The notes beneath the pieces are model-generated. The model was not told where the DNA came from, did not search any database, and worked only from the letters and a program-made list of their open reading frames with translations. From Parcubacteria group bacterium CG1_02_39_15 (GTDB lineage Bacteria > Patescibacteriota > Minisyncoccia > Minisyncoccales > Paceibacteraceae): a stretch of 43,201 bases of DNA. The stretch covers positions 1 through 43,201 of the forward strand of contig MNWE01000046.1 of assembly GCA_001872265.1 (NCBI GenBank), in the 5' to 3' direction. Both the position numbers and the translations under genes were made by a program. This document shows positions 1-43,201 of the stretch, piece by piece; within the stretch, counting starts at the first letter, position 1; each line of letters begins with the position of its first letter.

Positions 1-400
1 CCGTATCTTACATCCTTTTGAGGACTTGGAAGGTCGGGAATTTAAAGATTCAAACAACACTTCGGTTATTGTTAAACTGGTTTTTGGAGAGAATTCTTTT
101 TTGTTCACCGGCGACGCTTATAAATCAGCGGAAAAAGAACTTGTTAATGAGGGATTGGAGATTAGTTCAGACGTTTTGAAGATTGGTCATCATGGGAGTA
201 AGACATCAACCGCTCCAGAGTTTATTGAAAAAGTTTTGCCAGAAATTGCTGTGATCCAATGCGGGAAAGATAATTCTTATGGCCATCCTCATCCTGAAAC
301 CTTGGAAACTTTAGAGAAATATGGTATAAACATTTTAAGAACCGATCTTAATGGTGACATTAAAATTATATGCGATTCCCAATCTTTAAAAGTAAAGTAG
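1..400 (+). CDS. ComEC/Rec2-type metallo-beta-lactamase domain protein, C-terminal fragment (5' end outside window; frame opens at nt 2)
   Basis: ORF is open to the left edge. Motifs FTGDA, KIGHHGSKTS and YGHPHPETL are typical of the ComEC C-terminal MBL domain. Confidence 0.6.
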   Translation, partial: RILHPFEDLEGREFKDSNNTSVIVKLVFGENSFLFTGDAYKSAEKELVNEGLEISSDVLKIGHHGSKTSTAPEFIEKVLPEIAVIQCGKDNSYGHPHPETLETLEKYGINILRTDLNGDIKIICDSQSLKVK

Positions 401-426
401 AAGAAGCAACTCAAAGCTTTAATCTG

Positions 427-1455
427 ATGACGCCCGAGGGCAGGCAAGCTTATTTTGAAGCCAAGGCCGGTCCAGGAATAGAAAAATTGAGAGAATACTT
501 GAAAGAAAATACTTTTGTCGCTTATCTTTTAGGGAAGAAGAATTCTGGCAAGGGCACTTATTCTAAAATGTTTGCTGAAGTTATTGCTCCAAATAGAGTG
601 GAGCATTTTTCAATTGGAGATATGATTAGAGGAGTAGATGAGGAGCTGGCAGACCCGGGAAGAAAAAAAGAATTGATGAATTTTTTAGAAAAAGAATATC
701 GAGGCTGGGCTTCTTTACCAGAGATTACTTCTGCTTTAGAAAAAAGAAATACCCGAACCCTTTTGCCAACCGAGCTCATTTTGGCTCTAGTCAAAAGAGA
801 AATAGGCAGGAGAGAAAAGAAAGCCCTCTTCATCGACGGTTTTCCTCGAGGCATGGACCAAATTTCCTACTCCTTATTTTTTAGAGACTTGATTGGTTAT
901 AGGGAGGATCCTGATATTTTTATTTTGATTGACCTTCCGGAAGCGGTAATTGATGAAAGAATTAAATATCGAAGAGTTTGCCCTGAATGCCAAACTCCCC
1001 GGAATCTAAAGCTCCATACGACCAAAGAAGTCGGCTACGACGAAAAGAAAAAAGAATTTTATCTGATTTGCGATAACACCGGATGCCCCGCCTCGGCGGC
1101 CGGCGGGCAGGGAGCGAAAATGATTTCAAAAGAAGGAGACGAGTCAGGGATAAAACCAATAAGAGAAAGATTAGACATGGATGCAGAATTAATGCAAAAA
1201 GCCATATCTCTTCACGGGATTCCCAAAATTATTTTAAGAAATGCGGTTCCGGTGGAAGGGGCAGAAAAAATTGTTGACGATTATGAAATCACTCCGGAGT
1301 ATAGCTATGAGTGGGATGAAAAAAACAAAAAGGTAAAGGTAATTGAGAAGCCCTGGATAATCAAAGACGACGAAGGCGTCCCTTCCTATAGCTTATTGCC
1401 ACCGCCCGTTTTACTTTCTTTGATAAAACAAATGGTGGAAATTTTACATTTATAA
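427..1455 (+). CDS. Adenylate-kinase-family (NMP kinase-like) protein, long divergent paralog
   Basis: P-loop-like GKKNSGKGT, FIDGFPR motif and a LID-like cysteine cluster (CPEC...CDNTGC), plus a roughly 130-aa C-terminal extension. The alternative ATG at 370 would overlap the upstream CDS by 31 nt. Confidence 0.55.
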   Translation: MTPEGRQAYFEAKAGPGIEKLREYLKENTFVAYLLGKKNSGKGTYSKMFAEVIAPNRVEHFSIGDMIRGVDEELADPGRKKELMNFLEKEYRGWASLPEITSALEKRNTRTLLPTELILALVKREIGRREKKALFIDGFPRGMDQISYSLFFRDLIGYREDPDIFILIDLPEAVIDERIKYRRVCPECQTPRNLKLHTTKEVGYDEKKKEFYLICDNTGCPASAAGGQGAKMISKEGDESGIKPIRERLDMDAELMQKAISLHGIPKIILRNAVPVEGAEKIVDDYEITPEYSYEWDEKNKKVKVIEKPWIIKDDEGVPSYSLLPPPVLLSLIKQMVEILHL

Positions 1456-1458
1456 AAG

Positions 1459-1487
1459 TTGACAGAAGGGTTGCTGAATGAGAAAAT
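1459..1487 (+). promoter_or_regulatory. Sigma70-like promoter candidate (TTGACA-N17-GAAAAT)
   Basis: TTGACA at 1459-1464, a 17-nt spacer, then GAAAAT at 1482-1487. It lies directly upstream of a structured non-coding stretch. Confidence 0.3.
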
Positions 1488-1492
1488 AAAAT

Positions 1493-1700
1493 TGGCCCCG
1501 ACCCTCTAGTTAGATTCTGGGACAAACGTTCTTTTAGGGAGCCGGATATGTTTCTGGCCCTTGGGTCAGAACTTAGGCACCCACTTGGAATTTTTTCCGG
1601 AACGAACTTTCTAGAAGAAAACGGGGCCATCAACCCCGCCCTCTAAGCTCTTGGATTAAGGTTAATCAAAAACCCCGAGCGCATAGAGGGCGGGGTTTGT
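1493..1700 (+). ncRNA. Candidate structured small RNA of unknown class, a rod-like fold followed by a hairpin and T-tract
   Basis: GGCCCCG (1493-1499) pairs with CGGGGCC (1622-1628). Internal helices are UCUAG/CUAGA, UUCUGG/CCGGAA and GUUCU/AGAAC. The 3' hairpin CCCCGCCCUCU (1634-1644) / AGAGGGCGGGG (1686-1696) is followed by TTTGTTTG. No plausible ORF. Confidence 0.25.
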
Positions 1701-1703
1701 TTG

Positions 1704-1776
1704 TCGGGGCGACTGGAGTCGAACCAGCTATCACACGCTCCCCGAGCGTGCATGTTAACCGTTACACCACGCCCCG
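1704..1776 (-). tRNA. tRNA-Pro (anticodon read as GGG from the loop UCGGGGA; no encoded CCA)
   Basis: Manual cloverleaf: acceptor CGGGGCG/CGCCCCG, D stem GUGU/ACAU, anticodon stem CACGC/GCGUG, T arm GCUGG-UUCGACU-CCAGU, discriminator A. The CGGGG 5' end and G37 are typical of tRNA-Pro. Confidence 0.85.
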
Positions 1777-1796
1777 CAGTCCTGCCTACTGGCAGA

Positions 1797-1893
1797 AAAT
1801 TCCAAATTCCAAATTACAAATTCCAAACAAATTACGAATTCCAATTTTCAAAATTCAAAACCTATAATTTGGAATTTGGTGCTTGGGATTTGG
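1797..1893. repeat. CCAAATT-family palindromic intergenic element, copy 1 (short form)
   Basis: The left arm holds AAATTCC-type heptads and the right arm holds TTTGGAATTTGGTGCTTGG. The arms are mutually complementary. Confidence 0.85.
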
Positions 1894-2082
1894 TCATTTC
1901 GTCTTCGCAAGGCGTTTGATGCATTTGGTGCAAGCCAAAACCCTTTTACCCGAAGGTAATCGGGTCCACTGAAGATTGGGGTATTTTCTTTTTTTGCCGG
2001 TGGGATTATATTTTCCGCGAAGCTTGACTAACTTCCCGACCATCCCAGATTTTTTTCCGCAGATTGCACATTCTTTTGCCAT
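1894..2082 (-). CDS. rpmB: 50S ribosomal protein L28
   Basis: 62-aa basic protein, MAKECAICGKK...PNLQ, matching the L28 pattern. Confidence 0.8.
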   Translation of the reverse strand: MAKECAICGKKSGMVGKLVKLRGKYNPTGKKRKYPNLQWTRLPSGKRVLACTKCIKRLAKTK

Positions 2083-2157
2083 AATAGTATTATTTTACCA
2101 GAAGCATAACTTTTTACAAGTACCAAAGTGTTATATAATAGAACATATTGAAAATTT

Positions 2158-2766
2158 ATGGAATTCAAATTCTTTTTATATATTATTGTAGTAACTTCAG
2201 CCATCTTCCACGAATATTTCCATGGCTGGGCCGCTTTTCAGCTGGGAGACCCGACTGCTAAATATGCCGGCCGCTTAACCTTAAATCCTTTAAAACACAT
2301 TGATCCTATAGGCACAGTACTAATGCCGCTTTTTCTGTTGTTTTTCTTTGGCGGTTTTATCGGCTGGGCCAAGCCCGTGCCTTACAACCCCTACAATCTT
2401 CGAGATCAAAAACGCGGCGTTTCCAAAATAGCTATAGCTGGACCCGGAGCCAATTTTTTAATTGCTTTGATTTTTGGAATATTGTTGCGATTCGCTCCTT
2501 TGGGAGGATTTTTAATTATTGCTTTAACCTGGATAGTCTATGTTAATATTTTCCTGGGGTTATTTAATCTTATTCCCATTCCTCCCTTAGACGGCTCAAA
2601 ATTATTAATGGATTTTTTCCCTCAATCAAGAATCCTTCGAGTATTAGAGCAATCGCCCTTAAGTATTTTTTTAGCTATTGCCGTAGCCATAATGTTTTTG
2701 CCCTTTCTTTCTTCCCTGATTTATTATTCAATAGTAGGAAGTTCCTTTTTAGGCTTGACTTTTTAA
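2158..2766 (+). CDS. Site-2 protease family (peptidase M50) membrane metalloprotease
   Basis: HEYFH zinc motif, multiple TM segments and the NLIPIPPLDG motif. Confidence 0.8.
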   Translation: MEFKFFLYIIVVTSAIFHEYFHGWAAFQLGDPTAKYAGRLTLNPLKHIDPIGTVLMPLFLLFFFGGFIGWAKPVPYNPYNLRDQKRGVSKIAIAGPGANFLIALIFGILLRFAPLGGFLIIALTWIVYVNIFLGLFNLIPIPPLDGSKLLMDFFPQSRILRVLEQSPLSIFLAIAVAIMFLPFLSSLIYYSIVGSSFLGLTF

Positions 2767-2790
2767 AATTTTTTGCTAAGCTAAAAAATT

Positions 2791-3198
2791 ATGCCGACCA
2801 TCAGACAATTAATTAAAAAAGGGAGAAAGAAAAGAAAAAAGCTGCATAAAACGCCAGCTTTGCGTTTGGGATTTAATCCTTTGAAAAACAGGCCGATGAG
2901 ATTTTTCTCGCCGTTTAAAAAAGGAGTTTGTCTGAAAGTTTTTACCATAACTCCTAAAAAACCAAATTCGGCCTTAAGAAAAGTGGCCAGGATTAGATTG
3001 AGCAACGGCATGGAGGTAACGGCTTACATCCCCGGAGAGGGCCATAATTTACAAGAGCACTCAATAGTATTGATTCGGGGCGGCAGAGTTAAAGATCTGC
3101 CGGGCGTAAGATACCACATTGTTAGGGGGATTTTAGATACTGGTGGCGTTGAGGGGCGCAAGCAGGAAAGGTCAAAATACGGAGCCAAAAAAGAGTAA
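2791..3198 (+). CDS. rpsL: 30S ribosomal protein S12
   Basis: [19 protein letters not shown] and VRYHIVRG motifs. It sits at the head of the str cluster. Confidence 0.97.
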
Positions 3199-3319
3199 AT
3201 CCCAAATTACAAATCACAAATTCCAAACAAATTCCAAATTCCAATTTCCAAATTCTAAATAACCTATAGTTTGTGATTTGGTATTTGGTGCTTGGAATTT
3301 CTTTTGCGGAGCAAAAAGC
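3199..3319. repeat. CCAAATT-family palindromic element, copy 2 (short form), plus a terminal UUUUGC-GGA-GCAAAA hairpin
   Basis: Complementary arms. The last 40 nt are nearly identical to 17093-17132. Confidence 0.85.
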
Positions 3320-3321
3320 AT

Positions 3322-3786
3322 ATGGCTAGAAAAAAAGAAAAAAGAGAAATAATGCCTGATCTTGTCTATGGCAACGTTCTGGTCTCCAGGTTTATTAATC
3401 AGGTGATGAAAAAAGGCAAAAAGACTATCGCCAGCAAAATTGTTTATGGTGCTTTTAATATTATTAAAGAAAAAGAAAAGAAAGAACCTTTGGAAGTTTT
3501 CGAAGAAGCAATTAAAAACGTCAAACCATTAGTGGAGGTTCGGCCAAAGAGGGTTGGCGGAGCTACTTATCAAGTTCCCAGACCCGTACCTCCGGAAAGA
3601 TCAATTGCCTTGGCTATAAGATGGGTTTTAGGAGCGGTCCGCAGCAAAAAAGGAAAACCGACAAAAGAAAAATTAGCCGAAGAAATAATTTTAGCTTCCA
3701 AAAACGAAGGGTCAGCGATAAAGAAAAAAGAGAATACTCATCGAATGGCAGAAGCCAACAGAGCTTTCGCCCACTTCGCCTGGTAA
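3322..3786 (+). CDS. rpsG: 30S ribosomal protein S7
   Basis: The S7 sequence starts [18 protein letters not shown]. The ORF-track start at 3292 lies inside the repeat and looks spurious. Confidence 0.95.
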
Positions 3787-3789
3787 AAT

Positions 3790-3900
3790 TGAAACTGGGT
3801 TAGGGTTAAGAAACCGGTATGGAAGTTGGAAGTCGGTGAAAATTACTAACTTCCTAACCCCTAAACCAAACTGGCTTCTCAACCTTTTAACTAACTTCTT
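3790..3900. repeat. About 105-nt GTTAGG/CCTAAC element, copy A
   Basis: Its reverse complement aligns with 10394-10507, for example GAAGCCAGTTTGGTTTAGGGGTTAGGAAG and TTCCATACCGG..CTTAACC.TAACC. Confidence 0.8.
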
Positions 3901-6063
3901 ATGCCGCGTATTTATCCCATAGACAGAGTTCGTGATATCGGCATCATCGCTCACATTGATGCCGGTAAAACAACCGTTACTGAACGGGTGCTTTTTTATA
4001 CTGGAATTTCCCATAAAATTGGTGAAGTGCACGATGGCCAAGCCATCATGGATTGGATGGTTCAAGAAAGAGAAAGGGGCATCACCATTACGGCAGCCGC
4101 CACTACTTGTTATTGGTCACCGAGCTTCGGCGAAGCGGAAGCGAAGGTAAAGATGAGAATGGAGTCCTCATCGCTGCCGAGCAAGCTAAAAAGAGAAAAA
4201 GAAACAGAGCACCGAATAAACATTATTGATACTCCAGGCCACATTGATTTTACGGTGGAAGTGCAAAGGTCTCTGCGCGTTTTGGACGGAGCCGTGGTTG
4301 TTTTTGACGGGGTGGCCGGAGTAGAACCCCAATCTGAAACGGTTTGGCACCAGGCAGATAAATTTCATGTGCCCCGGATTTGTTTCATAAATAAATTAGA
4401 CAGAATGGGAGCTAACTTCGAAAAAAGTTTAGACTCAATTTGGAATAAATTATCGCCCCAGGCCGTAGCTCTTCAACTACCCATAGGAAGAGAAGAGCGT
4501 TTTGAAGGGACAATTGATTTATTAAAAATGAAAGCCTATAAATCTGAAGGAGATTTTGGCCAAATTATTGGAGAAGAAGAGGTGCCGGAAAATTTATTGG
4601 AAGAAGCTAAAACCTGGAGAAAAAAATTAGTAGAAAAAATTGCTGCTGAAGATGAAGCCTTGTTGGAAAAATATTTAGGCGGTGAAGATCCTTCTATTGA
4701 TGAATTGAGGGCAGTTTTAAGAAAAGCTACTATCAACTACAAACTAATCCCGGTTCTTTGCGGTTCAGCCCTGAAGAACAAAGGGATCCAGGCCTTATTG
4801 GACGCAGTTTGTTATTATCTGCCCAGCCCCGTTGATCTGCCGCCGGTTAAAGGCATTGATCCTAAAACGGGGGATAGCATTGAAAGAAAAGCTGATGATT
4901 CAGAGCCGTTTTGCGCTCTGGCTTTCAAAGTTGCCTCAGACCCTTATGTCGGCACTTTAACTTATTTCAGAATATATTCCGGGGCTTTGAAAAAAGGTTC
5001 TTATTTGCTTAACACCACCACTCAAGAGAAAGAAAGAATCGGTAGAATTTTAAGAATGCATGCTCAAGAGCGCGAAGAGGTAGAAGAAATTTTTACCGGC
5101 GATATTGCTGCTACCGTGGGTCTTAAAAACACCTCTACCGGCCATACCTTATGCGATGAAAATCACCCAATCGTTCTGGAAAAAATTACTTTCCCGGAGC
5201 CGGTCATTTCAATCAGAATTGAGCCTAAAACCAAAGCTGACCAAGAAAAGATGAGTTTGGCCTTAAAAAGATTAGCCGAAGAAGACCCAACTTTTAGGGT
5301 TAAAGGAGACCTGGAAACCGGAGAAACTATAATTTCTGGGATGGGAGAATTGCATTTAGATATTATTACTGATAGAATGCGAAGAGAATTTAAAGTTGAA
5401 GCTTCAGTTGGCAGGCCTCAAGTTGCTTATAAAGAAACAATTTTGGAAGAAGCCGAGGCTGAAGGAAAATATATCAGGCAGTCTGGAGGTAGAGGGCAAT
5501 ATGGTCATGTGTTCTTGAGAGTGGAGCCCAAAAGTCGTGGCGAAGGATTTGAATTTATAGATGAAATTAAAGGAGGAATTATTCCAAGAGAATTTATTCC
5601 GGCAGTAGAAAAGGGGATAAAGGAGGCCATAGAAAAAGGAGTGGTGGCGGGCTATCCCATGGTTGATTTAAGCTGCGCTTTGTATGACGGTTCTTATCAC
5701 GAAGTTGATTCTTCAGAAATAGCTTTTAAGATTGCTGGCTCCATGGCTTTTCAAGCGGCCTGTAAAAAAGCTAGGCCGGTTTTGTTAGAACCGGTTATGA
5801 AATTAGAAATTGTTGTGCCAGAAAGCTTTTTTGGCGACGTCATTGGAGATTTGTCTGCCAGACGAGGAAAAATTGAAGAAACTAAGGACAGGCTTCAATT
5901 AAAAGTCATTGACGCCAAGGTTCCTTTGGCAGAAATGTTTGGCTATGCTACTACCTTAAGATCCTTGACTGAAGGAAGAGGAACCTTTACAATGGAGTTT
6001 GACCATTACGCTGAGGTACCCCAAAATATTGCCCAAGAGATTACAGAAGGAAAGAGAAGGTAA
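3901..6063 (+). CDS. fusA: Elongation factor G
   Basis: [14 protein letters not shown] and NKLD G-motifs, with full-length EF-G domain order. Confidence 0.97.
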
Positions 6064-6069
6064 TTCACA

Positions 6070-6097
6070 TTGACAATTCCTCAGAAATAAGTAATAT
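6070..6097 (+). promoter_or_regulatory. Sigma70-like promoter candidate upstream of tuf (TTGACA-N16-TAATAT)
   Basis: TTGACA at 6070-6075 and TAATAT at 6092-6097. Confidence 0.4.
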
Positions 6098-6112
6098 AGT
6101 AACATAACCTTA

Positions 6113-6246
6113 AAAATTCCAAATCACAAATTCCAAATTCCAAACAAATTCCAAATTCCAATTTCCGAAATTCTAAACAGTTTTGGTCATTGGAATTTCG
6201 GTCATTGGATATTGTTTGTAATTTGGTGCTTGGAGCTTGGAATTTA
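6113..6246. repeat. CCAAATT-family palindromic element, copy 3 (long form)
   Basis: The left arm has CCAAAT words. The right arm is TTGGTCATTGGAATTTCGGTCATTGGATATTGTTTGTAATTTGGTGCTTGG. Confidence 0.9.
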
Positions 6247-6253
6247 AAATAAT

Positions 6254-7453
6254 ATGGCGGAAAAAGAAAAATTTGTCAGGGGAAAACCCCATCTTAATAT
6301 TGGCACCATTGGTCACGTTGACCATGGAAAGACTACTTTAACTGCGGCTCTTTTGCATGTGCTGAAGTTGAAAGGATTGAAGGCCCAAGAGAAAACAGTA
6401 GACCAGATTGATGCTGCTCCAGAAGAAAAAGCCAGAGGCTTAACTATTTCTATTTCTCATCTGGAGTATGAAACAGAAAAAAGACACTATGCCCATATTG
6501 ACTGTCCCGGCCACGCTGATTACATCAAAAATATGATCACTGGAGCTGCTCAGATGGATGGCGCAATTTTGGTAGTGTCAGCCCCCGATGGTCCAATGCC
6601 TCAAACCAGAGAGCATATTTTATTGGCTCGTCAAGTTGGCTTACCCGCAATCGTTGTCTTTTTGAACAAATGCGACGCAGTTGATGACCCAGAAATTATT
6701 ACTTTAGTTGAAAGCGAAGTCCGGGAGCTCTTAAAAAAATATGAATTTCCTGGCGACACAACCCCAATCATTAAAGGCTCAGCTCTAAAAGCCTTAGACG
6801 CTAAATCTCCTGATGACGAAGTGGCGAAGCCAATTTTAGAATTAGTGAAAGCGATTGATGAGTTTATTCCTGAACCTGCTCGAGAAATAGATAAGCCATT
6901 TTTAATGGCGATTGAGGACGTTTTCTCAATTGCTGGCCGGGGAACAGTGGCTACCGGCAGGATTGAAAGAGGCGTTGTTAAGCCGAATGAAGAAGTAGAA
7001 TTGGTTGGTATAAAACCAACTAGCAAAACTATTGCTGTCAGCATCGAAATGTTCAATAAAATGCTGGATGAAGGAAGAGCTGGCGATAACGTTGGTATTT
7101 TGCTTAGGGGATTAAAAAAAGAGGATGTGGAAAGGGGCCAAGTGTTAGCTAAGCCGGCAAGCATCACTCCTCATACCGAATTTGAGGCAGAGGTTTACGT
7201 TTTAACTCAAGAAGAAGGTGGAAGACATACGCCCTTTTTTGCCGGTTACAAGCCTCAGTTTTATTTTCGAACCACCGACGTTACCGGAGATGTTACTTTG
7301 CCCGAAGGAACTGAAATGGTGATGCCGGGCGATACGGTTAATTTAAAAATCAAACTTTTAGCTCCAATCGCCATGGAAGAAAAACAAAGATTTGCCATCA
7401 GGGAAGGAGGGAAAACAGTTGGAGCCGGAGTTGTTATTAAAGTCATAAAATAA
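6254..7453 (+). CDS. tuf: Elongation factor Tu
   Basis: [14 protein letters not shown] and NKCD motifs. Full-length EF-Tu. Confidence 0.98.
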
Positions 7454-7475
7454 AATTAATGTTGTAAACTAAAGA

Positions 7476-7817
7476 ATGGCGAGGAAGAAAGCTACAGCAG
7501 TCGAAGAGGAAATTAAGCCGAAACTTAGAATCAAGCTGCGGGCTTATGATCATAAAGTGATTGACAATAGTGCTCGACAAATTATTGAGACAGCTTTGCG
7601 CTATGGTGCAGAAATTTCAGGTCCCGTTCCTTTACCAACCGAAATTCAAAAATATACCGTGAACAGGTCTTCGTTTATTCATAAAGATGCCCGGGAACAG
7701 TTTGAGATGAGAGTCCATAAAAGATTGATAGACATTTTGAGTCCGAACCAAAAGGTAATAGATGCCCTGATAAACCTTACTTTGCCGGCTGGAGTTGATA
7801 TTGAGATTAAAATGTGA
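7476..7817 (+). CDS. rpsJ: 30S ribosomal protein S10
   Basis: [14 protein letters not shown]...SGPVPLPT. Confidence 0.96.
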
Positions 7818-7839
7818 ATAAGATTATATTTTGATAGCG

Positions 7840-7918
7840 CGAGCAAAGATCGGGCTGTGCCCGATTTTCTATTAATCCGTGTTCATCTGTATTCACATCT
7901 GTGTGAATCTGTGTAAAA
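7840..7918. repeat. CACAGAT/ATCTGTG-family element, copy a, preceded by the hairpin ATCGGGC-TGT-GCCCGAT
   Basis: The words ATCCGTGTT, CATCTGTATT, CACATCTGTGTG and AATCTGTGTA sit directly upstream of rplC. Confidence 0.7.
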
Positions 7919-7919
7919 A

Positions 7920-8546
7920 ATGAAGTTTATTTTAGGCCAAAAATTAGGCATGTCACAGATTTTTGATGAAAAAGGAAACGCAGTTTCAGTTACTTTGATT
8001 GAGGCCGGGCCCTGTAAGGTTACTCAGATTAAGACTAAAGAAAAAGATGATTATCAGGCTGTCCAGATAGGATTTACTCCGAAAACAAAAAAAACCCTTC
8101 GGCAAGCTCAGGGTGGTGAGTCACGTCGAACCATAAAGAAAACTGAAAAAGGCAAAGAATTCAAATATTTAAGAGAGTTTCAGAATGGCGACCACAAAGT
8201 CGGGGACGAAATTAGCGCCTCGATTTTTCAGGAAGGAGACAAGGTAAAAATTTCCGGCACTTCCAAAGGAAAAGGATTTGCTGGAGCAGTAAAGCGATGG
8301 GGATTCAAGGGAAGATTGTCGGCCACTCACGGTACTAAGCACGAACTTCGCACTTTGGGTTCGGTGGGAACCTCCTTTCCCGAGAGGGTGATAAAGGGCA
8401 AAAAAATGTCAGGTCGCATGGGTTCAGAAAGGGTAACGATTAAAAATTTAAAAGTAGTAAAGGTTGATTCTGAAAATAATATTCTTGCCGTGGCAGGTGC
8501 CATTCCTGGCAGCAAAGGGACATTGCTTGAAATTTCTAATTCCTAA
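7920..8546 (+). CDS. rplC: 50S ribosomal protein L3
   Basis: GQKLGMSQIFDEKGN...GKGFAGAVKRWGF. Confidence 0.96.
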   Translation: MKFILGQKLGMSQIFDEKGNAVSVTLIEAGPCKVTQIKTKEKDDYQAVQIGFTPKTKKTLRQAQGGESRRTIKKTEKGKEFKYLREFQNGDHKVGDEISASIFQEGDKVKISGTSKGKGFAGAVKRWGFKGRLSATHGTKHELRTLGSVGTSFPERVIKGKKMSGRMGSERVTIKNLKVVKVDSENNILAVAGAIPGSKGTLLEISNS

Positions 8547-8563
8547 TTTCTAATATCTAATTT

Positions 8564-9208
8564 ATGAAAGTTTCTGTATACAGCCAAAAAGGAGAAAAAA
8601 TAAGCGAGACTTTGTTGCCAAAGGAGATTTTTGATGTAAAACTCAGCCCGGATTTAGTTCACCAGGTAGTTACCGTTCAGGCAGCTAATCGTCGACAAAC
8701 TTTGGCTCATACTAAAGACAGGGGAGAGGTTTCGGGCGGAGGGCGAAAGCCCTGGCGTCAAAAGGGGACGGGCAGGGCCAGGCACGGTTCAATTCGTTCT
8801 CCTTTGTGGAAAGGAGGCGGCGTGACTTTTGGTCCAAGAAAGGAAAAAGTTTTTAAGAAAAAAATTAACAAAAAAATGAAACGAGAAGCTTTGTTTATGG
8901 TCTTATCTGCCAAAGTAAAAAGCAATTTATTAATAATTTTTGATGAAATTAATCTTGAGACGCCTAAAACCAAATCTTTAGCTGAAATAATCAAAAATTG
9001 GAAATTAAAAATTAAAGATCTTAAAGAAGGTTCTATCTTGATGGCTTTGCCAAAAGCCGAAAAAAATTTGATTGTGGCTGCTAGAAATATCCCAAAAATT
9101 AATACCGTTGAAGCAAGAAACCTAAACGTTCTAGACCTGCTTTCTTTCAAATATTTAATAATGCCGAAGGAAACAATAAAAACAATAAAAGAAACCTTCT
9201 TAAAATAG
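8564..9208 (+). CDS. rplD: 50S ribosomal protein L4
   Basis: GGGRKPWRQKGTGRARHGSIRSPLWKGGG. Confidence 0.96.
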   Translation: MKVSVYSQKGEKISETLLPKEIFDVKLSPDLVHQVVTVQAANRRQTLAHTKDRGEVSGGGRKPWRQKGTGRARHGSIRSPLWKGGGVTFGPRKEKVFKKKINKKMKREALFMVLSAKVKSNLLIIFDEINLETPKTKSLAEIIKNWKLKIKDLKEGSILMALPKAEKNLIVAARNIPKINTVEARNLNVLDLLSFKYLIMPKETIKTIKETFLK

Positions 9209-9209
9209 C

Positions 9210-9590
9210 ATGGCATTGTTTAATGTTTTCAAAAAAAAGGAGAAGGAGGAGGTTAAAGTTGAAAAACCTTTAGAAGCGCCGATCAAAAAAGCGAAAGAAA
9301 GAAAATTTTTCGAAACATATAAAGTTTTGAAAACGCCCCATGTTACGGAGAAAGCATCCGATTTAGTTGGAAAAAATCAATATGTCTTTAAGATTGGGCC
9401 CCAGGCAAATAAAATAGAGATTAAGAAGGCAGTCGAAAGCTTATACGGGGTAGATGTAATTTCTGTTAAAATTATCAAAGCTCGGCCCAAAAGAAGAAAA
9501 TTAGGAAAGGTAAAAGGATGGAGGGCGGGATATAAAAAAGCTATTGTTAAAATCAAAGGAGGACAGAAGATTGAGGTGCTACCTCGATAA
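9210..9590 (+). CDS. rplW: 50S ribosomal protein L23 (with an N-terminal K/E-rich extension)
   Basis: PHVTEKAS...YVFKIGPQANKIEIKKAVE. Confidence 0.93.
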   Translation: MALFNVFKKKEKEEVKVEKPLEAPIKKAKERKFFETYKVLKTPHVTEKASDLVGKNQYVFKIGPQANKIEIKKAVESLYGVDVISVKIIKARPKRRKLGKVKGWRAGYKKAIVKIKGGQKIEVLPR

Positions 9591-9607
9591 TCTCTAAACA
9601 AATTCCA

Positions 9608-10393
9608 ATGGCCAAAATCCAAAAATCAAAAAGCATATTAACAAAGAAAGAGCCTGAGAGAAGGTGGCTTTTGGCTTTGAAGAGCAAAGCTGGTAGAACA
9701 GCTTCGGGCAGAATTACCGTACGGCATCGTGGCGGAGGAGTGAAACGACTCTATCGAGTTGCTGATTTTGGACAAGACAAATTAGGAGTAGTAGGTAAAG
9801 TTATTGCCTTGGAATACGATCCTTACCGAACAGCCTATCTTGTTTTGGTTGAATACCAAGACGGAGATCGAAGATATATTTTAGCCCCCTATCAGCTAAA
9901 TGTTGGTGATGAAATAATCTGTAATGAAGCTGCCGAAATCAAAATTGGCAACAGGATGAAACTAAAAAACATTCCAGTTGGTACTCAGGTATATAATATT
10001 GAATTGGAGCCTGGTAAGGGAGGGAAAATGGCAAGGTCAGCCGGTTCTACGGCTAAAGTTTTAGCCCGCGAAGCAGGGCTGACACATTTGGCAATGCCTT
10101 CGGGCGAAATTCGAAAAGTACCTCAAGAGTGCTTTGCCTCAATTGGTCAGGTGTCTCGGCCAGAGCATAGATTTATTACTATAGGTAAGGCTGGCAGGGT
10201 TAGGTTGAAGGGAAGAAGGCCTCAGGTTCGTGGGACAGCAATGAATCCTTGCGACCATCCTCATGGCGGCGGAGAAGGAAAGACCCCCATCGGTTTGAAA
10301 TATCCAAAAACTCCTTGGGGAAAGCCAGCTTTAGGAGTAAAAACGAGAAAGAAGAAGTGGACAGATAAATATATTGTTAAAAGAAGAAATTAG
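9608..10393 (+). CDS. rplB: 50S ribosomal protein L2
   Basis: GRITVRHRGGG and MNPCDHPHGGGEGK. Confidence 0.97.
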   Translation: MAKIQKSKSILTKKEPERRWLLALKSKAGRTASGRITVRHRGGGVKRLYRVADFGQDKLGVVGKVIALEYDPYRTAYLVLVEYQDGDRRYILAPYQLNVGDEIICNEAAEIKIGNRMKLKNIPVGTQVYNIELEPGKGGKMARSAGSTAKVLAREAGLTHLAMPSGEIRKVPQECFASIGQVSRPEHRFITIGKAGRVRLKGRRPQVRGTAMNPCDHPHGGGEGKTPIGLKYPKTPWGKPALGVKTRKKKWTDKYIVKRRN

Positions 10394-10507
10394 TCAAAGG
10401 GTTAGGAAGCCAGTTTGGTTTAGAGGTTAGGAAATTAACTTTTACTAACTTCTTAGCCTGATTTCCATACCGGCATCTTAACCTTAACCTACCTTCTGCT
10501 AAAAATA
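10394..10507. repeat. About 105-nt GTTAGG/CCTAAC element, copy B (inverted relative to copy A)
   Basis: See 3790-3900. By eye the two copies are roughly 80 percent identical in reverse complement. Confidence 0.8.
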
Positions 10508-10831
10508 ATGCCAAGAAGTTTAAAAAAAGGTCCATATACGCCAGAAAAGCTTTTAAAAAAGATTAGAGGGAAGAAACCTGATGCCAGAGAAGTTATTAAA
10601 ACTTGGTGTCGGGGCTGCACCATTACTCCCGAAATGGTTGGTTTTACCTTCGGAGTCCACAACGGCAAAGAGTTCCTGTCCGTGAAGGTAACTGAAAATA
10701 TGGTGGGGCATAAACTTGGCGAATTCGCCCCTACTACTAGATTCTCTCGTCACGGAGGAAGAATGCAGCGAGAAATAGAGACTAAAGTTGCTGAAAAGGA
10801 AACTGAACAAATAAAAAAAGCCGCTGAATAA
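10508..10831 (+). CDS. rpsS: 30S ribosomal protein S19 (with C-terminal extension)
   Basis: [10 protein letters not shown]...[13 protein letters not shown]. Confidence 0.96.
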
Positions 10832-10856
10832 ATCTCGTAAATCGTAAACCAATTTC

Positions 10857-11372
10857 ATGGCAGCGATGACCGCGAAATTAAAATATTTAAGAATAGCTCC
10901 AAGAAAAGTAAGGTTGGTTGTCAATTTGCTTCGAGGAAAGAAGGTTGAAGAAGCTCAAACAATTTTGAATTTTACAATCAAAAAGGCAAGCTTGCCCATA
11001 TTGAAGCTTTTAAATCAAGCAGTGGCCTCAGCTATTAATAATTTTCAATTGGATCCGGCAAATCTTTTTATTTCCAAGATTACGGTTGATGAGGGACCAA
11101 AATATAAAAGGTGGATTGCTCGAGCCAGAGGAAGCGCCAACGAGATTCAGAAAAAAACTTCACACATTACCATTGTCTTAGGCGAAATAAAAAAAGGAAA
11201 GGTTAAAAGGAAGAAAGTAAAGGCTGCTCCAGCAGAAGCAGTTGAGGAGAAAGAGAAGAAGACAGAAAGAACTCCTAAAATTCCTAAGCCAAGATTAAAA
11301 CCAGAAACCGAAGAAATTAAACCAAAGGTTGAGAAAAGCGTTCAGCGCATCTTTAGACGCAAAACGTTTTAA
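10857..11372 (+). CDS. rplV: 50S ribosomal protein L22 (with K/E-rich C-terminal extension)
   Basis: LRIAPRKVRLVVNLLRGK...ARARGSANEIQKKTSHI. Confidence 0.95.
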   Translation: MAAMTAKLKYLRIAPRKVRLVVNLLRGKKVEEAQTILNFTIKKASLPILKLLNQAVASAINNFQLDPANLFISKITVDEGPKYKRWIARARGSANEIQKKTSHITIVLGEIKKGKVKRKKVKAAPAEAVEEKEKKTERTPKIPKPRLKPETEEIKPKVEKSVQRIFRRKTF

Positions 11373-11381
11373 TTAGAAATC

Positions 11382-12050
11382 ATGAGCCATAAAGTTCACC
11401 CCGGAGCATTCAGAATAAAAGACAACAGCAGTTGGCTCTCTCGCTGGCTGAATAAAAAAAGATTCTCCCAAAACTTGGAGGAAGATTTTAAAATCAGAGA
11501 GTATCTGCAAAAAAGGATAGGAAAGTTAGGAGTGGAGAAGATTGAAATCGAAAGATTCGCTGGGAAAATTATGGTGATAATTTCTTCTGCTCGTCCAGGT
11601 TTAATTATTGGACGTGGAGGAGGGGGAGTGGAAGAATTGAAAAAAGAATTGGAAGTTTTTCTTACTAAAGAAAAACCCGTCAAAGCTTTAGCTCAGGCTT
11701 CTAAGAGAGAAATTAAAATAGACATTAAAGAAATAAAAGACCCGTGGAGTTCAGCTGCTTTAGCTGCTCAGTGGGCAGCTCAACAGATTGAAAGAAGGAT
11801 GCCTTACAGAAGAGTTTTAAAGCAATCCATCGAAAAAATTATGTCAGCCAAAGGAGCGGAGGGGTGTCGAGTAGAAATGGCGGGCAGGTTAAATGGAGTA
11901 GAAATTGCCCGAACTAACTGGTTGATGAAAGGACGACTTCCTCGCCAAAGCTTAAGAGCTGACATTGATTATGCCGAAGCTCGGGCTTACTGTACTTACG
12001 GAGTAATCGGAATAAAAGTTTGGATTTATAAAGGCGAACGCTTCGCTTAA
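11382..12050 (+). CDS. rpsC: 30S ribosomal protein S3
   Basis: MSHKVHPGAFR... with KH-domain GRGGGGVEELK. Confidence 0.96.
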   Translation: MSHKVHPGAFRIKDNSSWLSRWLNKKRFSQNLEEDFKIREYLQKRIGKLGVEKIEIERFAGKIMVIISSARPGLIIGRGGGGVEELKKELEVFLTKEKPVKALAQASKREIKIDIKEIKDPWSSAALAAQWAAQQIERRMPYRRVLKQSIEKIMSAKGAEGCRVEMAGRLNGVEIARTNWLMKGRLPRQSLRADIDYAEARAYCTYGVIGIKVWIYKGERFA

Positions 12051-12139
12051 TCGCTGATAAGTCGCTGATTTCTACGCTGATAAAACGCTGATTCAGCGTA
12101 AATTCGGCGTATAGTTCAGCGTTAGTTCAGCGGACACAC
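12051..12139. repeat. CGCTGA/TCAGCG palindromic intergenic element
   Basis: The left arm has 4 copies of CGCTGAT-type words. The right arm has 4 copies of TCAGCG/TCGGCG-type words. The switch is at CGCTGATTCAGCG. Confidence 0.8.
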
Positions 12140-12550
12140 ATGGCTATATTAATGCCCAAAAAAGTTAAACATAGAAAGTGGAGAAAAGGGAGAAGCAAGG
12201 AAGTAGAAAGTAGAGGCACTCAGCTTGCCTTTGGTTCTTTCGGATTAAAGAGTTTAGGAACTCGTTGGGTAAGCGGTCGCCAACTGGAAGCCGCCAGAAG
12301 GGTGATTCTTAGATATTTGAAAAAAGGAGGAAAACTTTGGATAAGAGTTTTTCCTGATAAGCCTGTAACTAAAAAAGGGACCGAAGTGCCCATGGGCGGA
12401 GGAAAGGGAAGCGTAGACCATTATGCTTTTCCTTTAAAACCAGGTAGAATAATTTTTGAATTAGATGGATTAAAAGAAGAAATAGCTCGGGAAGCCTTCA
12501 AGATGGCAGCCACAAAGTTTCCAGTAAAGACAAAAATTATAAAAAGATGA
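12140..12550 (+). CDS. rplP: 50S ribosomal protein L16
   Basis: KHRKWRKGR...PMGGGKGSVDHYA. An alternative ATG lies at 12152. Confidence 0.95.
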   Translation: MAILMPKKVKHRKWRKGRSKEVESRGTQLAFGSFGLKSLGTRWVSGRQLEAARRVILRYLKKGGKLWIRVFPDKPVTKKGTEVPMGGGKGSVDHYAFPLKPGRIIFELDGLKEEIAREAFKMAATKFPVKTKIIKR

Positions 12551-12732
12551 AGAAAATAGCAGAGCTTCGTCAAAAATCTAAATTGGAACTACAAAAATTA
12601 CTTCAAGACAATCGGGAAAGATTAAGGCAACTTAGGTTTGACTTAGCAGCCGGAAAAGTAAAAAATGTTAGAGAAATTCATCAAATTAAGAAAGATATTG
12701 CTCGAGCTTTAACTTTGCTAAAACAAAGCTAA
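12547..12732 (+). CDS. rpmC: 50S ribosomal protein L29
   Basis: ATGA overlap with rplP. ELRQKSKLELQKLL pattern. Confidence 0.93.
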   Translation: MKKIAELRQKSKLELQKLLQDNRERLRQLRFDLAAGKVKNVREIHQIKKDIARALTLLKQS

Positions 12733-12739
12733 TATCAAT

Positions 12740-12970
12740 ATGGCAAAGAAACAACTTACAGGTACAGTGATATCTGATAAAATGCAAAAAACTGTAGTAG
12801 TTTTGGTTGAAAGATTCAAACAGCATCCCAAATATAAAAGGCGATACCGTCTCCATAAAAAATATAAAGCCCACACTGACCAAGAATACAAGGTAGGCGA
12901 TCGAGTGGTCATCGAAGAGTGCCGTCCACTGAGCAAAGAAAAAAAATGGAAGGTTATTAAAAAAGCATGA
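12740..12970 (+). CDS. rpsQ: 30S ribosomal protein S17
   Basis: [14 protein letters not shown]...HPKYKRRY. Confidence 0.95.
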
Positions 12971-13338
12971 TTCAACCACGCACAATGTTAAATGTTGCCG
13001 ATAATAGTGGAGCGAAAATCCTCCAATGTTTTCATGTTTTGGGCGGGTCAAAGAGGCGTTATGCTCAGCTTGGCGATGCTATTGTTGGGACAGTAAAAGA
13101 GGCTGAACCGCGCAGATTAGTTAAAAAACATGATGTAGTAAGAGCAGTTATAGTTAGACAAAAAAAAGGATATCGCAGGCCAGACGGTTCTTATATCAGG
13201 TTTGATGACAACGCTTGCGTGGTTTTGGAAGGAAAAACAAAAGAACCCAAAGGAGGAAGGATTACGGGTCCGGTGGCGAGAGAGGTAAGAGAAAAAGGTT
13301 TTGAAAAAATTGCCACTTTGGCTCCAGAACTACTATGA
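12967..13338 (+). CDS. rplN: 50S ribosomal protein L14
   Basis: [17 protein letters not shown]. Confidence 0.97.
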
Positions 13339-13640
13339 AAGTTAAGAAAGGCGATACAGTTTTAATAATTTCTGGTAAAGATAGAGGAAAGAAGGGCAAG
13401 ATTTTAGAAGCTTTTCCTGAAGAAAGCAAAGTTGTGGTGGAGGGAGCAAATCTAAGAAAAAAACACCAAAGACCCAAAAAATCCGGCGAAAAAGGACAGA
13501 TTATAGAGCTAGCAACCCCCATGTCCGTTTCTAACGTTAAGCTTATTTGTCCTAAATGCGGTAAAGCCGCCAAGACGGGACATAAGATTACCGAAAAAAA
13601 TAAATTTAGAATTTGTAAACAATGTGGCCAGGAAATCTGA
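13335..13640 (+). CDS. rplX: 50S ribosomal protein L24
   Basis: [18 protein letters not shown] (KOW motif), with a C-terminal CxxC...CxxC. Confidence 0.95.
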
Positions 13641-13653
13641 ATCACAGTAATAT

Positions 13654-14211
13654 ATGCTTAGATTAAGTGAGAAATATAAAAAAGAAGTGATTCCGACGAT
13701 GAAAGAAAAATTTGGCTATAAAAATGAAATGGCGGTTCCTAAGGTTGAAAAAGTGATAGTGAATACTGGGTTTGGCGGGCAGGTGGCTGGAAAAACTTCC
13801 GAGGAACAAAAGAAAATCCAAGATTTTATTTTAGGAGAGCTGGCTTTAATTTGTGGCCAAAAACCAATTTTAACTAAGGCAAAAAAATCAATATCTAGTT
13901 TTAAAATTAGAGAAGGAATGCCGGTCGGAGCCCGGCTTACTTTAAGAGGGAAGAAGATGATAGACTTTTTAGAAAGATTAATTCATTTAGCCCTTCCTCG
14001 AACCCGTGATTTTCAGGGAATACCCCGAGACTCGGCGGATAAGGATGGCAATTTAACTATTGGTATTAAGGAACACATTGCTTTCCCTGAAATTTTACCA
14101 GAGAGAGCAAAGAATATTTTCGGTTTAGAAATAACAGTAGTCACCACAGCTAAAAACAAAGAGGAGGGACTAGAGTTGTTAAAATTACTGGGATTTCCAA
14201 TCAAGAGTTAA
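13654..14211 (+). CDS. rplE: 50S ribosomal protein L5
   Basis: PKVEKVIVNTG...MPVGARLTLRG. Confidence 0.96.
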   Translation: MLRLSEKYKKEVIPTMKEKFGYKNEMAVPKVEKVIVNTGFGGQVAGKTSEEQKKIQDFILGELALICGQKPILTKAKKSISSFKIREGMPVGARLTLRGKKMIDFLERLIHLALPRTRDFQGIPRDSADKDGNLTIGIKEHIAFPEILPERAKNIFGLEITVVTTAKNKEEGLELLKLLGFPIKS

Positions 14212-14316
14212 TACGCACAGATTCACACCGATTTGAACATAGATTTACACAGATCCGTGTTAATCTGTGTAAGCGTGCGAAGCACGCGAAATTATCTGTG
14301 TTGATCCGTGTATTAC
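14212..14316. repeat. CACAGAT/ATCTGTG-family element, copy b, with core AATCTGTGTAAGCGTGCGAAGCACGCGAAA
   Basis: The left arm has CACAGAT words and the right arm has ATCTGTG/ATCCGTG words. The core is almost identical to 26630-26660. Confidence 0.85.
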
Positions 14317-14502
14317 ATGGCGACAAAAGCACAAATAGCAAAATCAAAAAGGAAACCAAAATTTAAAAGTCGAGTGGTGAGACGTTGTTTTCGCTGTGGT
14401 CGGAAGCGAGGATACATGCGTAAGTTCGGGTTGTGCAGGATTTGTTTTAGAGAAATGGCCAACAAAGGAGAAATACCCGGCGTAACAAAGAGTAGTTGGT
14501 AG
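14317..14502 (+). CDS. rpsN: 30S ribosomal protein S14 type Z (zinc-binding)
   Basis: 61 aa with CFRCGR...CRIC. The GTG at 14308 lies inside the repeat, so ATG 14317 is preferred. Confidence 0.93.
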
Positions 14503-14512
14503 AAAAAAATCT

Positions 14513-14899
14513 ATGGATCCCGTAACTGATATACTCAATAGAATAAGAAACTCTCAGGCTGTTAGCAAAGAAACAGTTGAGATTTCTTTTTCTAATTTAA
14601 GATATGAGATAGCGAAAATTTTAGAGAAACAGGGATTTATAGAAAAAGCGGAAAAGAAAGGAAGAAAAGCAAAAAAAATTATTGAAATAACTTTGAAATA
14701 TCTTAATAAGCAGCCGGCCATTTCCGGGTTAAAAAGAATATCTAAGCCAGGCAAAAGAATTTACAAAAGCTATCAAAAAATAGGCAAAGTAAGAGGAGGC
14801 TACGGCATAGCTATCATTTCCACATCGAAAGGGTTGATAACAGACAAAGAGGCCCGGCGCCAGAAACTGGGCGGCGAAGTCATATGCGAAATATGGTAA
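14513..14899 (+). CDS. rpsH: 30S ribosomal protein S8
   Basis: DPVTDILNRIRN...GGEVICEIW. Confidence 0.96.
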   Translation: MDPVTDILNRIRNSQAVSKETVEISFSNLRYEIAKILEKQGFIEKAEKKGRKAKKIIEITLKYLNKQPAISGLKRISKPGKRIYKSYQKIGKVRGGYGIAIISTSKGLITDKEARRQKLGGEVICEIW

Positions 14900-15030
14900 A
14901 ATTCCAAATCACAAATTCCAAATCACAAACAAATTCCAAATTCCAAATTCAAAATTCAAAACCTGTTTTGGTCATTGGAATTTTGGTTATTGGTGCTTGT
15001 TTGGAGTTTGGTGCTTGGGATTTGTAATTT
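14900..15030. repeat. CCAAATT-family palindromic element, copy 4 (long form)
   Basis: It fills the whole rpsH-rplF spacer and has complementary arms. Confidence 0.9.
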
Positions 15031-15031
15031 T

Positions 15032-15574
15032 ATGAGTCGTATAGGCAAAAAACCAATTCAAATACCAGCAGGCGTAGAGGTAAAAATTGAAGGCAATAAA
15101 GTAATTGTGAAAGGCCCTAAGGGCGAATTATCTCGGGAGATTCGGCCCGAAATTAAAATTGAAGTTTCTAATAACCAAATTTTAGTTTCCTCGCAGATAG
15201 AAACCAAGCAAACCAAAGCTCTTTGGGGATTAACTCGCGCCTTAGTAGCCAATATGGCAAAAGGAGTAGCCGAAGGTTTTAGAAAACAATTGGAAATCCA
15301 GGGTATTGGTTTTAGGGCAGTCGTGGAAGGAGAAGATCTTGTGCTATATGTTGGATATAGTCATCCGGTTAAGGTCAAGGCGCCAATGGGGGTACAATTT
15401 TCCGTAGAAAAAAATATTATTACCGTTTCCGGTTTTGACCTTGAGGCGGTTTCTCAAACTGCTTCCCGTATTAGAAAAGCTAAACCACCCGAGCCCTATA
15501 AGGGCAAAGGAATACGATATGTGGGGGAGTATGTGAGGAAGAAATTAGGTAAAAAAGCAGTAACCACCGGCTAA
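15032..15574 (+). CDS. rplF: 50S ribosomal protein L6
   Basis: MSRIGKKPIQIPAGV. The ORF-track start at 14975 lies in the repeat and looks spurious. Confidence 0.95.
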   Translation: MSRIGKKPIQIPAGVEVKIEGNKVIVKGPKGELSREIRPEIKIEVSNNQILVSSQIETKQTKALWGLTRALVANMAKGVAEGFRKQLEIQGIGFRAVVEGEDLVLYVGYSHPVKVKAPMGVQFSVEKNIITVSGFDLEAVSQTASRIRKAKPPEPYKGKGIRYVGEYVRKKLGKKAVTTG

Positions 15575-15583
15575 TTTAGAACA

Positions 15584-15940
15584 ATGCGAAAGAAACAAGA
15601 AAAAAGAGTAAGACGTCACAAACGAGTAAGAGCTAAAGCATTTGGCACCAACAAGAGGCCGCGGCTTTGTGTTTTTAAATCAAGTAAGCATATTTATGCC
15701 CAATTGATTGACGACGAGAAAGGAAAAACAATTACCGCTGCCAGCGATTCAGAATTGCAACCAAAAACAAAAAAAGGAAAATCAAAAGTGGCAGTTGCCT
15801 ACGAAGTAGGGAAACTGATTGCCAAAAAAGCTTTAGGAAAAAAGTTCGCTGAGGTAATTTTTGACAGAGGAGGATATCGATATCAAGGAAGAGTAAAAGC
15901 CTTAGCTGAGGGGGCAAGGGAAGGAGGACTTAAATTTTAA
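15584..15940 (+). CDS. rplR: 50S ribosomal protein L18
   Basis: [20 protein letters not shown]...[24 protein letters not shown]. Confidence 0.96.
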
Positions 15941-15971
15941 ATTTCAATTATCAATTTTCAATTTTCAAACC

Positions 15972-16505
15972 ATGAGAAGAGAATTTCGAAGAACAAGGGC
16001 GGAGAAGCCGAAGGATGAGTTTGAGTCCAAGCTTTTAGATTTGGCTAGAGTAGCCCACACAAGAGCCGGCGGTAAAAAAATGAGATTTCGGGCCGCCATA
16101 GTGACTGGCAATAAACTGGGCAAAGTTGGCTTTGGAGTGGCAACCGGCATGGATGTACAAGCTGCTGTAGAAAAAGCTACGCGTCTATCCAAGAAAAACC
16201 TGATTGAAGTGCCAATTATCGAGGACACCATTCCTCACGAGGTTATTTCGAAATATGGCGCAGCTGAAATTTTGCTTAAACCTCAAAGAAAAGGAAGAGG
16301 ATTGGTAGCGGGGGGCACGGTTAGGGTCATCTGTACTTTAGCTGGAGTAAAAAATATCTCCTCTAAGGTTTTGGGCAGAACCGGGAACAAACTAAATAAT
16401 GCCAGAGCAACCATTATAGCCTTACAAAAGCTAAAAATTCCAAGCACCAAGCACCAAATTCCAAACAAATCTCAAGCACCAAATTCAAAATTCGAAACAG
16501 TTTAG
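15972..16505 (+). CDS. rpsE: 30S ribosomal protein S5 (the C-terminal ~24 aa are encoded by the repeat element)
   Basis: GGKKMRFRAAIVTGN...GRGLVAGG. The tail is IPSTKHQIPNKSQAPNSKFETV. Confidence 0.95.
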   Translation: MRREFRRTRAEKPKDEFESKLLDLARVAHTRAGGKKMRFRAAIVTGNKLGKVGFGVATGMDVQAAVEKATRLSKKNLIEVPIIEDTIPHEVISKYGAAEILLKPQRKGRGLVAGGTVRVICTLAGVKNISSKVLGRTGNKLNNARATIIALQKLKIPSTKHQIPNKSQAPNSKFETV

Positions 16506-16566
16506 AATTTTGGTTATTGGAATTTGGATATTGTTTGTAATTTGTAATTTGGGATTTGGAATTTTA
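16434..16566. repeat. CCAAATT-family palindromic element, copy 5 (long form), overlapping the rpsE 3' end
   Basis: The right arm TTGGTTATTGGAATTTGGATATTGTTTGTAATTTG is almost identical to copy 7. Confidence 0.9.
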
Positions 16567-16571
16567 ATACC

Positions 16572-17015
16572 ATGCAATTACACGAAATACGTCCAATTCA
16601 TAAACCTAAAAAACAAAAGCGAATTGGTCGGGGCGGAAAGCGGGGAACTTATTCTGGCAGGGGGATAAAAGGGCAGAAATCTCGAGCTGGCAGAAGATTA
16701 CAACCTGTAATTCGCGAATTAATTAAAAGATACCCAAAATTAAGGGGGTACCGATTTAAATCCAGCAGCCAAAGCCAAAAATCCAAAACGGCCACTTTAA
16801 ACTTAGAGGTTTTAGAGAAAAAATTTCAGCCAGAAGAGAAAATTAGTCCTGAGATATTGCTAGAGAAGAAAATAGTTCGTAGAATAAAAGGGAGAATGCC
16901 CAGGGTAAAAATTTTAGGCAAAGGAAAACTCACCAAAGCTTTGACCATCGAGAATTGCTCGGTTTCTAGAAGTGCCAAAGAGAAGATAGAAAAGGCTGGT
17001 GGTACTGTGAAATAA
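16572..17015 (+). CDS. rplO: 50S ribosomal protein L15
   Basis: KRIGRGGKRGTYSGRGIKGQKSRAG. Confidence 0.96.
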   Translation: MQLHEIRPIHKPKKQKRIGRGGKRGTYSGRGIKGQKSRAGRRLQPVIRELIKRYPKLRGYRFKSSSQSQKSKTATLNLEVLEKKFQPEEKISPEILLEKKIVRRIKGRMPRVKILGKGKLTKALTIENCSVSRSAKEKIEKAGGTVK

Positions 17016-17132
17016 ATCCCAAATAACAAATCACAAATTCCAAACAAATCACAAATTTCAATTATCAATAACCAAAACATATAGTTTGTAATTTGGAATT
17101 TGGTGCTTGGAATTTCTTTTGCGGAGCAAAAG
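17016..17132. repeat. CCAAATT-family palindromic element, copy 6 (short form), plus the CUUUUGC-GGA-GCAAAAG hairpin ending 1 nt before the secY ATG
   Basis: Complementary arms. The terminal 40 nt match copy 2. Confidence 0.9.
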
Positions 17133-17133
17133 C

Positions 17134-18411
17134 ATGTGGTATCAAAAAATAATTCAGGTTTTTAAAATAAGAGACTTGCGCAGCAAAATTCTTTTTGTTT
17201 TGGCTGTTTTTGCTCTTTTTCGGCTGATGGCCAATATCCCTATCCCCGGAATCAATGCCGAGAATCTAAAGGATTTCTTTAATCAATTCCAGATGTTTGG
17301 CCTTTTGAACGTATTTACCGGAGGCGCCTTAGACAATTTATCTATTGTTATGCTGGGCTTAGGTCCTTATATTACGGCCGTCATCGTTATGCAGTTGCTG
17401 ACTATGATTTTCCCGCAATTGGAAAGAATGTACAAAGAAGAAGGCGAAGCTGGCCGCCAAAAATTTAATCAGTATGGAAGATTGCTAACTGTACCTTTTG
17501 CTGCTCTGCAATCTTACGCAATGTTAACTCTATTCCAGCGCCAAAATGTTATCGGAGAGCTTAATCCAACTATACTTTTAACCTCAATTCTAACTGTTAC
17601 TGCCGGAGCTTTATTCTTAATGTGGTTAGGAGAGTTAATTTCTGAGAAGGGAATTGGCAATGGCGTATCATTGTTGATTTTCGCTGGTATTATTGCCGAT
17701 TTTCCTAATAATATCCGTCAAATGATAGTTACTTGGGACCCCGCCCGAATTCCTTCTTATCTGCTCTTTCTTGGAATGGCTTTATTAATTATCGCCGGAG
17801 TGGTTTTGATCAATGAGGCTCGTCGGAACATTCCCGTTTCTTATGCAAAAAGGGTGCGAGGACCAAGGGTGTATGGCGGAGTTTCTACCTATTTGCCTTT
17901 AAGCGTTAATCCGGCCGGAGTAATTCCTATCATTTTTGCTTTATCGTTGATGTTATTCCCCAGTATGATCGCTAATTTTTTAAGCGGAGCCGGCGGTCAA
18001 ATTGGAACGATTGCTAAACAAGTTGGAGTCTGGTTTGAAGATCCTTGGGTTCATGGTATTTTATACTTTATTTTAATTGTGCTTTTTACCTATTTTTATA
18101 CTGCGGTAACTTTTGACCCAAAAGCCATTTCCACCAATCTTCAGAAAATGGGCGGTTTTGTCCCTGGGATTAGGCCGGGGCAATCCACCGCCAGTTTTAT
18201 GTACTATATTTTAAACCGCGTATTGTTAATTGGCGCTTTGTTTTTGGGAACCATTGCCGTAATGCCATCAATTGTTGGCGGGATTACCGGGGTTATGTCT
18301 TTCAGCTTTTTAATTGGCGGAACTTCTTTACTTATTGTGGTTTCAGTGGTTTTAGAAACCATGCGTCAGATTAAAGCCCAATTGCAAATGCGAGAATATG
18401 AAACATTCTAA
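17134..18411 (+). CDS. secY: Preprotein translocase subunit SecY
   Basis: Ten-TM SecY pattern (GLGPYITAVIVMQLL, GELISEKGIGNGVSLLIF). The start at 17107 lies in the repeat, so ATG 17134 is preferred. Confidence 0.96.
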   Translation: MWYQKIIQVFKIRDLRSKILFVLAVFALFRLMANIPIPGINAENLKDFFNQFQMFGLLNVFTGGALDNLSIVMLGLGPYITAVIVMQLLTMIFPQLERMYKEEGEAGRQKFNQYGRLLTVPFAALQSYAMLTLFQRQNVIGELNPTILLTSILTVTAGALFLMWLGELISEKGIGNGVSLLIFAGIIADFPNNIRQMIVTWDPARIPSYLLFLGMALLIIAGVVLINEARRNIPVSYAKRVRGPRVYGGVSTYLPLSVNPAGVIPIIFALSLMLFPSMIANFLSGAGGQIGTIAKQVGVWFEDPWVHGILYFILIVLFTYFYTAVTFDPKAISTNLQKMGGFVPGIRPGQSTASFMYYILNRVLLIGALFLGTIAVMPSIVGGITGVMSFSFLIGGTSLLIVVSVVLETMRQIKAQLQMREYETF

Positions 18412-19069
18412 GAAATCAAAAGTCTTTATTATTGTAGGACCGCCGGGTTCGGGAAAGGGAACTCAGGCCAAACTGCTTTGCAAGAAGTTTAATTTAGAAT
18501 ACGTTGGGAGCGGCGACACTCTGCGCGCGCGTCAAAAAACCGGTGATTTTACTGGAAAGAAGTTAATAAAAGTTATGGGAAGGGGAGAATTGGCCCCTAG
18601 CTTTGTTATTGTTAAAATTTTAGGAGACAAGTTAGAAGAATTAAAAGAGAGTTCAAAAAATGAAGGTTTTGTTTTAGATGGCTGGACCAGAATAATTTAT
18701 GAAGCTGTTCTTGCTGATGAAGCACTGACTTGGTACGAATGGAAAAAAAACGTCAAGGTTCTCTTTCTAAAGATTTCTAGAAAAGAGTCATATAATCGTT
18801 TAACCAAAAGAAGGCAATGCAAAAAATGCGGGAGATTGATCCCTTGGTTAGGAGAATTCAAAAAGATTAAAGAGTGCGACAAGTGTGGCGGAGAGCTTAT
18901 AACGCGACCGGACGACAAAATAGAATCAATAAAAATGCGTTTAGAGGAATTTAAAAATCAAACCATTCCTGCCTTAAATTATTACAAGAAACAAAGAAGA
19001 CTTATTGAGATAAACGGAGAGCAAAGCATTGAAGATGTTTTCAAAGAGATTTTGAGAAAAATCAGATGA
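18398..19069 (+). CDS. adk: Adenylate kinase (zinc-LID type)
   Basis: GPPGSGKGTQA, LID CKKCGR...CDKCGG, canonical position after secY. Confidence 0.95.
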   Translation: MKHSKKSKVFIIVGPPGSGKGTQAKLLCKKFNLEYVGSGDTLRARQKTGDFTGKKLIKVMGRGELAPSFVIVKILGDKLEELKESSKNEGFVLDGWTRIIYEAVLADEALTWYEWKKNVKVLFLKISRKESYNRLTKRRQCKKCGRLIPWLGEFKKIKECDKCGGELITRPDDKIESIKMRLEEFKNQTIPALNYYKKQRRLIEINGEQSIEDVFKEILRKIR

Positions 19070-19815
19070 TAATTGTTAAAACTCCAGAAGAGATAAAGAT
19101 AATGGCGGAAGGCGGGAAAATCCTGGCGAATATTATGAAAGAGTTGGAAAAGAATGTTGGACCAGGAATCACCACCAAAGAATTAGACGAGCTCGCAGAA
19201 GAGCTCATTTTAAAATCCGGCGGAAAATGTTCTTTTAAAAATTATCAGGGATTTCCCGCTTGCCTTTGTACTTCTATAAATGAAGAAATCGTTCATGTTA
19301 TTCCTTCAGACAGAAAATTAAAAGAGGGAGATATAATTTCTTTAGATATCGGAATGAAATATAAAGGATTTCATACGGACATGGCGATTACAATCCCAGT
19401 GGGCAAGGTTTGTCCGGAAGTCCAAAGATTAATTCGAGTTACCAAAAAAGCATTAAAAAGAGGAATTAAAAAAGCGAGAATCGGTAATACTTTTGGCGAT
19501 ATTTCGAATACCATTCAAAGATACGTAGAAGGCCAGGGCTACAATGTGGTAAGGGAACTTTGCGGCCACGGAATTGGGAAAGAAATCCACGAAGAGCCGC
19601 AAATTTTAAATTTCGGCAAAAGAAGGGCCGGGTCAGAAATTAAAGAAGGGATGACTTTTTGCATAGAGCCCATGATAACGGTGGGGGATTGGAAGTTAAA
19701 GAAAGCAAAAGACGGCCATGGCTTTGAAACCGATGACGGCTCTTTGTCTTGCCACTTCGAGCACACTATTGCCGCAACTAAAGATGGAGCTAAAATCTTA
19801 ACTATGATAAAATAG
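19066..19815 (+). CDS. map: Type I methionine aminopeptidase
   Basis: DIGMKYKGFHTDMA, GHGIGKEIHEEP and EHTI motifs. Confidence 0.96.
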   Translation: MIIVKTPEEIKIMAEGGKILANIMKELEKNVGPGITTKELDELAEELILKSGGKCSFKNYQGFPACLCTSINEEIVHVIPSDRKLKEGDIISLDIGMKYKGFHTDMAITIPVGKVCPEVQRLIRVTKKALKRGIKKARIGNTFGDISNTIQRYVEGQGYNVVRELCGHGIGKEIHEEPQILNFGKRRAGSEIKEGMTFCIEPMITVGDWKLKKAKDGHGFETDDGSLSCHFEHTIAATKDGAKILTMIK

Positions 19816-19821
19816 TTTAAT

Positions 19822-20562
19822 ATGCGGCTTTCAGTAGTAATTCCGGCTTACAACGAAGAGAAAAGGATATCAAAAACCTTAGAAGATATTGATAAATATT
19901 TAAAGAATCAGAATTACGATTACGAGATTTTAGTTGTTAATGATGGCTCAAAGGATAAAACAGTAGAAGTTGCTGAAAGTTTAATCCCCAGGATAAAAAA
20001 TTTAAAGGTTACTGGCTATAAAATAAACCAAGGAAAAGGGTATGCGGTTCGCTTTGGCATGGCAGAGGCAAAAGGGGATTATAGGCTATTTACCGACGCT
20101 GATAACTCCACTCCGATTGCGGAAGTAGAAAAAATGTGGCCCTATTTTAAAGGGACTTGCCCTGAGCCAATCGAAGGGTACGATATCATTATTGGTTCGA
20201 GAGATATCAAAGGGGCAGTATTATCTCCTCCTCAGCCTCCCATTAGAAGACTTACTGGAGAGGCCTTTGGTTTTTTGACTAATTTAATCGTTGGCACCTG
20301 GGGTCTCGCCGATAGCCAGTGCGGCTTCAAGGGATTTACTAAAAAAGTAGCCGAAGACATTTTCCCTAGATGTAAAATTAATCGTTTTTCTTTTGACCCG
20401 GAATTTTTAGCAATCGCTAAAAAATTAGGATACAAAATAAAAGAAATCCCGATTTTTTGGAGAAACGATCTTCGTAGCACGGTCAAGTTTAAATCAATGG
20501 TCAAAATGGGCATAGATTTGCTCAAAATTAGATGGAATTTAATAACTAAAAAATATGACTAA
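19822..20562 (+). CDS. Family 2 glycosyltransferase (polyprenol-phosphate glycosyltransferase-like)
   Basis: VVIPAYNEE, VVNDGSKD and TDADNS (DxD) motifs. Confidence 0.85.
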   Translation: MRLSVVIPAYNEEKRISKTLEDIDKYLKNQNYDYEILVVNDGSKDKTVEVAESLIPRIKNLKVTGYKINQGKGYAVRFGMAEAKGDYRLFTDADNSTPIAEVEKMWPYFKGTCPEPIEGYDIIIGSRDIKGAVLSPPQPPIRRLTGEAFGFLTNLIVGTWGLADSQCGFKGFTKKVAEDIFPRCKINRFSFDPEFLAIAKKLGYKIKEIPIFWRNDLRSTVKFKSMVKMGIDLLKIRWNLITKKYD

Positions 20563-21652
20563 AGGGTCCCAAAAAGTTTACCCTGTTAAATCCCGCAAAG
20601 CAGGAATTTCGCTAAAGGCGAAATTATTTAACAGGGTAAAATTTCCTTCGGAGCTTCGTTTTGATTTAATATCCAAAGACTGGGTGGTTATTGCTACCGG
20701 CAGGGCCAGAAGGCCGGAAACCTTTAAAGCTGAACAAAGAAAAATAGATAAAGTTCCCAAGTCCGAGTGCCCTTTCTGTAAAATTGCTACCCAGGAGAAG
20801 CCCACCCTCATTTTTTCTAATGGCAAAAAAATGCCTCAAAGCAAAGGAATTCCCAAAAATTGGACCACTATTGTTATTCCCAATAAATACCCCGCTTTTC
20901 TTCCTTTTCCGAAATTAGATAAACATATAGAAGGAGGTTTATATGAAACAGTGAACGCAGTGGGCTTTCACGAGGTGGTGGTTACCAGAAGCCACGAAAA
21001 GCAATTGGCCCAGTTTTCCTTAAAAGAAGTAAAAGAAGTATTTGATGTTTATCAAGAAAGATACCGAGATTTAATGAAGAAAAATTTCGTGAATCATATT
21101 TCTATTTTTCACAATCATGGTTTTGAATCTGGAGCATCAATTGCTCACCCTCATTCTCAGATTATTACCACTCCTTTAGTTGATGTTGATGTTCAAAAAG
21201 GCCTTTTAAATTCTGAAAAATATTTTAAGACAAATAGAAAATGTATTTATTGCCAGATGAACGAATGGGAGAGGAAAGTGAAGAAAAGGGTAATTTTTGA
21301 AAATAAACAATTTTTAGCCGTTTGTCCTTTTGCCTCAAAATCCGCCTTTCAGGTTATTGTTTCGCCAAAATCACACCTTTCTTATTTTGAAAAGGCGAAT
21401 GATGAGGAAAAACGGCAGTTGTCAGAAGCTTTCAGAGCGGCGTTAAAAAAAGTCTACAAAGGATTAGACGACCCTCCCTACAACTTTTATTTGCACACCG
21501 CTCCCTGCGACGGTAAAAAATACGGTTATTACCACTGGCATTGGACCATTTTGCCCAAAACCGCCACCTGGGCAGGTTTTGAACTGGGAGCAAGAATGGA
21601 AATTTCCACCATTGCGCCAGAAAAAGCCGCCGCATATTTAAGAAAACAGTAA
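20555..21652 (+). CDS. galT: Galactose-1-phosphate uridylyltransferase-like HIT-superfamily protein
   Basis: N-terminal CPFC, the HPHSQI histidine triad variant, and two half-domains. Confidence 0.75.
   Translation: MTKGSQKVYPVKSRKAGISLKAKLFNRVKFPSELRFDLISKDWVVIATGRARRPETFKAEQRKIDKVPKSECPFCKIATQEKPTLIFSNGKKMPQSKGIPKNWTTIVIPNKYPAFLPFPKLDKHIEGGLYETVNAVGFHEVVVTRSHEKQLAQFSLKEVKEVFDVYQERYRDLMKKNFVNHISIFHNHGFESGASIAHPHSQIITTPLVDVDVQKGLLNSEKYFKTNRKCIYCQMNEWERKVKKRVIFENKQFLAVCPFASKSAFQVIVSPKSHLSYFEKANDEEKRQLSEAFRAALKKVYKGLDDPPYNFYLHTAPCDGKKYGYYHWHWTILPKTATWAGFELGARMEISTIAPEKAAAYLRKQ
20578..20639. repeat. 62-nt nested palindrome inside the 5' end of the galT-like CDS
   Basis: The outer stem is TTACCCTGTTAAAT / ATTTAACAGGGTAA. 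The inner stem is AATTTCGC-TAAAG-GCGAAATT. Confidence 0.8.
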
Positions 21653-21668
21653 GGTTGCTCGGCAACTA

Positions 21669-21781
21669 AGTTTTGAAAGTACCGCTCCTCAAAGTCCCTG
21701 CGAGATTTTGGGAGCTGCGCTCTCAGCGATTTACCCTTCGGGACCATGCTAAATCGCTTCCGAGAGCTACTTTAAAACTTG
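21669..21781. repeat. About 113-nt long imperfect hairpin element with an apical CCC-UUC-GGG
   Basis: The outer stem is AAGTTTTGAAAGTA / TACTTTAAAACTT. The inner stem is GCTCTCAGCGATTTA / TAAATCGCTTCCGAGAGC. Confidence 0.7.
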
Positions 21782-21798
21782 TTGCCTCGCTAAAACTT

Positions 21799-22548
21799 AT
21801 GGTTAAAATTATTATTATAGCCAATTGGAAGATGAATCCCGCAACCCTTACTGAGGCTAAGCGGAATTTTGAGATTATCAAAAAGGGAGTTAGAAATATT
21901 AAAAAGGTAGAACCTGTAATTTGTGCTCCTTTTATTTTTCTGCCCGTTTTAAAAGCGACCAATTATCTTAAGCTTGGAGCTCAGGATTGTTTTTTGGGGG
22001 AAAGGGGTCCTTTTACTGGTGAGGTTTCGCCTAAACAGCTTAAAAGTTTGGGAGTAGGTTATGTAATTTTGGGACATTCTGAAAGAAGGAAGCACTCCGG
22101 AGAATTAACAGAATTAGTTAACCGGAAAATAATAGCCGCTTTGGGAGCCGGCCTTAAAGTTATTTTTTGTGTCGGTAGCGAAACAAAAAAGCCCGGTAAA
22201 GAAATGAGATATCAACTAAAGACTGGGTTAAAGGGAGTAAAAAAGCAAGACGTGGCTAAATTAGTTTTCGTTTATGAACCGGTCTGGGCCATCAGCACGA
22301 GCAAGAATAAAGTGGTTGCTACCCCCCAAGAAGCATTGAAAGGCGGCCTTTATATAAGAGATATTTTGGGAAAAATATTTGACGAAGAAACAGCCAAAAA
22401 AGCCAAGATTATTTATGGCGGCAGTGTTGACAGCAGCAATATAAGAGGATTTATTAAGGAGGGCAAAATGGCCGGTGGCTTGCCGGGAGCCGCTTCTTTG
22501 GACCCCCATGAATTTATTAGGATGGTCAAGGCGGTCGATGAATCTTAA
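21799..22548 (+). CDS. tpiA: Triosephosphate isomerase
   Basis: IIIANWKMN, ILGHSERR and YEPVWAI motifs. The ORF-track start at 21673 lies in the hairpin element. Confidence 0.93.
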   Translation: MVKIIIIANWKMNPATLTEAKRNFEIIKKGVRNIKKVEPVICAPFIFLPVLKATNYLKLGAQDCFLGERGPFTGEVSPKQLKSLGVGYVILGHSERRKHSGELTELVNRKIIAALGAGLKVIFCVGSETKKPGKEMRYQLKTGLKGVKKQDVAKLVFVYEPVWAISTSKNKVVATPQEALKGGLYIRDILGKIFDEETAKKAKIIYGGSVDSSNIRGFIKEGKMAGGLPGAASLDPHEFIRMVKAVDES

Positions 22549-22593
22549 GGTCGTTGATTTTACTAACAAAACTTGCTAAGATAATTAAGATAT

Positions 22594-23109
22594 ATGGAGA
22601 AGATTTCCAATGGATATTTTTATAATCCTACTAAGGGCAACCTCAAAATAAATGGGGTGATTGAAGAATTGCGGCATTACATCTCTGAAAAACCAGAGAA
22701 GTTTTATGATATTATTGTCGGCTGCGATTCCTCCTCGGGAGAGGAGCCTCATTTCCCCTTAGCAGTAGTTATTTTGCGGACCGGAGAGGGAGGCCGTTTT
22801 TTTCTTAAAAAAGTCGCCTATAAGGGCAGAAAATTTTACAATTGGAAGCAGAGAATTTTAGAAGAAGTTTTTCTTTCCTGCCAGTTAGCTTTATATTTAA
22901 GAGAAAACTTTGAAAAAAACCTTCAAGACCTTAATTCTCCCGACAATATCCGTTATCAATTCCGCTATATTCACGCCGACGTCGGAGAAAACGGCAAAAC
23001 GAAAAATATGATTAAGGAAGTCACCGGTTTGATTAAAGGAAACGGCTTTGAGCCAAAAATAAAACCAGAATCTTTTGTCGCTTCAACCGTAGCTGACAGA
23101 TATTCTTAA
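22594..23109 (+). CDS. DUF458 / YkuK-like RNase H-fold protein
   Basis: VGCDSS..., HADVGENGKTKNMIKEVTG and KIKPESFVASTVADRYS resemble Bacillus YkuK (recalled from memory). Confidence 0.6.
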   Translation: MEKISNGYFYNPTKGNLKINGVIEELRHYISEKPEKFYDIIVGCDSSSGEEPHFPLAVVILRTGEGGRFFLKKVAYKGRKFYNWKQRILEEVFLSCQLALYLRENFEKNLQDLNSPDNIRYQFRYIHADVGENGKTKNMIKEVTGLIKGNGFEPKIKPESFVASTVADRYS

Positions 23110-23111
23110 AA

Positions 23112-24782
23112 ATGACCTTTGCTAAATTGCGTAGAGATTTTTTAGCTTTTTTTGAGAAGAGGGGACACAAGATTGTCCCTTCTTCTTCGCTTATGCCCAC
23201 TGACCCCTCGGTTCTTTTTACTTCAGCTGGCATGCAGCAGTTCAAACCCTATTATTTGGGCGAAAAATCGCCTTACGGGCTAAATGTTGCGACTTGCCAG
23301 AAATGTTTCAGAACCTCTGATATTGAAGAAGTTGGTGACGAAAGCCATTTAACTTTTTTGGAAATGCTGGGCAATTTTTCTTTCGGAGGATATTTTAAAA
23401 AAGAAGCAATTAAACTCGCTTTTGAGCTCGTAAATTCCACATTCCAAATTCCAAAATCCAAAATGACGATTACTGTTTTTGGCGGCGACAAAGAAGTGCC
23501 AGAAGATAAAGAATCAGCAGAAATTTGGAAAAAATTAGGAATACCGGAAGAAAAAATAAAAAAATGCGGTAGAGAAGATAATTTTTGGGGTCCCACCGGC
23601 GAGGAAGGGCCCTGCGGACCTACCACCGAAATTCATATAAATGGCATAGAAGTTTGGAACTTAGTCTTTAATGAATTTTATCAAAACAAGAATAAGAAAC
23701 TGACGCCTTTAGAACAGAAGGGGGTTGACACTGGCATGGGGCTGGAGAGGTTGGCGATGGTAGCTCAAAACAAACCCAGTGTATTTGAAACCGATTTATT
23801 TGAACCGTTTATCCGAGAACTTCCCGAGACTAATATTAAAGCCAGAAGAATTATCGCAGATCACATTAGAGGTTCAGTTTTCTTAATCTCCGAAGGAATT
23901 TTACCTTCCAACGTAGAACAAGGATATATTTTAAGAAGAATTTTAAGAAGAACAATTCGTTATGGGAAATTGCTTAACTTAGTTAAGCAATTTCTAATTC
24001 CCCTGGCACAAAGAGTGATTGAGATTTACAAAGACATTTATCCCGAATTAAAATCCAAAGAAGCCGACATTTTAACGGTTATTCAGAACGAAGAAGAAAA
24101 GTTTGAAAAAACTTTGGAAATAGGAATTAAGCAATTCGGAAAGGTTGCTCTTCGGGGAGCGATTTCGGGCAAAGATGCTTTTCACCTTTTCGACACTTAT
24201 GGATTTCCGTTAGAACTGACCCAGGAATTAGCCAAAGAAAAAGGGATAAAGGTTGACACGGAGGGATTTAAAGCAGCGTTTGAAAAACACCGGGAAATCT
24301 CCAGGGCCGGAGTTGAAAAGAAATTTGGCGGAGTGGGGAAAGGCGCAACTATAGAAGCCGCGAAATTGCATACTGCCACTCACTTATTGCACGCTGCTCT
24401 CAGAGAAGTTTTAGGCGAGCACGTTCAACAAATGGGTTCAGATATTACTTCCCAGAGGTTGCGTTTTGATTTTTCTCATCCTGTCAAAATGACCCAAGAA
24501 CAAGTTAAAAAAGTTGAAGACTTGGTTAATCAAAAAATAAGAGAAGATTTAGAAGTGAAAAAGGAAGAAACGGATTATCAAACAGCTGTAAAATCTGGAG
24601 CGTTGGCGTTCTTCAAAGACAAGTATCCCGGGAAAGTGACCGTCTATTCTATAAGGGGATTTTCTAAGGAAATTTGCGCTGGACCTCATGCAAAAAAAAC
24701 CGGAGAGCTCAGCCATTTTAGAATTATAAAAGAAGAATCGTCCGGCTCGGGCGTTAGGAGAATTAGAGCAATATTAAAATAA
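23112..24782 (+). CDS. alaS: Alanine--tRNA ligase, short form lacking the C-Ala domain
   Basis: FTSAGMQQFKP, DTGMGLERL, and editing motifs HTATHLLH and CAGPH. Only 556 aa. Confidence 0.93.
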   Translation: MTFAKLRRDFLAFFEKRGHKIVPSSSLMPTDPSVLFTSAGMQQFKPYYLGEKSPYGLNVATCQKCFRTSDIEEVGDESHLTFLEMLGNFSFGGYFKKEAIKLAFELVNSTFQIPKSKMTITVFGGDKEVPEDKESAEIWKKLGIPEEKIKKCGREDNFWGPTGEEGPCGPTTEIHINGIEVWNLVFNEFYQNKNKKLTPLEQKGVDTGMGLERLAMVAQNKPSVFETDLFEPFIRELPETNIKARRIIADHIRGSVFLISEGILPSNVEQGYILRRILRRTIRYGKLLNLVKQFLIPLAQRVIEIYKDIYPELKSKEADILTVIQNEEEKFEKTLEIGIKQFGKVALRGAISGKDAFHLFDTYGFPLELTQELAKEKGIKVDTEGFKAAFEKHREISRAGVEKKFGGVGKGATIEAAKLHTATHLLHAALREVLGEHVQQMGSDITSQRLRFDFSHPVKMTQEQVKKVEDLVNQKIREDLEVKKEETDYQTAVKSGALAFFKDKYPGKVTVYSIRGFSKEICAGPHAKKTGELSHFRIIKEESSGSGVRRIRAILK

Positions 24783-24811
24783 TTTGATATAATAAATGAA
24801 GTATTACCACT

Positions 24812-26092
24812 ATGGAGAAAAGAGTAATTGATATTTCTCCCCCGGGGAAGAAAAAAGAAAAAGAGATTAGAGAGGAATTGCCTCCAGTAAGAGAGCCAAG
24901 TTTTAGCTTTAAGAGACCTGAAATAAAAATTACGGCTCCGAAACTTCCTTTTAATAAGGTTTTCTTAGTTATTGCCGCAGTTTTAATAATAATTGGAGTG
25001 ATTGTTAGTTCCAGTCTGTCGCGGGCCGAAATTGAAATAAAGCCAGAAATAGAAATTTTGACTTTCAAAACCAAAGCAACAGTAGACAAATCCGCAGAAG
25101 CAATTAATTTTTTAGATAAGGTAGTCCCGGGGAAAATTTTTCAGACTGAAAAAACGGTTTCTGGGGATTTTTCTTCTTCCGGCGAGATGTCAGAGGCTAA
25201 GAAAGCTGAAGGTACAATTAAGATCTATAATAATTATAATTCACCCCAAGTTTTAGTAGCCCAGACGAGATTCCAGGCGCCTTTAGAAAAATTTCAGCCT
25301 TCTCTCGAGAAAGGAGAAAACCCATGGTTCAGAACCGTAGAAAGGGTAGTTATCCCAACTAAGGGGCAAGTTGATGTTAAAGTAATAGCTGATAGCCCGG
25401 GCGAAAAATATAATATTGAAGCTTCAACTTTTTCTGTTCCTGGTTTGGCTGGAACTCCTCAATACACATTTGTTTATGGCAAGTCTTCTGAGTCAATAAA
25501 GGGGGGCATGTTAGCAAGAACCTCCCAAGTTACCCAGGAAGATTTAGATAAGGCAAAAGAGTCGCTTACGGAAAAAGCCAAAAAAGAATGCAACGAAGAT
25601 TTAAAAAATAAAATTTCAGCTGACTTCGCCTTCTTGGCAGAAGCCACAACAACGGAAATCATTGAGGCTAGCTCTTTGGCAAAACCCGGAGTGGGTTTGG
25701 AAAAATTTAATTATCAAGTAAAAGCTCGTTCACTTACTTTAGCTTTTAAGGTGGAAGACCTTAAGAAATTCGCTAACGAATTTATTTTATCTCAAGTCCC
25801 CGACAATAAAGTAATTTATCCGGCGAGTTTGAAAGTAAATTATTTTTTGACCAACTCCACCTTAGAGGCAGGGAAAATCATTCTTTCTTTAGATTTGGAA
25901 GCTAAAATTTATTCGGACATCGACGAGACCGCATTAAAAAGAGCTTTGGAAAAGAAATCGGCCGCCGAAGCTAAATTGTTTTTGGAGGGGCAGCCAGAAA
26001 TTAGCGAGGCTAAAATCAAGCTTTGGCCATTTTGGGTAAAGGAGATTCCCGCTGAAGAAGGGAAGGTTAAAATAACCTTAAGGATTGACTAA
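24812..26092 (+). CDS. Hypothetical single-pass membrane-anchored protein
   Basis: A charged N-terminus is followed by a TM helix (VFLVIAAVLIIIGVIV) and a large extracytoplasmic part. I recognise no family. Confidence 0.6.
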   Translation: MEKRVIDISPPGKKKEKEIREELPPVREPSFSFKRPEIKITAPKLPFNKVFLVIAAVLIIIGVIVSSSLSRAEIEIKPEIEILTFKTKATVDKSAEAINFLDKVVPGKIFQTEKTVSGDFSSSGEMSEAKKAEGTIKIYNNYNSPQVLVAQTRFQAPLEKFQPSLEKGENPWFRTVERVVIPTKGQVDVKVIADSPGEKYNIEASTFSVPGLAGTPQYTFVYGKSSESIKGGMLARTSQVTQEDLDKAKESLTEKAKKECNEDLKNKISADFAFLAEATTTEIIEASSLAKPGVGLEKFNYQVKARSLTLAFKVEDLKKFANEFILSQVPDNKVIYPASLKVNYFLTNSTLEAGKIILSLDLEAKIYSDIDETALKRALEKKSAAEAKLFLEGQPEISEAKIKLWPFWVKEIPAEEGKVKITLRID

Positions 26093-26131
26093 AGAAGAAA
26101 TGCTTGGTATATTATCTAATTGTATTTAAAG

Positions 26132-26350
26132 ATGAATAAAAAAAATTTTTCTCGTCAATTCGGGACAATTTTAGAAGCCTTGCCTAGCGCCAATTTCAAA
26201 GTAAGATTAGATGACGGAAGAGAGGCGCTTTGCCATCTGGCGGGGAAACTGAGGATATATCATATTAAGATCTTGCCCGGCGACAGAGTTCAGGTTGAAT
26301 TAAGCCCCTACGATGAGAAAAGAGGAAGGATCGTTTATAGAGAAAAATAG
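26132..26350 (+). CDS. infA: Translation initiation factor IF-1
   Basis: 72 aa, [19 protein letters not shown]...[13 protein letters not shown] (S1-like fold). Confidence 0.95.
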
Positions 26351-26425
26351 TCAATGAAGCTAAAGCTTCATTTCCATCTGCGCTTTCACATATTTTATTA
26401 ATATAAAATGAATAAAGCTTGATAA

Positions 26426-26539
26426 ATGAAAGTTAGACCATCAGTAAAAAAAATTTGTAAGAAATGCAAAATCGTCCGCCGAAAAGGACGAGTTTATGTC
26501 ATTTGTAAAAATCCCAGACATAAACAACGCCAAGGCTGA
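26426..26539 (+). CDS. rpmJ: 50S ribosomal protein L36
   Basis: Hand-translated 37 aa, [37 protein letters not shown]. It is below the ORF-track cutoff. Confidence 0.93.
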
Positions 26540-26698
26540 CAATTCGCTTCGCGAACACACGGATTTACACAGATGAGCGTCGCCTTCGGCGACTGCACAG
26601 ATATACACAGATTATTTTTATCCGTGTCAATCTGTGTAAGCGTGCAGAGCACGCGAAAATATCCGTGTAGATCTGTGTATTTTGCGAAGCAAAATTAC
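26540..26698. repeat. CACAGAT/ATCTGTG-family element, copy c, with GUCGCC-UUCG-GGCGAC, GCGUGC-AGA-GCACGC and UUUUGC-GAA-GCAAAA hairpins
   Basis: It shares the core AATCTGTGTAAGCGTGC.GAGCACGCGAAA with 14212-14316. Confidence 0.85.
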
Positions 26699-27088
26699 AT
26701 GCCGAGAATTGCCGGGATAAACATCCCAGAAGACAAACAAATAAAAACTGCCTTGACCTATATTTACGGAATAGGTCTTTCTTTGGCGAGAAAGATTTTA
26801 AATGAAGCTGGCGTAGAGCCGCAGCTTCGTGCCTCTCAATTAACTCCAGAGCAGGTAAATAAACTTAAAGAGATTATCGAGAAGGAATATAAAATTGAAG
26901 GAGAGTTGAGGAGAGAGGTGATGATGAACATCAAAAGATTAAAAGACATAGGTTCTTGGCGGGGTTCGCGGCATATTAAAGGATTACCAGTTCGGGGTCA
27001 AAGAACCCGTACCAACACTCGGACCGTCAGGGGTAATGTTAGAAAGACCGTGGGAAGCGGTAGAAAGCCAGCCGCTACTCCAACCTAA
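26699..27088 (+). CDS. rpsM: 30S ribosomal protein S13
   Basis: MPRIAGINIPEDK...GLPVRGQRTRTN. The start at 26573 lies in the repeat and looks spurious. Confidence 0.96.
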   Translation: MPRIAGINIPEDKQIKTALTYIYGIGLSLARKILNEAGVEPQLRASQLTPEQVNKLKEIIEKEYKIEGELRREVMMNIKRLKDIGSWRGSRHIKGLPVRGQRTRTNTRTVRGNVRKTVGSGRKPAATPT

Positions 27089-27094
27089 TAAATT

Positions 27095-27547
27095 ATGGGG
27101 AAGAAACGCATAATTCAACAAACAGAAGAAGAGCTCTTGAAAGAAAGAGAGAAAGTGGAAGCTAGGGTAAAGAAAGAAATAAGAGCCGAAGCTCCTCACA
27201 AAATAAGAGAGGGGAGAATTTATATTTCTTCAAGCTATAACAATACCATCATTACTTTAACTGATGCCCAGGGAAACGCGATATTTTGGGCTTCAGCCGG
27301 CAACCTTGGTTTTAAGGGAACTAAAAAAGCCACTCCTTTTGCCGCTTCAAAAGTGGCCGAGGCTATGGCTGAGACTTGCAAAAAATTGGGCATTGAGAAA
27401 ATAGCTGTGTTTATAAAAGGAATTGGCTCGGGAAGGGAATCGGCTTTGAGGTCTTTAGTCGCCCGGGGATTAGAGGTTGTTTCTATTAAAGACATCACTC
27501 CTATTCCTCATAACGGTTGCCGACCTCCCAAGGTGCGCAGGGTTTAG
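27095..27547 (+). CDS. rpsK: 30S ribosomal protein S11 (N-terminal extension)
   Basis: YISSSYNNTIITLTD...GFKGTKKATPFAA...PHNGCRPPK. Confidence 0.96.
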   Translation: MGKKRIIQQTEEELLKEREKVEARVKKEIRAEAPHKIREGRIYISSSYNNTIITLTDAQGNAIFWASAGNLGFKGTKKATPFAASKVAEAMAETCKKLGIEKIAVFIKGIGSGRESALRSLVARGLEVVSIKDITPIPHNGCRPPKVRRV

Positions 27548-27572
27548 TAAAAACTATGGAAGATAAAAAGTC

Positions 27573-27596
27573 AAAGAGGACATCGTCCTCTTTTCC
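27573..27596 (+). terminator. Hairpin plus short T-tract, a weak intrinsic-terminator candidate after rpsK
   Basis: AAAGAGGAC-ATC-GTCCTCTTT followed by TCC. The T-tract lies mostly inside the stem. Confidence 0.3.
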
Positions 27597-27628
27597 ACCT
27601 TCACTTTTTTATATATAATTTATATTCA

Positions 27629-28261
27629 ATGAATAAAAGTTCGGTATGTAAAATTTGTCGGAGGCTTGGCACAAAACTATTTCTTAAAGGCGAGAGATGT
27701 TTTTCGCCAAAGTGTCCTATGATTCGGCGCCCCTATCCGCCAGGAAAAAAGGGAAAACGAAGACCACGCCCTCTGTCGGAATATGGCAAAGAGTTAAGAG
27801 AAAAACAAAAATTAAAAAATTGGTATAATTTGCAAGAGAAACAATTCGCGAATTATGTAAAGAAGATTTTAGCTAAAAAGAAAAAAGCAGAAGATCCGAC
27901 CGCCATCTTGATCAAGAGCTTGGAAAACCGTTTAGACAATGTAATCTTTAGGTTGGGATTTGCCGTTTCTCGCGAGCAAGCCAAGCAATTCGTGTCCCAC
28001 GGCCATTTTTTAGTTAACGGCAAATCTATTGATACGCCGGCCTATTCGGTTAGAAAGGGAGACGTGATTGCGGTAAAACCCCACAAGGCGAAGAAAACTG
28101 TTTTTCAAAATATAAAAACTATATTAAAAAAGCAAAAACCTCCCAGCTGGCTTGAGCTGAGCATTGAAAAATTAGAAGGCAAAGTAATTGGAGAACCCAG
28201 CTTGGAGGAAGCCGCACCGCCTGTCGAGGTGTCGGCCATCTTTGAGTATTATTCAAGATAA
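27629..28261 (+). CDS. rpsD: 30S ribosomal protein S4
   Basis: CKICRRLGTKLFLKGERC... with S4 RNA-binding domain SHGHFLVNGK. Confidence 0.96.
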   Translation: MNKSSVCKICRRLGTKLFLKGERCFSPKCPMIRRPYPPGKKGKRRPRPLSEYGKELREKQKLKNWYNLQEKQFANYVKKILAKKKKAEDPTAILIKSLENRLDNVIFRLGFAVSREQAKQFVSHGHFLVNGKSIDTPAYSVRKGDVIAVKPHKAKKTVFQNIKTILKKQKPPSWLELSIEKLEGKVIGEPSLEEAAPPVEVSAIFEYYSR

Positions 28262-28265
28262 AATC

Positions 28266-29075
28266 ATGATTTCACTACCCAATCAGCCAAAGGTCATTAA
28301 AAAAGAGGGGAATAAGGCCATTTTTGAAATAGAGGCTCTTTACCCGGGTTACGGAGTGACCGTTGGGAATTCCCTTAGGCGGGTTTTACTTTCTTCGTTG
28401 CCCGGAGCCGCTGCTACCCAGGTAAAAATTAAGGGCGTTCCTCATGAATTTTCAACCATCCCTGGGGTTTTAGAAGACGCCGTCTCGCTTATGCTTAATT
28501 TAAAACAAATGAGATTCCGTCTTTTTACTGAAGAGCCCCAAATCGCCACTTTAAAAGTTAAAGGCGAAAAAGAGATCAAAGGTTCTGATTTTAATTTTCC
28601 TAGCCAAGTGGAGCTGGTGAATAAAAATTGTCACATTGCCACTTTAACTGCCAAGTCAGCGGAATTGGAGATGGAAATTAAAATTGAAAAAGGAATAGGC
28701 TATTCGCCGAGTGAAGCTAGGAGAAAAGAAAAAGAAAAAACCGAAATAGGGGTAATACCTTTGGATGCCATTTTCACTCCAGTTAAGAGAGTAAGCACGA
28801 AGGTGGATAGCATGCGAGTAGGGGAGAGGACGGATTTTGACAAATTGTTTCTAGAGGTTGAAACCGACGGCGCCATAACTCCGGAATCGGCCTTTTGCCA
28901 AGCTTCAGAGATTTTAGTAAAGCACTTCTCGCTATTAGCTGAAGCCCTTCAAAAAGCCGCTGAAGAAAAACCGGCGCTGATGACGAAAGAAAAAAAGGAA
29001 AAAGTTATTAAGAAAAAAAAAGCAGTTAGAGCTAAAAAACATGCCAAAACGAAAAAGGGGAAGAAAACTAAGTAG
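28266..29075 (+). CDS. rpoA: DNA-directed RNA polymerase alpha subunit, N-terminal domain plus a lysine-rich tail, with no alpha-CTD
   Basis: GYGVTVGNSLRRVLLSSLPG and LDAIFTPVKRV. The protein ends in KKKKAVRAKKHAKTKKGKKTK. ATG 28266 is preferred over 28188. Confidence 0.9.
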   Translation: MISLPNQPKVIKKEGNKAIFEIEALYPGYGVTVGNSLRRVLLSSLPGAAATQVKIKGVPHEFSTIPGVLEDAVSLMLNLKQMRFRLFTEEPQIATLKVKGEKEIKGSDFNFPSQVELVNKNCHIATLTAKSAELEMEIKIEKGIGYSPSEARRKEKEKTEIGVIPLDAIFTPVKRVSTKVDSMRVGERTDFDKLFLEVETDGAITPESAFCQASEILVKHFSLLAEALQKAAEEKPALMTKEKKEKVIKKKKAVRAKKHAKTKKGKKTK

Positions 29076-29391
29076 GAAAAAAGATCAGAGGAAAGCTTTA
29101 TTGCGGTCCTTAGCTGGCAGTATTTTCTTAAAAGAAAAAATCAAAACTACCGAAGCCAAGGCCAAAGAAGTGGCTGTTTTTGCAGAGAAGCAAATTACTC
29201 GAGCAAAAAAAGGAGATTTGCATTCAAGAAGATTATTGGCTAAGCTTTTTCCGCCAAAATTAGTTAAAAAAATTGTTGATGAGATTGCCCCTAGATATAA
29301 AGAAAGAAAAGGCGGTTACACCAGGGTTATTAAGCTAGGGCCGAGAAGGTCAGATGGGGCAAAAATAGCCATCATAGAATTAATAAAATAA
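29041..29391 (+). CDS. rplQ: 50S ribosomal protein L17
   Basis: GRKLSRKKDQRKALLRSL...GGYTRVIKLGPRRSDGA. It overlaps rpoA by 35 nt. Confidence 0.95.
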   Translation: MPKRKRGRKLSRKKDQRKALLRSLAGSIFLKEKIKTTEAKAKEVAVFAEKQITRAKKGDLHSRRLLAKLFPPKLVKKIVDEIAPRYKERKGGYTRVIKLGPRRSDGAKIAIIELIK

Positions 29392-29517
29392 CAAATTACA
29401 AATTACAAATCCCAAACAAATTCTAAATTCTAAATTCCAAATTCCAAACCGTTTTGAATTTTGGTTATTGGAATTTGGATATTGTTTGGAATTTGGTGCT
29501 TGGTGCTCGGAATTTTT
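29392..29517. repeat. CCAAATT-family palindromic element, copy 7 (long form)
   Basis: It fills the rplQ-rplM spacer. The right arm matches copy 5. Confidence 0.9.
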
Positions 29518-29522
29518 AAACT

Positions 29523-29870
29523 ATGGAACGCAAAACACACACCATTGACGCAACAGGAAAGGTATTGGGCAGACTGGCAGCCGAAATCGCCACGCTTTTG
29601 AGGGGCAAGCACAAGCCAGATTTCGTTCCCTATAAAGACATGGGAGATTTTGTGGTGGTTAAAAATGTTGATAAATTAAAAATTACGGGCAAAAAGATGG
29701 AACAAAAAAAATATTTCCGCCACTCGGAATATCTAGGAGGAGTGAAAGAAATCCCTCTAAAAACTATTTTTAAAACAAAACCTCAAGAAGTTTTAAAGAA
29801 GGCAGTTTGGGGGATGTTGTCCAAAAATAAACTAAGAAAAGAGATGATTAAAAAATTAAAGTTTGAATAA
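29523..29870 (+). CDS. rplM: 50S ribosomal protein L13 (short)
   Basis: GKVLGRLAAEIATLLRGKHKPDF. Confidence 0.95.
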   Translation: MERKTHTIDATGKVLGRLAAEIATLLRGKHKPDFVPYKDMGDFVVVKNVDKLKITGKKMEQKKYFRHSEYLGGVKEIPLKTIFKTKPQEVLKKAVWGMLSKNKLRKEMIKKLKFE

Positions 29871-29872
29871 AA

Positions 29873-30376
29873 ATGGCAGAAAAAAAGAAAACCAAAACTA
29901 GACCAAAAAAAGGAGAGCCAAAGGTAAAAAAAGTAGCCAAAAAGAGAATCAAGAAGAAGCCCGCCCCGTCGGCTCTCAAAGAGGAAGAAAAATATCTTGA
30001 GGCAGTCGGCCGAAGGAAAACAGCAATAGCCAGGATCAGGCTTTTTACGAAAGGTGGCAAAACTTTTATAGTTAATGGAAAACCGATAGAGGGGTATTTT
30101 CCCACTTTCGCTCTTCAGCAAATTGCTAAATCTGCTTTAGACGCAATGAAGTGTCTTGATAAGTTTAGAATTTCAGCGAAGGTGACGGGAGGAGGCCTCA
30201 ACTCTCAAGCAGAGGCGGTGCGCCATGGAATAACCAGAGCTTTAGTGTTGTTCAACCCCGATTTTAGAAAAAGATTGAAGAAGGCCGGATTCTTGAAGCG
30301 TGATCCAAGAATGCGAGAAAGAAAGAAGTTTGGCTTAAAACGCGCCCGACGCGCTCCCCAGTGGGCGAAGAGATAA
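29873..30376 (+). CDS. rpsI: 30S ribosomal protein S9 (K-rich N-terminal extension)
   Basis: GRRKTAIARIRL...GGGLNSQAEAVRHGI...RRAPQWAKR. Confidence 0.96.
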   Translation: MAEKKKTKTRPKKGEPKVKKVAKKRIKKKPAPSALKEEEKYLEAVGRRKTAIARIRLFTKGGKTFIVNGKPIEGYFPTFALQQIAKSALDAMKCLDKFRISAKVTGGGLNSQAEAVRHGITRALVLFNPDFRKRLKKAGFLKRDPRMRERKKFGLKRARRAPQWAKR

Positions 30377-30478
30377 ATCTCTTCTTTACCCTTTGTTACG
30401 CTCGGGTGGGCGAAGAGATAAATCTCTTCTTTACCCTTTGTTACGCTCGGGTGGGCGAAGAGATAAATCTCTTCTTTA
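30361..30478 (+). repeat. 45-nt direct tandem repeat, about 2.6 copies, with a degenerate extra copy near 30498-30528
   Basis: The unit is GTGGGCGAAGAGATAAATCTCTTCTTTACCCTTTGTTACGCTCGG. Copy 1 contains the last codons and the stop of rpsI. Each unit carries the hairpin GAAGAGAT-AA-ATCTCTTC. Confidence 0.9.
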
Positions 30479-30527
30479 ACCTTCACTCGGCTTCGCCTCG
30501 CTCGGTGGGCGAAACGATAATCCGCTC

Positions 30528-30650
30528 GGGAAGATAATTTTTAGGACACGCTCTGCGCCCCAGCGAGGCGCAAGCTCAGTTCCTCGGCAAATTTCGCCTT
30601 CGGCGAACCGTGCAATTTGCCTGCGGATGGTCCATAAAAATTATTTCCCT
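30528..30650. repeat. About 120-nt long hairpin element
   Basis: The outer stem is GGGAAGATAATTTTTAGGA / TCCATAAAAATTATTTCCC. Inside are GGCAAAT...ATTTGCC enclosing UCGCC-UUCG-GGCGA, and GCGCC-CCAGCGA-GGCGC. Confidence 0.7.
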
Positions 30651-30666
30651 CGCTTCGTAGTAACTT

Positions 30667-31356
30667 ATGTTGAGAGAACTAATTGATAAATTTTATTTGG
30701 ACAGGCAAAAAGATAAAGAACAGGCCCATTTTTACATTACTGATGCCGGCAGGTGCGGCCGGGCAGTATTTTTTAAGTTCAAAAATGCGCCTCGGAGAGA
30801 AATAGAGCCTAACGTTTTGAGATTATTTGATCACGGCGACTACATTCACCAGTTGATAATGAAACCTCTTTTAAGTATAAGAGAAATTCATGTGGTAGCT
30901 TCGGAAATCAAAATCCCTCCTCAAGAATTAGTTAGCGGCCGGGCAGATGCCATAATCAGCGATGGAAAAGATTTGTATGTCTTGGACATTAAAAGCATGA
31001 ACAGCATGATTTTCAGAAACTTAACGGAAGCCAAAGAAGAAAATATTAACCAAGTTCAGCTTTATTTGCACTATTTTAAAATACCCAGAGGTATCCTTCT
31101 CTATGTTAATAAAGACAACCAGGAATTAAAGGAATTTGTGGTAAATTATGACAAAAAACGCGTCCTTTTACTTTTGGACGGTCTAAGTAAGTTAAAAAAC
31201 AAAATCGAAAAAAACATTATTCCAGACAGACTTGCGGATTATCCCGATAATTGGCAGTGCCAATATTGTCAATTTAAGGCGATTTGCGCCTTGGCCAATG
31301 GGGGGAAGCTTAAATGGGAGGATTTCAAAAAGAAAACTGAAAGTCAACCCCGTTAG
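30667..31356 (+). CDS. PD-(D/E)XK nuclease, Cas4-like, with an Fe-S cysteine cluster
   Basis: N-terminal Cys (DAGRCGR), the DIK motif (VLDIKS), QxxxY (QVQLYLHY) and C-terminal CQYCQFKAIC. Confidence 0.7.
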   Translation: MLRELIDKFYLDRQKDKEQAHFYITDAGRCGRAVFFKFKNAPRREIEPNVLRLFDHGDYIHQLIMKPLLSIREIHVVASEIKIPPQELVSGRADAIISDGKDLYVLDIKSMNSMIFRNLTEAKEENINQVQLYLHYFKIPRGILLYVNKDNQELKEFVVNYDKKRVLLLLDGLSKLKNKIEKNIIPDRLADYPDNWQCQYCQFKAICALANGGKLKWEDFKKKTESQPR

Positions 31357-31378
31357 AAATTTGTTTAAGAATAAAACA

Positions 31379-31444
31379 GCGACGGACGGTGGCCGAATAG
31401 GCCAGTCCTCCAAAAGAGGACAAACTATTCGTTTAGTCCGTCGC
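31379..31444. ncRNA. Candidate four-way-junction (cloverleaf-like) RNA, strand unresolved
   Basis: A closing stem GCGACGGAC / GTCCGTCGC encloses three hairpins: TGGCC-GAATA-GGCCA, GTCCTC-CAAAA-GAGGAC and AAAC-TATTC-GTTT. Confidence 0.25.
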
Positions 31445-31514
31445 CAGAGATTAACAAAATTATCCTAGAAATTTAAAACTAAACTAAGTTTGCAATAGCA
31501 AATTTCTAACGGGG

Positions 31515-32843
31515 TCAAAATAAAGCCGCCGAGGCATAAAGATTTTCGCTACTGAGAAGGTACAACTTTTTATTAAAGCTGTTCCAGAACATTTCCGGTT
31601 CCTTAAATTTTGTGAGGTCTATGATATTTATTTGGTCCCTATCGTCAGTTTCAGCAATCTTAATTGTATCTGTGGTATTAAAAATCAAATAGTCGGGATT
31701 TAGCCAAAAACAATCTTTTATTTTTTCTGAAAGCCGAGCTATTAATATTTTATCTCCGGCTTTTTTTTGTGGCGGGTCCAGTTTTTCTTGTAAAAACAAG
31801 ATCCAGATTTCGTGGTTTGAAAAGAGAACCAACTTATTTTTGTCAGAAGAGATTTTTAATCCTTTTATTCCGTCAAAATATCTTTCAAACGATTTTGAAT
31901 CAAGATTAAACCAGTACAAATCTTGATTCTCCCGTAAAAAGATAAAGTTTTGAAACTTTTTTATATCATAATCGGTTTCGGCCTTCACCGGAAAAGACGT
32001 TCGCGTCAACCTCTCTCCATCTTTAAAAAAGTTTCCCAAATTGTCTAAATAATAAGAATCTCCGTCAAAAGTTTGAGAAGTAACAATGTTTTCCGGGAGG
32101 AGGGCAGGATTCCCCTCTTCTTTTAGTGACGGAGGAGTTTTATCAATTTCTAAGGTAAAATACTTTAGCTCTTCTCTAGCCCCGCTAGTCGATGAAGTTT
32201 GCCTCTCCGAGTTTGCCTTCATCTCCACTCCTCGCTCCGTTCGAGTTTCTAAAGAGATTTTTTTAGGATTATCTGCAGAGAATTCCAGATTTAATAGATC
32301 GGCTCCTTTAGAAAAAATATCACCTTCAGCAATTAAGTGGCTTTTGATGTTCGTTTCTAAATCGTAAAGCTTCAGACTCCAACCTTGTCCCCCTTTTTCT
32401 TTTAGGACCAGCTCTTTTTTATTAAGAGAGAGCCAAAAATTTTCTACTCCCTTAGTTAAAACTGTAAAATTTAAATTCTGAGGAAATAGAATAATGTTTT
32501 TTACCTCGGTTACTTCTTTCTCTTTTACTTCCAGGCTTTTTTGCCACGACAGATACCCCTCCTTTTTTACCTCAATTTTGTATTTTCTCGGCAAAAGATT
32601 TTCTACTAAGGCCGAACCAAAGAAAAAATCAGTTTTCTTTTTCAATTTTTCGTCCAGATAAATCTCAGCCTGTTTAGGAATAACCTTAAGGAAAATTCCG
32701 CCAGTCTGGGTAATTTTTTTTCCGCCAGCTGGCGGATTCAAATCAAATCTATAACCCTGAGAGTAAAAGATGGTCAAGGGAGCAGCCAAAAGAAACAAAA
32801 ATAAACAAACCCAAAATATAACTGCCCTTACTTTTTTTACCAT
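31515..32843 (-). CDS. PEGA-domain membrane-anchored protein
   Basis: N-terminal TM helix, a PEGA-like segment (IYLDEKL...YKIEVKKEGYLSWQKSLEV) and a long beta-rich C-terminal part. Confidence 0.65.
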   Translation of the reverse strand: MVKKVRAVIFWVCLFLFLLAAPLTIFYSQGYRFDLNPPAGGKKITQTGGIFLKVIPKQAEIYLDEKLKKKTDFFFGSALVENLLPRKYKIEVKKEGYLSWQKSLEVKEKEVTEVKNIILFPQNLNFTVLTKGVENFWLSLNKKELVLKEKGGQGWSLKLYDLETNIKSHLIAEGDIFSKGADLLNLEFSADNPKKISLETRTERGVEMKANSERQTSSTSGAREELKYFTLEIDKTPPSLKEEGNPALLPENIVTSQTFDGDSYYLDNLGNFFKDGERLTRTSFPVKAETDYDIKKFQNFIFLRENQDLYWFNLDSKSFERYFDGIKGLKISSDKNKLVLFSNHEIWILFLQEKLDPPQKKAGDKILIARLSEKIKDCFWLNPDYLIFNTTDTIKIAETDDRDQINIIDLTKFKEPEMFWNSFNKKLYLLSSENLYASAALF

Positions 32844-32912
32844 GATTTTTCTATATTATCGTATTAGCCACATAATTTCAATAAACGAAAAAATCTGTTA
32901 GAATATTAAAGT

Positions 32913-34196
32913 ATGTTTGCTTTTCCGAAAATTGAAGAGGTGACTAAGGACACAACGGTTGTCCATTTTTTGCTAATGTTCGGCTACAAATTATTTTCTC
33001 TTTATTTCCCTTTGTTTCTAGTAACTCGAGGCTTGTCGCTTCCCGAAGTAGGCTACACCTATCTTTTAATTTATCTTCCTTTGGCAATTTTTTCTCCCGT
33101 TGTTGGCTTTCTAAACCATAAAATAAGCCCCGCCACAACATCTTCAATCGGAATTTTGGGCTATGCCCTCTATGCTTTAGGAATGATTTTTATCCCCGCT
33201 ACTCATCCTGCTGGAGCAGCTTTGTTTTATTTTTGGCAGATTATCCTGGGAATTTCGGCAGCCATGTTTTTTGTTTCAGCCAGGTCTATTTTAATAGCTG
33301 CTCCTTTGGAAAATTACGACCGGGCTTTTGGCTGGTTTTATTCTGCTCCCTTTTACGCCGATGCCATAGCTCCCTGTATTGGCGCCATTTTTATCTGGAA
33401 ATTCAACTTTTTTGGCGTTTTTGTTTTTAGCTTCATTGTCCAGGTTTTAACGGCTATTTTTTGTTTTTCTCAGCTCAAAAAACAAGAAATCAAACCTCTT
33501 GATAGATATTTTAATCTTCAGAAATTTCAGCAAAGCTACGCCAGCGCTTTCCAAAAAATAAAAAACAAAACAATTTTACTGCCGGTTCTTATTTCTTTCT
33601 CCGCTCTTTTATTAACTGGTTTCTACCGAGCCTTTTTTATTTTATTTTTGAAAGAATCTTTAAACTGGTCTCAAAATCTAATTCTAATTTTAATTTCTGC
33701 TTTTTCCCTTTTGTTTTTGCCCATATCCTTTCTATTAATTCGGCAATTGGGAGGTTTTAGAAGTGAAAAAAATATTTTTCAGGGAGGGTTGATTACTGGC
33801 CTCTTCTCTATTTTATTTGGAATTTTAATTCCGGTTCTGAATTTTTTGGCGGTTTTAATAATAGAAATCGGCAAATCGGCAGGTTCTTTAATCGCTAATG
33901 CCGGCAGGTCTGGATTAATTACCCGAGTGATAGCGAAGGGTGAAGATGAAACTTTAGTTTCATCGCCTTCTCAGAAATTAAAAGATGGCCCCGAGGAAGC
34001 TAGCGTTATAGATACCATCTTTGCTCCTTTGGGCGTGGCTTTGGGGGCTTTTATTTCCGGCTTGCTTATCGGATTTTTAGGTTACCAATTTTTGTTTATT
34101 TTAGCTGGAGTTTTTTTGATTGCCGTAATAGCCCTAACTCAACTTGCCCCGTTAGAAGTCCTTGGCAGAAAAATTAAAAAATTTTTTCTGCTTTAG
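32913..34196 (+). CDS. MFS-type transporter
   Basis: About 12 hydrophobic segments in two halves separated by a charged loop. Confidence 0.7.
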   Translation: MFAFPKIEEVTKDTTVVHFLLMFGYKLFSLYFPLFLVTRGLSLPEVGYTYLLIYLPLAIFSPVVGFLNHKISPATTSSIGILGYALYALGMIFIPATHPAGAALFYFWQIILGISAAMFFVSARSILIAAPLENYDRAFGWFYSAPFYADAIAPCIGAIFIWKFNFFGVFVFSFIVQVLTAIFCFSQLKKQEIKPLDRYFNLQKFQQSYASAFQKIKNKTILLPVLISFSALLLTGFYRAFFILFLKESLNWSQNLILILISAFSLLFLPISFLLIRQLGGFRSEKNIFQGGLITGLFSILFGILIPVLNFLAVLIIEIGKSAGSLIANAGRSGLITRVIAKGEDETLVSSPSQKLKDGPEEASVIDTIFAPLGVALGAFISGLLIGFLGYQFLFILAGVFLIAVIALTQLAPLEVLGRKIKKFFLL

Positions 34197-34483
34197 TCAA
34201 ACAAAATTATCAACAAAATATAATTGAGCTATCTAAAATTAACTGTTTTGGTTATATAAAAACAGACTTCTAACGGGGCTTGCCAACCCCCCAAAAACAT
34301 TTTAATATAAAAGAACAATATTACCACTATGCCCCGTTAGAAATCGCAAGGGTTTTCGGGGCAATAATTCAGTTCAAAATATTTTCTACCTAAAAACCCT
34401 TTGATCAATTCAAACAATGATTATCAAGACATTCAAAGGTCAAAACATAATAACCACTGAAAATATTTAATTTCTAACGGGGT

Positions 34484-35488
34484 ATGCCAAGAAAAATCGG
34501 AATTGATTTAGGTACCTGTAACTCTTTGGTCTTTGTGCCGGGGAAAGGAGTGGTCTTGCAAGAGCCATCGGTTGTAGCTGTGGCTCTTTCTGAAAACAAA
34601 ATTTTAGCTGTGGGCGAAGCAGCTAAAGAGATGATCGGCCGCACTCCCGACACCATCAGAGTTTATCGTCCCTTAAAAGACGGAGTAATCGCTGATTTCC
34701 GGGTGACTTTAGCTATGTTGAGATATTTTATTGACAAGGTTTCTGGATTTTGGCGATTCATTAAACCAGAATTATTGATCGGAGTTCCGGCCGGTATCAC
34801 TTCTACCGAAAGGCGGGCAGTTATTGAGGCTGGTGTAACGGCTGGAGCTAAACAAGTTTTTGTAGCTAAAGAGCCCATCTTGGCTGCTATTGGGGCTGGA
34901 GTGCCGATTAGCTCTTGTTCGGGAAATATGATTGTGGATATCGGCGGCGGAACATCCGAGGTGGCGGTAATTTCTTTGGGCGGAATAGTAACTGCTAATT
35001 CAGTTAGAGTTGCTGGCGACGAAATGGATTTGGCTATTTCTGACTACATTAAGAAAAAATACAATTTAGCTATCGGAGAACAAACCGCTGAAGATATAAA
35101 AATAAAAATTGGCACAGCTCTGCCAGAAAAGGAAGAAAAAACAATGGAAATCCGCGGGCGAGATTTAGTCTCAGGCTTGCCCAAGAACATTAAAATTTTT
35201 TCTGGTGAAATAGCCGCTGCCATTACCGATCCTCTCGCAGAAATTATTCAAGTAATCAAGCAGGTGTTAAGGGATACTCCGCCAGAGTTATCAGCTGATA
35301 TTATGGATAAGGGTATGGTCTTGGCCGGCGGAGGGAGCTTGTTAAAGAACCTTCCCAGTCTTATTGCCCAATCAACCGGTGTGCCTTGCATTTTGGCCGA
35401 AGAGCCTTTATCTTGCGTGGCTAGGGGCACTGGTGTAGTTCTGGAAAACCTCGAAGTTTATAAAAAGAGCATAACATCTAAGAAATAA
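34484..35488 (+). CDS. mreB: Rod-shape-determining protein MreB (paralog 1)
   Basis: IGIDLGTCNS, DIGGGTSEVAVISLGG and LAGGGSLL actin-fold motifs. Confidence 0.93.
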   Translation: MPRKIGIDLGTCNSLVFVPGKGVVLQEPSVVAVALSENKILAVGEAAKEMIGRTPDTIRVYRPLKDGVIADFRVTLAMLRYFIDKVSGFWRFIKPELLIGVPAGITSTERRAVIEAGVTAGAKQVFVAKEPILAAIGAGVPISSCSGNMIVDIGGGTSEVAVISLGGIVTANSVRVAGDEMDLAISDYIKKKYNLAIGEQTAEDIKIKIGTALPEKEEKTMEIRGRDLVSGLPKNIKIFSGEIAAAITDPLAEIIQVIKQVLRDTPPELSADIMDKGMVLAGGGSLLKNLPSLIAQSTGVPCILAEEPLSCVARGTGVVLENLEVYKKSITSKK

Positions 35489-35632
35489 ATCAAAAAATAA
35501 ACATTACAAACAACTTTGTCTCAACCTTATATCTACTTTATATCAATTTATATCCTTGATATATATAGAGATAAAGTTGAAATAAATAGAGATAAATAGA
35601 GATAAATTGTTTTGACTTTTGTATCTTGAGTT
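35489..35632. repeat. TATATC/GATAAA low-complexity palindromic spacer element
   Basis: The left arm has TTATATC words. The right arm has GATATA/AGAGATAAAT words, including AATAGAGATAAATAGAGATAAAT. Confidence 0.6.
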
Positions 35633-36508
35633 ATGATTATCGGGCATCAAAAACAATGGCAGTTTTTAGAGAACCTTTTTCAATCTAAGAGAATTCCCCA
35701 CGCTCTTTTATTTTGTGGCCCAGAAAAATTGGGGAAAAGAACAATTGCTTTAGAGTTTGTTAAATTAATTTGCGGAAAAGATATTTTAGAAAGAGAGCAT
35801 CCTGATTTTATTTTAGTGGAGCCGGAACAAAAAGAAATTCAGATATCGCAAATAAGAGAACTTAGCTGGAGACTTGCTTTAAAACCTTATTCTAGCCCAT
35901 TTAAAATTGCCGTCATAAACAAAGCCCATTGTTTAAATCCGGAAGCTCAAAATTCGCTTTTAAAAACCCTGGAAGAACCCAAAGGAAACGCCATTCTGAT
36001 TTTAATAACCTCCTTGCCCGAAGCCTTATTCCCGACAATTCGTTCTCGCTGCGAAATTATTAAGTTTTATCCAGTAAAAAACTCTGAAATCGAAAAATTC
36101 TTAAGGGCTCAAAAAACAGTTCCGGAGAAATGGCAAGAAATTATTAGTTTGGCTTCTGGCAGGCCCGGTCTCGTAATGGACTTACTCCAAACTCCTCAAG
36201 CAATAGACAACCAAAAGAAGATAAGGAACAGCTTTATTAAAATTATCCAGTCAGACTTATTTTTGCGCTTTCAATACGCTAAAACGCTATCTGCTGATTC
36301 TGAAAATCTGAAAAACGCTTTAGAGATCTGGATGTCCTTGCTGAGAGACGCTTTAATCTCCAAAATAAAAGGGAAAGCGGGCCTGGGAAATTATTCCGCC
36401 ACGAAACTTATAGAAGCAATTCGGAAAATTCAAACAACGAATTTTTTAATTTCAACCACTAATGTTAATCCAAAATTAGCTTTAGAAGTTTTACTCATGG
36501 AACTGTAA
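35633..36508 (+). CDS. holB: DNA polymerase III delta-prime subunit
   Basis: HALLFCGPEKLGKRT (AAA+ P-loop variant), LLKTLEEP and SRC motifs. Confidence 0.88.
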   Translation: MIIGHQKQWQFLENLFQSKRIPHALLFCGPEKLGKRTIALEFVKLICGKDILEREHPDFILVEPEQKEIQISQIRELSWRLALKPYSSPFKIAVINKAHCLNPEAQNSLLKTLEEPKGNAILILITSLPEALFPTIRSRCEIIKFYPVKNSEIEKFLRAQKTVPEKWQEIISLASGRPGLVMDLLQTPQAIDNQKKIRNSFIKIIQSDLFLRFQYAKTLSADSENLKNALEIWMSLLRDALISKIKGKAGLGNYSATKLIEAIRKIQTTNFLISTTNVNPKLALEVLLMEL

Positions 36509-36511
36509 TTT

Positions 36512-37072
36512 ATGGGCACTTACAAAGAGACTATCAGTAAAATTAAACCAGAATTTGATAAAGTAATTAACTTTTTGGAAAGAGAATTAAGCAAAATCCA
36601 CACTGGCAGAGCCACTCCGGCCTTAGTAGAAGATGTGCAGGTTGAGTGTTTTGGCGAGAAGTTTCCCTTAAAGCAATTGGCAGCAATTTCTATTCCTGAG
36701 CCAAAACAAATTTTGATTCAGCCCTGGGATAAATCTTATGTTGAAGGCATTCTGGCTGCTCTAGGGAAGACCGGAATTGGAGCCTCGCCCATACTAGATA
36801 AAGACGTGATTAGGATTAATTTGCCTCCCTTGAGCGAAGAATACAGAAAGCAACTAACCCATTTGATTGTTGAAAAACAAGAAGAATCTCGGAGAACAAT
36901 TCGCCATTGGAGGGAAGAAGCCTGGGGAGAAATCCAAAATGGATTTAGGGAAGGAAAAGTTAGAGAAGATGATAAATTTCGCGCCAAAGACGAACTCCAA
37001 GATTTAGTAGATGAATACAATGAAAAGGTTGAAGAGATAGGAGAGAAAAAGAAGAAAGAGATTATATTATAA
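36512..37072 (+). CDS. frr: Ribosome recycling factor
   Basis: ELSKIHTGRATPALVEDV...INLPPLSEE.R. Confidence 0.95.
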   Translation: MGTYKETISKIKPEFDKVINFLERELSKIHTGRATPALVEDVQVECFGEKFPLKQLAAISIPEPKQILIQPWDKSYVEGILAALGKTGIGASPILDKDVIRINLPPLSEEYRKQLTHLIVEKQEESRRTIRHWREEAWGEIQNGFREGKVREDDKFRAKDELQDLVDEYNEKVEEIGEKKKKEIIL

Positions 37073-37081
37073 ACATATATT

Positions 37082-38170
37082 ATGGTTCTTAATATCCTAA
37101 TTGCTTTTTTCAGTTTAATTGGTCTATTGACTCTCCACGAATTTGGCCACTTTGTTTTAGCAAAAAGATGCGGAGTGAAAGTGGAAGAATTTGGCATAGG
37201 TTACCCTCCAAAGTTATTCGGAAAAAAATTTGGCGAGACAGTTTATTCTTTAAACCTCTTGCCTTTTGGCGCTTTCGTTCGGATCCATGGCGAGGAGGGC
37301 GGCATTGAGGATTACCGAAGTTTCATTGGAAAACCGATGCGCCAGAGGGTATTAATTATTTTAGGAGGAGTGATTTCTTTCTGGATAATTGCTGCAATTT
37401 TATTAAGCATTACTTTTAGTTTAGGAATACCCACTCCGGTGAGCGATGAGATTAACCAAGGGATAGTTGCTCCCCAGGTTCAAATTGCCCAGGTCGCCGA
37501 AGATTCGCCAGCCGAAGTCGCCGGACTCCAACCCCTTGATATTATTAAAGAAATAAAATATCAAGATTCTGTTTTGCGCAGCGACAAAGTTAATGAAATA
37601 ACTAATTTTATTAATGAACATCGCGGCAAGGAAATCACTTTAACAATTCAAAGATGGGAAGAAATCATTGAGGTTAGTTTGGTTCCTCGCTTATCGCCGC
37701 CGGCGGGGGAGGGAGCAACGGGAGTGGCTTTAGTCAGAACCGCTCTGCGTTCCTTTCCCTGGTATGAGTCTCCTTGGCGAGGAATAACTGCTACCGGCCA
37801 AATTACCGTTGCTGCCTTGCAGGGATTAGCCGGAGTATTCAGTCAAGTTCTTAAGGGGGAAGGCCTTCCGGCCGGTGCTTCTTTAATGGGGCCTTTAGGA
37901 ATTTTTGATTTCCTGAGACATGCCTGGCAGTTAGGGTTAAGCTACTTTTTATATTTCACTGCTTTAATTTCCATATTATTAGCCATATTCAATCTTTTGC
38001 CCATTCCGGCTTTGGACGGAGGGAAACTGCTTTTTTTGACAATTGAAGCTGTAAGAAGAAAGCCGGTTCCTCAGAAAGTAGAACAAAACATCACCGCTTT
38101 CTTCTTCCTTTTATTGATTACTTTTATGATTTTTGTCACCATAAAATTTGATATACCGCGCATTTTCTGA
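37082..38170 (+). CDS. rseP: RIP metalloprotease RseP (M50 with PDZ domain)
   Basis: HEFGHF, a PDZ segment, and NLLPIPALDGG. Confidence 0.92.
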   Translation: MVLNILIAFFSLIGLLTLHEFGHFVLAKRCGVKVEEFGIGYPPKLFGKKFGETVYSLNLLPFGAFVRIHGEEGGIEDYRSFIGKPMRQRVLIILGGVISFWIIAAILLSITFSLGIPTPVSDEINQGIVAPQVQIAQVAEDSPAEVAGLQPLDIIKEIKYQDSVLRSDKVNEITNFINEHRGKEITLTIQRWEEIIEVSLVPRLSPPAGEGATGVALVRTALRSFPWYESPWRGITATGQITVAALQGLAGVFSQVLKGEGLPAGASLMGPLGIFDFLRHAWQLGLSYFLYFTALISILLAIFNLLPIPALDGGKLLFLTIEAVRRKPVPQKVEQNITAFFFLLLITFMIFVTIKFDIPRIF

Positions 38171-38212
38171 CGAAAATGCAAATTCCAAGGTATAAACATC
38201 ATATTTTTCTTT

Positions 38213-39460
38213 ATGAAACAATCTGAACTATTCGCCAAAACTTTAAAAGAGACGCCAAAAGACGAAAAAAGCATAAATAGCCAACTGCTTTTGAGGGCCG
38301 GCTTTATTTATAAAGAAATGGCTGGCGTTTTTACTTATTTGCCTTTGGGTTTGAAAGTTCTAAGGAAAATCGAAAACATTATTAGAGAAGAAATGAGCAA
38401 AATTTCTGGCCAAGAAATTTTAATGACTGTTTTCCAGCCAAAAAATCTTTGGGAAGAAACGGGCAGGTGGGCAAAAGAAATAGGAGAGGTTATGTATAAA
38501 TGTCAGGAAGATAAAAAAGAAATCGGTTTGGGGCCCACCCATGAAGAGATGATAACCGACATAGCCAGGCATTACGTTAAATCTTACGAGGACCTTCCTT
38601 TTTTTCTCTATCAAATTCAAACCAAATTTAGAAAAGAACCGAGGGCGAGATCGGGCTTGCTGCGGGGAAGGGAATTTGACATGAAAGATCTCTATAGTTT
38701 TCACAGCTCAGAAGAAGATTTTAAAAAATATTATCAAAAAGCAGCTCAGGCTTATTTAAAAATTTTCGAGAGATGCGGATTGGAAGCGATTTTAACTGAA
38801 GCTTCAGGAGCCGGGTTTACTAAAGAGTATACCCACGAATTCCAGGTTTTAGCCGAAGGAGGAGAGGATACTATTTTATATTGCTTGAAGGGAGATTTTG
38901 CTCAAAATAAAGAGATTGCCAAGTTGAAAGCTGGTGATAAGTGCCCTAAGTGTAAAAATATTTTAAAAGAAGGAAGTTCGATTGAGGTGGGGAATATTTT
39001 CCCCTTAGGGACTAAATATTCTCAAGCAATGGGAGCCTCTTTTATTGATAAAGATGGAAAAAGAAAATTAATTATAATGGGTTGCTACGGGATAGGGCCT
39101 TCTCGAACGATGGGCGCCATTGTTGAAGTGCGCCACGATGAAAAGGGTATAATCTGGCCAAGAGAAGTTTCTCCTTTTTTGGTCCATCTGATCCAAATTG
39201 AGAATAACAAAAAGGTCAAAAAAGCGGCTGAAAATCTTTATCAAGATTTACAGAGGAGGGAAATCGAAGTATTATATGACGATAGAGATAAGACGGCTGG
39301 AGAAAAATTCGCCGACGCTGACCTAATTGGCATACCAACCCGTTTAGTTATCAGTGAGAGAACCCTAAAACAAAACTGTGTAGAGATAAAAAAGAGAAGT
39401 GAAAAGAAAACTAAATTAGTTAAACTTTCGTATATTCGTAAAAATTTCGTAATTTCGTAG
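38213..39460 (+). CDS. proS: Proline--tRNA ligase, short form without the INS editing domain
   Basis: IQTKFRKEPRARSGLLRGREFDMKDLYSFH (class II motif 2, ProRS-like), GCYGIG motif 3, and an anticodon-binding C-terminus. Confidence 0.9.
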   Translation: MKQSELFAKTLKETPKDEKSINSQLLLRAGFIYKEMAGVFTYLPLGLKVLRKIENIIREEMSKISGQEILMTVFQPKNLWEETGRWAKEIGEVMYKCQEDKKEIGLGPTHEEMITDIARHYVKSYEDLPFFLYQIQTKFRKEPRARSGLLRGREFDMKDLYSFHSSEEDFKKYYQKAAQAYLKIFERCGLEAILTEASGAGFTKEYTHEFQVLAEGGEDTILYCLKGDFAQNKEIAKLKAGDKCPKCKNILKEGSSIEVGNIFPLGTKYSQAMGASFIDKDGKRKLIIMGCYGIGPSRTMGAIVEVRHDEKGIIWPREVSPFLVHLIQIENNKKVKKAAENLYQDLQRREIEVLYDDRDKTAGEKFADADLIGIPTRLVISERTLKQNCVEIKKRSEKKTKLVKLSYIRKNFVIS

Positions 39461-39463
39461 GGT

Positions 39464-40516
39464 ATGTTAAACAAACTTCTCCATCTTTTTTCAGAAGACA
39501 TAGCTATTGATTTGGGAACAGCCAACTCGGAGGTTTATGTTCGGGGTCGGGGAATCGTTATCCAGGAACCTTCGGTAGTGGCAATAAATCAGAAAACCGG
39601 CCAGATTTTGGCTATCGGCCTGGAAGCTAAAAAAATGGTAGGCAGAACGCCAGCTCACATTGTTGCCACCAGGCCTCTTAGAGCAGGAGTGATTTCTGAT
39701 TTTGAGGTAACCGAGCAAATGCTGAGGTATTTTATTGAAAAAGCCCATAAAAGAAGATGGCCTCTGAATCCTCGGCCAAGAATAATTATTGGTATTCCCT
39801 CCGGCGTAACTGAAGTGGAGACAAAGGCAGTGATTGATGCTGGAAAATCGGCCGGGGCAAGAGAGGTCTTTTTGATTGAAGAACCCATGGCAGCCGCTAT
39901 TGGCGCCCGTCTTCCGGTTCAGGAAGCAGGGGGCAATTTTGTTGTTGATATTGGTGGCGGGACAACCGAAGTGGCAATTATTTCTTTGGGAGGAATAGTT
40001 TTGGCTAAAAGTTTAAGAGTGGCCGGAGATAAACTTAATGAAGATATAATTCAGTTTGCTCAAGAAGAATATAAATTATTAATTGGCGAGAGAACCGCCG
40101 AAGCCATCAAGATTGGCATTGGCTCAGCTTATCCCCTTAAAGACAAAAGGGAGTTGCCAATGCGAGGCAGAAACTTAGTCACCGGCCTACCCGAAGAAAT
40201 TATGGTTTCTGACGAAGATATAAGAAGGGCAATGGAAAAATCAGTGAAGCAAATTATTGCCGAAATTAAAACAGCGGTTGAGGAAACGCCGCCCGAATTA
40301 TTGGCCGATGTGATGGCTCAAGGAATTCATCTGTCTGGAGGGGGCTCACTTCTGCGAGGCCTAGATATTTTAGTGGCTAAGGAAACCAAGATTCCGACTA
40401 AAATGATTGAAGATCCCATGACTGCCGTAGTGAGGGGAGCGGGTCAGGTGCTGGAAAATCTTGATGAATTGCAAGAAGTATTAGTGGAAACCGAGGAACT
40501 GGAACCACCCCGTTAA
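39464..40516 (+). CDS. mreB: MreB (paralog 2)
   Basis: IAIDLGTANS, DIGGGTTEVAIISLGG and LSGGGSLLRGL. Confidence 0.93.
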   Translation: MLNKLLHLFSEDIAIDLGTANSEVYVRGRGIVIQEPSVVAINQKTGQILAIGLEAKKMVGRTPAHIVATRPLRAGVISDFEVTEQMLRYFIEKAHKRRWPLNPRPRIIIGIPSGVTEVETKAVIDAGKSAGAREVFLIEEPMAAAIGARLPVQEAGGNFVVDIGGGTTEVAIISLGGIVLAKSLRVAGDKLNEDIIQFAQEEYKLLIGERTAEAIKIGIGSAYPLKDKRELPMRGRNLVTGLPEEIMVSDEDIRRAMEKSVKQIIAEIKTAVEETPPELLADVMAQGIHLSGGGSLLRGLDILVAKETKIPTKMIEDPMTAVVRGAGQVLENLDELQEVLVETEELEPPR

Positions 40517-40538
40517 AATTTCTAATTTCTAAACCTTT

Positions 40539-40823
40539 ATGATTACTAGGAAAGAGGTTCAACACATCGCAAAATTAGCAAGATTGGGCTTAACAGAAAA
40601 AGAAATGGGGAAGTTCCAAAAGGAGCTTTCAAAGATTTTAGATTATATAGAGAAACTGAAAAAGGTTAATGTCTCTGAGGTGGAGCCGACAAGCCATTCC
40701 ACCAAAATTGAGAATGTGATGAGAGCAGATAAAAGTTTAAAGTTTAAAGTTCAAAGTTCAAAGTTAATGGAGCTGGCGCCGGAGACTAAAAACGGCTACT
40801 TAAAAGTAAAATCCATATTCTAA
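40539..40823 (+). CDS. gatC: Glu/Asp-tRNA amidotransferase subunit C
   Basis: VQHIAKLARLGLTEKE...ILDYIEKL. It directly precedes gatA. Confidence 0.9.
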   Translation: MITRKEVQHIAKLARLGLTEKEMGKFQKELSKILDYIEKLKKVNVSEVEPTSHSTKIENVMRADKSLKFKVQSSKLMELAPETKNGYLKVKSIF

Positions 40824-42289
40824 TGGGGCTTACTGATTTGACAATTACCCAGGCTCATCAGGGATTAGTCAAAAAGGAATTTTCAGCTTTAGAACTTTGC
40901 AAGGCCTATTTAGACAAAATCAAAGAAAGAGACAGAGAGATATTTGCCTTTTTAACTGTCGTAGAAAATCTTGCTCTTTCTCAAGCAAAAGAGGTTGATG
41001 ATTTAATTTCTGCCGGAGAAAAAATTCCGATTTTAGCCGGTATTCCTTCGGCCATCAAAGATGTCATTTTAATTGAAGGAATTCGTTGTACGGCCGGTTC
41101 CAAAATCTTGGAAAATTACGTTGCTCCTTATGATGCGACAGTAATTAAAAAACTCAAAGGAGAGAAAGCGGTTTTTTTGGGAAAAACAAATTTAGACGAG
41201 TTTGCCATGGGTGCCTCCACCGAGCATTCGGCTTTTGGCCCGACCAGAAATCCTCGTGATTTAACTCGGGTTCCCGGCGGTTCCTCCGGCGGCTCGGCTG
41301 CCGCTGTGGCGGCTCAAGAGTGTATTTATGCTTTGGGTTCAGATACCGGAGGTTCAATTCGCCAGCCAGCTTCCTTTTGCGGAGTGGTAGGATTAAAACC
41401 GACTTACGGAGCAGTATCAAGATATGGTTTAATCGCTTTTGCTTCTTCCTTAGACCAAATCGGGCCAATAACAAAAAATGTAGAGGATTGTAAAATAGTT
41501 TTCGATGCTATCAAAGGAAAGGACGAGATGGATTCTACAAGCATTGATTTAAATTCCAAATTCCAAAATCCAAATTACAAACAAATTCCAAATTCCAAAT
41601 TCCAAATTAGAAACCTGCGACTCGGCGTACCGAAAGAATATTTTGTTAAAGGGTTGGATCCAGGAATAGAAAAATTAGTGAAAGCGGCGATTAAAAAATA
41701 CGAAGAAATGGGAGCTAAAATTGAGGAGGTAAGCCTGCCTCATACAGAATACGCCCTACCAGCTTATTATATAATTAATCCTTCTGAGGCTTCAGCTAAT
41801 TTAGCTCGTTACGACGGTATAAAGTTTGGCTACTCCGTAGCCAAACCACAGACAAACACAGATACTTTATTAGACGTGTATTTAAAGAGCAGAGGACAGG
41901 GGTTTGGCCAAGAAGTAAGAAGGAGAATTATGCTGGGAACTTATTCTTTATCAGCCGGATATTATGAAGCTTATTATCTAAAAGCTCAAAAGGTGAGGAC
42001 CTTAGTAAAAAATGATTTTGAAAAGGTTTTTAAAGAAGTAGACGCTATTTTAGGCCCGGTTTCGCCAATTCTTCCTTTTAAAATAGGCGAGAAGGTCGGT
42101 GATCCTCTTTCAATGTATTTAGTCGATGTTTACACAGTCGCCATTAATTTGGTAGGGGTGCCGGCTCTTTCCCTGCCCTGCGGAAAAGTGGGGCAGCTGC
42201 CGGTCGGCCTGCAAATTATTGGCAAACCGTTTGAAGAAGATATAATTTTAGAAATAGGAGAAAAATTTGAACAAACATGTCAGAAATAA
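40823..42289 (+). CDS. gatA: Glu/Asp-tRNA amidotransferase subunit A (amidase signature)
   Basis: GGSSGGSAAAVAA, GSDTGGSIRQPASFCG. Full length. Confidence 0.95.
   Translation: MGLTDLTITQAHQGLVKKEFSALELCKAYLDKIKERDREIFAFLTVVENLALSQAKEVDDLISAGEKIPILAGIPSAIKDVILIEGIRCTAGSKILENYVAPYDATVIKKLKGEKAVFLGKTNLDEFAMGASTEHSAFGPTRNPRDLTRVPGGSSGGSAAAVAAQECIYALGSDTGGSIRQPASFCGVVGLKPTYGAVSRYGLIAFASSLDQIGPITKNVEDCKIVFDAIKGKDEMDSTSIDLNSKFQNPNYKQIPNSKFQIRNLRLGVPKEYFVKGLDPGIEKLVKAAIKKYEEMGAKIEEVSLPHTEYALPAYYIINPSEASANLARYDGIKFGYSVAKPQTNTDTLLDVYLKSRGQGFGQEVRRRIMLGTYSLSAGYYEAYYLKAQKVRTLVKNDFEKVFKEVDAILGPVSPILPFKIGEKVGDPLSMYLVDVYTVAINLVGVPALSLPCGKVGQLPVGLQIIGKPFEEDIILEIGEKFEQTCQK
41551..41615. repeat. Left-arm-only copy of the CCAAATT element, in frame inside gatA
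   Basis: AAATTCCAAATTCCAAAATCCAAATTACAAACAAATTCCAAATTCCAAATTCCAAATTAGAAACC encodes NSKFQNPNYKQIPNSKFQIRN. Confidence 0.85.
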
Positions 42290-42798
42290 TCCAAGGTATT
42301 ATTCATTTTATTCTTTCGCCAACTTTTCCCGATTGGGTAAAATTAATAAGGTTTATTTTTATAATTATAAGTTTTTTCTTTTTAGGATATGTTATTTGGG
42401 CTTTACTTAAGACCTCCTGGTTTTATCGGTTAGTCATCTGGGATTTAGAAGAAATTTTAACCTATCGTCCTTTTGGGGTAAGAAAGATTGTCAGAGATTG
42501 GCAAAAAATCAAAGCTGGCTTAATAACAGGCCAAGAGTCAGAATATAAATTGGCGGTTTTTAAGGCAGATGCCATGTTAGATAGAATTTTAACTGGAATG
42601 GGATTTGGCGGAAAAACCTTGGGCGAGAGGCTGACCAAGCTGACAATCGCTTCTGTTCCTAACGTTGAAGACGTTAAACAGGCCCATAAAACCCGCAATA
42701 ATATCGTTCACGACCCGGATTATCGTTTAAGCTTAGAAGAGGCCAAAAAAACAGTTGAAACTTACGAAAAAGCCCTGACCGATTTACAAGCCCTCTAA
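42277..42798 (+). CDS. Hypothetical membrane protein
   Basis: N-terminal hydrophobic helices and a soluble C-terminal helical domain (AHKTRNNIVHD). Confidence 0.55.
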   Translation: MSEIIQGIIHFILSPTFPDWVKLIRFIFIIISFFFLGYVIWALLKTSWFYRLVIWDLEEILTYRPFGVRKIVRDWQKIKAGLITGQESEYKLAVFKADAMLDRILTGMGFGGKTLGERLTKLTIASVPNVEDVKQAHKTRNNIVHDPDYRLSLEEAKKTVETYEKALTDLQAL

Positions 42799-42811
42799 AG
42801 CGTGTTAATAT
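42783..42811 (+). promoter_or_regulatory. Sigma70-like promoter candidate for the tRNA cluster (TTTACA-N17-TAATAT)
   Basis: TTTACA at 42783-42788 and TAATAT at 42806-42811. The -10 element ends 5 nt before tRNA nucleotide 1. Confidence 0.45.
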
Positions 42812-42816
42812 ACCGT

Positions 42817-43117
42817 CGCGGGATGGAGAAGTAGTATCTTGCGAGGCCCATAAAATTTTGTGGCCCAGGGTGGCAACATCCTGTGGAAAACTTCCTAAAT
42901 TGCTGGGAACCCCTACTTTTCAGCTTAGAAGGTAGGGCAATCAGCAGCCAAGCCCTGTGAGATAATTTCATATCTTATAGGGAAGGTTCAGAGACTATAA
43001 TGGAAGCCCCATGAGATAATTTTCTATCTCACGGGGGTGGTATAGTCCGTCCCATTTGGTAACAAATGGATTAACATAGAGAACCTCGAGACGTGGGTGC
43101 AATTCCCACTCCCGCAA
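42817..43117 (+). tRNA. Initiator tRNA-fMet (CAU) interrupted by a group I intron (exons 42817-42851 and 43082-43117)
   Basis: The joined exons give CGCGGGA-UG-GAGA-AGUAGUA-UCUU-G-CGAGG-CCCAUAA-CCUCG-AGAC-GUGGG-UGCAAUU-CCCAC-UCCCGCA-A. This parallels E. coli tRNA-fMet, including the C1xA72 mismatch. Confidence 0.85.
42852..43081 (+). ncRNA. Group I intron, 230 nt, no ORF
   Basis: P (AAAUUGCUGGGAA, 42897-42909), Q (AAUCAGCAGCC, 42939-42949), R (GUUCAGAGACUAUA, 42986-42999) and S (UAUAGUCC, 43041-48) are present. P1 pairs CCAU with GUGG, with a U-G wobble at the splice site. P3 is CUUCC/GGAAG and P7 is GACUA/UAGUC. P2 and P9 have GNRA loops. The terminal G is at 43081. Confidence 0.85.
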
Positions 43118-43131
43118 CAAGGAAGGTGCCG

Positions 43132-43201
43132 GCCGGGGTAGCTCAGCGGTTAGTAGCAGGGTCTTCATAAGGCCAAGGTCGTGAGTTCAAATCTCACCCC
43201 C
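43132..43201 (+). tRNA. tRNA with CAU anticodon (elongator Met or Ile2), 3' end cut by the window edge
   Basis: GCCGGGG-UA-GCUC...UAGC-A-GGGUC-UUCAUAA-GGCCA-AGGUC-GUGAG-UUCAAAU-CUCAC-CCCC... Confidence 0.85.

Follow-up and report, generated by a model that had tools for sequence, protein, structure and literature searches.

A heptad-based palindromic repeat in the ribosomal-protein gene junctions of a Nealsonbacteria genome: probable copies of a REP-like selfish DNA element

The hairpin elements that separate ribosomal-protein genes in a Nealsonbacteria genome probably belong to a selfish, non-autonomous family of palindromic DNA repeats that is REP-like and, in behaviour, closest to the Rickettsia palindromic elements (RPEs). 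The element has invaded gene junctions and essential genes of this genome, and the spread of the family depends on neither gene context nor orientation. Rfam 15 returned no match for the element and a literature search returned no description of the family, in agreement with the first-pass annotation, which knew of none. This small palindromic repeat is apparently undescribed.

Architecture and placement of the copies

All seven elements that had been reported from the window (the whole stretch of 43,201 nucleotides analysed here) are present, and all seven share one architecture (Table 1). Four CAAATNN heptads are followed by a CAAAC core, further heptads, an apical hairpin, and an imperfect complement of the foregoing. 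One arm is accordingly a CAAATNN heptad array and the other its complement, with the core and apical hairpin between them, in a discrete element of ~130 nt. Alignment of the copies bore out the earlier description of degenerate 7-nt words around a conserved core: the C-AAAT positions are invariant, the NN positions are variable, the core is CAAACAAAT, and the right arm is imperfectly complementary to the left. The distinction between long and short forms also proved real, with c1, c2, and c6 lacking the loop and inner right arm and having the centre (C/A)(C/A)TATA(A/G)TTTG in common. The copies align above low-complexity background, in that a search of the window with AAATNNCAAATNNCAAATNNCAAACAAAT (up to three mismatches) returned eight matches versus none expected from 100 dinucleotide-preserving shuffles.

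Two aspects of the initial inventory required revision. The seven copies do not form the full set, since three more pieces were found in gatA, at the rplW/rplB junction, and in an alaS-like gene. Further, while c2 and c6 are indeed elements, the last 17–18 nt assigned to them belong to a separate hairpin, CTTTTGC-GGA-GCAAAAG.

Table 1. Coordinates of element copies and associated hairpins in the window.
Feature	Position	Strand	Support (full-model HMM E-value unless stated)
c1, short form	1797..1893	+	1.2e-18
c2, short form, rpsL-rpsG spacer	3197..3300	+	2.8e-18
Small hairpin CTTTTGC-GGA-GCAAAAAG, between c2 and rpsG ATG (3322)	3301..3318	+	
c3, long form, fusA-tuf spacer	6113..6246	+	1.8e-33; RNA -46.2 kcal/mol, z -7.7
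Partial copy (core and inner left arm), rplW/rplB junction	9595..9640	+	6.9e-05
c4, long form, rpsH-rplF spacer	14899..15031	+	8.5e-33
c5, long form, inverted relative to family model	16433..16566	-	minus 101.0 bits vs plus 81.7
c6, short form, rplO-secY spacer	17014..17115	+	1.9e-17
Small hairpin CTTTTGC-GGA-GCAAAAG, between c6 and secY ATG (17134)	17116..17132	+	
Heptad tract, in frame in alaS-like gene, encodes NSTFQIPKSK	23432..23468	+	0.009, weak
c7, long form, rplQ-rplM spacer	29386..29517	+	9.1e-31
Half copy (left arm to loop apex), in frame inside gatA, encodes NSKFQNPNYKQIPNSKFQIRN	41551..41616	+	2.8e-10

The first-pass annotation viewed the elements as spacer fillers that are co-transcribed with ribosomal genes. 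Copies c2, c4, c6, and c7 extend from a stop codon until 0–5 nt before the next ATG, or before a small hairpin that precedes the ATG: c4 occupies its spacer from stop codon to ATG, the first heptad of c2 overlaps the rpsL stop codon, and the first heptad of c7 (AAATAAC) contains the rplQ stop TAA. The tuf ATG is 7 nt downstream of the end of c3, and a promoter-like site (6070-6097) lies directly upstream of this copy; inside the copies themselves, no promoter-like or terminator-like site was detected. The description needs correction for c1 and c5, the two copies (2/7) that are inverted relative to transcription. Copy c1 lies between tRNA-Pro (minus strand, 1703-1776) and the stop codon of a minus-strand gene that is probably rpmB (1894-2082); it is antisense to local transcription and belongs to the transcription unit of the other strand. 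The first arm of c5 on the plus strand lies within the S5 reading frame, where it encodes the last ~23 residues of the protein (KIPSTKHQIPNKSQAPNSKFETV), with the stop codon (16503-16505) in the loop.

The source genome is without Shine-Dalgarno sequences. Many other start codons in the window are preceded by short heptad-like direct repeats, and further repeats of this kind are common in the source genome.

Insertion, fixation, and spread across phyla

Four sister species with identical gene order allowed the occupied junctions to be compared with empty ones. The S8-L6 spacer (rpsH-rplF, the c4 site) is 6–29 nt in length in these species, S5 and L15 overlap or are 1 nt apart, and L15-secY (rplO-secY, the c6 site) measures -4 to 4 nt. 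No element was found by nhmmer in 17–20 kb of each species, and filled and empty junctions align base for base. These element-free spacers of 0–29 nt indicate that the copies at these junctions are lineage-specific insertions into junctions that were originally short, as had been proposed from the usual compactness of such operons.

That the elements are a misassembly or chimera of low-complexity sequence, one of the cases that the first-pass annotation named as able to undo the family, has a practically negligible probability. Repetitive, AT-rich sequence can mislead assemblers, but c1–c6 and c8 show no or almost no differences among 18 contigs assembled independently from ENA and JGI samples (c7 lies outside these contigs), copies are embedded in frame in conserved genes, and the family also occurs in megabase contigs and in the finished genome of an isolate. 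Across these 18 contigs, c3 carries one SNP. The copies are fixed in 16 of the 16 strain contigs that span them, with no presence/absence polymorphism of the family, and current mobility is therefore without support in this population; other small hairpin families are polymorphic in the same 16 contigs.

A cross-genome search with a strict 23-base pattern, which fixed three left-arm heptads and the core and thereby determined which loci could be ascertained, identified at least 120 genome stretches with the same architecture in more than 10 phyla. Hosts include Desulfobacterota, CPR, Omnitrophota, Aminicenantes, Planctomycetota, Bacteroidota, Verrucomicrobiota, Gammaproteobacteria, Elusimicrobiota, Nitrospinota, and others, among them the isolate Desulfosarcina alkanivorans PL12, and the host loci range from 29 to 66% GC. 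The right arm, although unconstrained by the search pattern, is conserved across hosts. The non-repetitive parts that are shared across phyla are the core (CAAAC), the apex (AATGACC...GGTCATT), and, in the right arm, GGTGCTTGG. Identity is 74% within genomes versus 66% between genomes, indicating lineage subfamilies. Copies occur between co-directional, convergent, and divergent genes, with an orientation relative to co-directional genes of 27:21. No linked transposase or recurrent neighbouring protein family was found in 120 loci.

These comparisons bear on the possibility that the tracts arose by local replication slippage of heptanucleotide repeats together with palindrome-making template switching, with neither transposition nor common descent. 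In many bacteria, according to the summary of Mrazek (2007) in PMC4679880, long simple repeats are most often heptanucleotide repeats, and slippage of the polymerase has been proposed as their cause. Heptad-like repeats are common in the source genome, the GatA linker differs by ~7–10 residues among relatives, and c5 differs from c7 by a flip that affects the outer stem and leaves the inner part as it is, all of which would fit local events. However, slippage cannot account for a non-repetitive architecture that is shared by more than 10 phyla, nor for the loss of the same internal segment from three copies at unrelated places in the window, which instead points to copying of variants. Slippage is therefore disfavoured as the origin of the family, and we regard this explanation as very unlikely.

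Fold, word conservation, and coding copies

The first-pass annotation predicted that each copy can fold into a long imperfect hairpin. This is the case for long forms, with RNA folding energies of -34 to -46 kcal/mol (z -4.1 to -7.7) and DNA folding energies of -20 to -28 kcal/mol, whereas short forms fold weakly (RNA -21 to -25.5 kcal/mol, z -2.9 to -4.1; DNA z -1.4 to -2.5) and half copies are without any hairpin. Arm-to-arm covariation is absent: 75.0% of cells are paired (75.4% for shuffled data), and RNAalifold gives a covariation term of -0.11. Some double changes were detected in the apical helix, where the covariation score was 0.111 versus 0.090 in shuffles, a value reached in 0 of 500 shuffles. 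Mismatches of the G.U and A.C types are balanced, which shows that neither strand is preferred.

Such hairpins might be selected RNA modules of polycistronic ribosomal-protein transcripts that serve as RNase III sites, 3' exonuclease barriers, or devices that couple stop and start codons. The stable long-form folds, the stop-to-start extent of c2, c4, c6, and c7 in a genome lacking Shine-Dalgarno sequences, and the fixation of all copies covered by strain contigs are consistent with this possibility, as is the cleavage of co-transcribed Correia elements by RNase III (PMC10969869). It is nonetheless quite unlikely, given the missing covariation and balanced mismatches, the inversion of c1 and c5, the weak folds of short forms, the lack of a hairpin in half copies, and the four sister species that lack copies. 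Moreover, copies in other genomes lie 4–78 nt from starts or stops without abutting these codons, and also occupy divergent and convergent junctions. The sequences analysed lend no support to a dedicated RNase III or stability role.

It is the words, rather than the pairs, that are conserved. CAAAT/ATTTG blocks hardly vary, whereas NN positions drift and are non-complementary between arms, and the AT-rich element is maintained in genomes of 60–66% GC. These observations argue for a sequence constraint, which could reflect a host function. The heptad arrays may serve as docking sites for a protein that recognises CAAAT words spaced at 7 nt, in a host regulatory or nucleoid role. Candidate binders are an omega-type ribbon-helix-helix protein for DNA and, for RNA, proteins of the S1, cold-shock, or CsrA type. 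WATCACW is the heptad bound by the pSM19035 omega repressor, and the commoner words of the element include AATCACA. A precedent comes from TAACTGA heptamer repeats, which lie before start codons, also within ribosomal-protein operons, and have been proposed as S1, Csp, or CsrA sites (PMC4679880), and the heptad-like repeats before many other start codons in the window also favour a binding array. Yet the elements are not linked to any candidate binder, copies lie in coding sequences and in random contexts and orientations, close relatives are without copies, and conservation of words is equally expected if a transposase or recombinase reads them. We consider a host binding array unlikely.

Copies within genes further characterize the family. 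Left-arm-only copies were identified in frame in SecA, LeuRS, ArgRS, MurE, TopA, DnaE (DNA polymerase III alpha, two copies), and, in the window, GatA, located between or inside Pfam domains. The sense strand is the CA-rich one in 8 of 8 coding half copies, with all three reading frames used. In reading frames, then, the element survives only as its CA-rich, stop-poor arm, which forms a hydrophilic, low-complexity linker with length steps of ~7–10 residues. Element-derived sequence also provides the C-terminal tail of S5 and a new start codon for L2, in that the rplB ATG and the N-terminus MAKIQKSKS come from the AATGGCC heptad of the partial copy (MKQYK in sister species). The GatA tract is common to relatives at 75–84% identity and adds six residues only in comparison with solved structures; it fits in-situ repeat dynamics as well as insertion.

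Relation to known repeats and proposed mode of spread

Like the present element, RPEs are palindromic repeats of ~100–150 bp with no coding capacity of their own that occur both between genes and in frame in unrelated housekeeping genes, where the added peptide segment is tolerated, and they have no known transposase (PMC10969869). They differ in having no sequence relationship to the element, in being known only from Rickettsia, and in being inserted whole, whereas the present element is made of 7-nt words, occurs in more than 10 phyla, and enters coding sequence as the CA-rich half only.

REP/BIME/REPIN sequences are likewise short, imperfect extragenic palindromes, often within operons, that are co-transcribed and without target duplication. 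REPs are mobilised in trans by RAYT transposases. They are, however, 20–40 nt in length, GC-rich, species- or genus-specific, not known from reading frames, and linked to a REP-flanked RAYT gene, a kind of gene that was not seen in 120 element loci.

Correia (CREE/NEMIS), ERIC, and other bacterial MITEs resemble the element in size (~100–200 bp), inverted-repeat arms, insertion near and between genes, and co-transcription, with RNase III cutting the Correia hairpins (PMC10969869). MITEs are genus-restricted, carry promoters or IHF sites, and have defined terminal inverted repeats and target-site duplications (TA for Correia); neither target-site duplication nor defined termini were detectable at the element copies. 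Strict MITE membership was rejected for want of a target-site duplication and a partner transposase. The earlier suggestion of a REP/MITE-like selfish repeat consequently stands in its broader sense, as indicated by insertions absent from four sister species, occurrence in all contexts and orientations, in-frame copies, and distribution in many phyla.

The element apex GTTTTGGTCATTG contains TTGGTCA, the STRR2 word. Cyanobacterial STRR arrays, and the TAACTGA repeats known from Beggiatoaceae, Cyanobacteria, and Bacteroidetes, also have a 7-nt unit, are intergenic and often immediately upstream of start codons without Shine-Dalgarno sequences, occur in ribosomal-protein operons and reading frames, and have a patchy phylum distribution that suggests horizontal transfer (PMC4679880). 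Those arrays repeat a single, identical heptamer directly in tandem, in varying copy number and without a set architecture, in contrast to the discrete element described here, in which heptads degenerate at two positions form an inverted array pair around a unique core and apex.

Several observations count against a selfish repeat, namely the lack of target-site duplications, of a transposase, and of polymorphism, together with the sequence constraint and the apical double changes. If the elements are nevertheless selfish, as we consider probable, they would spread at the DNA level, probably by way of a hairpin formed in single-stranded DNA and with the help of a trans-acting factor; what this factor would recognise is the invariant CAAAT words and not base pairing. 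Horizontal transfer may have seeded phyla and been followed by amplification within lineages. The window copies would simply be co-transcribed, passively, and we propose that they are tolerated because the hairpin rejoins a stop codon with the next start codon in a genome that is independent of Shine-Dalgarno sequences.

Anatomy and setting of the heptad element

The window, from Candidatus Nealsonbacteria (Parcubacteria/CPR), is compact, encoded nearly entirely on the plus strand, and comprises rpsL-rpsG-fusA-tuf, the S10/spc/alpha ribosomal-protein clusters, secY-adk-map, housekeeping genes, and gatCA. The seven spacer copies of the heptad palindromic element (c1 to c7) described in the first-pass annotation were recovered at the same coordinates, and a repeat search grouped them as direct and inverted families. 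A 23-base degenerate pattern derived from the left arm matched the window eight times at up to three mismatches, with zero matches expected (100 shuffles), indicating that the copies stand above background. Copies are 97–134 nt in size, and the window contains eight of them (c8 being a left-arm half copy in gatA) and two fragments, at the rplW/rplB junction and in alaS.

Alignment of the window copies (A1) bore out the description of a left arm of heptads and a right arm that is its imperfect complement, with arms ~75% complementary. The 5' side comprises ~4 heptads of the form (C)AAATNN, a core CAAAC, and four to five further heptads; these are followed by the apex AAAC-N-GTTT and the complement, which terminates GTTTG TAATTTG GTGCTTG GNNNTTG GAATTT. 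The distinction between long and short forms also held, since c1, c2, and c6 have one common internal deletion comprising the apex and the inner right arm. A 17–18-nt hairpin, CTTTTGC-GGA-GCAAAAG, is present in both c2 and c6 and reaches up to the next ATG. The claim that each copy folds into a long hairpin applies to the long forms (z of -4.1 to -7.7 as RNA and -2.5 to -6.4 as DNA) but only weakly to the short forms. Copy c5 is in inverted orientation, scoring 101 bits against the family model vs 82 bits the other way round.

The placement of all copies in ribosomal-operon spacers did not extend to c1, which is flanked by two minus-strand genes, a probable rpmB and tRNA-Pro. Upstream of c3, between the copy and the fusA stop, sits a strong sigma-70-like match (TTGACA, 16 nt, TAATAT; 10/12); c3 may therefore be positioned in a tuf 5' leader. 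Inside the copies themselves, neither promoter-like nor terminator-like sites were identified; the GC-rich stem and following T run of an intrinsic terminator were found in no copy within positions 1–20000. Six of the eight copies are inside the ribosomal-protein cluster and none is in 18 kb of flanks, numbers that are too small for a claim of enrichment. Almost no gene in the window has a Shine-Dalgarno sequence in the 40 nt upstream of its start; short direct repeats of heptad-like type (TAATTTC, CAATTTT, TTCGTAA, GTAAATC) or small hairpins (e.g., TTTTGC-GAA-GCAAAA before rpsM) precede many of the starts.

Coordinates of element copies and other features in the window and in fetched loci (L-numbers)
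Feature	Coordinates	Strand	Remarks
c1	1797-1893		short form
Probable rpmB	1894-2082	-	62-aa ORF; full-length Ribosomal_L28 profile match, 25.7 bits (cut-off 27)
c2	3199-3319		short form
Second palindromic family	3787-3900		rpsG-fusA
Sigma-70-like match	6070-6097	+	upstream of c3
c3	6113-6246		long form
Third hairpin family	7870-7916		upstream of rplC
Element fragment	9595-9640		rplW/rplB junction
Second palindromic family	10394-10507		rplB-rpsS
Third hairpin family	14246-14314		upstream of rpsN
c4	14900-15030		long form
c5	16434-16566		long form
c6	17016-17132		short form
galT-like gene start, nested hairpins	~20585-20640; L006 14023-14077		
Third hairpin family	26613-26681		upstream of rpsM
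c7	29392-29517		long form
Three tandem 45-nt units	30361-30495		overlap rpsI end
PD-(D/E)XK/Cas4-like ORF	30667-31356		downstream of 45-nt units
45-nt-unit family, other loci	L006/L007 3250-3300; L134 ~4660-4700		
c8	41551-41616		left arm only, in frame in gatA
gatA second variable loop	41810-41850		residues ~338-346
tRNA(CAT) gene	42806-43117	+	apparently split
Group I intron	42842-43069		Rfam, 89.7 bits
gyrB intein	L142 18731-20522		downstream of window; Pfam Intein_splicing

Insertion into spacers and reading frames

The copies are insertions, as a comparison with four sister species (L15 73–78% identical) shows. These have the gene order of the window with spacers of 6–29 nt (S8-L6), at most 1 nt (S5-L15), and -4 to 4 nt (L15-secY), and the element HMM returned no match in 17–20 kb of each. 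Filled and empty junctions align base by base outside the insert (e.g., TGGTAA / A...element...TTTT / ATGAGTCGTATAGG vs TGGTAA / ATTTTT / ATGAGTCGTATAGG), with at most an ambiguous AATT at the junction. These element-free junctions substantiate the proposal that the elements were added to spacers that are normally tiny. The Nealsonbacteria population has been assembled repeatedly: 94 indexed blocks of the collection contain its L15. Eighteen contigs were compared; 16 of them span copies (c1 to c6 and c8, c7 not being covered), and every such copy is fixed, with one SNP in c3 and no presence/absence polymorphism. Absence was observed only in comparison with sister species. Other small hairpin families are polymorphic for presence/absence in those very contigs.

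A second palindromic spacer family (TTACTAACTTCCTAACC...) has two copies in the window, which fill the rpsG-fusA and rplB-rpsS spacers; each is absent from some strains of the population, where spacers of 11 nt and 4 nt remain. Three tandem 45-nt units (GTGGGCGAAGAGATAAATCTCTTC...) have a hairpin core that recurs in rplB as an in-frame insertion of 48 nt, polymorphic among strains (L2 of 279 vs 261 aa); the fusA-tuf spacer has a related unit that is likewise polymorphic. The 45-nt-unit family looks currently mobile. A third hairpin family is built of ATCCGTG/ATCTGTG words. Nested hairpins (CCTGTTAAAT...ATTTAACAGGG) mark the start of a galT-like gene, the strain variants of which differ by 45–53 nt and encode proteins of 365, 376, and 380 aa.

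Several copies have become protein. The first arm of c5 encodes the C-terminal ~23 residues of S5, c8 is read in frame within gatA, the rplW/rplB fragment provides L2 with its ATG and the N-terminus MAKIQKSKS (MKQYK in sister species), and alaS carries a short heptad tract. In other genomes, left-arm-only copies are in frame in SecA, LeuRS, ArgRS, MurE, TopA, and Pol III alpha (two copies), located within or between Pfam domains. The sense strand of those left-arm-only copies is always CA-rich and all three reading frames are used, yielding peptides such as KSQIPNPKSQTNSKFQ. The opposite strand would encode hydrophobic peptides of the GIWNLEF type, which could explain why reading frames carry the element in one orientation and why the right arm is lost there. 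GatA relatives at 75–84% identity (alignment A3) have the same KQIPNSKFQI-type linker, with lengths that differ by ~7–10 residues, and the tract represents a net gain of only six residues over solved GatA structures. Together, these observations indicate that the GatA tract is old and dynamic. A second variable loop in gatA reads KPQTNTD in the window and KIRNSKFEIRN or KPQMDTDKKQINTD in relatives (A3), and from its sequence looks like another repeat-derived tract.

Distribution across phyla and conservation of words

Among GTDB species genomes, at least 120 stretches contain the exact pattern. Hosts among the matches listed included Desulfobacterales, Syntrophobacterales, Aminicenantes, Acidobacteria, Omnitrophota, Planctomycetota, Verrucomicrobiota, Bacteroidia, Ignavibacteriales, Gammaproteobacteria, Elusimicrobiota, Nitrospinota, Stahlbacteria, and many CPR lineages, with host loci of 29–66% GC. 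Among the host sequences are megabase contigs as well as two closed MAG chromosomes and an isolate, Desulfosarcina alkanivorans PL12. A right arm was present at most 600 nt away in about two thirds of the matches listed. Thirty full cross-phylum copies (alignment A2; 166 columns) have a mean identity of 68%, although the core and three heptads are fixed by the search pattern; conservation nevertheless extends to parts that the pattern left free, namely the entire right arm, the apex, the inner arm (AATGACC AAAATTC), and the first heptad. Identity is 74% within a genome or lineage vs 66% between them. A phage vector was rejected, with one match in 2.9 million viral contigs.

In other genomes, genes flanking the copies are co-directional, convergent, or divergent, and orientation relative to co-directional genes is 27:21. 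Those copies lie 4–78 nt from the neighboring start or stop, a scatter that argues against a tie to start/stop codons beyond the window and suggests that the tight stop-to-start fit within it reflects the tiny spacers of this genome. Several copies are nested within larger palindromes. In five Desulfobacterales MAGs (L037, L063, L083, L086, and L109) the element forms the center of a ~300-nt composite palindromic repeat with conserved flanks at non-orthologous sites; the seemingly conserved flanks there are therefore not a sign of orthology.

In the full-register stem of the 30 cross-phylum copies, CAAAT/ATTTG blocks are paired in 27–30 of 30 sequences and NN positions are unpaired in 13–26, while overall pairing is no better than in shuffles (75.0% vs 75.4%). 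Words are thus conserved rather than pairs. One heptad pair has a conserved A.C plus U.G, symmetric between strands, and G is avoided at free positions of the left arm. The RNAalifold covariation term for the same copies (-0.11) does not support the long stem. Only a 12-bp apical helix (CAATGACCAAAA/TTTTGGTCATTG) exhibits double changes, a weak signal that relatedness between the sequences could produce. Base pairs kept by compensatory changes, as in structured cis-regulatory RNAs, were thus not identified, and a strand test of G.U vs A.C mismatches in the window copies was balanced and uninformative on an RNA role. Rfam 15 at gathering thresholds matched none of the copies, identifying only a group I intron and tRNAs in the window; permissive E-value scans of c3 and of the copy at fetched locus L079 returned miRNA-type hairpin noise (at most 27 bits vs thresholds of 36–330). 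A selected RNA-processing role of the hairpins, which the first-pass annotation had raised in the form of RNase III modules and which the stable folds of the long forms might suggest, is very unlikely.

The group I intron appears, from the sequence, to split a tRNA(CAT) gene in the anticodon loop. ARAGORN does not call this gene, the halves of which (GCGGGATGGAGAAGTAGTATCTTGCGAGGCCCATAA and CCTCGAGACGTGGGTGCAATTCCCACTCCCGCA) were picked out by eye; intact tRNA-Met and tRNA-Asp follow.

Relation to known repeats and interpretation

MITEs are short (<~300 bp), non-coding, and multi-copy with inverted-repeat arms, all of which applies to the heptad element. MITE copies are, however, flanked by target-site duplications, whereas no shared direct repeat was found in the flanks of 65 full copies; and MITEs exhibit presence/absence polymorphism as a sign of recent mobility, whereas the element is fixed in covering strain contigs. 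As to the autonomous partner IS with matching terminal repeats that MITEs have, neither a transposase nor a recurrent neighbor family turned up within 8 kb at 120 loci, and all-against-all clustering of 764 ORFs from the 120 loci gave only generic clusters (ABC ATPases, response regulators, kinases, and aminoacyl-tRNA synthetases). No arm pair convincingly enclosed cargo or a gene.

REPs/REPINs are short, GC-rich hairpins that are strictly extragenic, whereas the heptad element is AT-rich, 100–135 nt long, and also found inside reading frames; no RAYT (Y1/HUH) transposase gene flanked by repeats was detected in the window or fetched loci. Rickettsia palindromic elements insert in frame into unrelated protein-coding genes, as the heptad element does in GatA, S5, and L2 in the window and in the proteins of other genomes, but with only one arm inserted, and the likeness is one of behavior only because the hosts here are unrelated phyla. 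STRR/TAACTGA arrays, a conceptual neighbor without fixed architecture (PMC4679880), are head-to-tail copies of one identical heptamer, whereas the words of the heptad element differ at NN, a unique core and apex break up its arrays, and an inverted array is their partner. Purely local slippage, which tandem words alone might suggest, is highly improbable for such an architecture. Literature searches on the element's words, heptamer/STRR repeats, and CPR MITEs returned analogues only and no account of the element, as the first-pass annotation had anticipated.

Collectively, a non-autonomous selfish palindromic repeat is the best-supported reading, with behavior closest to that of Rickettsia palindromic elements and REPs (PMC10969869). 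The earlier suggestion of a REP/MITE-like selfish repeat is thus favored as to selfishness but not as to strict MITE or REP membership, given the lack of target-site duplication, the AT-richness, and the in-frame copies. Such a repeat would spread at the DNA level, through a mobilization step that we infer, with a trans factor that would read the CAAAT words; in the window it would be co-transcribed passively and partly exapted into protein. Conserved words might also point to a protein-binding host function, which we regard as unlikely. A more ambitious possibility, which we advance as doubtful but worth stating, is that a single trans factor, either horizontally mobile or universally conserved, reads CAAATNN arrays word by word. 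The family would then represent a new, pan-bacterial type of repeat system that spreads without target duplication via a hairpin intermediate and writes hydrophilic linkers into essential proteins, perhaps co-opted as operon punctuation in Shine-Dalgarno-less genomes.

The repeat family is real and apparently undescribed, while its kind, small palindromic selfish repeats, is already known. What is unusual is the heptad-word construction, the cross-phylum range, and the half-copy insertions into essential genes. REPs, Rickettsia palindromic elements, and MITEs are small palindromic repeats that are normally genus-specific. Here, one ~130-nt architecture is common to CPR, Desulfobacterota, Planctomycetota, Omnitrophota, Aminicenantes, Bacteroidota, and others across 29–66% GC, and this breadth implies either that a non-coding element has spread horizontally very widely or that a heptad reader is conserved, neither of which is documented in the literature as far as it could be searched. 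The stop-poor arm also poses a risk for annotation, as it makes gene callers extend or mis-start ORFs (e.g., TTG-start ORFs at 3292, 14975, and 17107, and the S5 extension). The copy in cultured D. alkanivorans PL12 offers an experimental handle. In Candidatus Nealsonbacteria, a minimal, streamlined CPR genome tolerates inserts of 100–135 nt at seven junctions in the operons it expresses most highly, and these inserts become protein as an S5 tail, an L2 start codon, and a GatA linker.

Follow-up and report, generated by a model that had tools for sequence, protein, structure and literature searches.

Three spacers in the translation-gene cluster of a groundwater Nealsonbacteria genome (CPR) hold arrays of a short word and its complement, and we estimate at about 0.6 the probability that they are gene-less, MITE- or REPIN-like members of a nuclease-associated class of palindromic elements. 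This class looks like a mobile hairpin element of a widespread type that has apparently not been described before. We read it as mobile because it is spread across phyla, encloses a nuclease gene and, in one case, interrupts a 23S rRNA gene. The left arm of the element is an array of CACRGAT words and the right arm an array of ATCYGTG(T) words; the words measure 7-8 nt and are set about one helical turn apart, the arms are inverted with respect to each other, and short forms are scattered through intergenic DNA. The window analysed here is the whole stretch of 43.2 kb (63 kb with its 20-kb flanks), and the spacers, named a, b and c, lie at 7840-7918 before rplC, 14212-14316 before rpsN and 26540-26698 before rpsM.

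Words, arms and hairpins in the three spacers

The words ATCYGTG and CACRGAT, counted on both strands, match the window 20 times compared with 3.74 ± 2.2 times in dinucleotide shuffles, and none of 100 shuffles attained 20. Spacers a, b and c contain 17 of the 20 matches, and the 20-kb flanks yielded no further CACAGAT copies. Word starts follow each other at 10-11 nt in a (7875/7886/7897/7907), in b (14253/14263 and 14294/14304) and in c (26558/26568, 26596/26606, 26620/26630 and 26661/26671). Independent assemblies from JGI, ENA and NCBI, 8-9 in number (nine for spacer a), have identical spacer sequences, and an assembly artefact is therefore excluded. Since the copies are invariant among the sampled strains, mobility of a, b and c themselves was not seen. 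The arms and hairpins are as follows.

7846-7871, + strand: GC hairpin with T-tract, AAAGATCGGGC-TGT-GCCCGATTTTCT, separate from array a and directly upstream of it
7875-7914, + strand: copy a, a right-arm-only array of four words, ATCCGTGT, ATCTGTAT, ATCTGTGT and ATCTGTGT
14216-14254, + strand: left arm of copy b, with CACAGAT (14216), CACCGAT (14226), CATAGAT (14238) and CACAGAT (14248)
14253-14311, + strand: right arm of copy b, with ATCCGTGT, ATCTGTGT, the hairpin GCGTGC-GAA-GCACGC (14273-14287), ATCTGTGT and ATCCGTGT
26546-26574, + strand: outer left arm of copy c, with CGCGAAC (26550, within the stem GCTTCGCGAA), CACGGAT (26558) and CACAGAT (26568)
26579-26593, + strand: first internal GC hairpin of copy c, GTCGCC-TTC-GGCGAC, missing from b
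26596-26636, + strand: inner hairpin of copy c, with CACAGAT, CACAGAT, a 7-nt loop, ATCCGTG and ATCTGTG
26640-26654, + strand: second internal GC hairpin of copy c, GCGTGC-AGA-GCACGC, the centre of the core common to b and c
26661-26690, + strand: outer right arm of copy c, with ATCCGTGT (26661), ATCTGTGT (26671) and TTTTGCG (26680, within the stem TTTTGCGAAGC)

Copies b and c can be aligned over their full length, but three parts of c have no counterpart in b: its outer pair of arms, its first GC hairpin and its 9-nt centre. The near-identical core of about 30 nt reported in a preliminary description of this DNA proved exact: it reads AATCTGTGTAAGCGTGC-GAA-GCACGCGAAA in b (14262-14290), its loop is AGA in c (26629-26658), and it contains the GCGTGC/GCACGC hairpin in both. 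Because they place this GC hairpin between the same pairs of words, b and c are, judged from their sequences, paralogous composite copies of one element. Copy b has four degenerate words per arm without a terminal GTGG. Copy c has three words per arm; the outermost one differs in type (CGCGAAC at 26550, TTTTGCG at 26680) and lacks the GG.

The predicted fold of c reaches -74.6 kcal/mol (z -8.3 against shuffles) and that of b -40.3 kcal/mol (z -4.0), and the antisense strands fold equally well (-77.3 for c, -38.7 for b). These folds, together with the enrichment and clustering of the words, establish the palindromic family that the preliminary description had proposed. None of this resembles intrinsic termination: the GC hairpins of b and c precede GAAAAT/GAAATT with no U-tract, and a terminator scan gave no excess over shuffles. 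Among the GC hairpins, only the one at 7846-7871 has a T-tract.

The two-sided layout, CACAGAT words on the left and ATCTGTG/ATCCGTG words on the right, had been claimed for all three spacers, and it holds for b and c but not for a, where no CACAGAT-type left arm occurs in the spacer and no two arms can pair. The words of a have a period of 11/11/10 nt and its spacer folds weakly (z -2.7 against shuffles); copy a is a right-arm remnant or a solo arm. Likewise, the claim that the copies end a few nucleotides before a start codon fits a and b, which stop 5 nt before the ATG of rplC (7920) and rpsN (14317), but not c, whose last ATCTGTGT word lies 20 nt before the ATG of rpsM (26699, corrected from 26700) and whose outer arm ends 8 nt before it.

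Occurrence across phyla and association with a nuclease gene

A scan of 185k species genomes with the pattern ATCYGTGTNNATCYGTGTA, taken from the window, returned at least 134 matches. More than 100 loci, as a minimum count, from unrelated phyla (Bacteroidota, PVC, Acidobacteriota, Chloroflexota and CPR) show this word with its period and inverted layout, in the form CCACRGAT x3, loop, ATCYGTG x3 ..GTGG. A third word, which the query did not demand and which usually ends in GTGG, stands at +9/+10 in 69% of the 134 matches listed, and in half of them CACRGAT words lie within 120 nt upstream. The consensus spacing of the words is 10 then 9 nt, exactly that of the outer right arm of c, and the words are confined to a CRC....AT / AT....GYG skeleton. 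Flank positions outside the words co-vary in a way that keeps the arms complementary (columns 1/95). Arms are multiplied in tandem in loci L025 and L115, right-arm-only arrays occur in L081 and L128, and in the CPR locus L052 a 90-nt hairpin of 4+4 words replaces 8 nt of 23S rRNA at about model positions 225-232.

The window copies share these properties. Their words (CACAGAT/CACGGAT and ATCTGTG/ATCCGTG in a, b and c) are of the types CRCnRAT on the left and ATYnGYG on the right, their period of 10-11 nt lies within the 9-11 nt range in all three, and two pairable inverted arms are present in b and c but not in a. Departures of b and c from the canonical form are the two ATCYGTG words plus an odd outer word per arm and the embedded GC hairpins. 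A covariance model, R1, trained only on members from other phyla, found c (26585-26688, 35.2 bits, E 3.8e-7; minus strand 26586-26648, E 4.9e-7) and b (14216-14269, 29.3 bits, E 1.4e-5) as its top matches in the window and did not detect a, a test that is only partly independent because its training loci came from the window-derived pattern. By word, period, layout and model score, then, the spacers belong to the cross-phylum family at the level of sequence comparison. The preliminary description had favoured a generic mechanism over one mobile sequence; the paralogy of b and c, the recurrence across phyla, the top R1 matches and the non-arbitrary word skeleton speak against that view.

Full-length elements bracket a gene of about 125 aa for a GxxExxY nuclease of the PD-(D/E)XK superfamily (PF13366/TIGR04256), with three words in each arm, aaCCRC... 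outside on the left and ...GYGGtt outside on the right. Among the matches listed, 120 scan-selected loci contained ten GxxExxY ORFs, nine of them at a word match, and this was the only gene family that recurred beside the elements. When the genes were instead collected by protein search, inverted periodic-word arms flanked 41 of 82, compared with 1 of 86 control ORFs, so the association of gene and arms is firm. R1 matched beside the gene in 16 of the 82 loci at 22-58 bits, a range that includes the window copies (35 and 29), and 12 of 38 typed cassettes had AGAT or GGAT words. Protein identity tracks word type (55.7% versus 47.5%, permutation p = 0.0005). A structure model of the protein (pLDDT 94.8) has as its nearest solved folds Cas4 SSO0001, lambda-exonuclease-type nucleases and AddAB. 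By hmmsearch, no GxxExxY gene was found in the 63 kb of this genome covering the window and its 20-kb flanks, nor in the relatives' loci L001-L013.

On the gene-sense strand of 41 cassettes, G.U and A.C mismatches between the arms were equally frequent (38 versus 38), and 100 of the 176 arm mismatches were of neither kind, many of them in linkers. Such a mismatch spectrum, the lack of strand bias, the better preservation of words than of the 2-3-nt linkers and the strict 9-11 bp period, which sets the words on one helix face, would suit duplex-DNA binding-site arrays for a host protein, nucleoid or response-regulator-like, with only incidental hairpin potential. We consider this very unlikely in view of the cross-phylum occurrence, the high local copy number, the position inside a 23S rRNA gene, the bracketing of a nuclease gene and the co-variation of the flank positions. 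If the binder were the element's own nuclease, the binding-site reading would overlap with the mobile-element reading that we prefer.

The same junctions in relatives and the sister word families

We compared seven related Nealsonbacteria loci, among them L011-L013 and L218-L220, with SecY 82-91% identical. The CACAGAT/ATCYGTG element was present at sites b and c in none of the seven, and most of the junctions were short and unoccupied; presence at a given gene junction is thus lineage-specific. Where a junction was filled, the layout was the same and the words differed: L218 has TACGAAT/ATTCGTA words at site b and L013 has TTGTTAAA-type words at site c. R1 gave no match over about 100 kb of relatives and flanks, and an Rfam search returned nothing at the gathering threshold for the three spacers. 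The preliminary description would have taken a lack of further copies in the genome, together with a lack of conservation of the core in relatives, as a sign of local low-complexity sequence. The 20-kb flanks indeed have no further copy and the close relatives show no conservation, but the family is conserved well outside this group, so the find is more than low-complexity sequence.

A ribosomal-protein leader was rejected, as there was no Rfam match and the elements were absent at b and c in the relatives. A broader proposal is that the hairpins are cis-acting RNA of the ribosomal super-operon, serving as RNase III sites, stabilisers, attenuators or binding sites of a translational regulator. 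Its appeal lies in the very stable folds, in the distance of 5-20 nt (5-8 nt for the outer arms) between the arrays and start codons that lack an SD motif, and in the restriction of the word hairpins to the translation-gene cluster, with none in the 20 kb of flanking metabolic genes. In addition, RNase III is known to cut rRNA IVSs whose stems resemble these (PMC4990558), and for the TAACTGA heptamer repeats of Beggiatoaceae a role as regulator sites upstream of starts has been suggested (PMC4679880). However, the closest relatives do not keep the hairpins at these junctions, Rfam holds no match, SD motifs are missing genome-wide and not here alone, and other phyla have this element in unrelated contexts. 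The equal folding of sense and antisense and the equal numbers of G.U and A.C mismatches also count against an RNA function, which we therefore rate as decidedly improbable.

At site a, the hairpin at 7846-7871 is kept at the same junction in relatives, flanked there by word arrays of other types: homologous hairpins occur in L011, L012 and L219, and L218 has gATCGGGCtatGCCCGATtttctatt followed by ATCAGCG x4. After this conserved GC hairpin the words are thus ATCYGTG here, ATCAGCG in L218 and ATTNGCA in L011, a change between species that is explained more simply by concerted change in place than by repeated insertion.

Other words share the layout within the window as well: the preliminary description noted that the plan of a periodic word and then its complement is not tied to one word, and this extends to several further families. 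The closest is a probable sister family.

12051-12139, + strand: probable sister family in the rpsC-rplP spacer, CGCTGAT x4 then TCAGCG x4, ending ..GCGG

It has the CRCnGAT skeleton of the CACRGAT words and is the sixth-ranked R1 match in the window (third distinct locus, E 0.17). Arms of the CGCTGAT type flank GxxExxY genes in L153 and L169 and occupy three spacers in L218. Other word-hairpin families of this species are present or absent among strains that are 99.9% identical, and one such polymorphic sister hairpin exactly separates the stop from the start of a TAATG overlap. Five or more word families share this genome of about 1 Mb, so a model with one nuclease per word is strained.

These findings also bear on generation in place, in which slippage would expand tandem words and inverted duplication or arm conversion would add the complement, for any word and with neither a mobile element nor a dedicated protein. 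Such a process would account for several word families with one layout in the window, for different words at the same junctions across species beside the conserved site-a hairpin, for arrays that are homogeneous internally and differ between species, for the right-arm-only arrays (copy a, L081 and L128) and for the arms multiplied in tandem. It fits poorly with the common composite structure of b and c at two distant junctions, with an identical word, period and three-word GTGG arm enclosing one gene family across phyla, with the limited word skeleton, and with whole hairpins, not single repeat units, that come and go between near-identical strains. We regard it as unlikely to be the origin of the elements; slippage and conversion probably do occur as a secondary process and shape the drift of words.

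Proposed mechanism and known systems

Under the mobile-element reading, the elements would move or be copied as DNA. The likely agent would be a word- or structure-specific nuclease, either a GxxExxY protein or some other Cas4-like enzyme; its substrate in trans may be the word arrays or the hairpin once extruded. Word identity would drift in concert as tandem words slip and one arm converts the other. Insertions between stop and start codons or inside rRNA may be tolerated because the arms pair and the insert folds away in the transcript; this would keep stop and start adjacent in mRNA and would give, in rRNA, a helix extension resembling an IVS.

Among the nearest parallels is REP/REPIN with RAYT (PMC3337134; PMC3733652), with its many gene-less intergenic short palindromes that behave as non-autonomous hairpin elements, its single small gene flanked by inverted repeats and its co-variation of gene and repeat type. 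The partner here is a PD-(D/E)XK protein, whereas that of REP/REPIN is an HUH Y1 transposase (TnpA_REP); the arms here are three periodic, AT-rich 7-nt words, whereas a REPIN has a single GC-rich stem with a GTAG/CGTC tag; and the hosts here are Bacteroidota, PVC, Acidobacteriota, Chloroflexota and CPR, whereas REPINs are found mainly in Proteobacteria. Membership was rejected, since in the 120 loci of the matches listed GxxExxY, and not RAYT, is the only gene family recurring beside the elements, and the arms have no GTAG/CGTC head.

Bacterial MITEs (Correia/CREE, BOX, ERIC and MITEAba12; PMC3184786, PMC6382973) are similar in size (about 100-160 nt), inverted ends, intergenic position, co-transcription and presence/absence polymorphism between strains, the last seen here in the sister hairpins. 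They differ in that we found no DDE-transposase parent or parent IS in the loci examined and no clear target-site duplication on comparing filled with empty sites, and in that the ends here are repeated words, with one word family spanning phyla.

IVSs of 23S/16S rRNA, for example in Coxiella and Leptospira, form a stem of about 28 bp from terminal inverted repeats and may hold an S23p ORF (PMC4990558). Like the present elements they sometimes carry a small ORF in the loop, are sporadic and apparently horizontally acquired, and are tolerated by folding out; one member of our family, L052, itself lies within a 23S rRNA gene. The window copies are not IVSs, being located in mRNA spacers and not in an rRNA helix; moreover, the cargo of the family is GxxExxY and not the four-helix-bundle S23p, and periodic-word arms are undescribed for classical IVSs in PMC4990558.

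The TAACTGA direct repeats, intergenic in Beggiatoaceae, Cyanobacteria and Bacteroidetes (PMC4679880), are also short words just upstream of starts, including those of ribosomal-protein operons. They share the patchy cross-phylum distribution with no known vector, but are head-to-tail 7-nt tandems with almost no inverted partner, whereas our words have a 9-11 nt period with linkers, inverted arms and a partner gene. Cyanobacterial STRR heptamers, reportedly described by Mazel et al. in 1990, are intergenic heptamer repeats too. Finally, the ends of Tn7 and Mu each carry several directly repeated transposase-binding words, and the two ends are mutually inverted. The present elements are only tens of nucleotides in size and have, in place of a DDE transposase, a minimal nuclease as the sole candidate enzyme, but they have the same plan of several direct words per end and two inverted ends.

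Palindromic repeats at three ribosomal junctions

The source of the window is an uncultured groundwater member of Candidatus Nealsonbacteria (CPR/Patescibacteria), and the stretch carries its str/S10/spc/alpha cluster of ribosomal-protein genes. Its SecY homologues are labelled Nealsonbacteria, and the identical L5 protein is encoded in GCA_002792815.1, GCA_002772015.1 and many JGI/ENA groundwater assemblies. We followed up three spacers of this cluster, and the arrays of periodic words in them are named copies a, b and c accordingly.

Spacer a: between rpsJ and rplC
Spacer b: between rplE and rpsN
Spacer c: between rpmJ and rpsM

These spacers contain a real, paralogous and lineage-specific palindromic repeat. 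Searched on both strands, ATCYGTG gave 20 matches in the window against 3.7 ± 2.2 in shuffles, and 17 of them fall within spacers a, b and c, where the words are spaced 10–11 nt apart. According to the preliminary description, all three copies have CACAGAT-type words on their left side and ATCYGTG words on their right. This is true of copies b and c (CACRGAT on the left), whereas copy a has no left-arm words and shows four right-arm words only, which follow a separate GC hairpin that has a T-tract. The core of about 30 nt reported to be shared by b and c, with its GCGTGC/GCACGC hairpin, proved exact as quoted. Both copies can be aligned over their full length, b being a shorter version of c that has neither the outer arm pair nor the centre nor the first of the GC hairpins. 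The computed fold of copy c is nested, with an outer stem and word arm around three hairpins (−74.6 kcal/mol, z −8.3), and that of copy b reaches −40.3 kcal/mol (z −4.0). The three spacers are base-for-base identical across 8–9 independent assemblies, and therefore the sequence is real.

A promoter and terminator consensus scan of 7400–27200 returned counts no higher than in shuffles and is uninformative. Reading the words as DnaA boxes or IHF sites was ruled out by inspection; TTATCCGTG differs from TTATCCACA, and a few outer words form TGTGGATAA by chance. Shine-Dalgarno-like motifs are nearly lacking window-wide (5 weak matches at 55 starts, with A/T-rich start regions), so that their absence beside the word arrays is uninformative. 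Hairpins as the cause of this loss were likewise ruled out, almost all window genes being without the motif. The window also holds a 426-aa ORF (24812–26092) between alaS and infA, with a weak Baseplate_J-like match and a position kept in relatives.

The same cluster was compared in seven relatives with SecY identities of 82–91%. The preliminary description had looked to conservation of the core in relatives; at the syntenic b and c spacers there is none, with CACAGAT words at junction b or c in 0 of 7. These junctions are short and unoccupied in most of the seven: rplE and rpsN are 13 nt apart in relative L011 and abut in L013 and L219, while rpmJ and rpsM are a few nt apart in L011, L012 and L218. 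Spacer b of L012 is 55 nt long without periodic words, junction b of L218 holds a hairpin of TACGAAT/ATTCGTA words, and junction c of L013 one of TTGTTAAA-type words. At junction a, the GC hairpin and T-tract are kept in five species and the array behind them varies, being ATCYGTG in the window, ATTNGCA in L011, ATCAGNG in L012 and ATCAGCG in L218, the last with CACTGAT/CGCTGAT words on the far side. Rfam at the gathering threshold, applied to the window including spacers a, b and c and to 18+2 element-rich loci, returned no element family; the matches were tRNAs, a group I intron, riboswitches and LSU rRNA only. The elements are not a conserved ribosomal leader. The intron (42842–43069, 89.7 bits) and the tRNA-Met gene downstream of it (43132–43201), at the window end, are about 60 nt apart, and the intron may sit inside another tRNA gene.

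Sister word families and differences between strains

At least four further families of periodic words followed by their complement occur in the window and occupy the majority of the long spacers in the translation cluster.

CCAAATT/CACAAAT family: 1456–2157, 3199–3291, 6064–6253, 14900–14974, 16506–16571, 17016–17106, 29392–29522
GGTTAGG/CCTAACC family: 3787–3900, 10394–10507
CGCTGAT/TCAGCG family: 12051–12139
TATATC/GAGATAAA family: 35489–35632

Over the window and its 20-kb flanks, such word hairpins are confined to the translation-gene cluster, with zero in the 20 kb flanking the window.

Sister hairpins of these other word families are gained and lost between strains of this species. Among assemblies 99.8–100% identical to the window (L001, L216, L217 and L223–L228 were compared), whole hairpins differ. 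The 114-nt GGTTAGG-type hairpin at 3787–3900 is replaced by 12 nt in L001 and L216. L217 lacks the 144-nt TATATC/GAGATAAA hairpin at 35489–35632, and its two genes there share a TAATG overlap. Between rpsM and rpsK (window 27089–27094), six assemblies have a 123-nt hairpin of the CCAAATT family that the window does not have. Some strains also have small palindromic inserts in frame within genes: rplB is 54 nt longer after window 9878 (L2 of 279–283 vs 261 aa), and the GalT-like gene is 45 nt longer after window 20594 (380 vs 365 aa). The CACAGAT copies themselves are fixed among the sampled assemblies.

rplB insert: L003 (locus of another strain) 5969–6022
GalT-like gene insert: L003 16743–16795

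The 290-nt spacer 30377–30666 opens with a 45-nt hairpin unit (ATCTCTTC...GAAGAGAT) in two full and one diverged direct copies, and the rplB insert is of the same unit type. Directly behind these repeats lies a Cas4-like PD-(D/E)XK gene (30667–31356, 229 aa; PF12705 at 29.6 bits, Cas_Cas4 just under the cutoff), which could be the local nuclease of the hairpin elements.

A palindrome family across phyla and its partner gene

A scan with the word pair ATCYGTGTNNATCYGTGTA, over bacterial species represented by one genome each, gave at least 120 loci. A third word follows 9–10 nt further in 69% of the 134 matches listed, usually ending in GTGG, without the query requiring it, and exact CACRGAT words lie within 120 nt upstream in half of these 134. 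The scan matches are not a product of chance. The canonical element reads CCACRGAT-ta-CACRGAT-nnn-CACRGAT, a 10–45-nt loop, then ATCYGTG-tnn-ATCYGTG-ta-ATCYGTGG. Hosts among the matches listed include Bacteroidota, Verrucomicrobiota, Planctomycetota, Acidobacteriota, Chloroflexota, Omnitrophota, spirochaetes, some Proteobacteria and CPR, and viral contigs contain 15 occurrences of the 27-nt triple-word arm. In 13 clean copies, 96% of cells are paired, with covariation at the position that adjoins the words on the outside (AU 7, UA 3, GC 2, GU 1). Whole hairpins or single arms form tandem arrays at some scan loci, as in L025 988–1793 (six whole hairpins), L115 5660–5973 (five left arms, then one right arm), L044 2932–4189 (an array of the element) and L081 1–260 (repeated right-arm-only units upstream of a nuclease gene of the family described below).

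The family was then related to the window through R1, a covariance model of 13 elements from other phyla whose source loci had been found with a pattern taken from the window. Its top window matches are copy c (E 3.8e-7, 35 bits) and copy b (E 1.4e-5, 29 bits), followed by the word-hairpin spacers 17030–17107 (E 0.017) and 12050–12134 (E 0.17), and about 100 kb of flanks and relatives gave no R1 match. The CCAAATT and GGTTAGG families occur too rarely in 1.15 Mb of foreign loci for an assignment, and their R1 matches are weak (E 0.02–0.9). Read with R1, copy c has three words per arm at consensus spacing, the outer word being of CGCGAA type. The window copies differ from the canonical form in having no GTGG end, embedded GC hairpins and a one-armed copy a.

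An all-vs-all comparison of ORFs near the matches yielded one recurrent family, in 8 of the 120 loci listed. It is a protein of about 125 aa assigned to Pfam PF13366 (PDDEXK_3, E 1e-41) and NCBIfam TIGR04256, the 'GxxExxY protein'. Five of the genes lie between a left and a right arm and the others are flanked by complete hairpins; 9 of the 10 GxxExxY ORFs in the 120 listed scan loci sit at a pattern match. For the reverse test, 82 loci (2 viral and 80 metagenome) were picked by protein similarity only, and the same bracket was found in both sets. Across the ±200-nt flanks of 41 of these 82 genes, periodic words form a strong, ungapped inverted repeat; among size-matched control ORFs this holds for 1 of 86. 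On inspection by eye, the arms follow the pattern aaCCRCnnn(n)..CRCnnn..CRCnnn, gene, ..GYG..GYG..GYGGtt. R1 itself matches gene-adjacent hairpins in 16 of the 82 loci (22–58 bits).

Word types of these cassettes are set by the 3–4 nt after CRC (GAAA, AGAT, GAAT, GGAT, TAAT, AAAT, TGAT), and the types of the window, AGAT and GGAT, make up 12 of 38 typed cassettes. Proteins with the same word type are 55.7% identical, against 47.5% for different types (permutation p = 0.0005), with shared host ancestry as a possible confound.

The AlphaFold model of one GxxExxY protein is confident (pLDDT 94.8) and has its nearest solved folds in Cas4 (SSO0001), lambda-exonuclease-like enzymes and the AddAB nuclease domain, and E29, D69, E79-x-K81 and Q93 are conserved. 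The modelled fold and these residues are consistent with an active minimal nuclease. A PDB sequence search with the family profile gave no significant match, and hhalign detected no kinship between this family and the Cas4-like gene of the window beyond the QxxxY motif region. The family exceeds 7,000 clusters at E<1e-10 in one search and is listed as 'function unknown' (PMC3424549); literature searches by family name gave that table entry and incidental mentions only. Neither the repeat nor its link to these genes is described in the searchable literature, and a sequence-string search was without match. Most contigs carrying the gene are only 0.5–3 kb long, which fits multi-copy repeats breaking metagenome assemblies.

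One scan locus, L052 (Candidatus Falkowbacteria), carries a 90-nt hairpin of 4+4 CACAGAT/ATCTGTG words that replaces 8 nt of a 23S rRNA gene at Rfam model positions ~225–232. Two further inserts, one of about 65 nt and one of about 33 nt, lie within the first 400 model positions of this gene (1–1779). In word, period and layout, the window spacers belong to a cross-phylum family whose long form brackets GxxExxY genes and for which rRNA genes are a possible site.

Sense and antisense fold energies of copies b and c are equal, and mismatches on the gene-sense strand of 41 cassettes comprise 38 G.U, 38 A.C and 100 others, many of the latter in linkers between words. Selection for one transcript strand is therefore not apparent, and no RNA-level strand signal was found. 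The data fit a symmetric DNA element, with the words as putative recognition sites and the arms kept complementary.

A possible class of mobile element and comparable known systems

One bold reading, with a probability of roughly 35%, is that CRC-word palindromes and GxxExxY nucleases of the PD-(D/E)XK superfamily constitute a class of hairpin mobile elements not described before and present across bacteria. It would be functionally analogous to REPIN/RAYT on a Cas4-like fold, its gene-less derivatives would invade essential and transcribed DNA, namely rRNA genes (as intervening sequences) and CPR ribosomal stop/start junctions, and its words would diversify with the nuclease. The gene-less copies themselves are probably non-autonomous derivatives, mobilised or copied through a nuclease with the word arrays or the extruded hairpin as its likely target. 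Folding out of the transcript may be what allows such copies to survive in rRNA and at stop/start junctions. Slippage and arm-to-arm conversion may make word types drift in concert, and this drift would account for sister species having different words at one and the same junction. The preliminary description argued for a generic mechanism generating or selecting such hairpins. From that idea, the differing junction words of sister species are the part that survives; a generic mechanism instead of one mobile sequence is not supported.

A stereotyped DNA partner gives GxxExxY/PDDEXK_3 a directly testable role. The palindrome family also suggests where some of the sporadic intervening sequences in rRNA come from, and how CPR ribosomal operons acquired their unusually long and structured spacers. 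Its repeats break metagenome assemblies and create strain-level indels, some in frame within ribosomal-protein genes, and these indels matter for binning and marker-gene phylogeny of CPR bacteria.

Among known systems, MITEs (PMC3184786), intergenic heptamer repeats (PMC4679880) and rRNA intervening sequences are among the closest. Known rRNA intervening sequences have a terminal-inverted-repeat stem of about 28 bp, may hold an ORF, are excised by RNase III, and are regarded as selfish and horizontally acquired (PMC4990558); the L052 insert in 23S rRNA fits their definition. REPIN/RAYT (PMC3337134), likewise among the closest, shares the logic of one small gene with a swarm of hairpins. So far the one case of that logic, it would be joined here by a second, independent one, with a Cas4-like nuclease fold.

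Follow-up and report, generated by a model that had tools for sequence, protein, structure and literature searches.

The stretch analysed here comprises positions 1-43,201 of contig MNWE01000046.1 from Parcubacteria group bacterium CG1_02_39_15; the whole 43,201-nt stretch is referred to below as the window. The 13-base motif CCCCGTTAGAA[A/G]T occurs in it as three inverted pairs, at 31348-31514 (c1), 34147-34278 (c2) and 34332-34482 (c3), which lie at the boundaries of genes for a Cas4-like nuclease, a convergent 442-aa protein, an MFS transporter and MreB. Forward motif copies start at 31348, 34147 (a GAAGT variant) and 34332, while 31514, 34278 and 34482 are the end positions of the reverse copies. 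At 40508 there is also a singleton, which has two mismatches. The features, including terminal inverted repeats (TIRs) and target-site duplications (TSDs), are as follows.

30667..31356, plus strand: Cas4-like PD-(D/E)XK nuclease gene, its TAG stop inside the motif
31344..31347, no strand: left TSD copy of c1, TCAA
31348..31514, minus strand: c1, non-coding MITE of 167 bp; perfect 16-bp TIR (CCCCGTTAGAAATTTG); interior unique and strongly structured
31515..31518, no strand: right TSD copy of c1, TCAA; its minus-strand reading T/TGA is the stop codon of the 442-aa gene
32913..34196, plus strand: MFS transporter gene; C-terminal tail APLEVLGRKIKKFFLL read from the TSD/element junction into c2
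34143..34146, no strand: left TSD copy of c2, CTTG
34147..34278, plus strand: c2, MITE of a CPR sub-family (cluster 1), 132 bp; perfect 14-bp TIR, GAAGT variant in both arms
34279..34282, no strand: right TSD copy of c2, CTTG
34328..34331, no strand: left TSD copy of c3, TATG; opens the mini-ORF ATG CCC CGT TAG
34332..34482, plus strand: c3, MITE of 151 bp; perfect 13-bp TIR; inserted on the mreB start codon
34483..34486, no strand: right TSD copy of c3, TATG; supplies the mreB ATG (34484)
34484..35488, plus strand: mreB, its ATG 1 nt past the motif
40508..40535, plus strand: possible decayed terminus-to-terminus relic, CCCCGTTAAAATTTCTAATTTCTAAAC

An initial annotation, made from the sequence alone, had located the motif copies and placed them at gene boundaries. 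All of its coordinates held, with the one correction that the reverse copy at 34266-34278 (ACTTCTAACGGGG) is also a GAAGT variant, so that both arms of c2 are changed. Its boundary claims held as well: the motif supplies the stop of the Cas4-like gene, directly adjoins the stop of the convergent 442-aa ORF (31515-31517) and precedes the mreB ATG, and the mreB2 gene ends at a TAA within the 40508 variant. The name 'PEGA' that it gave to the convergent gene could not be confirmed, as the 442-aa protein has no Pfam match.

The motif pairs as termini of MITEs

The three motif pairs are the TIRs of non-autonomous mobile insertions (MITEs). In the window the motif is far more frequent than expected: with up to two mismatches allowed there are 7 matches against 1.71 expected, a number reached in 0 of 100 shuffles, while exact 11-mers of the motif were seen 6 times (0.013-0.02 expected) and the paired pattern 3 times (0.00 in shuffles). 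Every pair is flanked by exact 4-bp direct repeats (TCAA for c1, CTTG for c2, TATG for c3), and the probability of obtaining all three by chance is ~6e-8. The elements (167, 132 and 151 bp) fold into hairpins, are closed in all six frames and have no similarity to the nuclease described below; their interiors, aligned to one another, are unrelated. No match in or near the elements was obtained with Rfam covariance models, at the gathering score or at a permissive E up to 5, and promoters and terminators scanned for in this region of the window were no more numerous than by chance. No autonomous (full-length) copy is present in the 43-kb window.

The site of c1 is empty in loci L128-L132, and the Cas4-like protein there, as reconstructed, has 234 aa. 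In the window the last 7 codons of this gene have been exchanged for Pro-Arg-stop from c1, giving 229 aa vs. 234 aa in relatives. The polarity of c1 was taken from its target, TTGAC on the minus strand; c1 inserted at the stop codon of the 442-aa gene, clipping the overlapping Cas4-like gene. An empty c2 site is found in L126, and in the MFS gene c2 has taken the place of the stop codon and the 7 codons before it (ANPPKTF). c3 inserted at the mreB start codon: mreB is cut off from its own upstream region and its ATG is kept through the duplication. The altered Cas4-like and MFS C-termini and the long structured leader before mreB are thus consequences of element insertions.

With these results, the reading of the pairs as TIRs of MITE-like cassettes, which the initial annotation had offered, is upheld by perfect 13-16-bp TIRs, exact 4-bp TSDs, sites empty in related genomes (c1 and c2) and hundreds of relatives elsewhere. 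The objection it had named, a motif frequency explained by base composition, does not hold within the window, and the alignment it had proposed showed the three interiors to be unrelated. The window copies meet the description of a MITE in being shorter than ~500 bp, non-coding, bounded by TIRs and TSDs, matched by empty sites in relatives (c1 and c2) and alike in their termini to a coding element. The sequence at 40508..40535 resembles a relic located after holB in L128/L130; it is possibly a decayed terminus-to-terminus relic, which is not established.

Short elements of the family, and insertion sites

The same termini bound ~146 short elements on more than 120 genome contigs, from CPR and Deltaproteobacteria as well as further phyla; their modal length is 126-132 bp. 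Identical flanking 4-mers were present in 100 of the 140 short copies re-examined. The TSD is 4 bp, rarely 3 or 5 bp, and consists of T-initial tetranucleotides (TGAA, TTGA, TATG, TAAA); rare off-consensus 4-mers (TTCG, CGAG, CCTA, TCCA) are also duplicated exactly. The target is asymmetric (R/TVAA, the slash marking the junction) and strictly coupled to MITE orientation, in 22/22 cases in cluster 2. No convincing covariation of the TSD with element-internal positions, of the kind expected from an IS605-type guide, was detected, and this comparison was confounded by sub-family.

Surviving copies cluster at three kinds of site: -35 promoter boxes, start codons, and stop codons, the last often in ATGA stop/start overlaps. 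Of 77 copies, 40 restore a start codon and 19 have an upstream stop codon within the TSD; where TTGAC(A) was regenerated, 13 of 16 copies show a -10 box after it, vs. a 5% background. At all three kinds of site the duplication leaves the host signal intact on the correct side. For ATGAA 5-mers in low-GC loci, occupancy was 13/135 at starts, 4/16 at stops, 1/253 in intergenic and 2/1092 in coding positions. The bias towards gene boundaries that had been proposed for the window copies is real and family-wide, and its explanation is that these three kinds of site are where an insertion is tolerated or brings the element an advantage. Intron-like removal at the RNA level is ruled out by the strong depletion of coding sites.

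Searches for a mobilising gene around the short elements were negative in several respects. Protein families recurrent near the 146 MITEs in 120 loci were housekeeping genes only, none of the ORFs between close element pairs was transposase-like, and no DDE transposase ORF was seen in or near any of more than 200 element-bearing loci, the sole ORF between the TIRs being GIY-YIG. Long terminus pairs with a matching TSD were only coincidences spanning two MITEs; solo termini, used as markers of longer elements, gave 14 matches, about the chance expectation, with no adjoining transposase. No match was found in the plasmid collection, and phage contigs contained only 4 distant relatives.

A 282-bp element encoding a GIY-YIG nuclease

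The genome-wide pattern was limited to interiors of 91-151 nt and is blind to full-length copies. The first of these, in locus L024, was found only because it neighbours a MITE, the two being 472 bp apart on one contig; such a 282-bp GIY-YIG-encoding parent of the cassettes lay beyond what the initial annotation could have seen. The full-length form, of 280-287 bp, has two ~14-bp termini and is taken up almost wholly by a single ORF, whose product is a 93-aa GIY-YIG nuclease. The L024 nuclease has 956 protein homologues with the dominant N-terminus MNPVRS/N. In a sample of 80 homologues picked by protein motifs alone, 79 had both termini 280-287 bp apart, and an exact 4-bp TSD was present in 53 of these 79 copies.

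The ORF spans both termini. The left terminus, with a flank/terminus junction of TGAA/CCCCGTTAGAAGTC, provides its first codons (N-P-V-R-S), and 58 of 68 copies stop at the TAA within the right terminus. A host ATG at -5, read as ATG AA/C CCC GTT..., is the start in 19 copies, and these ORFs have no start codon of their own; in 41 copies only an internal ATG, an alternative start ~18 nt inside the element, is available. At ATGAA targets the terminal G and the duplicated TG(AA) make a GTG start for the host gene, 4 nt past the nuclease stop codon. An empty site for a full-length copy is seen at the hisF/hisH junction (L133 occupied, L223/L224 empty). Full-length copies at different loci are at most ~92% identical, which leaves recent activity of the coding form undemonstrated. 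CPR-like contexts of low GC were the only ones in which this form was seen, and the Deltaproteobacteria MITEs have no GC-rich full-length counterpart among the elements found. One MITE, in L028, retains a truncated nuclease remnant; in cluster-1 MITEs the left end repeats the right end of the parent in inverted orientation, and the subterminal 31 nt match that parental end.

The protein matches Pfam GIY-YIG (PF01541, E=2e-17), with Y10/Y12, Y23-I-G25, R33, H37, E57 and N83 invariant. Its best sequence match is 1zg2 (E=6e-6), and the AlphaFold model (pLDDT 79) adopts the GIY-YIG fold, with 1zg2 and Slx1 as best fold matches. The nuclease belongs to the UPF0213/Slx1 branch of the GIY-YIG superfamily, and its ORF, with dN/dS ~0.16, is under purifying selection. 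It is a catalytic core only, without an extra DNA-binding domain; the group I intron endonuclease model TIGR01453 gives 28 bits, against a cut-off of 56.

UPF0213/YhbQ-like proteins, about equal in size, and eukaryotic Slx1 share this catalytic domain, and cleavage of branched and stem-loop DNA by Slx1 is in keeping with a palindromic element. However, these proteins have not been reported in TIR/TSD-bounded elements, and their reading frames do not cross inverted repeats. I-TevI and the Seg homing endonucleases are likewise selfish GIY-YIG genes placed between or before host genes with little damage, but I-TevI-type enzymes have a separate DNA-binding domain, one cognate allele and recombinational repair, without TIRs or TSDs. 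An I-TevI-type homing endonuclease was rejected as an identity for the 93-aa core, with TIGR01453 below its cut-off and copies at many unrelated sites with TSDs.

Proposed mobility, rival explanations and implications

We consider it likely that the window MITEs derive from the 282-bp element family; the role of its nuclease as the mover is inferred, not shown. In this model the nuclease made by full-length copies would recognise the termini and make staggered cuts, mobilising both full-length copies and, in trans, MITEs; the joining step would be performed by the nuclease itself or by host repair and ligation. Nuclease and displaced host gene would be expressed through start-codon capture and termination-reinitiation. 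The assignment of the nuclease as transposase, including its cleavage and integration activity, is an inference that rests on its co-inheritance with the termini, on purifying selection and on the lack of any other gene. The ability of a bare 93-aa GIY-YIG domain to excise and integrate DNA is without biochemical or genetic support, and strand transfer or joining is not known for GIY-YIG enzymes, which hydrolyse DNA. With no autonomous copy in the window, trans-mobilisation in the source genome is only inferred. The strict coupling of MITE orientation to target polarity is left unexplained by the model.

Compared with known bacterial MITEs (Correia, RUP, Nezha, Chunjie), the window copies are likewise short, non-coding, TIR/TSD-bounded, multi-copy and hairpin-forming, and lie in or beside genes, sometimes fused in frame. 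Known MITEs derive from DDE insertion sequences, whereas the sole coding relative here is the 282-bp GIY-YIG element, and the termini, unlike theirs, are identical in sequence across phyla. Identity with Chunjie is excluded by its 21-bp TIRs and 9-bp direct repeats (PMC3184786). The piggyBac/IS1380 elements resemble the present one in short TIRs beginning with a C-run, a 4-bp T-initial TSD and in-principle scarless excision; it differs from them in the absence of a DDE transposase, in its non-palindromic target and in an insertion polarity tied to the element. IS200/IS605 TnpA (Y1) elements, PATEs and REP/RAYT are likewise very small and orientation-specific, with hairpin-rich ends and a short asymmetric target, but they leave the target unduplicated and depend on a Y1 HUH enzyme, whereas the element here duplicates its target and no Y1 gene was found.

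The most serious rival is a conventional DDE family (e.g. IS1380/piggyBac-like), whose unseen transposase would move both the MITEs and the 282-bp form, with the GIY-YIG gene as passenger or addiction gene. TIRs with 3-5-bp TSDs, exact off-consensus 4-mers included, are the classic signature of staggered DDE cuts and stand against our model; GIY-YIG enzymes are not known to join DNA, and with their CCC... ends and T..A-type 4-bp targets the elements are reminiscent of piggyBac/IS1380. Yet no transposase-like or other recurrent gene lies near the 146 MITEs or between close pairs, no longer element with the same termini and a matching TSD was found, and nearly all motif-picked nuclease genes (79/80) bear the termini, within which their first codons and stop lie. 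We therefore consider this rival unlikely. Still less probable is a homing or maintenance endonuclease whose cuts at empty sites or donor gaps let repair restore the element, as with TnpB in IS605, while a different, unknown activity carries the elements to new loci. Free-standing phage GIY-YIG genes spread by double-strand-break repair; the weak, sub-threshold TIGR01453 match also points this way. Against it, copies with TSDs at many unrelated loci are not a homing product, the protein lacks a DNA-binding domain beyond the catalytic core, and no second enzyme was found.

Two further possibilities can be practically discarded. In a single-strand mechanism of IS200/IS605 or REP/RAYT type, the right 'TSD' copy would be part of the element and insertion would take place 3' of a tetra- or pentanucleotide. 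This would account for the orientation specificity, and the asymmetric R/TVAA target coupled to orientation in all 22 cluster-2 cases and the hairpins of the elements speak for it, but off-consensus 4-mers are duplicated exactly, TSDs range between 3 and 5 bp in length, searches near the elements revealed no Y1/HUH gene, and covariation between internal positions and target was not convincing. The other is a host-encoded signal at gene ends, either a protein-binding site, as the initial annotation had alternatively suggested, or the closing stem of small RNA genes. The motif does abut start and stop codons, and changes in its arms are concerted. However, TSDs and empty sites mark the copies as insertions, a contradiction already provided by the empty sites; in relatives of like gene order the c1 and c2 sites carry no copy, the interiors are mutually unrelated and Rfam gave no match. 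The binding-site alternative is thus unsupported, and the motif does not act as punctuation set by the host.

Returning to mobilisation by the GIY-YIG nuclease, a bolder joint reading can be put forward, towards which the balance tips only slightly. According to it, the ~282-bp element would be the smallest autonomous transposable element described, one without its own promoter, ribosome-binding site or, often, start codon. It would insert on a host start codon, stop/start overlap or -35 box, be translated from the captured signal and in turn restore a start codon or promoter to the host gene, and would have spawned MITEs across several bacterial phyla. As far as the literature was searched (motif strings, MITEs in CPR, GIY-YIG with TIR/TSD, UPF0213/YhbQ), no description of this element family was found, and the 282-bp element is to that extent previously undescribed.

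Transposon superfamilies are defined by their enzyme (DDE, HUH, tyrosine/serine recombinase, DEDD, Cas1). If a GIY-YIG nuclease does move these elements, it would represent a new enzyme class for transposons and shift the lower bound on the size of autonomous mobile elements. A nuclease this small, with its defined 13-bp recognition end and 4-bp target, could also merit testing as a tool. Hundreds of metagenome annotations as 'GIY-YIG nuclease family protein' are probably mobile-element genes, and gene callers will misplace the start codons of host genes beside the elements. The layout, with a frame running through both inverted repeats, a captured host start and a regenerated GTG, stop or -35, amounts to very economical parasitism, and it accounts for the persistence of mobile DNA in the highly compact CPR genomes.

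Paired motifs of the window are insertions

The initial annotation had described a motif recurring as inverted pairs at gene ends, and all of its positions were confirmed. CCCCGTTAGAAAT or its GAAGT variant lies on the forward strand at 31348, 34147 and 34332, the reverse copies end at 31514, 34278 and 34482, and a further copy, at 40508, has 2 mismatches. Allowing ≤2 mismatches, 7 motif matches were found in the window vs. 1.7 expected, a number reached by 0 shuffles, and exact 11-mers occur 6 times vs. about 0.01-0.02 expected. The pairs delimit three short elements.

Short elements of the window (forward-strand coordinates, length, perfect inverted repeats, flanking direct repeat)
c1, 31348-31514: 167 bp, 16-bp inverted repeats, TCAA
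c2, 34147-34278: 132 bp, 14-bp inverted repeats with an A-to-G variant on both arms, CTTG
c3, 34332-34482: 151 bp, 13-bp inverted repeats, TATG

An exact 4-bp direct repeat borders every pair, and the probability of all three repeats arising by chance is ~6e-8. In silico removal of the element with one repeat copy gave a sensible ancestral sequence at all three sites: without c1 the Cas4-like gene regains 7 codons, giving a 234-AA product overlapping the convergent gene, without c2 the MFS gene ends in ...LANPPKTF and a stop codon, and the mreB start then lies ~27 nt past the MFS stop codon. The three interiors do not align mutually and contain no Rfam match, open frame or nuclease remnant, and no autonomous copy is present within the 43,201-nt window. 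The window copies satisfy every criterion of MITEs, i.e., short non-coding copies.

An alternative reading is that the motif is a host signal demarcating gene ends. The claims that its copies supply or abut stop and start codons held, apart from the name 'PEGA' for the convergent 442-AA protein, unconfirmed because it has no Pfam match. The host-signal reading itself failed, as empty sites, found in related genomes for c1 and c2, show insertions. All three elements are present in near-identical strains (99.7-100% identity). In the population variant L126 the c2 site is empty and reads ...cggCTTGccaaacc..., and two c3-like elements sharing one TATG lie in tandem (104-418), the outer copy having T for C in its left terminus; the regenerated target seems to have been re-used here. 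The c1 site is element-free in the syntenic relatives L128-L132 (MFS identity 65-67%), and L128 and L130 show there an unoccupied GGTCAA and a 234-AA Cas4-like protein overlapping the convergent gene. L130 also carries a 59-bp mini-element with TSD TAAA (7662-7720; 63 bp in total) in frame within holB, adding 21 residues (NPVRNYNNGAKASREQISNGV), which results in 312 AA vs. 288-291 AA in relatives. For the full-length copy that L133 carries at the hisF/hisH ATGA overlap, the site is empty in two relatives: the L224 sequence, ...agactATGAAaaatcct..., resembles the reconstructed site, and L223 has ATGAG at this position. The motif pairs are insertions, not host signals, and insertion occurs with a 4-bp duplication.

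Other features were observed in these regions. The c1 interior holds a GC-rich three-hairpin multiloop (31378-31446; z about -4.7 vs. shuffles), which is unique to c1, with no relative in Rfam or the loci compared; variable GC-rich hairpin inserts are also present in Deltaproteobacteria MITEs. Possible micro-relics joined terminus to terminus (CCCCGTTA[G/A]AAAT, then directly degenerate ATTTCTAAAC) sit directly after the stop codons of mreB2 in the window (40508-40535) and holB in L128 (7723-7760). The MFS-mreB spacer, housing c2 and c3 in the window, is occupied in relatives (L128 5740-5845, L130 5745-5850) by a different ~95-bp inverted-repeat element with termini CCCCGCACC...GGTGCGGGG, then TGAA, possibly a sister family with other termini. 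The mreB-holB spacer contains a short tandem repeat of ATAAATAGAG units at 35560-35610, a stretch that reads as N throughout in L125, a near-identical contig. At 42817-43117, an initiator-type tRNA-Met gene (CGCGGGATGGAG...CCCATAA and ...CCCGCAACA) is interrupted in its anticodon loop; the insert is a group I intron (42842-43069; Rfam RF00028, 89.7 bits). A second, intact tRNA-Met is found at 43132.

Short elements in other genomes

Searching one genome per species for the paired termini returned at least 120 contigs with short elements from Patescibacteria, Deltaproteobacteria/Thermodesulfobacteriota, Omnitrophota, Planctomycetota and others. MAG taxonomy may be wrong, though the GC-rich sub-family occurs on contigs up to 882 kb. 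The length of 146 short copies peaks at 126-132 bp. Identical flanking 4-mers were seen in 100 of 140 re-examined copies, and many others have 3-bp or 5-bp duplications. Since rare 4-mers (e.g., TTCG, CGAG, CCTA) are also duplicated exactly and such 3/5-bp variants exist, the repeats point to genuine staggered-cut duplication and away from insertion of the IS200/IS605 type. Targets are asymmetric (R^T-V-A-A) and fall mainly into the classes ATGAA, GTAAA, GTCAA and (N)TATG. Conserved interiors define two sub-families, one AT-rich, from CPR genomes and including c2, and one GC-rich, from Deltaproteobacteria. No transposase or other recurrent gene was found near the short elements.

Coding form of the element and proposed mobility

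Locus L024 contains, 472 bp from a MITE, a 282-bp element with the same termini and a TGAA duplication, the interior of which is a single ORF encoding a GIY-YIG nuclease. Already open at base 1 of the left terminus, the reading frame continues a host ATG (ATG AA^C CCC GTT AGA AGT... = MNPVRS...), ending at TAA within the right terminus (GAC TTC TAA CGGGG^TGAA); the last G of the element and TG form a GTG start for the host membrane-protein gene. Many of the 956 database homologues are exactly 93 AA long with the N-terminus MNPVRS/N, and variant N-termini track other targets (MSPVRS, TGAG; MDPVRS, TGGA; VNPVRS, GTGAA; MSTNINPVRS, ATAAA).

An unbiased sample comprised 80 metagenome loci picked solely on two protein motifs; both termini are present in 79 of them, at a distance of 280-287 bp (three longer). 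The exact 11-mer is present on the left in 60 and on the right in 56, an exact 4-bp duplication in 53 copies, and where a terminus deviates, the same change occurs at both ends in 18/25 copies. Of 68 copies that could be read, 58 have the TAA of the terminus as the ORF stop codon. In 19 copies the ORF begins at a host ATG located 5 nt beyond the element boundary; in 41 the sole ATG is internal, 13-21 nt into the element (mostly ~18 nt), with the left-terminus TAG in frame just upstream in frame-0 elements. With the ORF on the plus strand, duplications are TGAA in 23 (TTCA 0), TTGA in 12 (TCAA 2) and TATG in 8 (CATA 0). Coding copies at different loci are diverged (at most ~92% identity). The nuclease is strictly associated with the termini, the reading frame spans both of them with host signals regenerated, and MITEs share termini with the coding form, cluster 1 (the AT-rich sub-family) also the subterminal 31 nt.

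The 93-AA protein matches Pfam GIY-YIG (E=2e-17), with invariant catalytic positions and no extra DNA-binding domain, and is under purifying selection (median dN/dS 0.16). An AlphaFold model (pLDDT 79) predicts a beta-beta-alpha-beta-alpha-alpha fold, and among solved structures UPF0213 BH0048 and Slx1, which cuts branched DNA in a structure-specific manner, are closest. Other small GIY-YIG genes (L053 7130-7440; L222 500-860), 36-43% identical to the element nuclease, lack these termini and are flanked by direct repeats resembling tRNA gene halves, an alternative arrangement in which this nuclease family is carried.

Membership in known systems was considered. The family does not qualify as a DDE insertion sequence, lacking a transposase in or near its loci, and genuine duplications together with the absence of a Y1 gene set it apart from IS200/IS605 and REP/RAYT. 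A GIY-YIG homing endonuclease fails because of the missing DNA-binding domain and the many unrelated TSD-flanked sites. No prior description of the motif, CPR MITEs, GIY-YIG with TIR/TSD or UPF0213/YhbQ in this context was found in the literature searched, which does not prove absence.

The role of the nuclease in mobility is undemonstrated and only inferred. It would bind the termini, possibly folded into a hairpin or cruciform, as its relationship to Slx1 and the coordinated changes of the two ends suggest, would make 4-nt staggered cuts in donor and target, with the mode of end joining unknown, and would mobilise MITEs in trans. There is a tight coupling between how a MITE is oriented and the polarity of its target (Deltaproteobacteria sub-family, 22/22; TGAA in the CPR sub-family, 12:1); relative to flanking genes, MITEs of the Deltaproteobacteria sub-family show mixed orientation. 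Cluster-1 MITEs hold the parental right end in both orientations, and therefore MITE polarity cannot be equated with ORF polarity. Possible causes of the coupling are cohesive ends that are not palindromic, or asymmetry of the nuclease-DNA complex, neither of which was tested.

Insertion sites and host signals

Of the 77 distinct full-length copies, 40 have a long ORF downstream that begins at a regenerated codon (GTG via the terminal G, 22; ATG of TATG, 10; ATG by a terminal G-to-A change, 4; other, 4), and 19 have a long ORF upstream whose stop codon lies within the duplication, an ATGA stop/start overlap in 12 of these. A terminus variant TCCCG...CGGGA was also observed (L135 1501-1790; also L144, L150, L158, L192, L205), the terminal A of which turns the regenerated host start from GTG to ATG, with a matching change at the other end. 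The TTGA class is embedded in TTGAC(A), with a TAnnnT hexamer 16-18 nt downstream in 13/16 copies vs. 5% background (p about 1e-14); these targets are -35 boxes, and the promoter stays intact on the host side.

For short elements in low-GC genomes, ATGAA is occupied at 13/135 true starts and 4/16 true stops, at 1/253 intergenic sites and at 2/1092 coding sites; overall, the odds ratio for starts vs. intergenic sites is 9.8 (p=3e-11). The occupancy bias in high-GC genomes was not significant.

We read the site pattern as a preference for T-initial tetranucleotides combined with two filters. Harmless insertions are only those regenerating a host signal, and coding copies are expressed only behind a host start codon, stop codon or promoter; expression would proceed via start-codon capture and termination-reinitiation.

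Follow-up and report, generated by a model that had tools for sequence, protein, structure and literature searches.

A group I intron following the CAU anticodon of an initiator tRNA gene in a groundwater Nealsonbacterium (CPR)

Near the right-hand edge of a 43,201-nt stretch of CPR DNA (the window), two sequence blocks resemble the halves of a bacterial initiator tRNA separated by 230 nt. This arrangement raises two questions: whether the locus is an initiator tRNA gene interrupted by a self-splicing intron, and, if so, how far translation initiation in the organism would depend on that intron. The first can be answered directly. Positions 42817-43117 are the initiator tRNA gene of a groundwater member of the Nealsonbacteria (CPR), split after CAU by a 230-nt group I intron. 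The overall explanation that fits best, and that we hold to be very probably correct, is an orthologous tRNA-fMet gene interrupted between U36 and A37 by an ORF-less group I ribozyme. The second question turns on whether this gene is the only one of its kind in the genome, and is taken up after the exons, the intron and the host tRNA have been described.

Exons, splice junction and neighboring genes

The 5' exon consists of an acceptor strand (CGCGGGA), a D-arm (GAGA-AGUAGUA-UCUU), the anticodon stem CGAGG and the loop residues C32, C33, C34, A35, and U36. The 3' exon supplies A37 and A38, the stem CCUCG, a variable loop (AGAC), a T-arm (GUGGG-UGCAAUU-CCCAC), the acceptor strand UCCCGCA and the discriminator A73; CCA is not encoded. 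When the two exons are spliced by hand (42817-42851 joined to 43082-43117), the resulting 71-nt sequence is called by ARAGORN as tRNA-Met(CAT), with an acceptor stem that is paired apart from C1xA72. In the unspliced DNA, ARAGORN calls no tRNA at the split gene, intron mode included, and on the raw window it returns only a tRNA-Pro (1703-1776, minus strand) and the tRNA-CAU that starts at 43132. The features of the locus are as follows.

42783 to 42811, plus strand: sigma-70-like promoter match by consensus (TTTACA, 17-nt spacer, TAATAT with a TG extension)
42817 to 42851, plus strand: 5' exon, nucleotides 1-36 of tRNA-fMet, CGCGGGATGGAGAAGTAGTATCTTGCGAGGCCCAT
42848 to 42863, plus strand: P1, exon C33-U36 plus intron AA (42848-42853) paired with the internal guide UUGUGG (42858-42863)
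42852 to 43081, plus strand: group I intron, 230 nt, no ORF (Rfam, covariation, fold)
42864 to 42886, plus strand: P2, a 9-bp hairpin capped by a GCAA (GNRA) loop, U42884 bulged; both partners change in 7 of 9 pairs
42891 to 42895, plus strand: P3 5' strand, CUUCC, paired with 43002-43006; 100% paired, 2 pairs compensatory
42901 to 42946, plus strand: P4-P5-P4' domain, holding the P and Q elements (Rfam, alignment)
42947 to 42987, plus strand: P6 (42947-49 with 42985-87) and the P6a hairpin (42953-42982); 5 of 8 pairs compensatory
42988 to 42997, plus strand: J6/7 and the P7 5' strand (R element, UCAGAGACUA); P7 invariant in 7 of 7 introns
43002 to 43006, plus strand: P3 3' strand, GGAAG (alignment, covariation)
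43007 to 43036, plus strand: P8 hairpin, present in the minimum free energy (MFE) fold; 2 of 4 base pairs compensatory
43043 to 43048, plus strand: P7 3' strand, UAGUCC (S element; Rfam, alignment)
43052 to 43069, plus strand: P9 hairpin, 7 bp, GUAA (GNRA) loop; 5 of 7 pairs compensatory
43081, plus strand: omega-G, the last intron nucleotide, followed by the 3' splice site; 7 of 7 introns end in G before AACC
43082 to 43117, plus strand: 3' exon, nucleotides 37-73 of tRNA-fMet, AACCTCGAGACGTGGGTGCAATTCCCACTCCCGCAA
43132 to 43201, plus strand: second tRNA-CAU, 1:72 paired, elongator Met or Ile2, ending at the window edge

The exon junction can be fixed to the nucleotide, because an uninterrupted gene from a related genome (L016; Rfam RF00005 tRNA score 52.1 bits) aligns with the joined exons at 69 of 71 positions and the differences are the two sides of one compensatory pair (A7-U66 to G7-C66). 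The window 5' exon alone is identical to this gene at 34 of 35 positions, and the 3' exon shows no difference from the 3' half of uninterrupted genes on two metagenome contigs (L129 and L130). An ambiguity of 1-2 nt, which the AA...AA ends of the window sequence would otherwise allow, is removed because the introns of L063 and L102 begin with G. The exon limits and intron length proposed in the original prediction can be read directly from the DNA and agree with the L016 orthologue.

The promoter-like match stops 5 nt short of the first tRNA nucleotide (10507-10535 in the scanner output for L001, equivalent to window 42783-42811). By eye, a comparable TTGATT-17-TATAAT element lies upstream of the uninterrupted orthologue on L129 and L130. 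On longer contigs, the array consists of the split tRNA-CAU, the second tRNA-CAU, and tRNA-Asp(GUC). In L001, inspection by eye shows tRNA-Asp followed by a hairpin and a T-run; the scanner made no call there, and a terminator is not claimed. Proteins encoded in the window have exact counterparts in Parcubacteria group bacterium CG1_02_39_15 / Candidatus Nealsonbacteria. The gene upstream of the tRNA encodes a 173-aa DUF4145 protein, which is present on many groundwater metagenome contigs. The split 301-nt gene itself was found on 8 independent groundwater assemblies carrying the DUF4145 gene, and 6 of the 8 copies are identical. One variant copy has C42880U, which retains a G.U pair in P2; in the other, the allele on L006, the change U43043A disrupts the last pair of P7.

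Architecture and relatives of the intron

The Rfam group I model (RF00028, Intron_gpI; gathering score 50) matches 42842-43069 with 89.7 bits (E 8.6e-22) over its full length, model positions 1-253 of 253, and independent assemblies give the same match. An unconstrained MFE fold of 42843-43088 has a free energy of -97.9 kcal/mol (z = -6.2) and contains P1, P2, P4, P5, P6, P6a, P8, and P9, together with a P7-like pairing; P3 is missing from this fold because it makes a pseudoknot with P7. P1 contains a wobble between G42860 and U42851, the last nucleotide before the 5' splice site. P4 (UGCUGG/UCAGCA, 42901-06 with 42941-46) is essentially invariant and is capped by a short P5/P5a hairpin (42911-42937). 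The R element holds G42991, the bulged A42992, and G42993-A42997, so that P7 reads G-GACUA/UAGUCC; within it, G42993-C43047 is what we take to be the guanosine-binding pair, by homology to Tetrahymena G264-C311. P10 amounts to at most 2 bp (two A-U pairs). A search for ORFs in the intron gave nothing credible: those that overlap it are chance ORFs no longer than 58 aa, and the longest extend into the flanks. Judged by model score, the P1 U.G wobble, omega-G, and the P3-P9 core, the segment is a group I intron. The original prediction of a group I intron in the anticodon loop of this tRNA is therefore upheld by the covariance search it had proposed. Its further details, namely P1 as CCAU/GUGG, the P3 and P7 strands, GNRA loops on P2 and P9, the terminal G43081, and a lack of any homing-endonuclease ORF, were all recovered where it had placed them.

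Whether these helices have been maintained in evolution was assessed on an alignment of seven introns located between nucleotides 36 and 37, comprising the window intron, those of L039, L063, L066, L094, and L102, and the published seed Yba21.fMet.5Ug, whose sequence was taken from the published alignment. The L039 P1-loop insertion was trimmed before alignment with MAFFT, as the untrimmed sequence was misplaced. Helices P1-P9 were derived from the Rfam alignment and by eye on the window intron, then projected onto the MAFFT alignment. Among the seven introns, 96.4% of cells form a standard pair, versus 39-45% when the 3' partner is slid by 1-3 columns, and both partners vary in 25 of 56 pairs, versus 5-8 in the slid controls. 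None of 500 shuffles matched the observed pairing percentage, the number of both-side changes, or the covariation score. Compensatory changes are abundant in P2, P6a, P8, and P9, with some in P3 and P6, and the P2 loops of the relatives are GAAA, GUGA, GCGA, GCAA, or GUAA. P4 and P7 never vary and are uninformative on pairing, although they agree with the model consensus. P1, P2, P3, P5, P6, P6a, P8, and P9 are maintained by compensatory substitutions across the six homologous CPR introns.

The P1 helix deserves separate mention. Its U.G wobble is invariant in all seven introns, and the outer intron pair is A-U, G-C, or C-G. The pair between exon nucleotide 33 and the guide is C-G in the two hosts with C33 (window and L063; guide GUGG) and U-A in the five hosts with U33 (guide GUGA). 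The guide is thus matched to the anticodon loop of its host, which argues for selection on splicing.

Among published introns, the closest to the window intron is Yba21.fMet.5Ug, with an alignment score of 188.5 versus 138.5 for the next (best of 16 seeds compared, of 26). Both interrupt the same type of host gene at the same site (CAU/AA), with U at -1, a terminal G and a short P5, and they share the motifs AAAUUGCYGG, CAAUCAGCAGC, GUUCAGAGACUAUAAUGGAAGC, and AUAGUCCG as well as a P9 with a GUAA loop. Identity is ~68% over aligned positions; the P8 and P6a sequences differ, and the guide is GUGA in Yba21 (host U33) and GUGG in the window (host C33). Yba21 is included in the seed alignment of a screen of ~80,000 assemblies that yielded 5,292 group I-split tRNA genes, sorted into four classical types (Leu.3Ug, Arg.5Ug, fMet.2Ug, and Ile2.5Ug, all IC3) and 17 new ones; in that screen, the average in assemblies from unnamed phyla was 0.49 such genes per genome, a value exceeded only in cyanobacteria (Williams, bioRxiv 2020, 10.1101/2020.01.27.920355). 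From its position after the fifth anticodon-loop nucleotide (CCCAU / a...g / AA) and its relation to the seed, the window intron belongs to the fMet.5Ug type. The other CPR introns at 36/37 (L039, L063, L066, and L102, labelled Saccharibacteria, and L094, Sungiibacteriota) have the same site, the same core and alignable helices. At 242-300 nt they are larger, because their P5 is greatly extended and includes an A-rich segment; this extension is missing from the window intron. L039 carries an additional ~40-nt insertion in the P1 loop.

A different set of introns occupies the same gene after U33 (33/34). Among the matches listed in the genome scan described below, the matched T-arm is immediately preceded by an Rfam group I intron in L015, L031, L039, L063, L066, L094, L102, L120, and L128, and L097 has the same arrangement with an Rfam score under the gathering threshold. 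L015, L031, L097, L120, and L128 are split at 33/34; L039, L063, L066, L094, and L102 are split at 36/37, as is the window gene. In pairwise scoring, every CPR intron matches best inside its own site group. The 33/34 group has the classical core (AAAUUCGG..., GGUGUAGAGACUAGACGG...) found in cyanobacterial fMet and Azoarcus introns, and the window group has AAAUUGCUGG..., CAAUCAGCAGC..., and GUUCAGAGACUAUAAUGG... instead.

The original prediction had also likened the intron to that of cyanobacterial tRNA-fMet. As an analogy this stands, since both are group I introns in the anticodon loop of an initiator tRNA. The resemblance does not extend to the site or the core: the cyanobacterial intron (fMet.2Ug) lies between nucleotides 33 and 34 and has an IC3-type core (AAAYUCGG..., GGUGUAGAGACUGGA...), whereas the window intron lies between 36 and 37 and has AAAUUGCUGG... 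and GGUUCAGAGACUAUAAU.... A U at -1 for site 33/34 would be impossible in the window gene because position 33 is C. Against Tpc1.fMet.2Ug the window intron has a normalised score of 0.41, and no other comparison scored as low. The Synechocystis PCC 6803 tRNA-fMet intron is 655 nt long and encodes the endonuclease I-Ssp6803I (PMC1995217), and the window intron has no such gene. Transfer of a cyanobacterial fMet intron into CPR bacteria was considered and rejected, as site and core both differ. The Azoarcus pre-tRNA-Ile(CAU) intron (Ile2.5Ug, IC3) resembles the window intron in following CAU, in a GUG-type guide pairing to CAU, in its small size (~200 nt), in having no ORF, and in the GNRA loops on P2 and P9. 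Its host, on the other hand, is Ile2 rather than an initiator, and its normalised score against the window intron, 0.45, is among the lowest, versus 0.66-0.88 within the fMet.5Ug group.

The literature found on CPR tRNA introns comprises only the Williams screen and a passing comment that group I introns hamper the detection of some tRNAs in circularised CPR genomes (Lui et al., PMC8172020); neither is specific to the CPR initiator. The window intron is a well-supported, solid and fairly ordinary addition to a type catalogued in 2020 from genomes of uncultured bacteria.

The host tRNA and its locus among CPR bacteria

Against the E. coli textbook initiator, the joined exons have four unusual features: C33 in place of U33, a T-loop UGCAAUU (G55), a 7-nt D-loop AGUAGUA without GG, and A29-U41. 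U33 is near-universal in tRNA, and the three G-C pairs at 29-31:39-41 are absent, the window gene having A29-U41, G30-C40, and G31-C39. Relatives were collected by scanning genome contigs with a T-arm and acceptor pattern (GGTGCAANTCCNNNNCCCGCAA), which gave at least 120 loci. Among the matches listed, Patescibacteria/CPR labels predominate (Saccharibacteria, Paceibacterota, Nealsonbacteria, Kaiserbacteria, and others); the minority with non-CPR labels consists of chance matches that lack a tRNA and of MAG contigs. At 87 of the listed loci, an uninterrupted tRNA-CAU ends at the pattern match.

The 95 CPR genes that could be parsed among the matches listed share the initiator features of the window gene, C1xA72 and the A11:U24 formed by its D stem (GAGA/UCUU). 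Opposite A72, 45 genes have C1, 38 have A1, 10 have U1, and 2 have G1; position 1:72 is without a Watson-Crick pair in 85 of the 95, and A11:U24 is present in 87. The unusual features recur as well among these listed genes: AGG/CCU at 29-31/39-41 is the majority state (69 of 95), the D-loop AGUAGUA together with a T-loop UGCAAWU occurs in 60 of 95, and C33 is found in 20 of the 87 uninterrupted genes. The recurrence of C33, the G55 T-loop, the AGUAGUA D-loop, and A29-U41 in CPR initiator genes indicates shared traits rather than decay. On this comparison, the anticodon stem with two G-C pairs is a lineage trait and gives no ground for excluding initiator identity. The G55 T-loop and 7-nt AGUAGUA D-loop may together form a CPR-wide initiator architecture that is apparently undescribed; a literature search for the G55 T-loop or other peculiarities of CPR initiator tRNAs found no dedicated paper.

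The locus is conserved too. With the window neighbors as tblastn queries, the gene order mreB-gatC-gatA-DUF4145 ORF-tRNAfMet-tRNA-CAU-tRNA-Asp was found to be common to uninterrupted and interrupted loci. The syntenic uninterrupted loci are L016, L126 (Nealsonbacteria RBG_13_42_11), L078 (Nealsonbacteria), L108, L054, L035, and L130, and the syntenic interrupted ones are L063, L066, and L094, which have gatA and the DUF4145 ORF upstream. The window gene thus sits at the standard initiator locus, which in the nearest relatives sampled among the matches listed (Nealsonbacteria and similar MAGs) is without an intron. An exact spliced junction followed by the 3' half was also sought in 241 million JGI metagenome contigs, in which the window organism is represented (L003, L007). 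The scan yielded two contigs only, L129 and L130, both syntenic and both from another species; their flanks are ~66-78% identical to the window at the nucleotide level, and their 5' half is different (U33). The two contigs represent intron-free loci of that other species and provide no additional copy for the window species.

Interruption affects ~11 of ~98 CPR initiator genes with this T-loop among the matches listed, and the intron is sporadic and patchy across the genes sampled. Patchiness and empty sites in the closest relatives sampled point to gain or loss without a homing endonuclease. The simplest routes of spread would be homologous recombination, for which the highly conserved 35-nt exons on either side offer matching sequence, and reverse splicing.

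The core of the window group also occurs in a 180-nt intron on a phage contig (L131; Rfam 60.8 bits), where the surroundings are protein-coding, which shows that the lineage extends beyond tRNA genes.

Alternative readings, splicing and the dependence of initiation

A CAU anticodon with an intron at 36/37 is also what the Azoarcus Ile2.5Ug gene presents, and the host could on this ground be taken for a tRNA-Ile2(CAU, lysidine) or an elongator tRNA-Met. We find that reading barely credible: C1xA72, A11:U24, and G30-C40/G31-C39 are all present, bacterial initiators typically have the ends seen here (5' CGCGGG, 3' CCCGCAA), another tRNA-CAU, whose 1:72 is paired, follows 14 nt downstream, and the intron core is far from that of Azoarcus by the scores given above. 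Decay of the locus into a pseudogene, with an inactive intron and a tRNA that has lost canonical features, is very improbable too. C33, G55, the missing G18G19, and an anticodon stem with two G-C pairs do depart from the textbook bacterial initiator, yet all four recur in dozens of uninterrupted CPR initiators, with compensatory stem changes; moreover, the intron helices are kept by compensatory changes, the guide fits the C33 of the host, and the identical copies in 6 of 8 assemblies come from different samples. Some observations weigh against the preferred explanation of an orthologous tRNA-fMet gene interrupted by a ribozyme. The two-G-C stem and C33 look degenerate in isolation, though they are common in intact CPR initiators, and to these are added the P7 mismatch of the L006 allele, a P10 of at most 2 bp, and the small covariation set (7 sequences).

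A further alternative accepts the split gene as functional and denies that it is the sole initiator gene: an uninterrupted copy elsewhere in the genome would supply most of the initiator tRNA, and splicing would be dispensable. Two observations leave room for it, since the window species is absent among the matches listed (at least 120 loci) from the T-arm and acceptor scan, and the relative L078 has a second, partial fMet-like sequence beside its intact gene. We nevertheless consider an extra copy unlikely. The split gene occupies the conserved syntenic initiator position of its relatives, nearly all genomes gave a single T-arm and acceptor match among the matches listed, and no uninterrupted initiator copy from the window species was found in the 241 million JGI contigs, where the spliced junction occurred only on the two contigs of different species. 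CPR genomes also usually have minimal tRNA sets.

With the split gene as the initiator gene of the organism, a splicing pathway can be proposed. One transcript would carry the pre-tRNA, tRNA-CAU, and tRNA-Asp, and the promoter-like match immediately upstream may drive it. P1 would form when the guide GUGG pairs with C33-U36, and the U36.G wobble would define the 5' splice site. The attack after U42851 would then come from a free guanosine nucleotide occupying the G42993-C43047 site of P7, beside the bulged A42992. G43081 would take over the guanosine site, and the 5' exon would attack after G43081, ligating CAU to AA; RNase P, 3' trimming, and CCA addition would finish the tRNA. Because P10 is at most 2 bp, the exons are probably aligned by the anticodon stem (CGAGG/CCUCG). 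In the Anabaena pre-tRNA-Leu intron, the exons are reportedly held together by the anticodon stem. The comparison of homologs shows the RNA architecture of the window intron and its evolutionary maintenance, and its chemistry would, by analogy, be that of the standard group I pathway.

It is plausible that all translation initiation in this organism would depend on splicing. A broader reading joins several propositions: that this is the only initiator gene and all initiation is ribozyme-dependent; that the guide co-evolved with C33; that the intron belongs to a non-IC3 lineage, with a compact phage relative, which spreads without an endonuclease; and that the G55/AGUAGUA architecture is an undescribed feature of CPR initiators. 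That all of these hold together we regard as evenly balanced.

Standard tRNA finders overlook the split gene, as the ARAGORN result on unspliced DNA illustrates, and a genome in which it is overlooked would be scored as being without an initiator tRNA, which affects completeness estimates of CPR MAGs. Two independent group I lineages at two sites of the same CPR gene, with close relatives empty, would offer a clean system for studying the spread of ORF-less introns. For the organism itself, the locus would represent a well-documented case in which an essential component of translation in a minimal genome is gated by RNA self-splicing.

Anticodon loop, intron guide and intron variants

The anticodon loop of the window gene is CCCAUAA and carries a cytosine at position 33 (nt 33-34 correspond to 42848-42849, and their guide partner to 42862-42863). 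C33 is the state of eukaryotic cytoplasmic initiator tRNAs. It is shared by the interrupted CPR gene of locus L063 and, among the pattern matches listed, by 20 of the 87 uninterrupted CPR initiator genes. In interrupted genes, the guide covaries with exon nt 33, in that GUGG accompanies C33 and GUGA accompanies U33. Population variants of the window intron occur in two groundwater assemblies, with one substitution each, and the remaining six assemblies are identical:

L006, window-equivalent position 43043: U43043A, which disrupts the A-U pair at the end of P7 (one assembly)
L008, window-equivalent position 42880: C42880U, which turns a P2 G-C pair into G.U (one assembly)

Other group I introns in initiator genes and in a viral contig

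A second group I lineage, with an IC3-like classical core, splits CPR initiator genes at 33/34, the same insertion site as that of the cyanobacterial "fMet.2Ug" intron. Its members are found in five retrieved loci (L015, L031, L097, L120, and L128), where each was placed approximately 300 nt upstream of the pattern match. The L097 intron falls under the Rfam gathering score, and L128, which is binned as Nitrospira, looks like a CPR contig. The R/S core of the window intron (GTTCAGAGACTATAATGGAAGC...GATGGGATAGTCC) recurs outside tRNA genes, in a predicted viral contig:

L131 4599-4780, minus strand: compact group I intron of about 180 nt (Rfam 60.8 bits; IMG/VR UViG_3300001533_000408)

No tRNA adjoins this intron, which appears to be located within or between protein-coding ORFs.

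Two contigs among the pattern matches have non-CPR labels, L029 (3623-5607) and L083 (36-2396), assigned to Alphaproteobacteria and Planctomycetia MAGs, and hold dense arrays of at least 12 tRNA genes; L083 has a group II intron domain match as well.

Genomic neighborhood and partial initiator copies

The window tRNA is directly preceded by an ORF that shares its first 13 nt with the end of gatA:

Window 42277-42798: 173-aa ORF directly 5' of the tRNA (UniRef name DUF4145)

This ORF had no Pfam match here. Its place next to the initiator tRNA is conserved in many lineages of the CPR, with 29-65% identity (L016, L126, L078, L054, L063, L066, and L108). Downstream of the tRNA cluster, approximately 8 kb past the window end, L001-L004 (from about 18731) encode a 1192-aa gyrB with an intein (PF14890, Intein_splicing), a second self-splicing element near the split tRNA-fMet. 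Within the window, two full-length MreB/Mbl paralogues (34484-35488, E 1.7e-138; 39464-40516, E 2.7e-135) lie less than 5 kb apart on either side of holB-frr-rseP-proS, in a small CPR genome.

Partial initiator copies lie beside an intact and an interrupted gene, respectively:

L078 6980-7050, minus strand: 5'-truncated initiator gene copy between intact tRNA-fMet and tRNA-Met (Nealsonbacteria MFD04408.bin.2.132)
L102 around 4990-5011, plus strand: inverted partial tRNA-fMet 3' end (T-arm and acceptor), approximately 50 nt 5' of the interrupted gene

The L078 copy keeps the D-arm, T-arm, and acceptor 3' strand, lacks the 5' acceptor strand, and has GCCGAC-UCAAAA-GUCGGC in place of the anticodon arm; it is probably a pseudogene or recombination scar. 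The L102 copy adjoins a minus-strand interrupted tRNA-fMet gene and is reminiscent of the tRNA-end duplications that integrating elements leave.

A non-canonical elbow in CPR initiator tRNAs

U55 is near-universal in tRNA T-loops. The window exons and the CPR initiator genes of L009-L128 (e.g., L016 5787-5857 and L126 5333-5403) share a non-canonical elbow, for which keyword literature searches found no paper. Their T-loop is UGCAAWU, with G55 replacing U55, in a set of CPR genes selected by a search pattern that required G55. Among the matches listed, 60 of 95 genes have a 7-nt D-loop, AGUAGUA, without G18G19, and an "AG" at D-loop positions 4-5 is almost invariant. This near-invariant dinucleotide suggests that the CPR initiator elbow is built on an A18.G55 plus G19-C56 arrangement.
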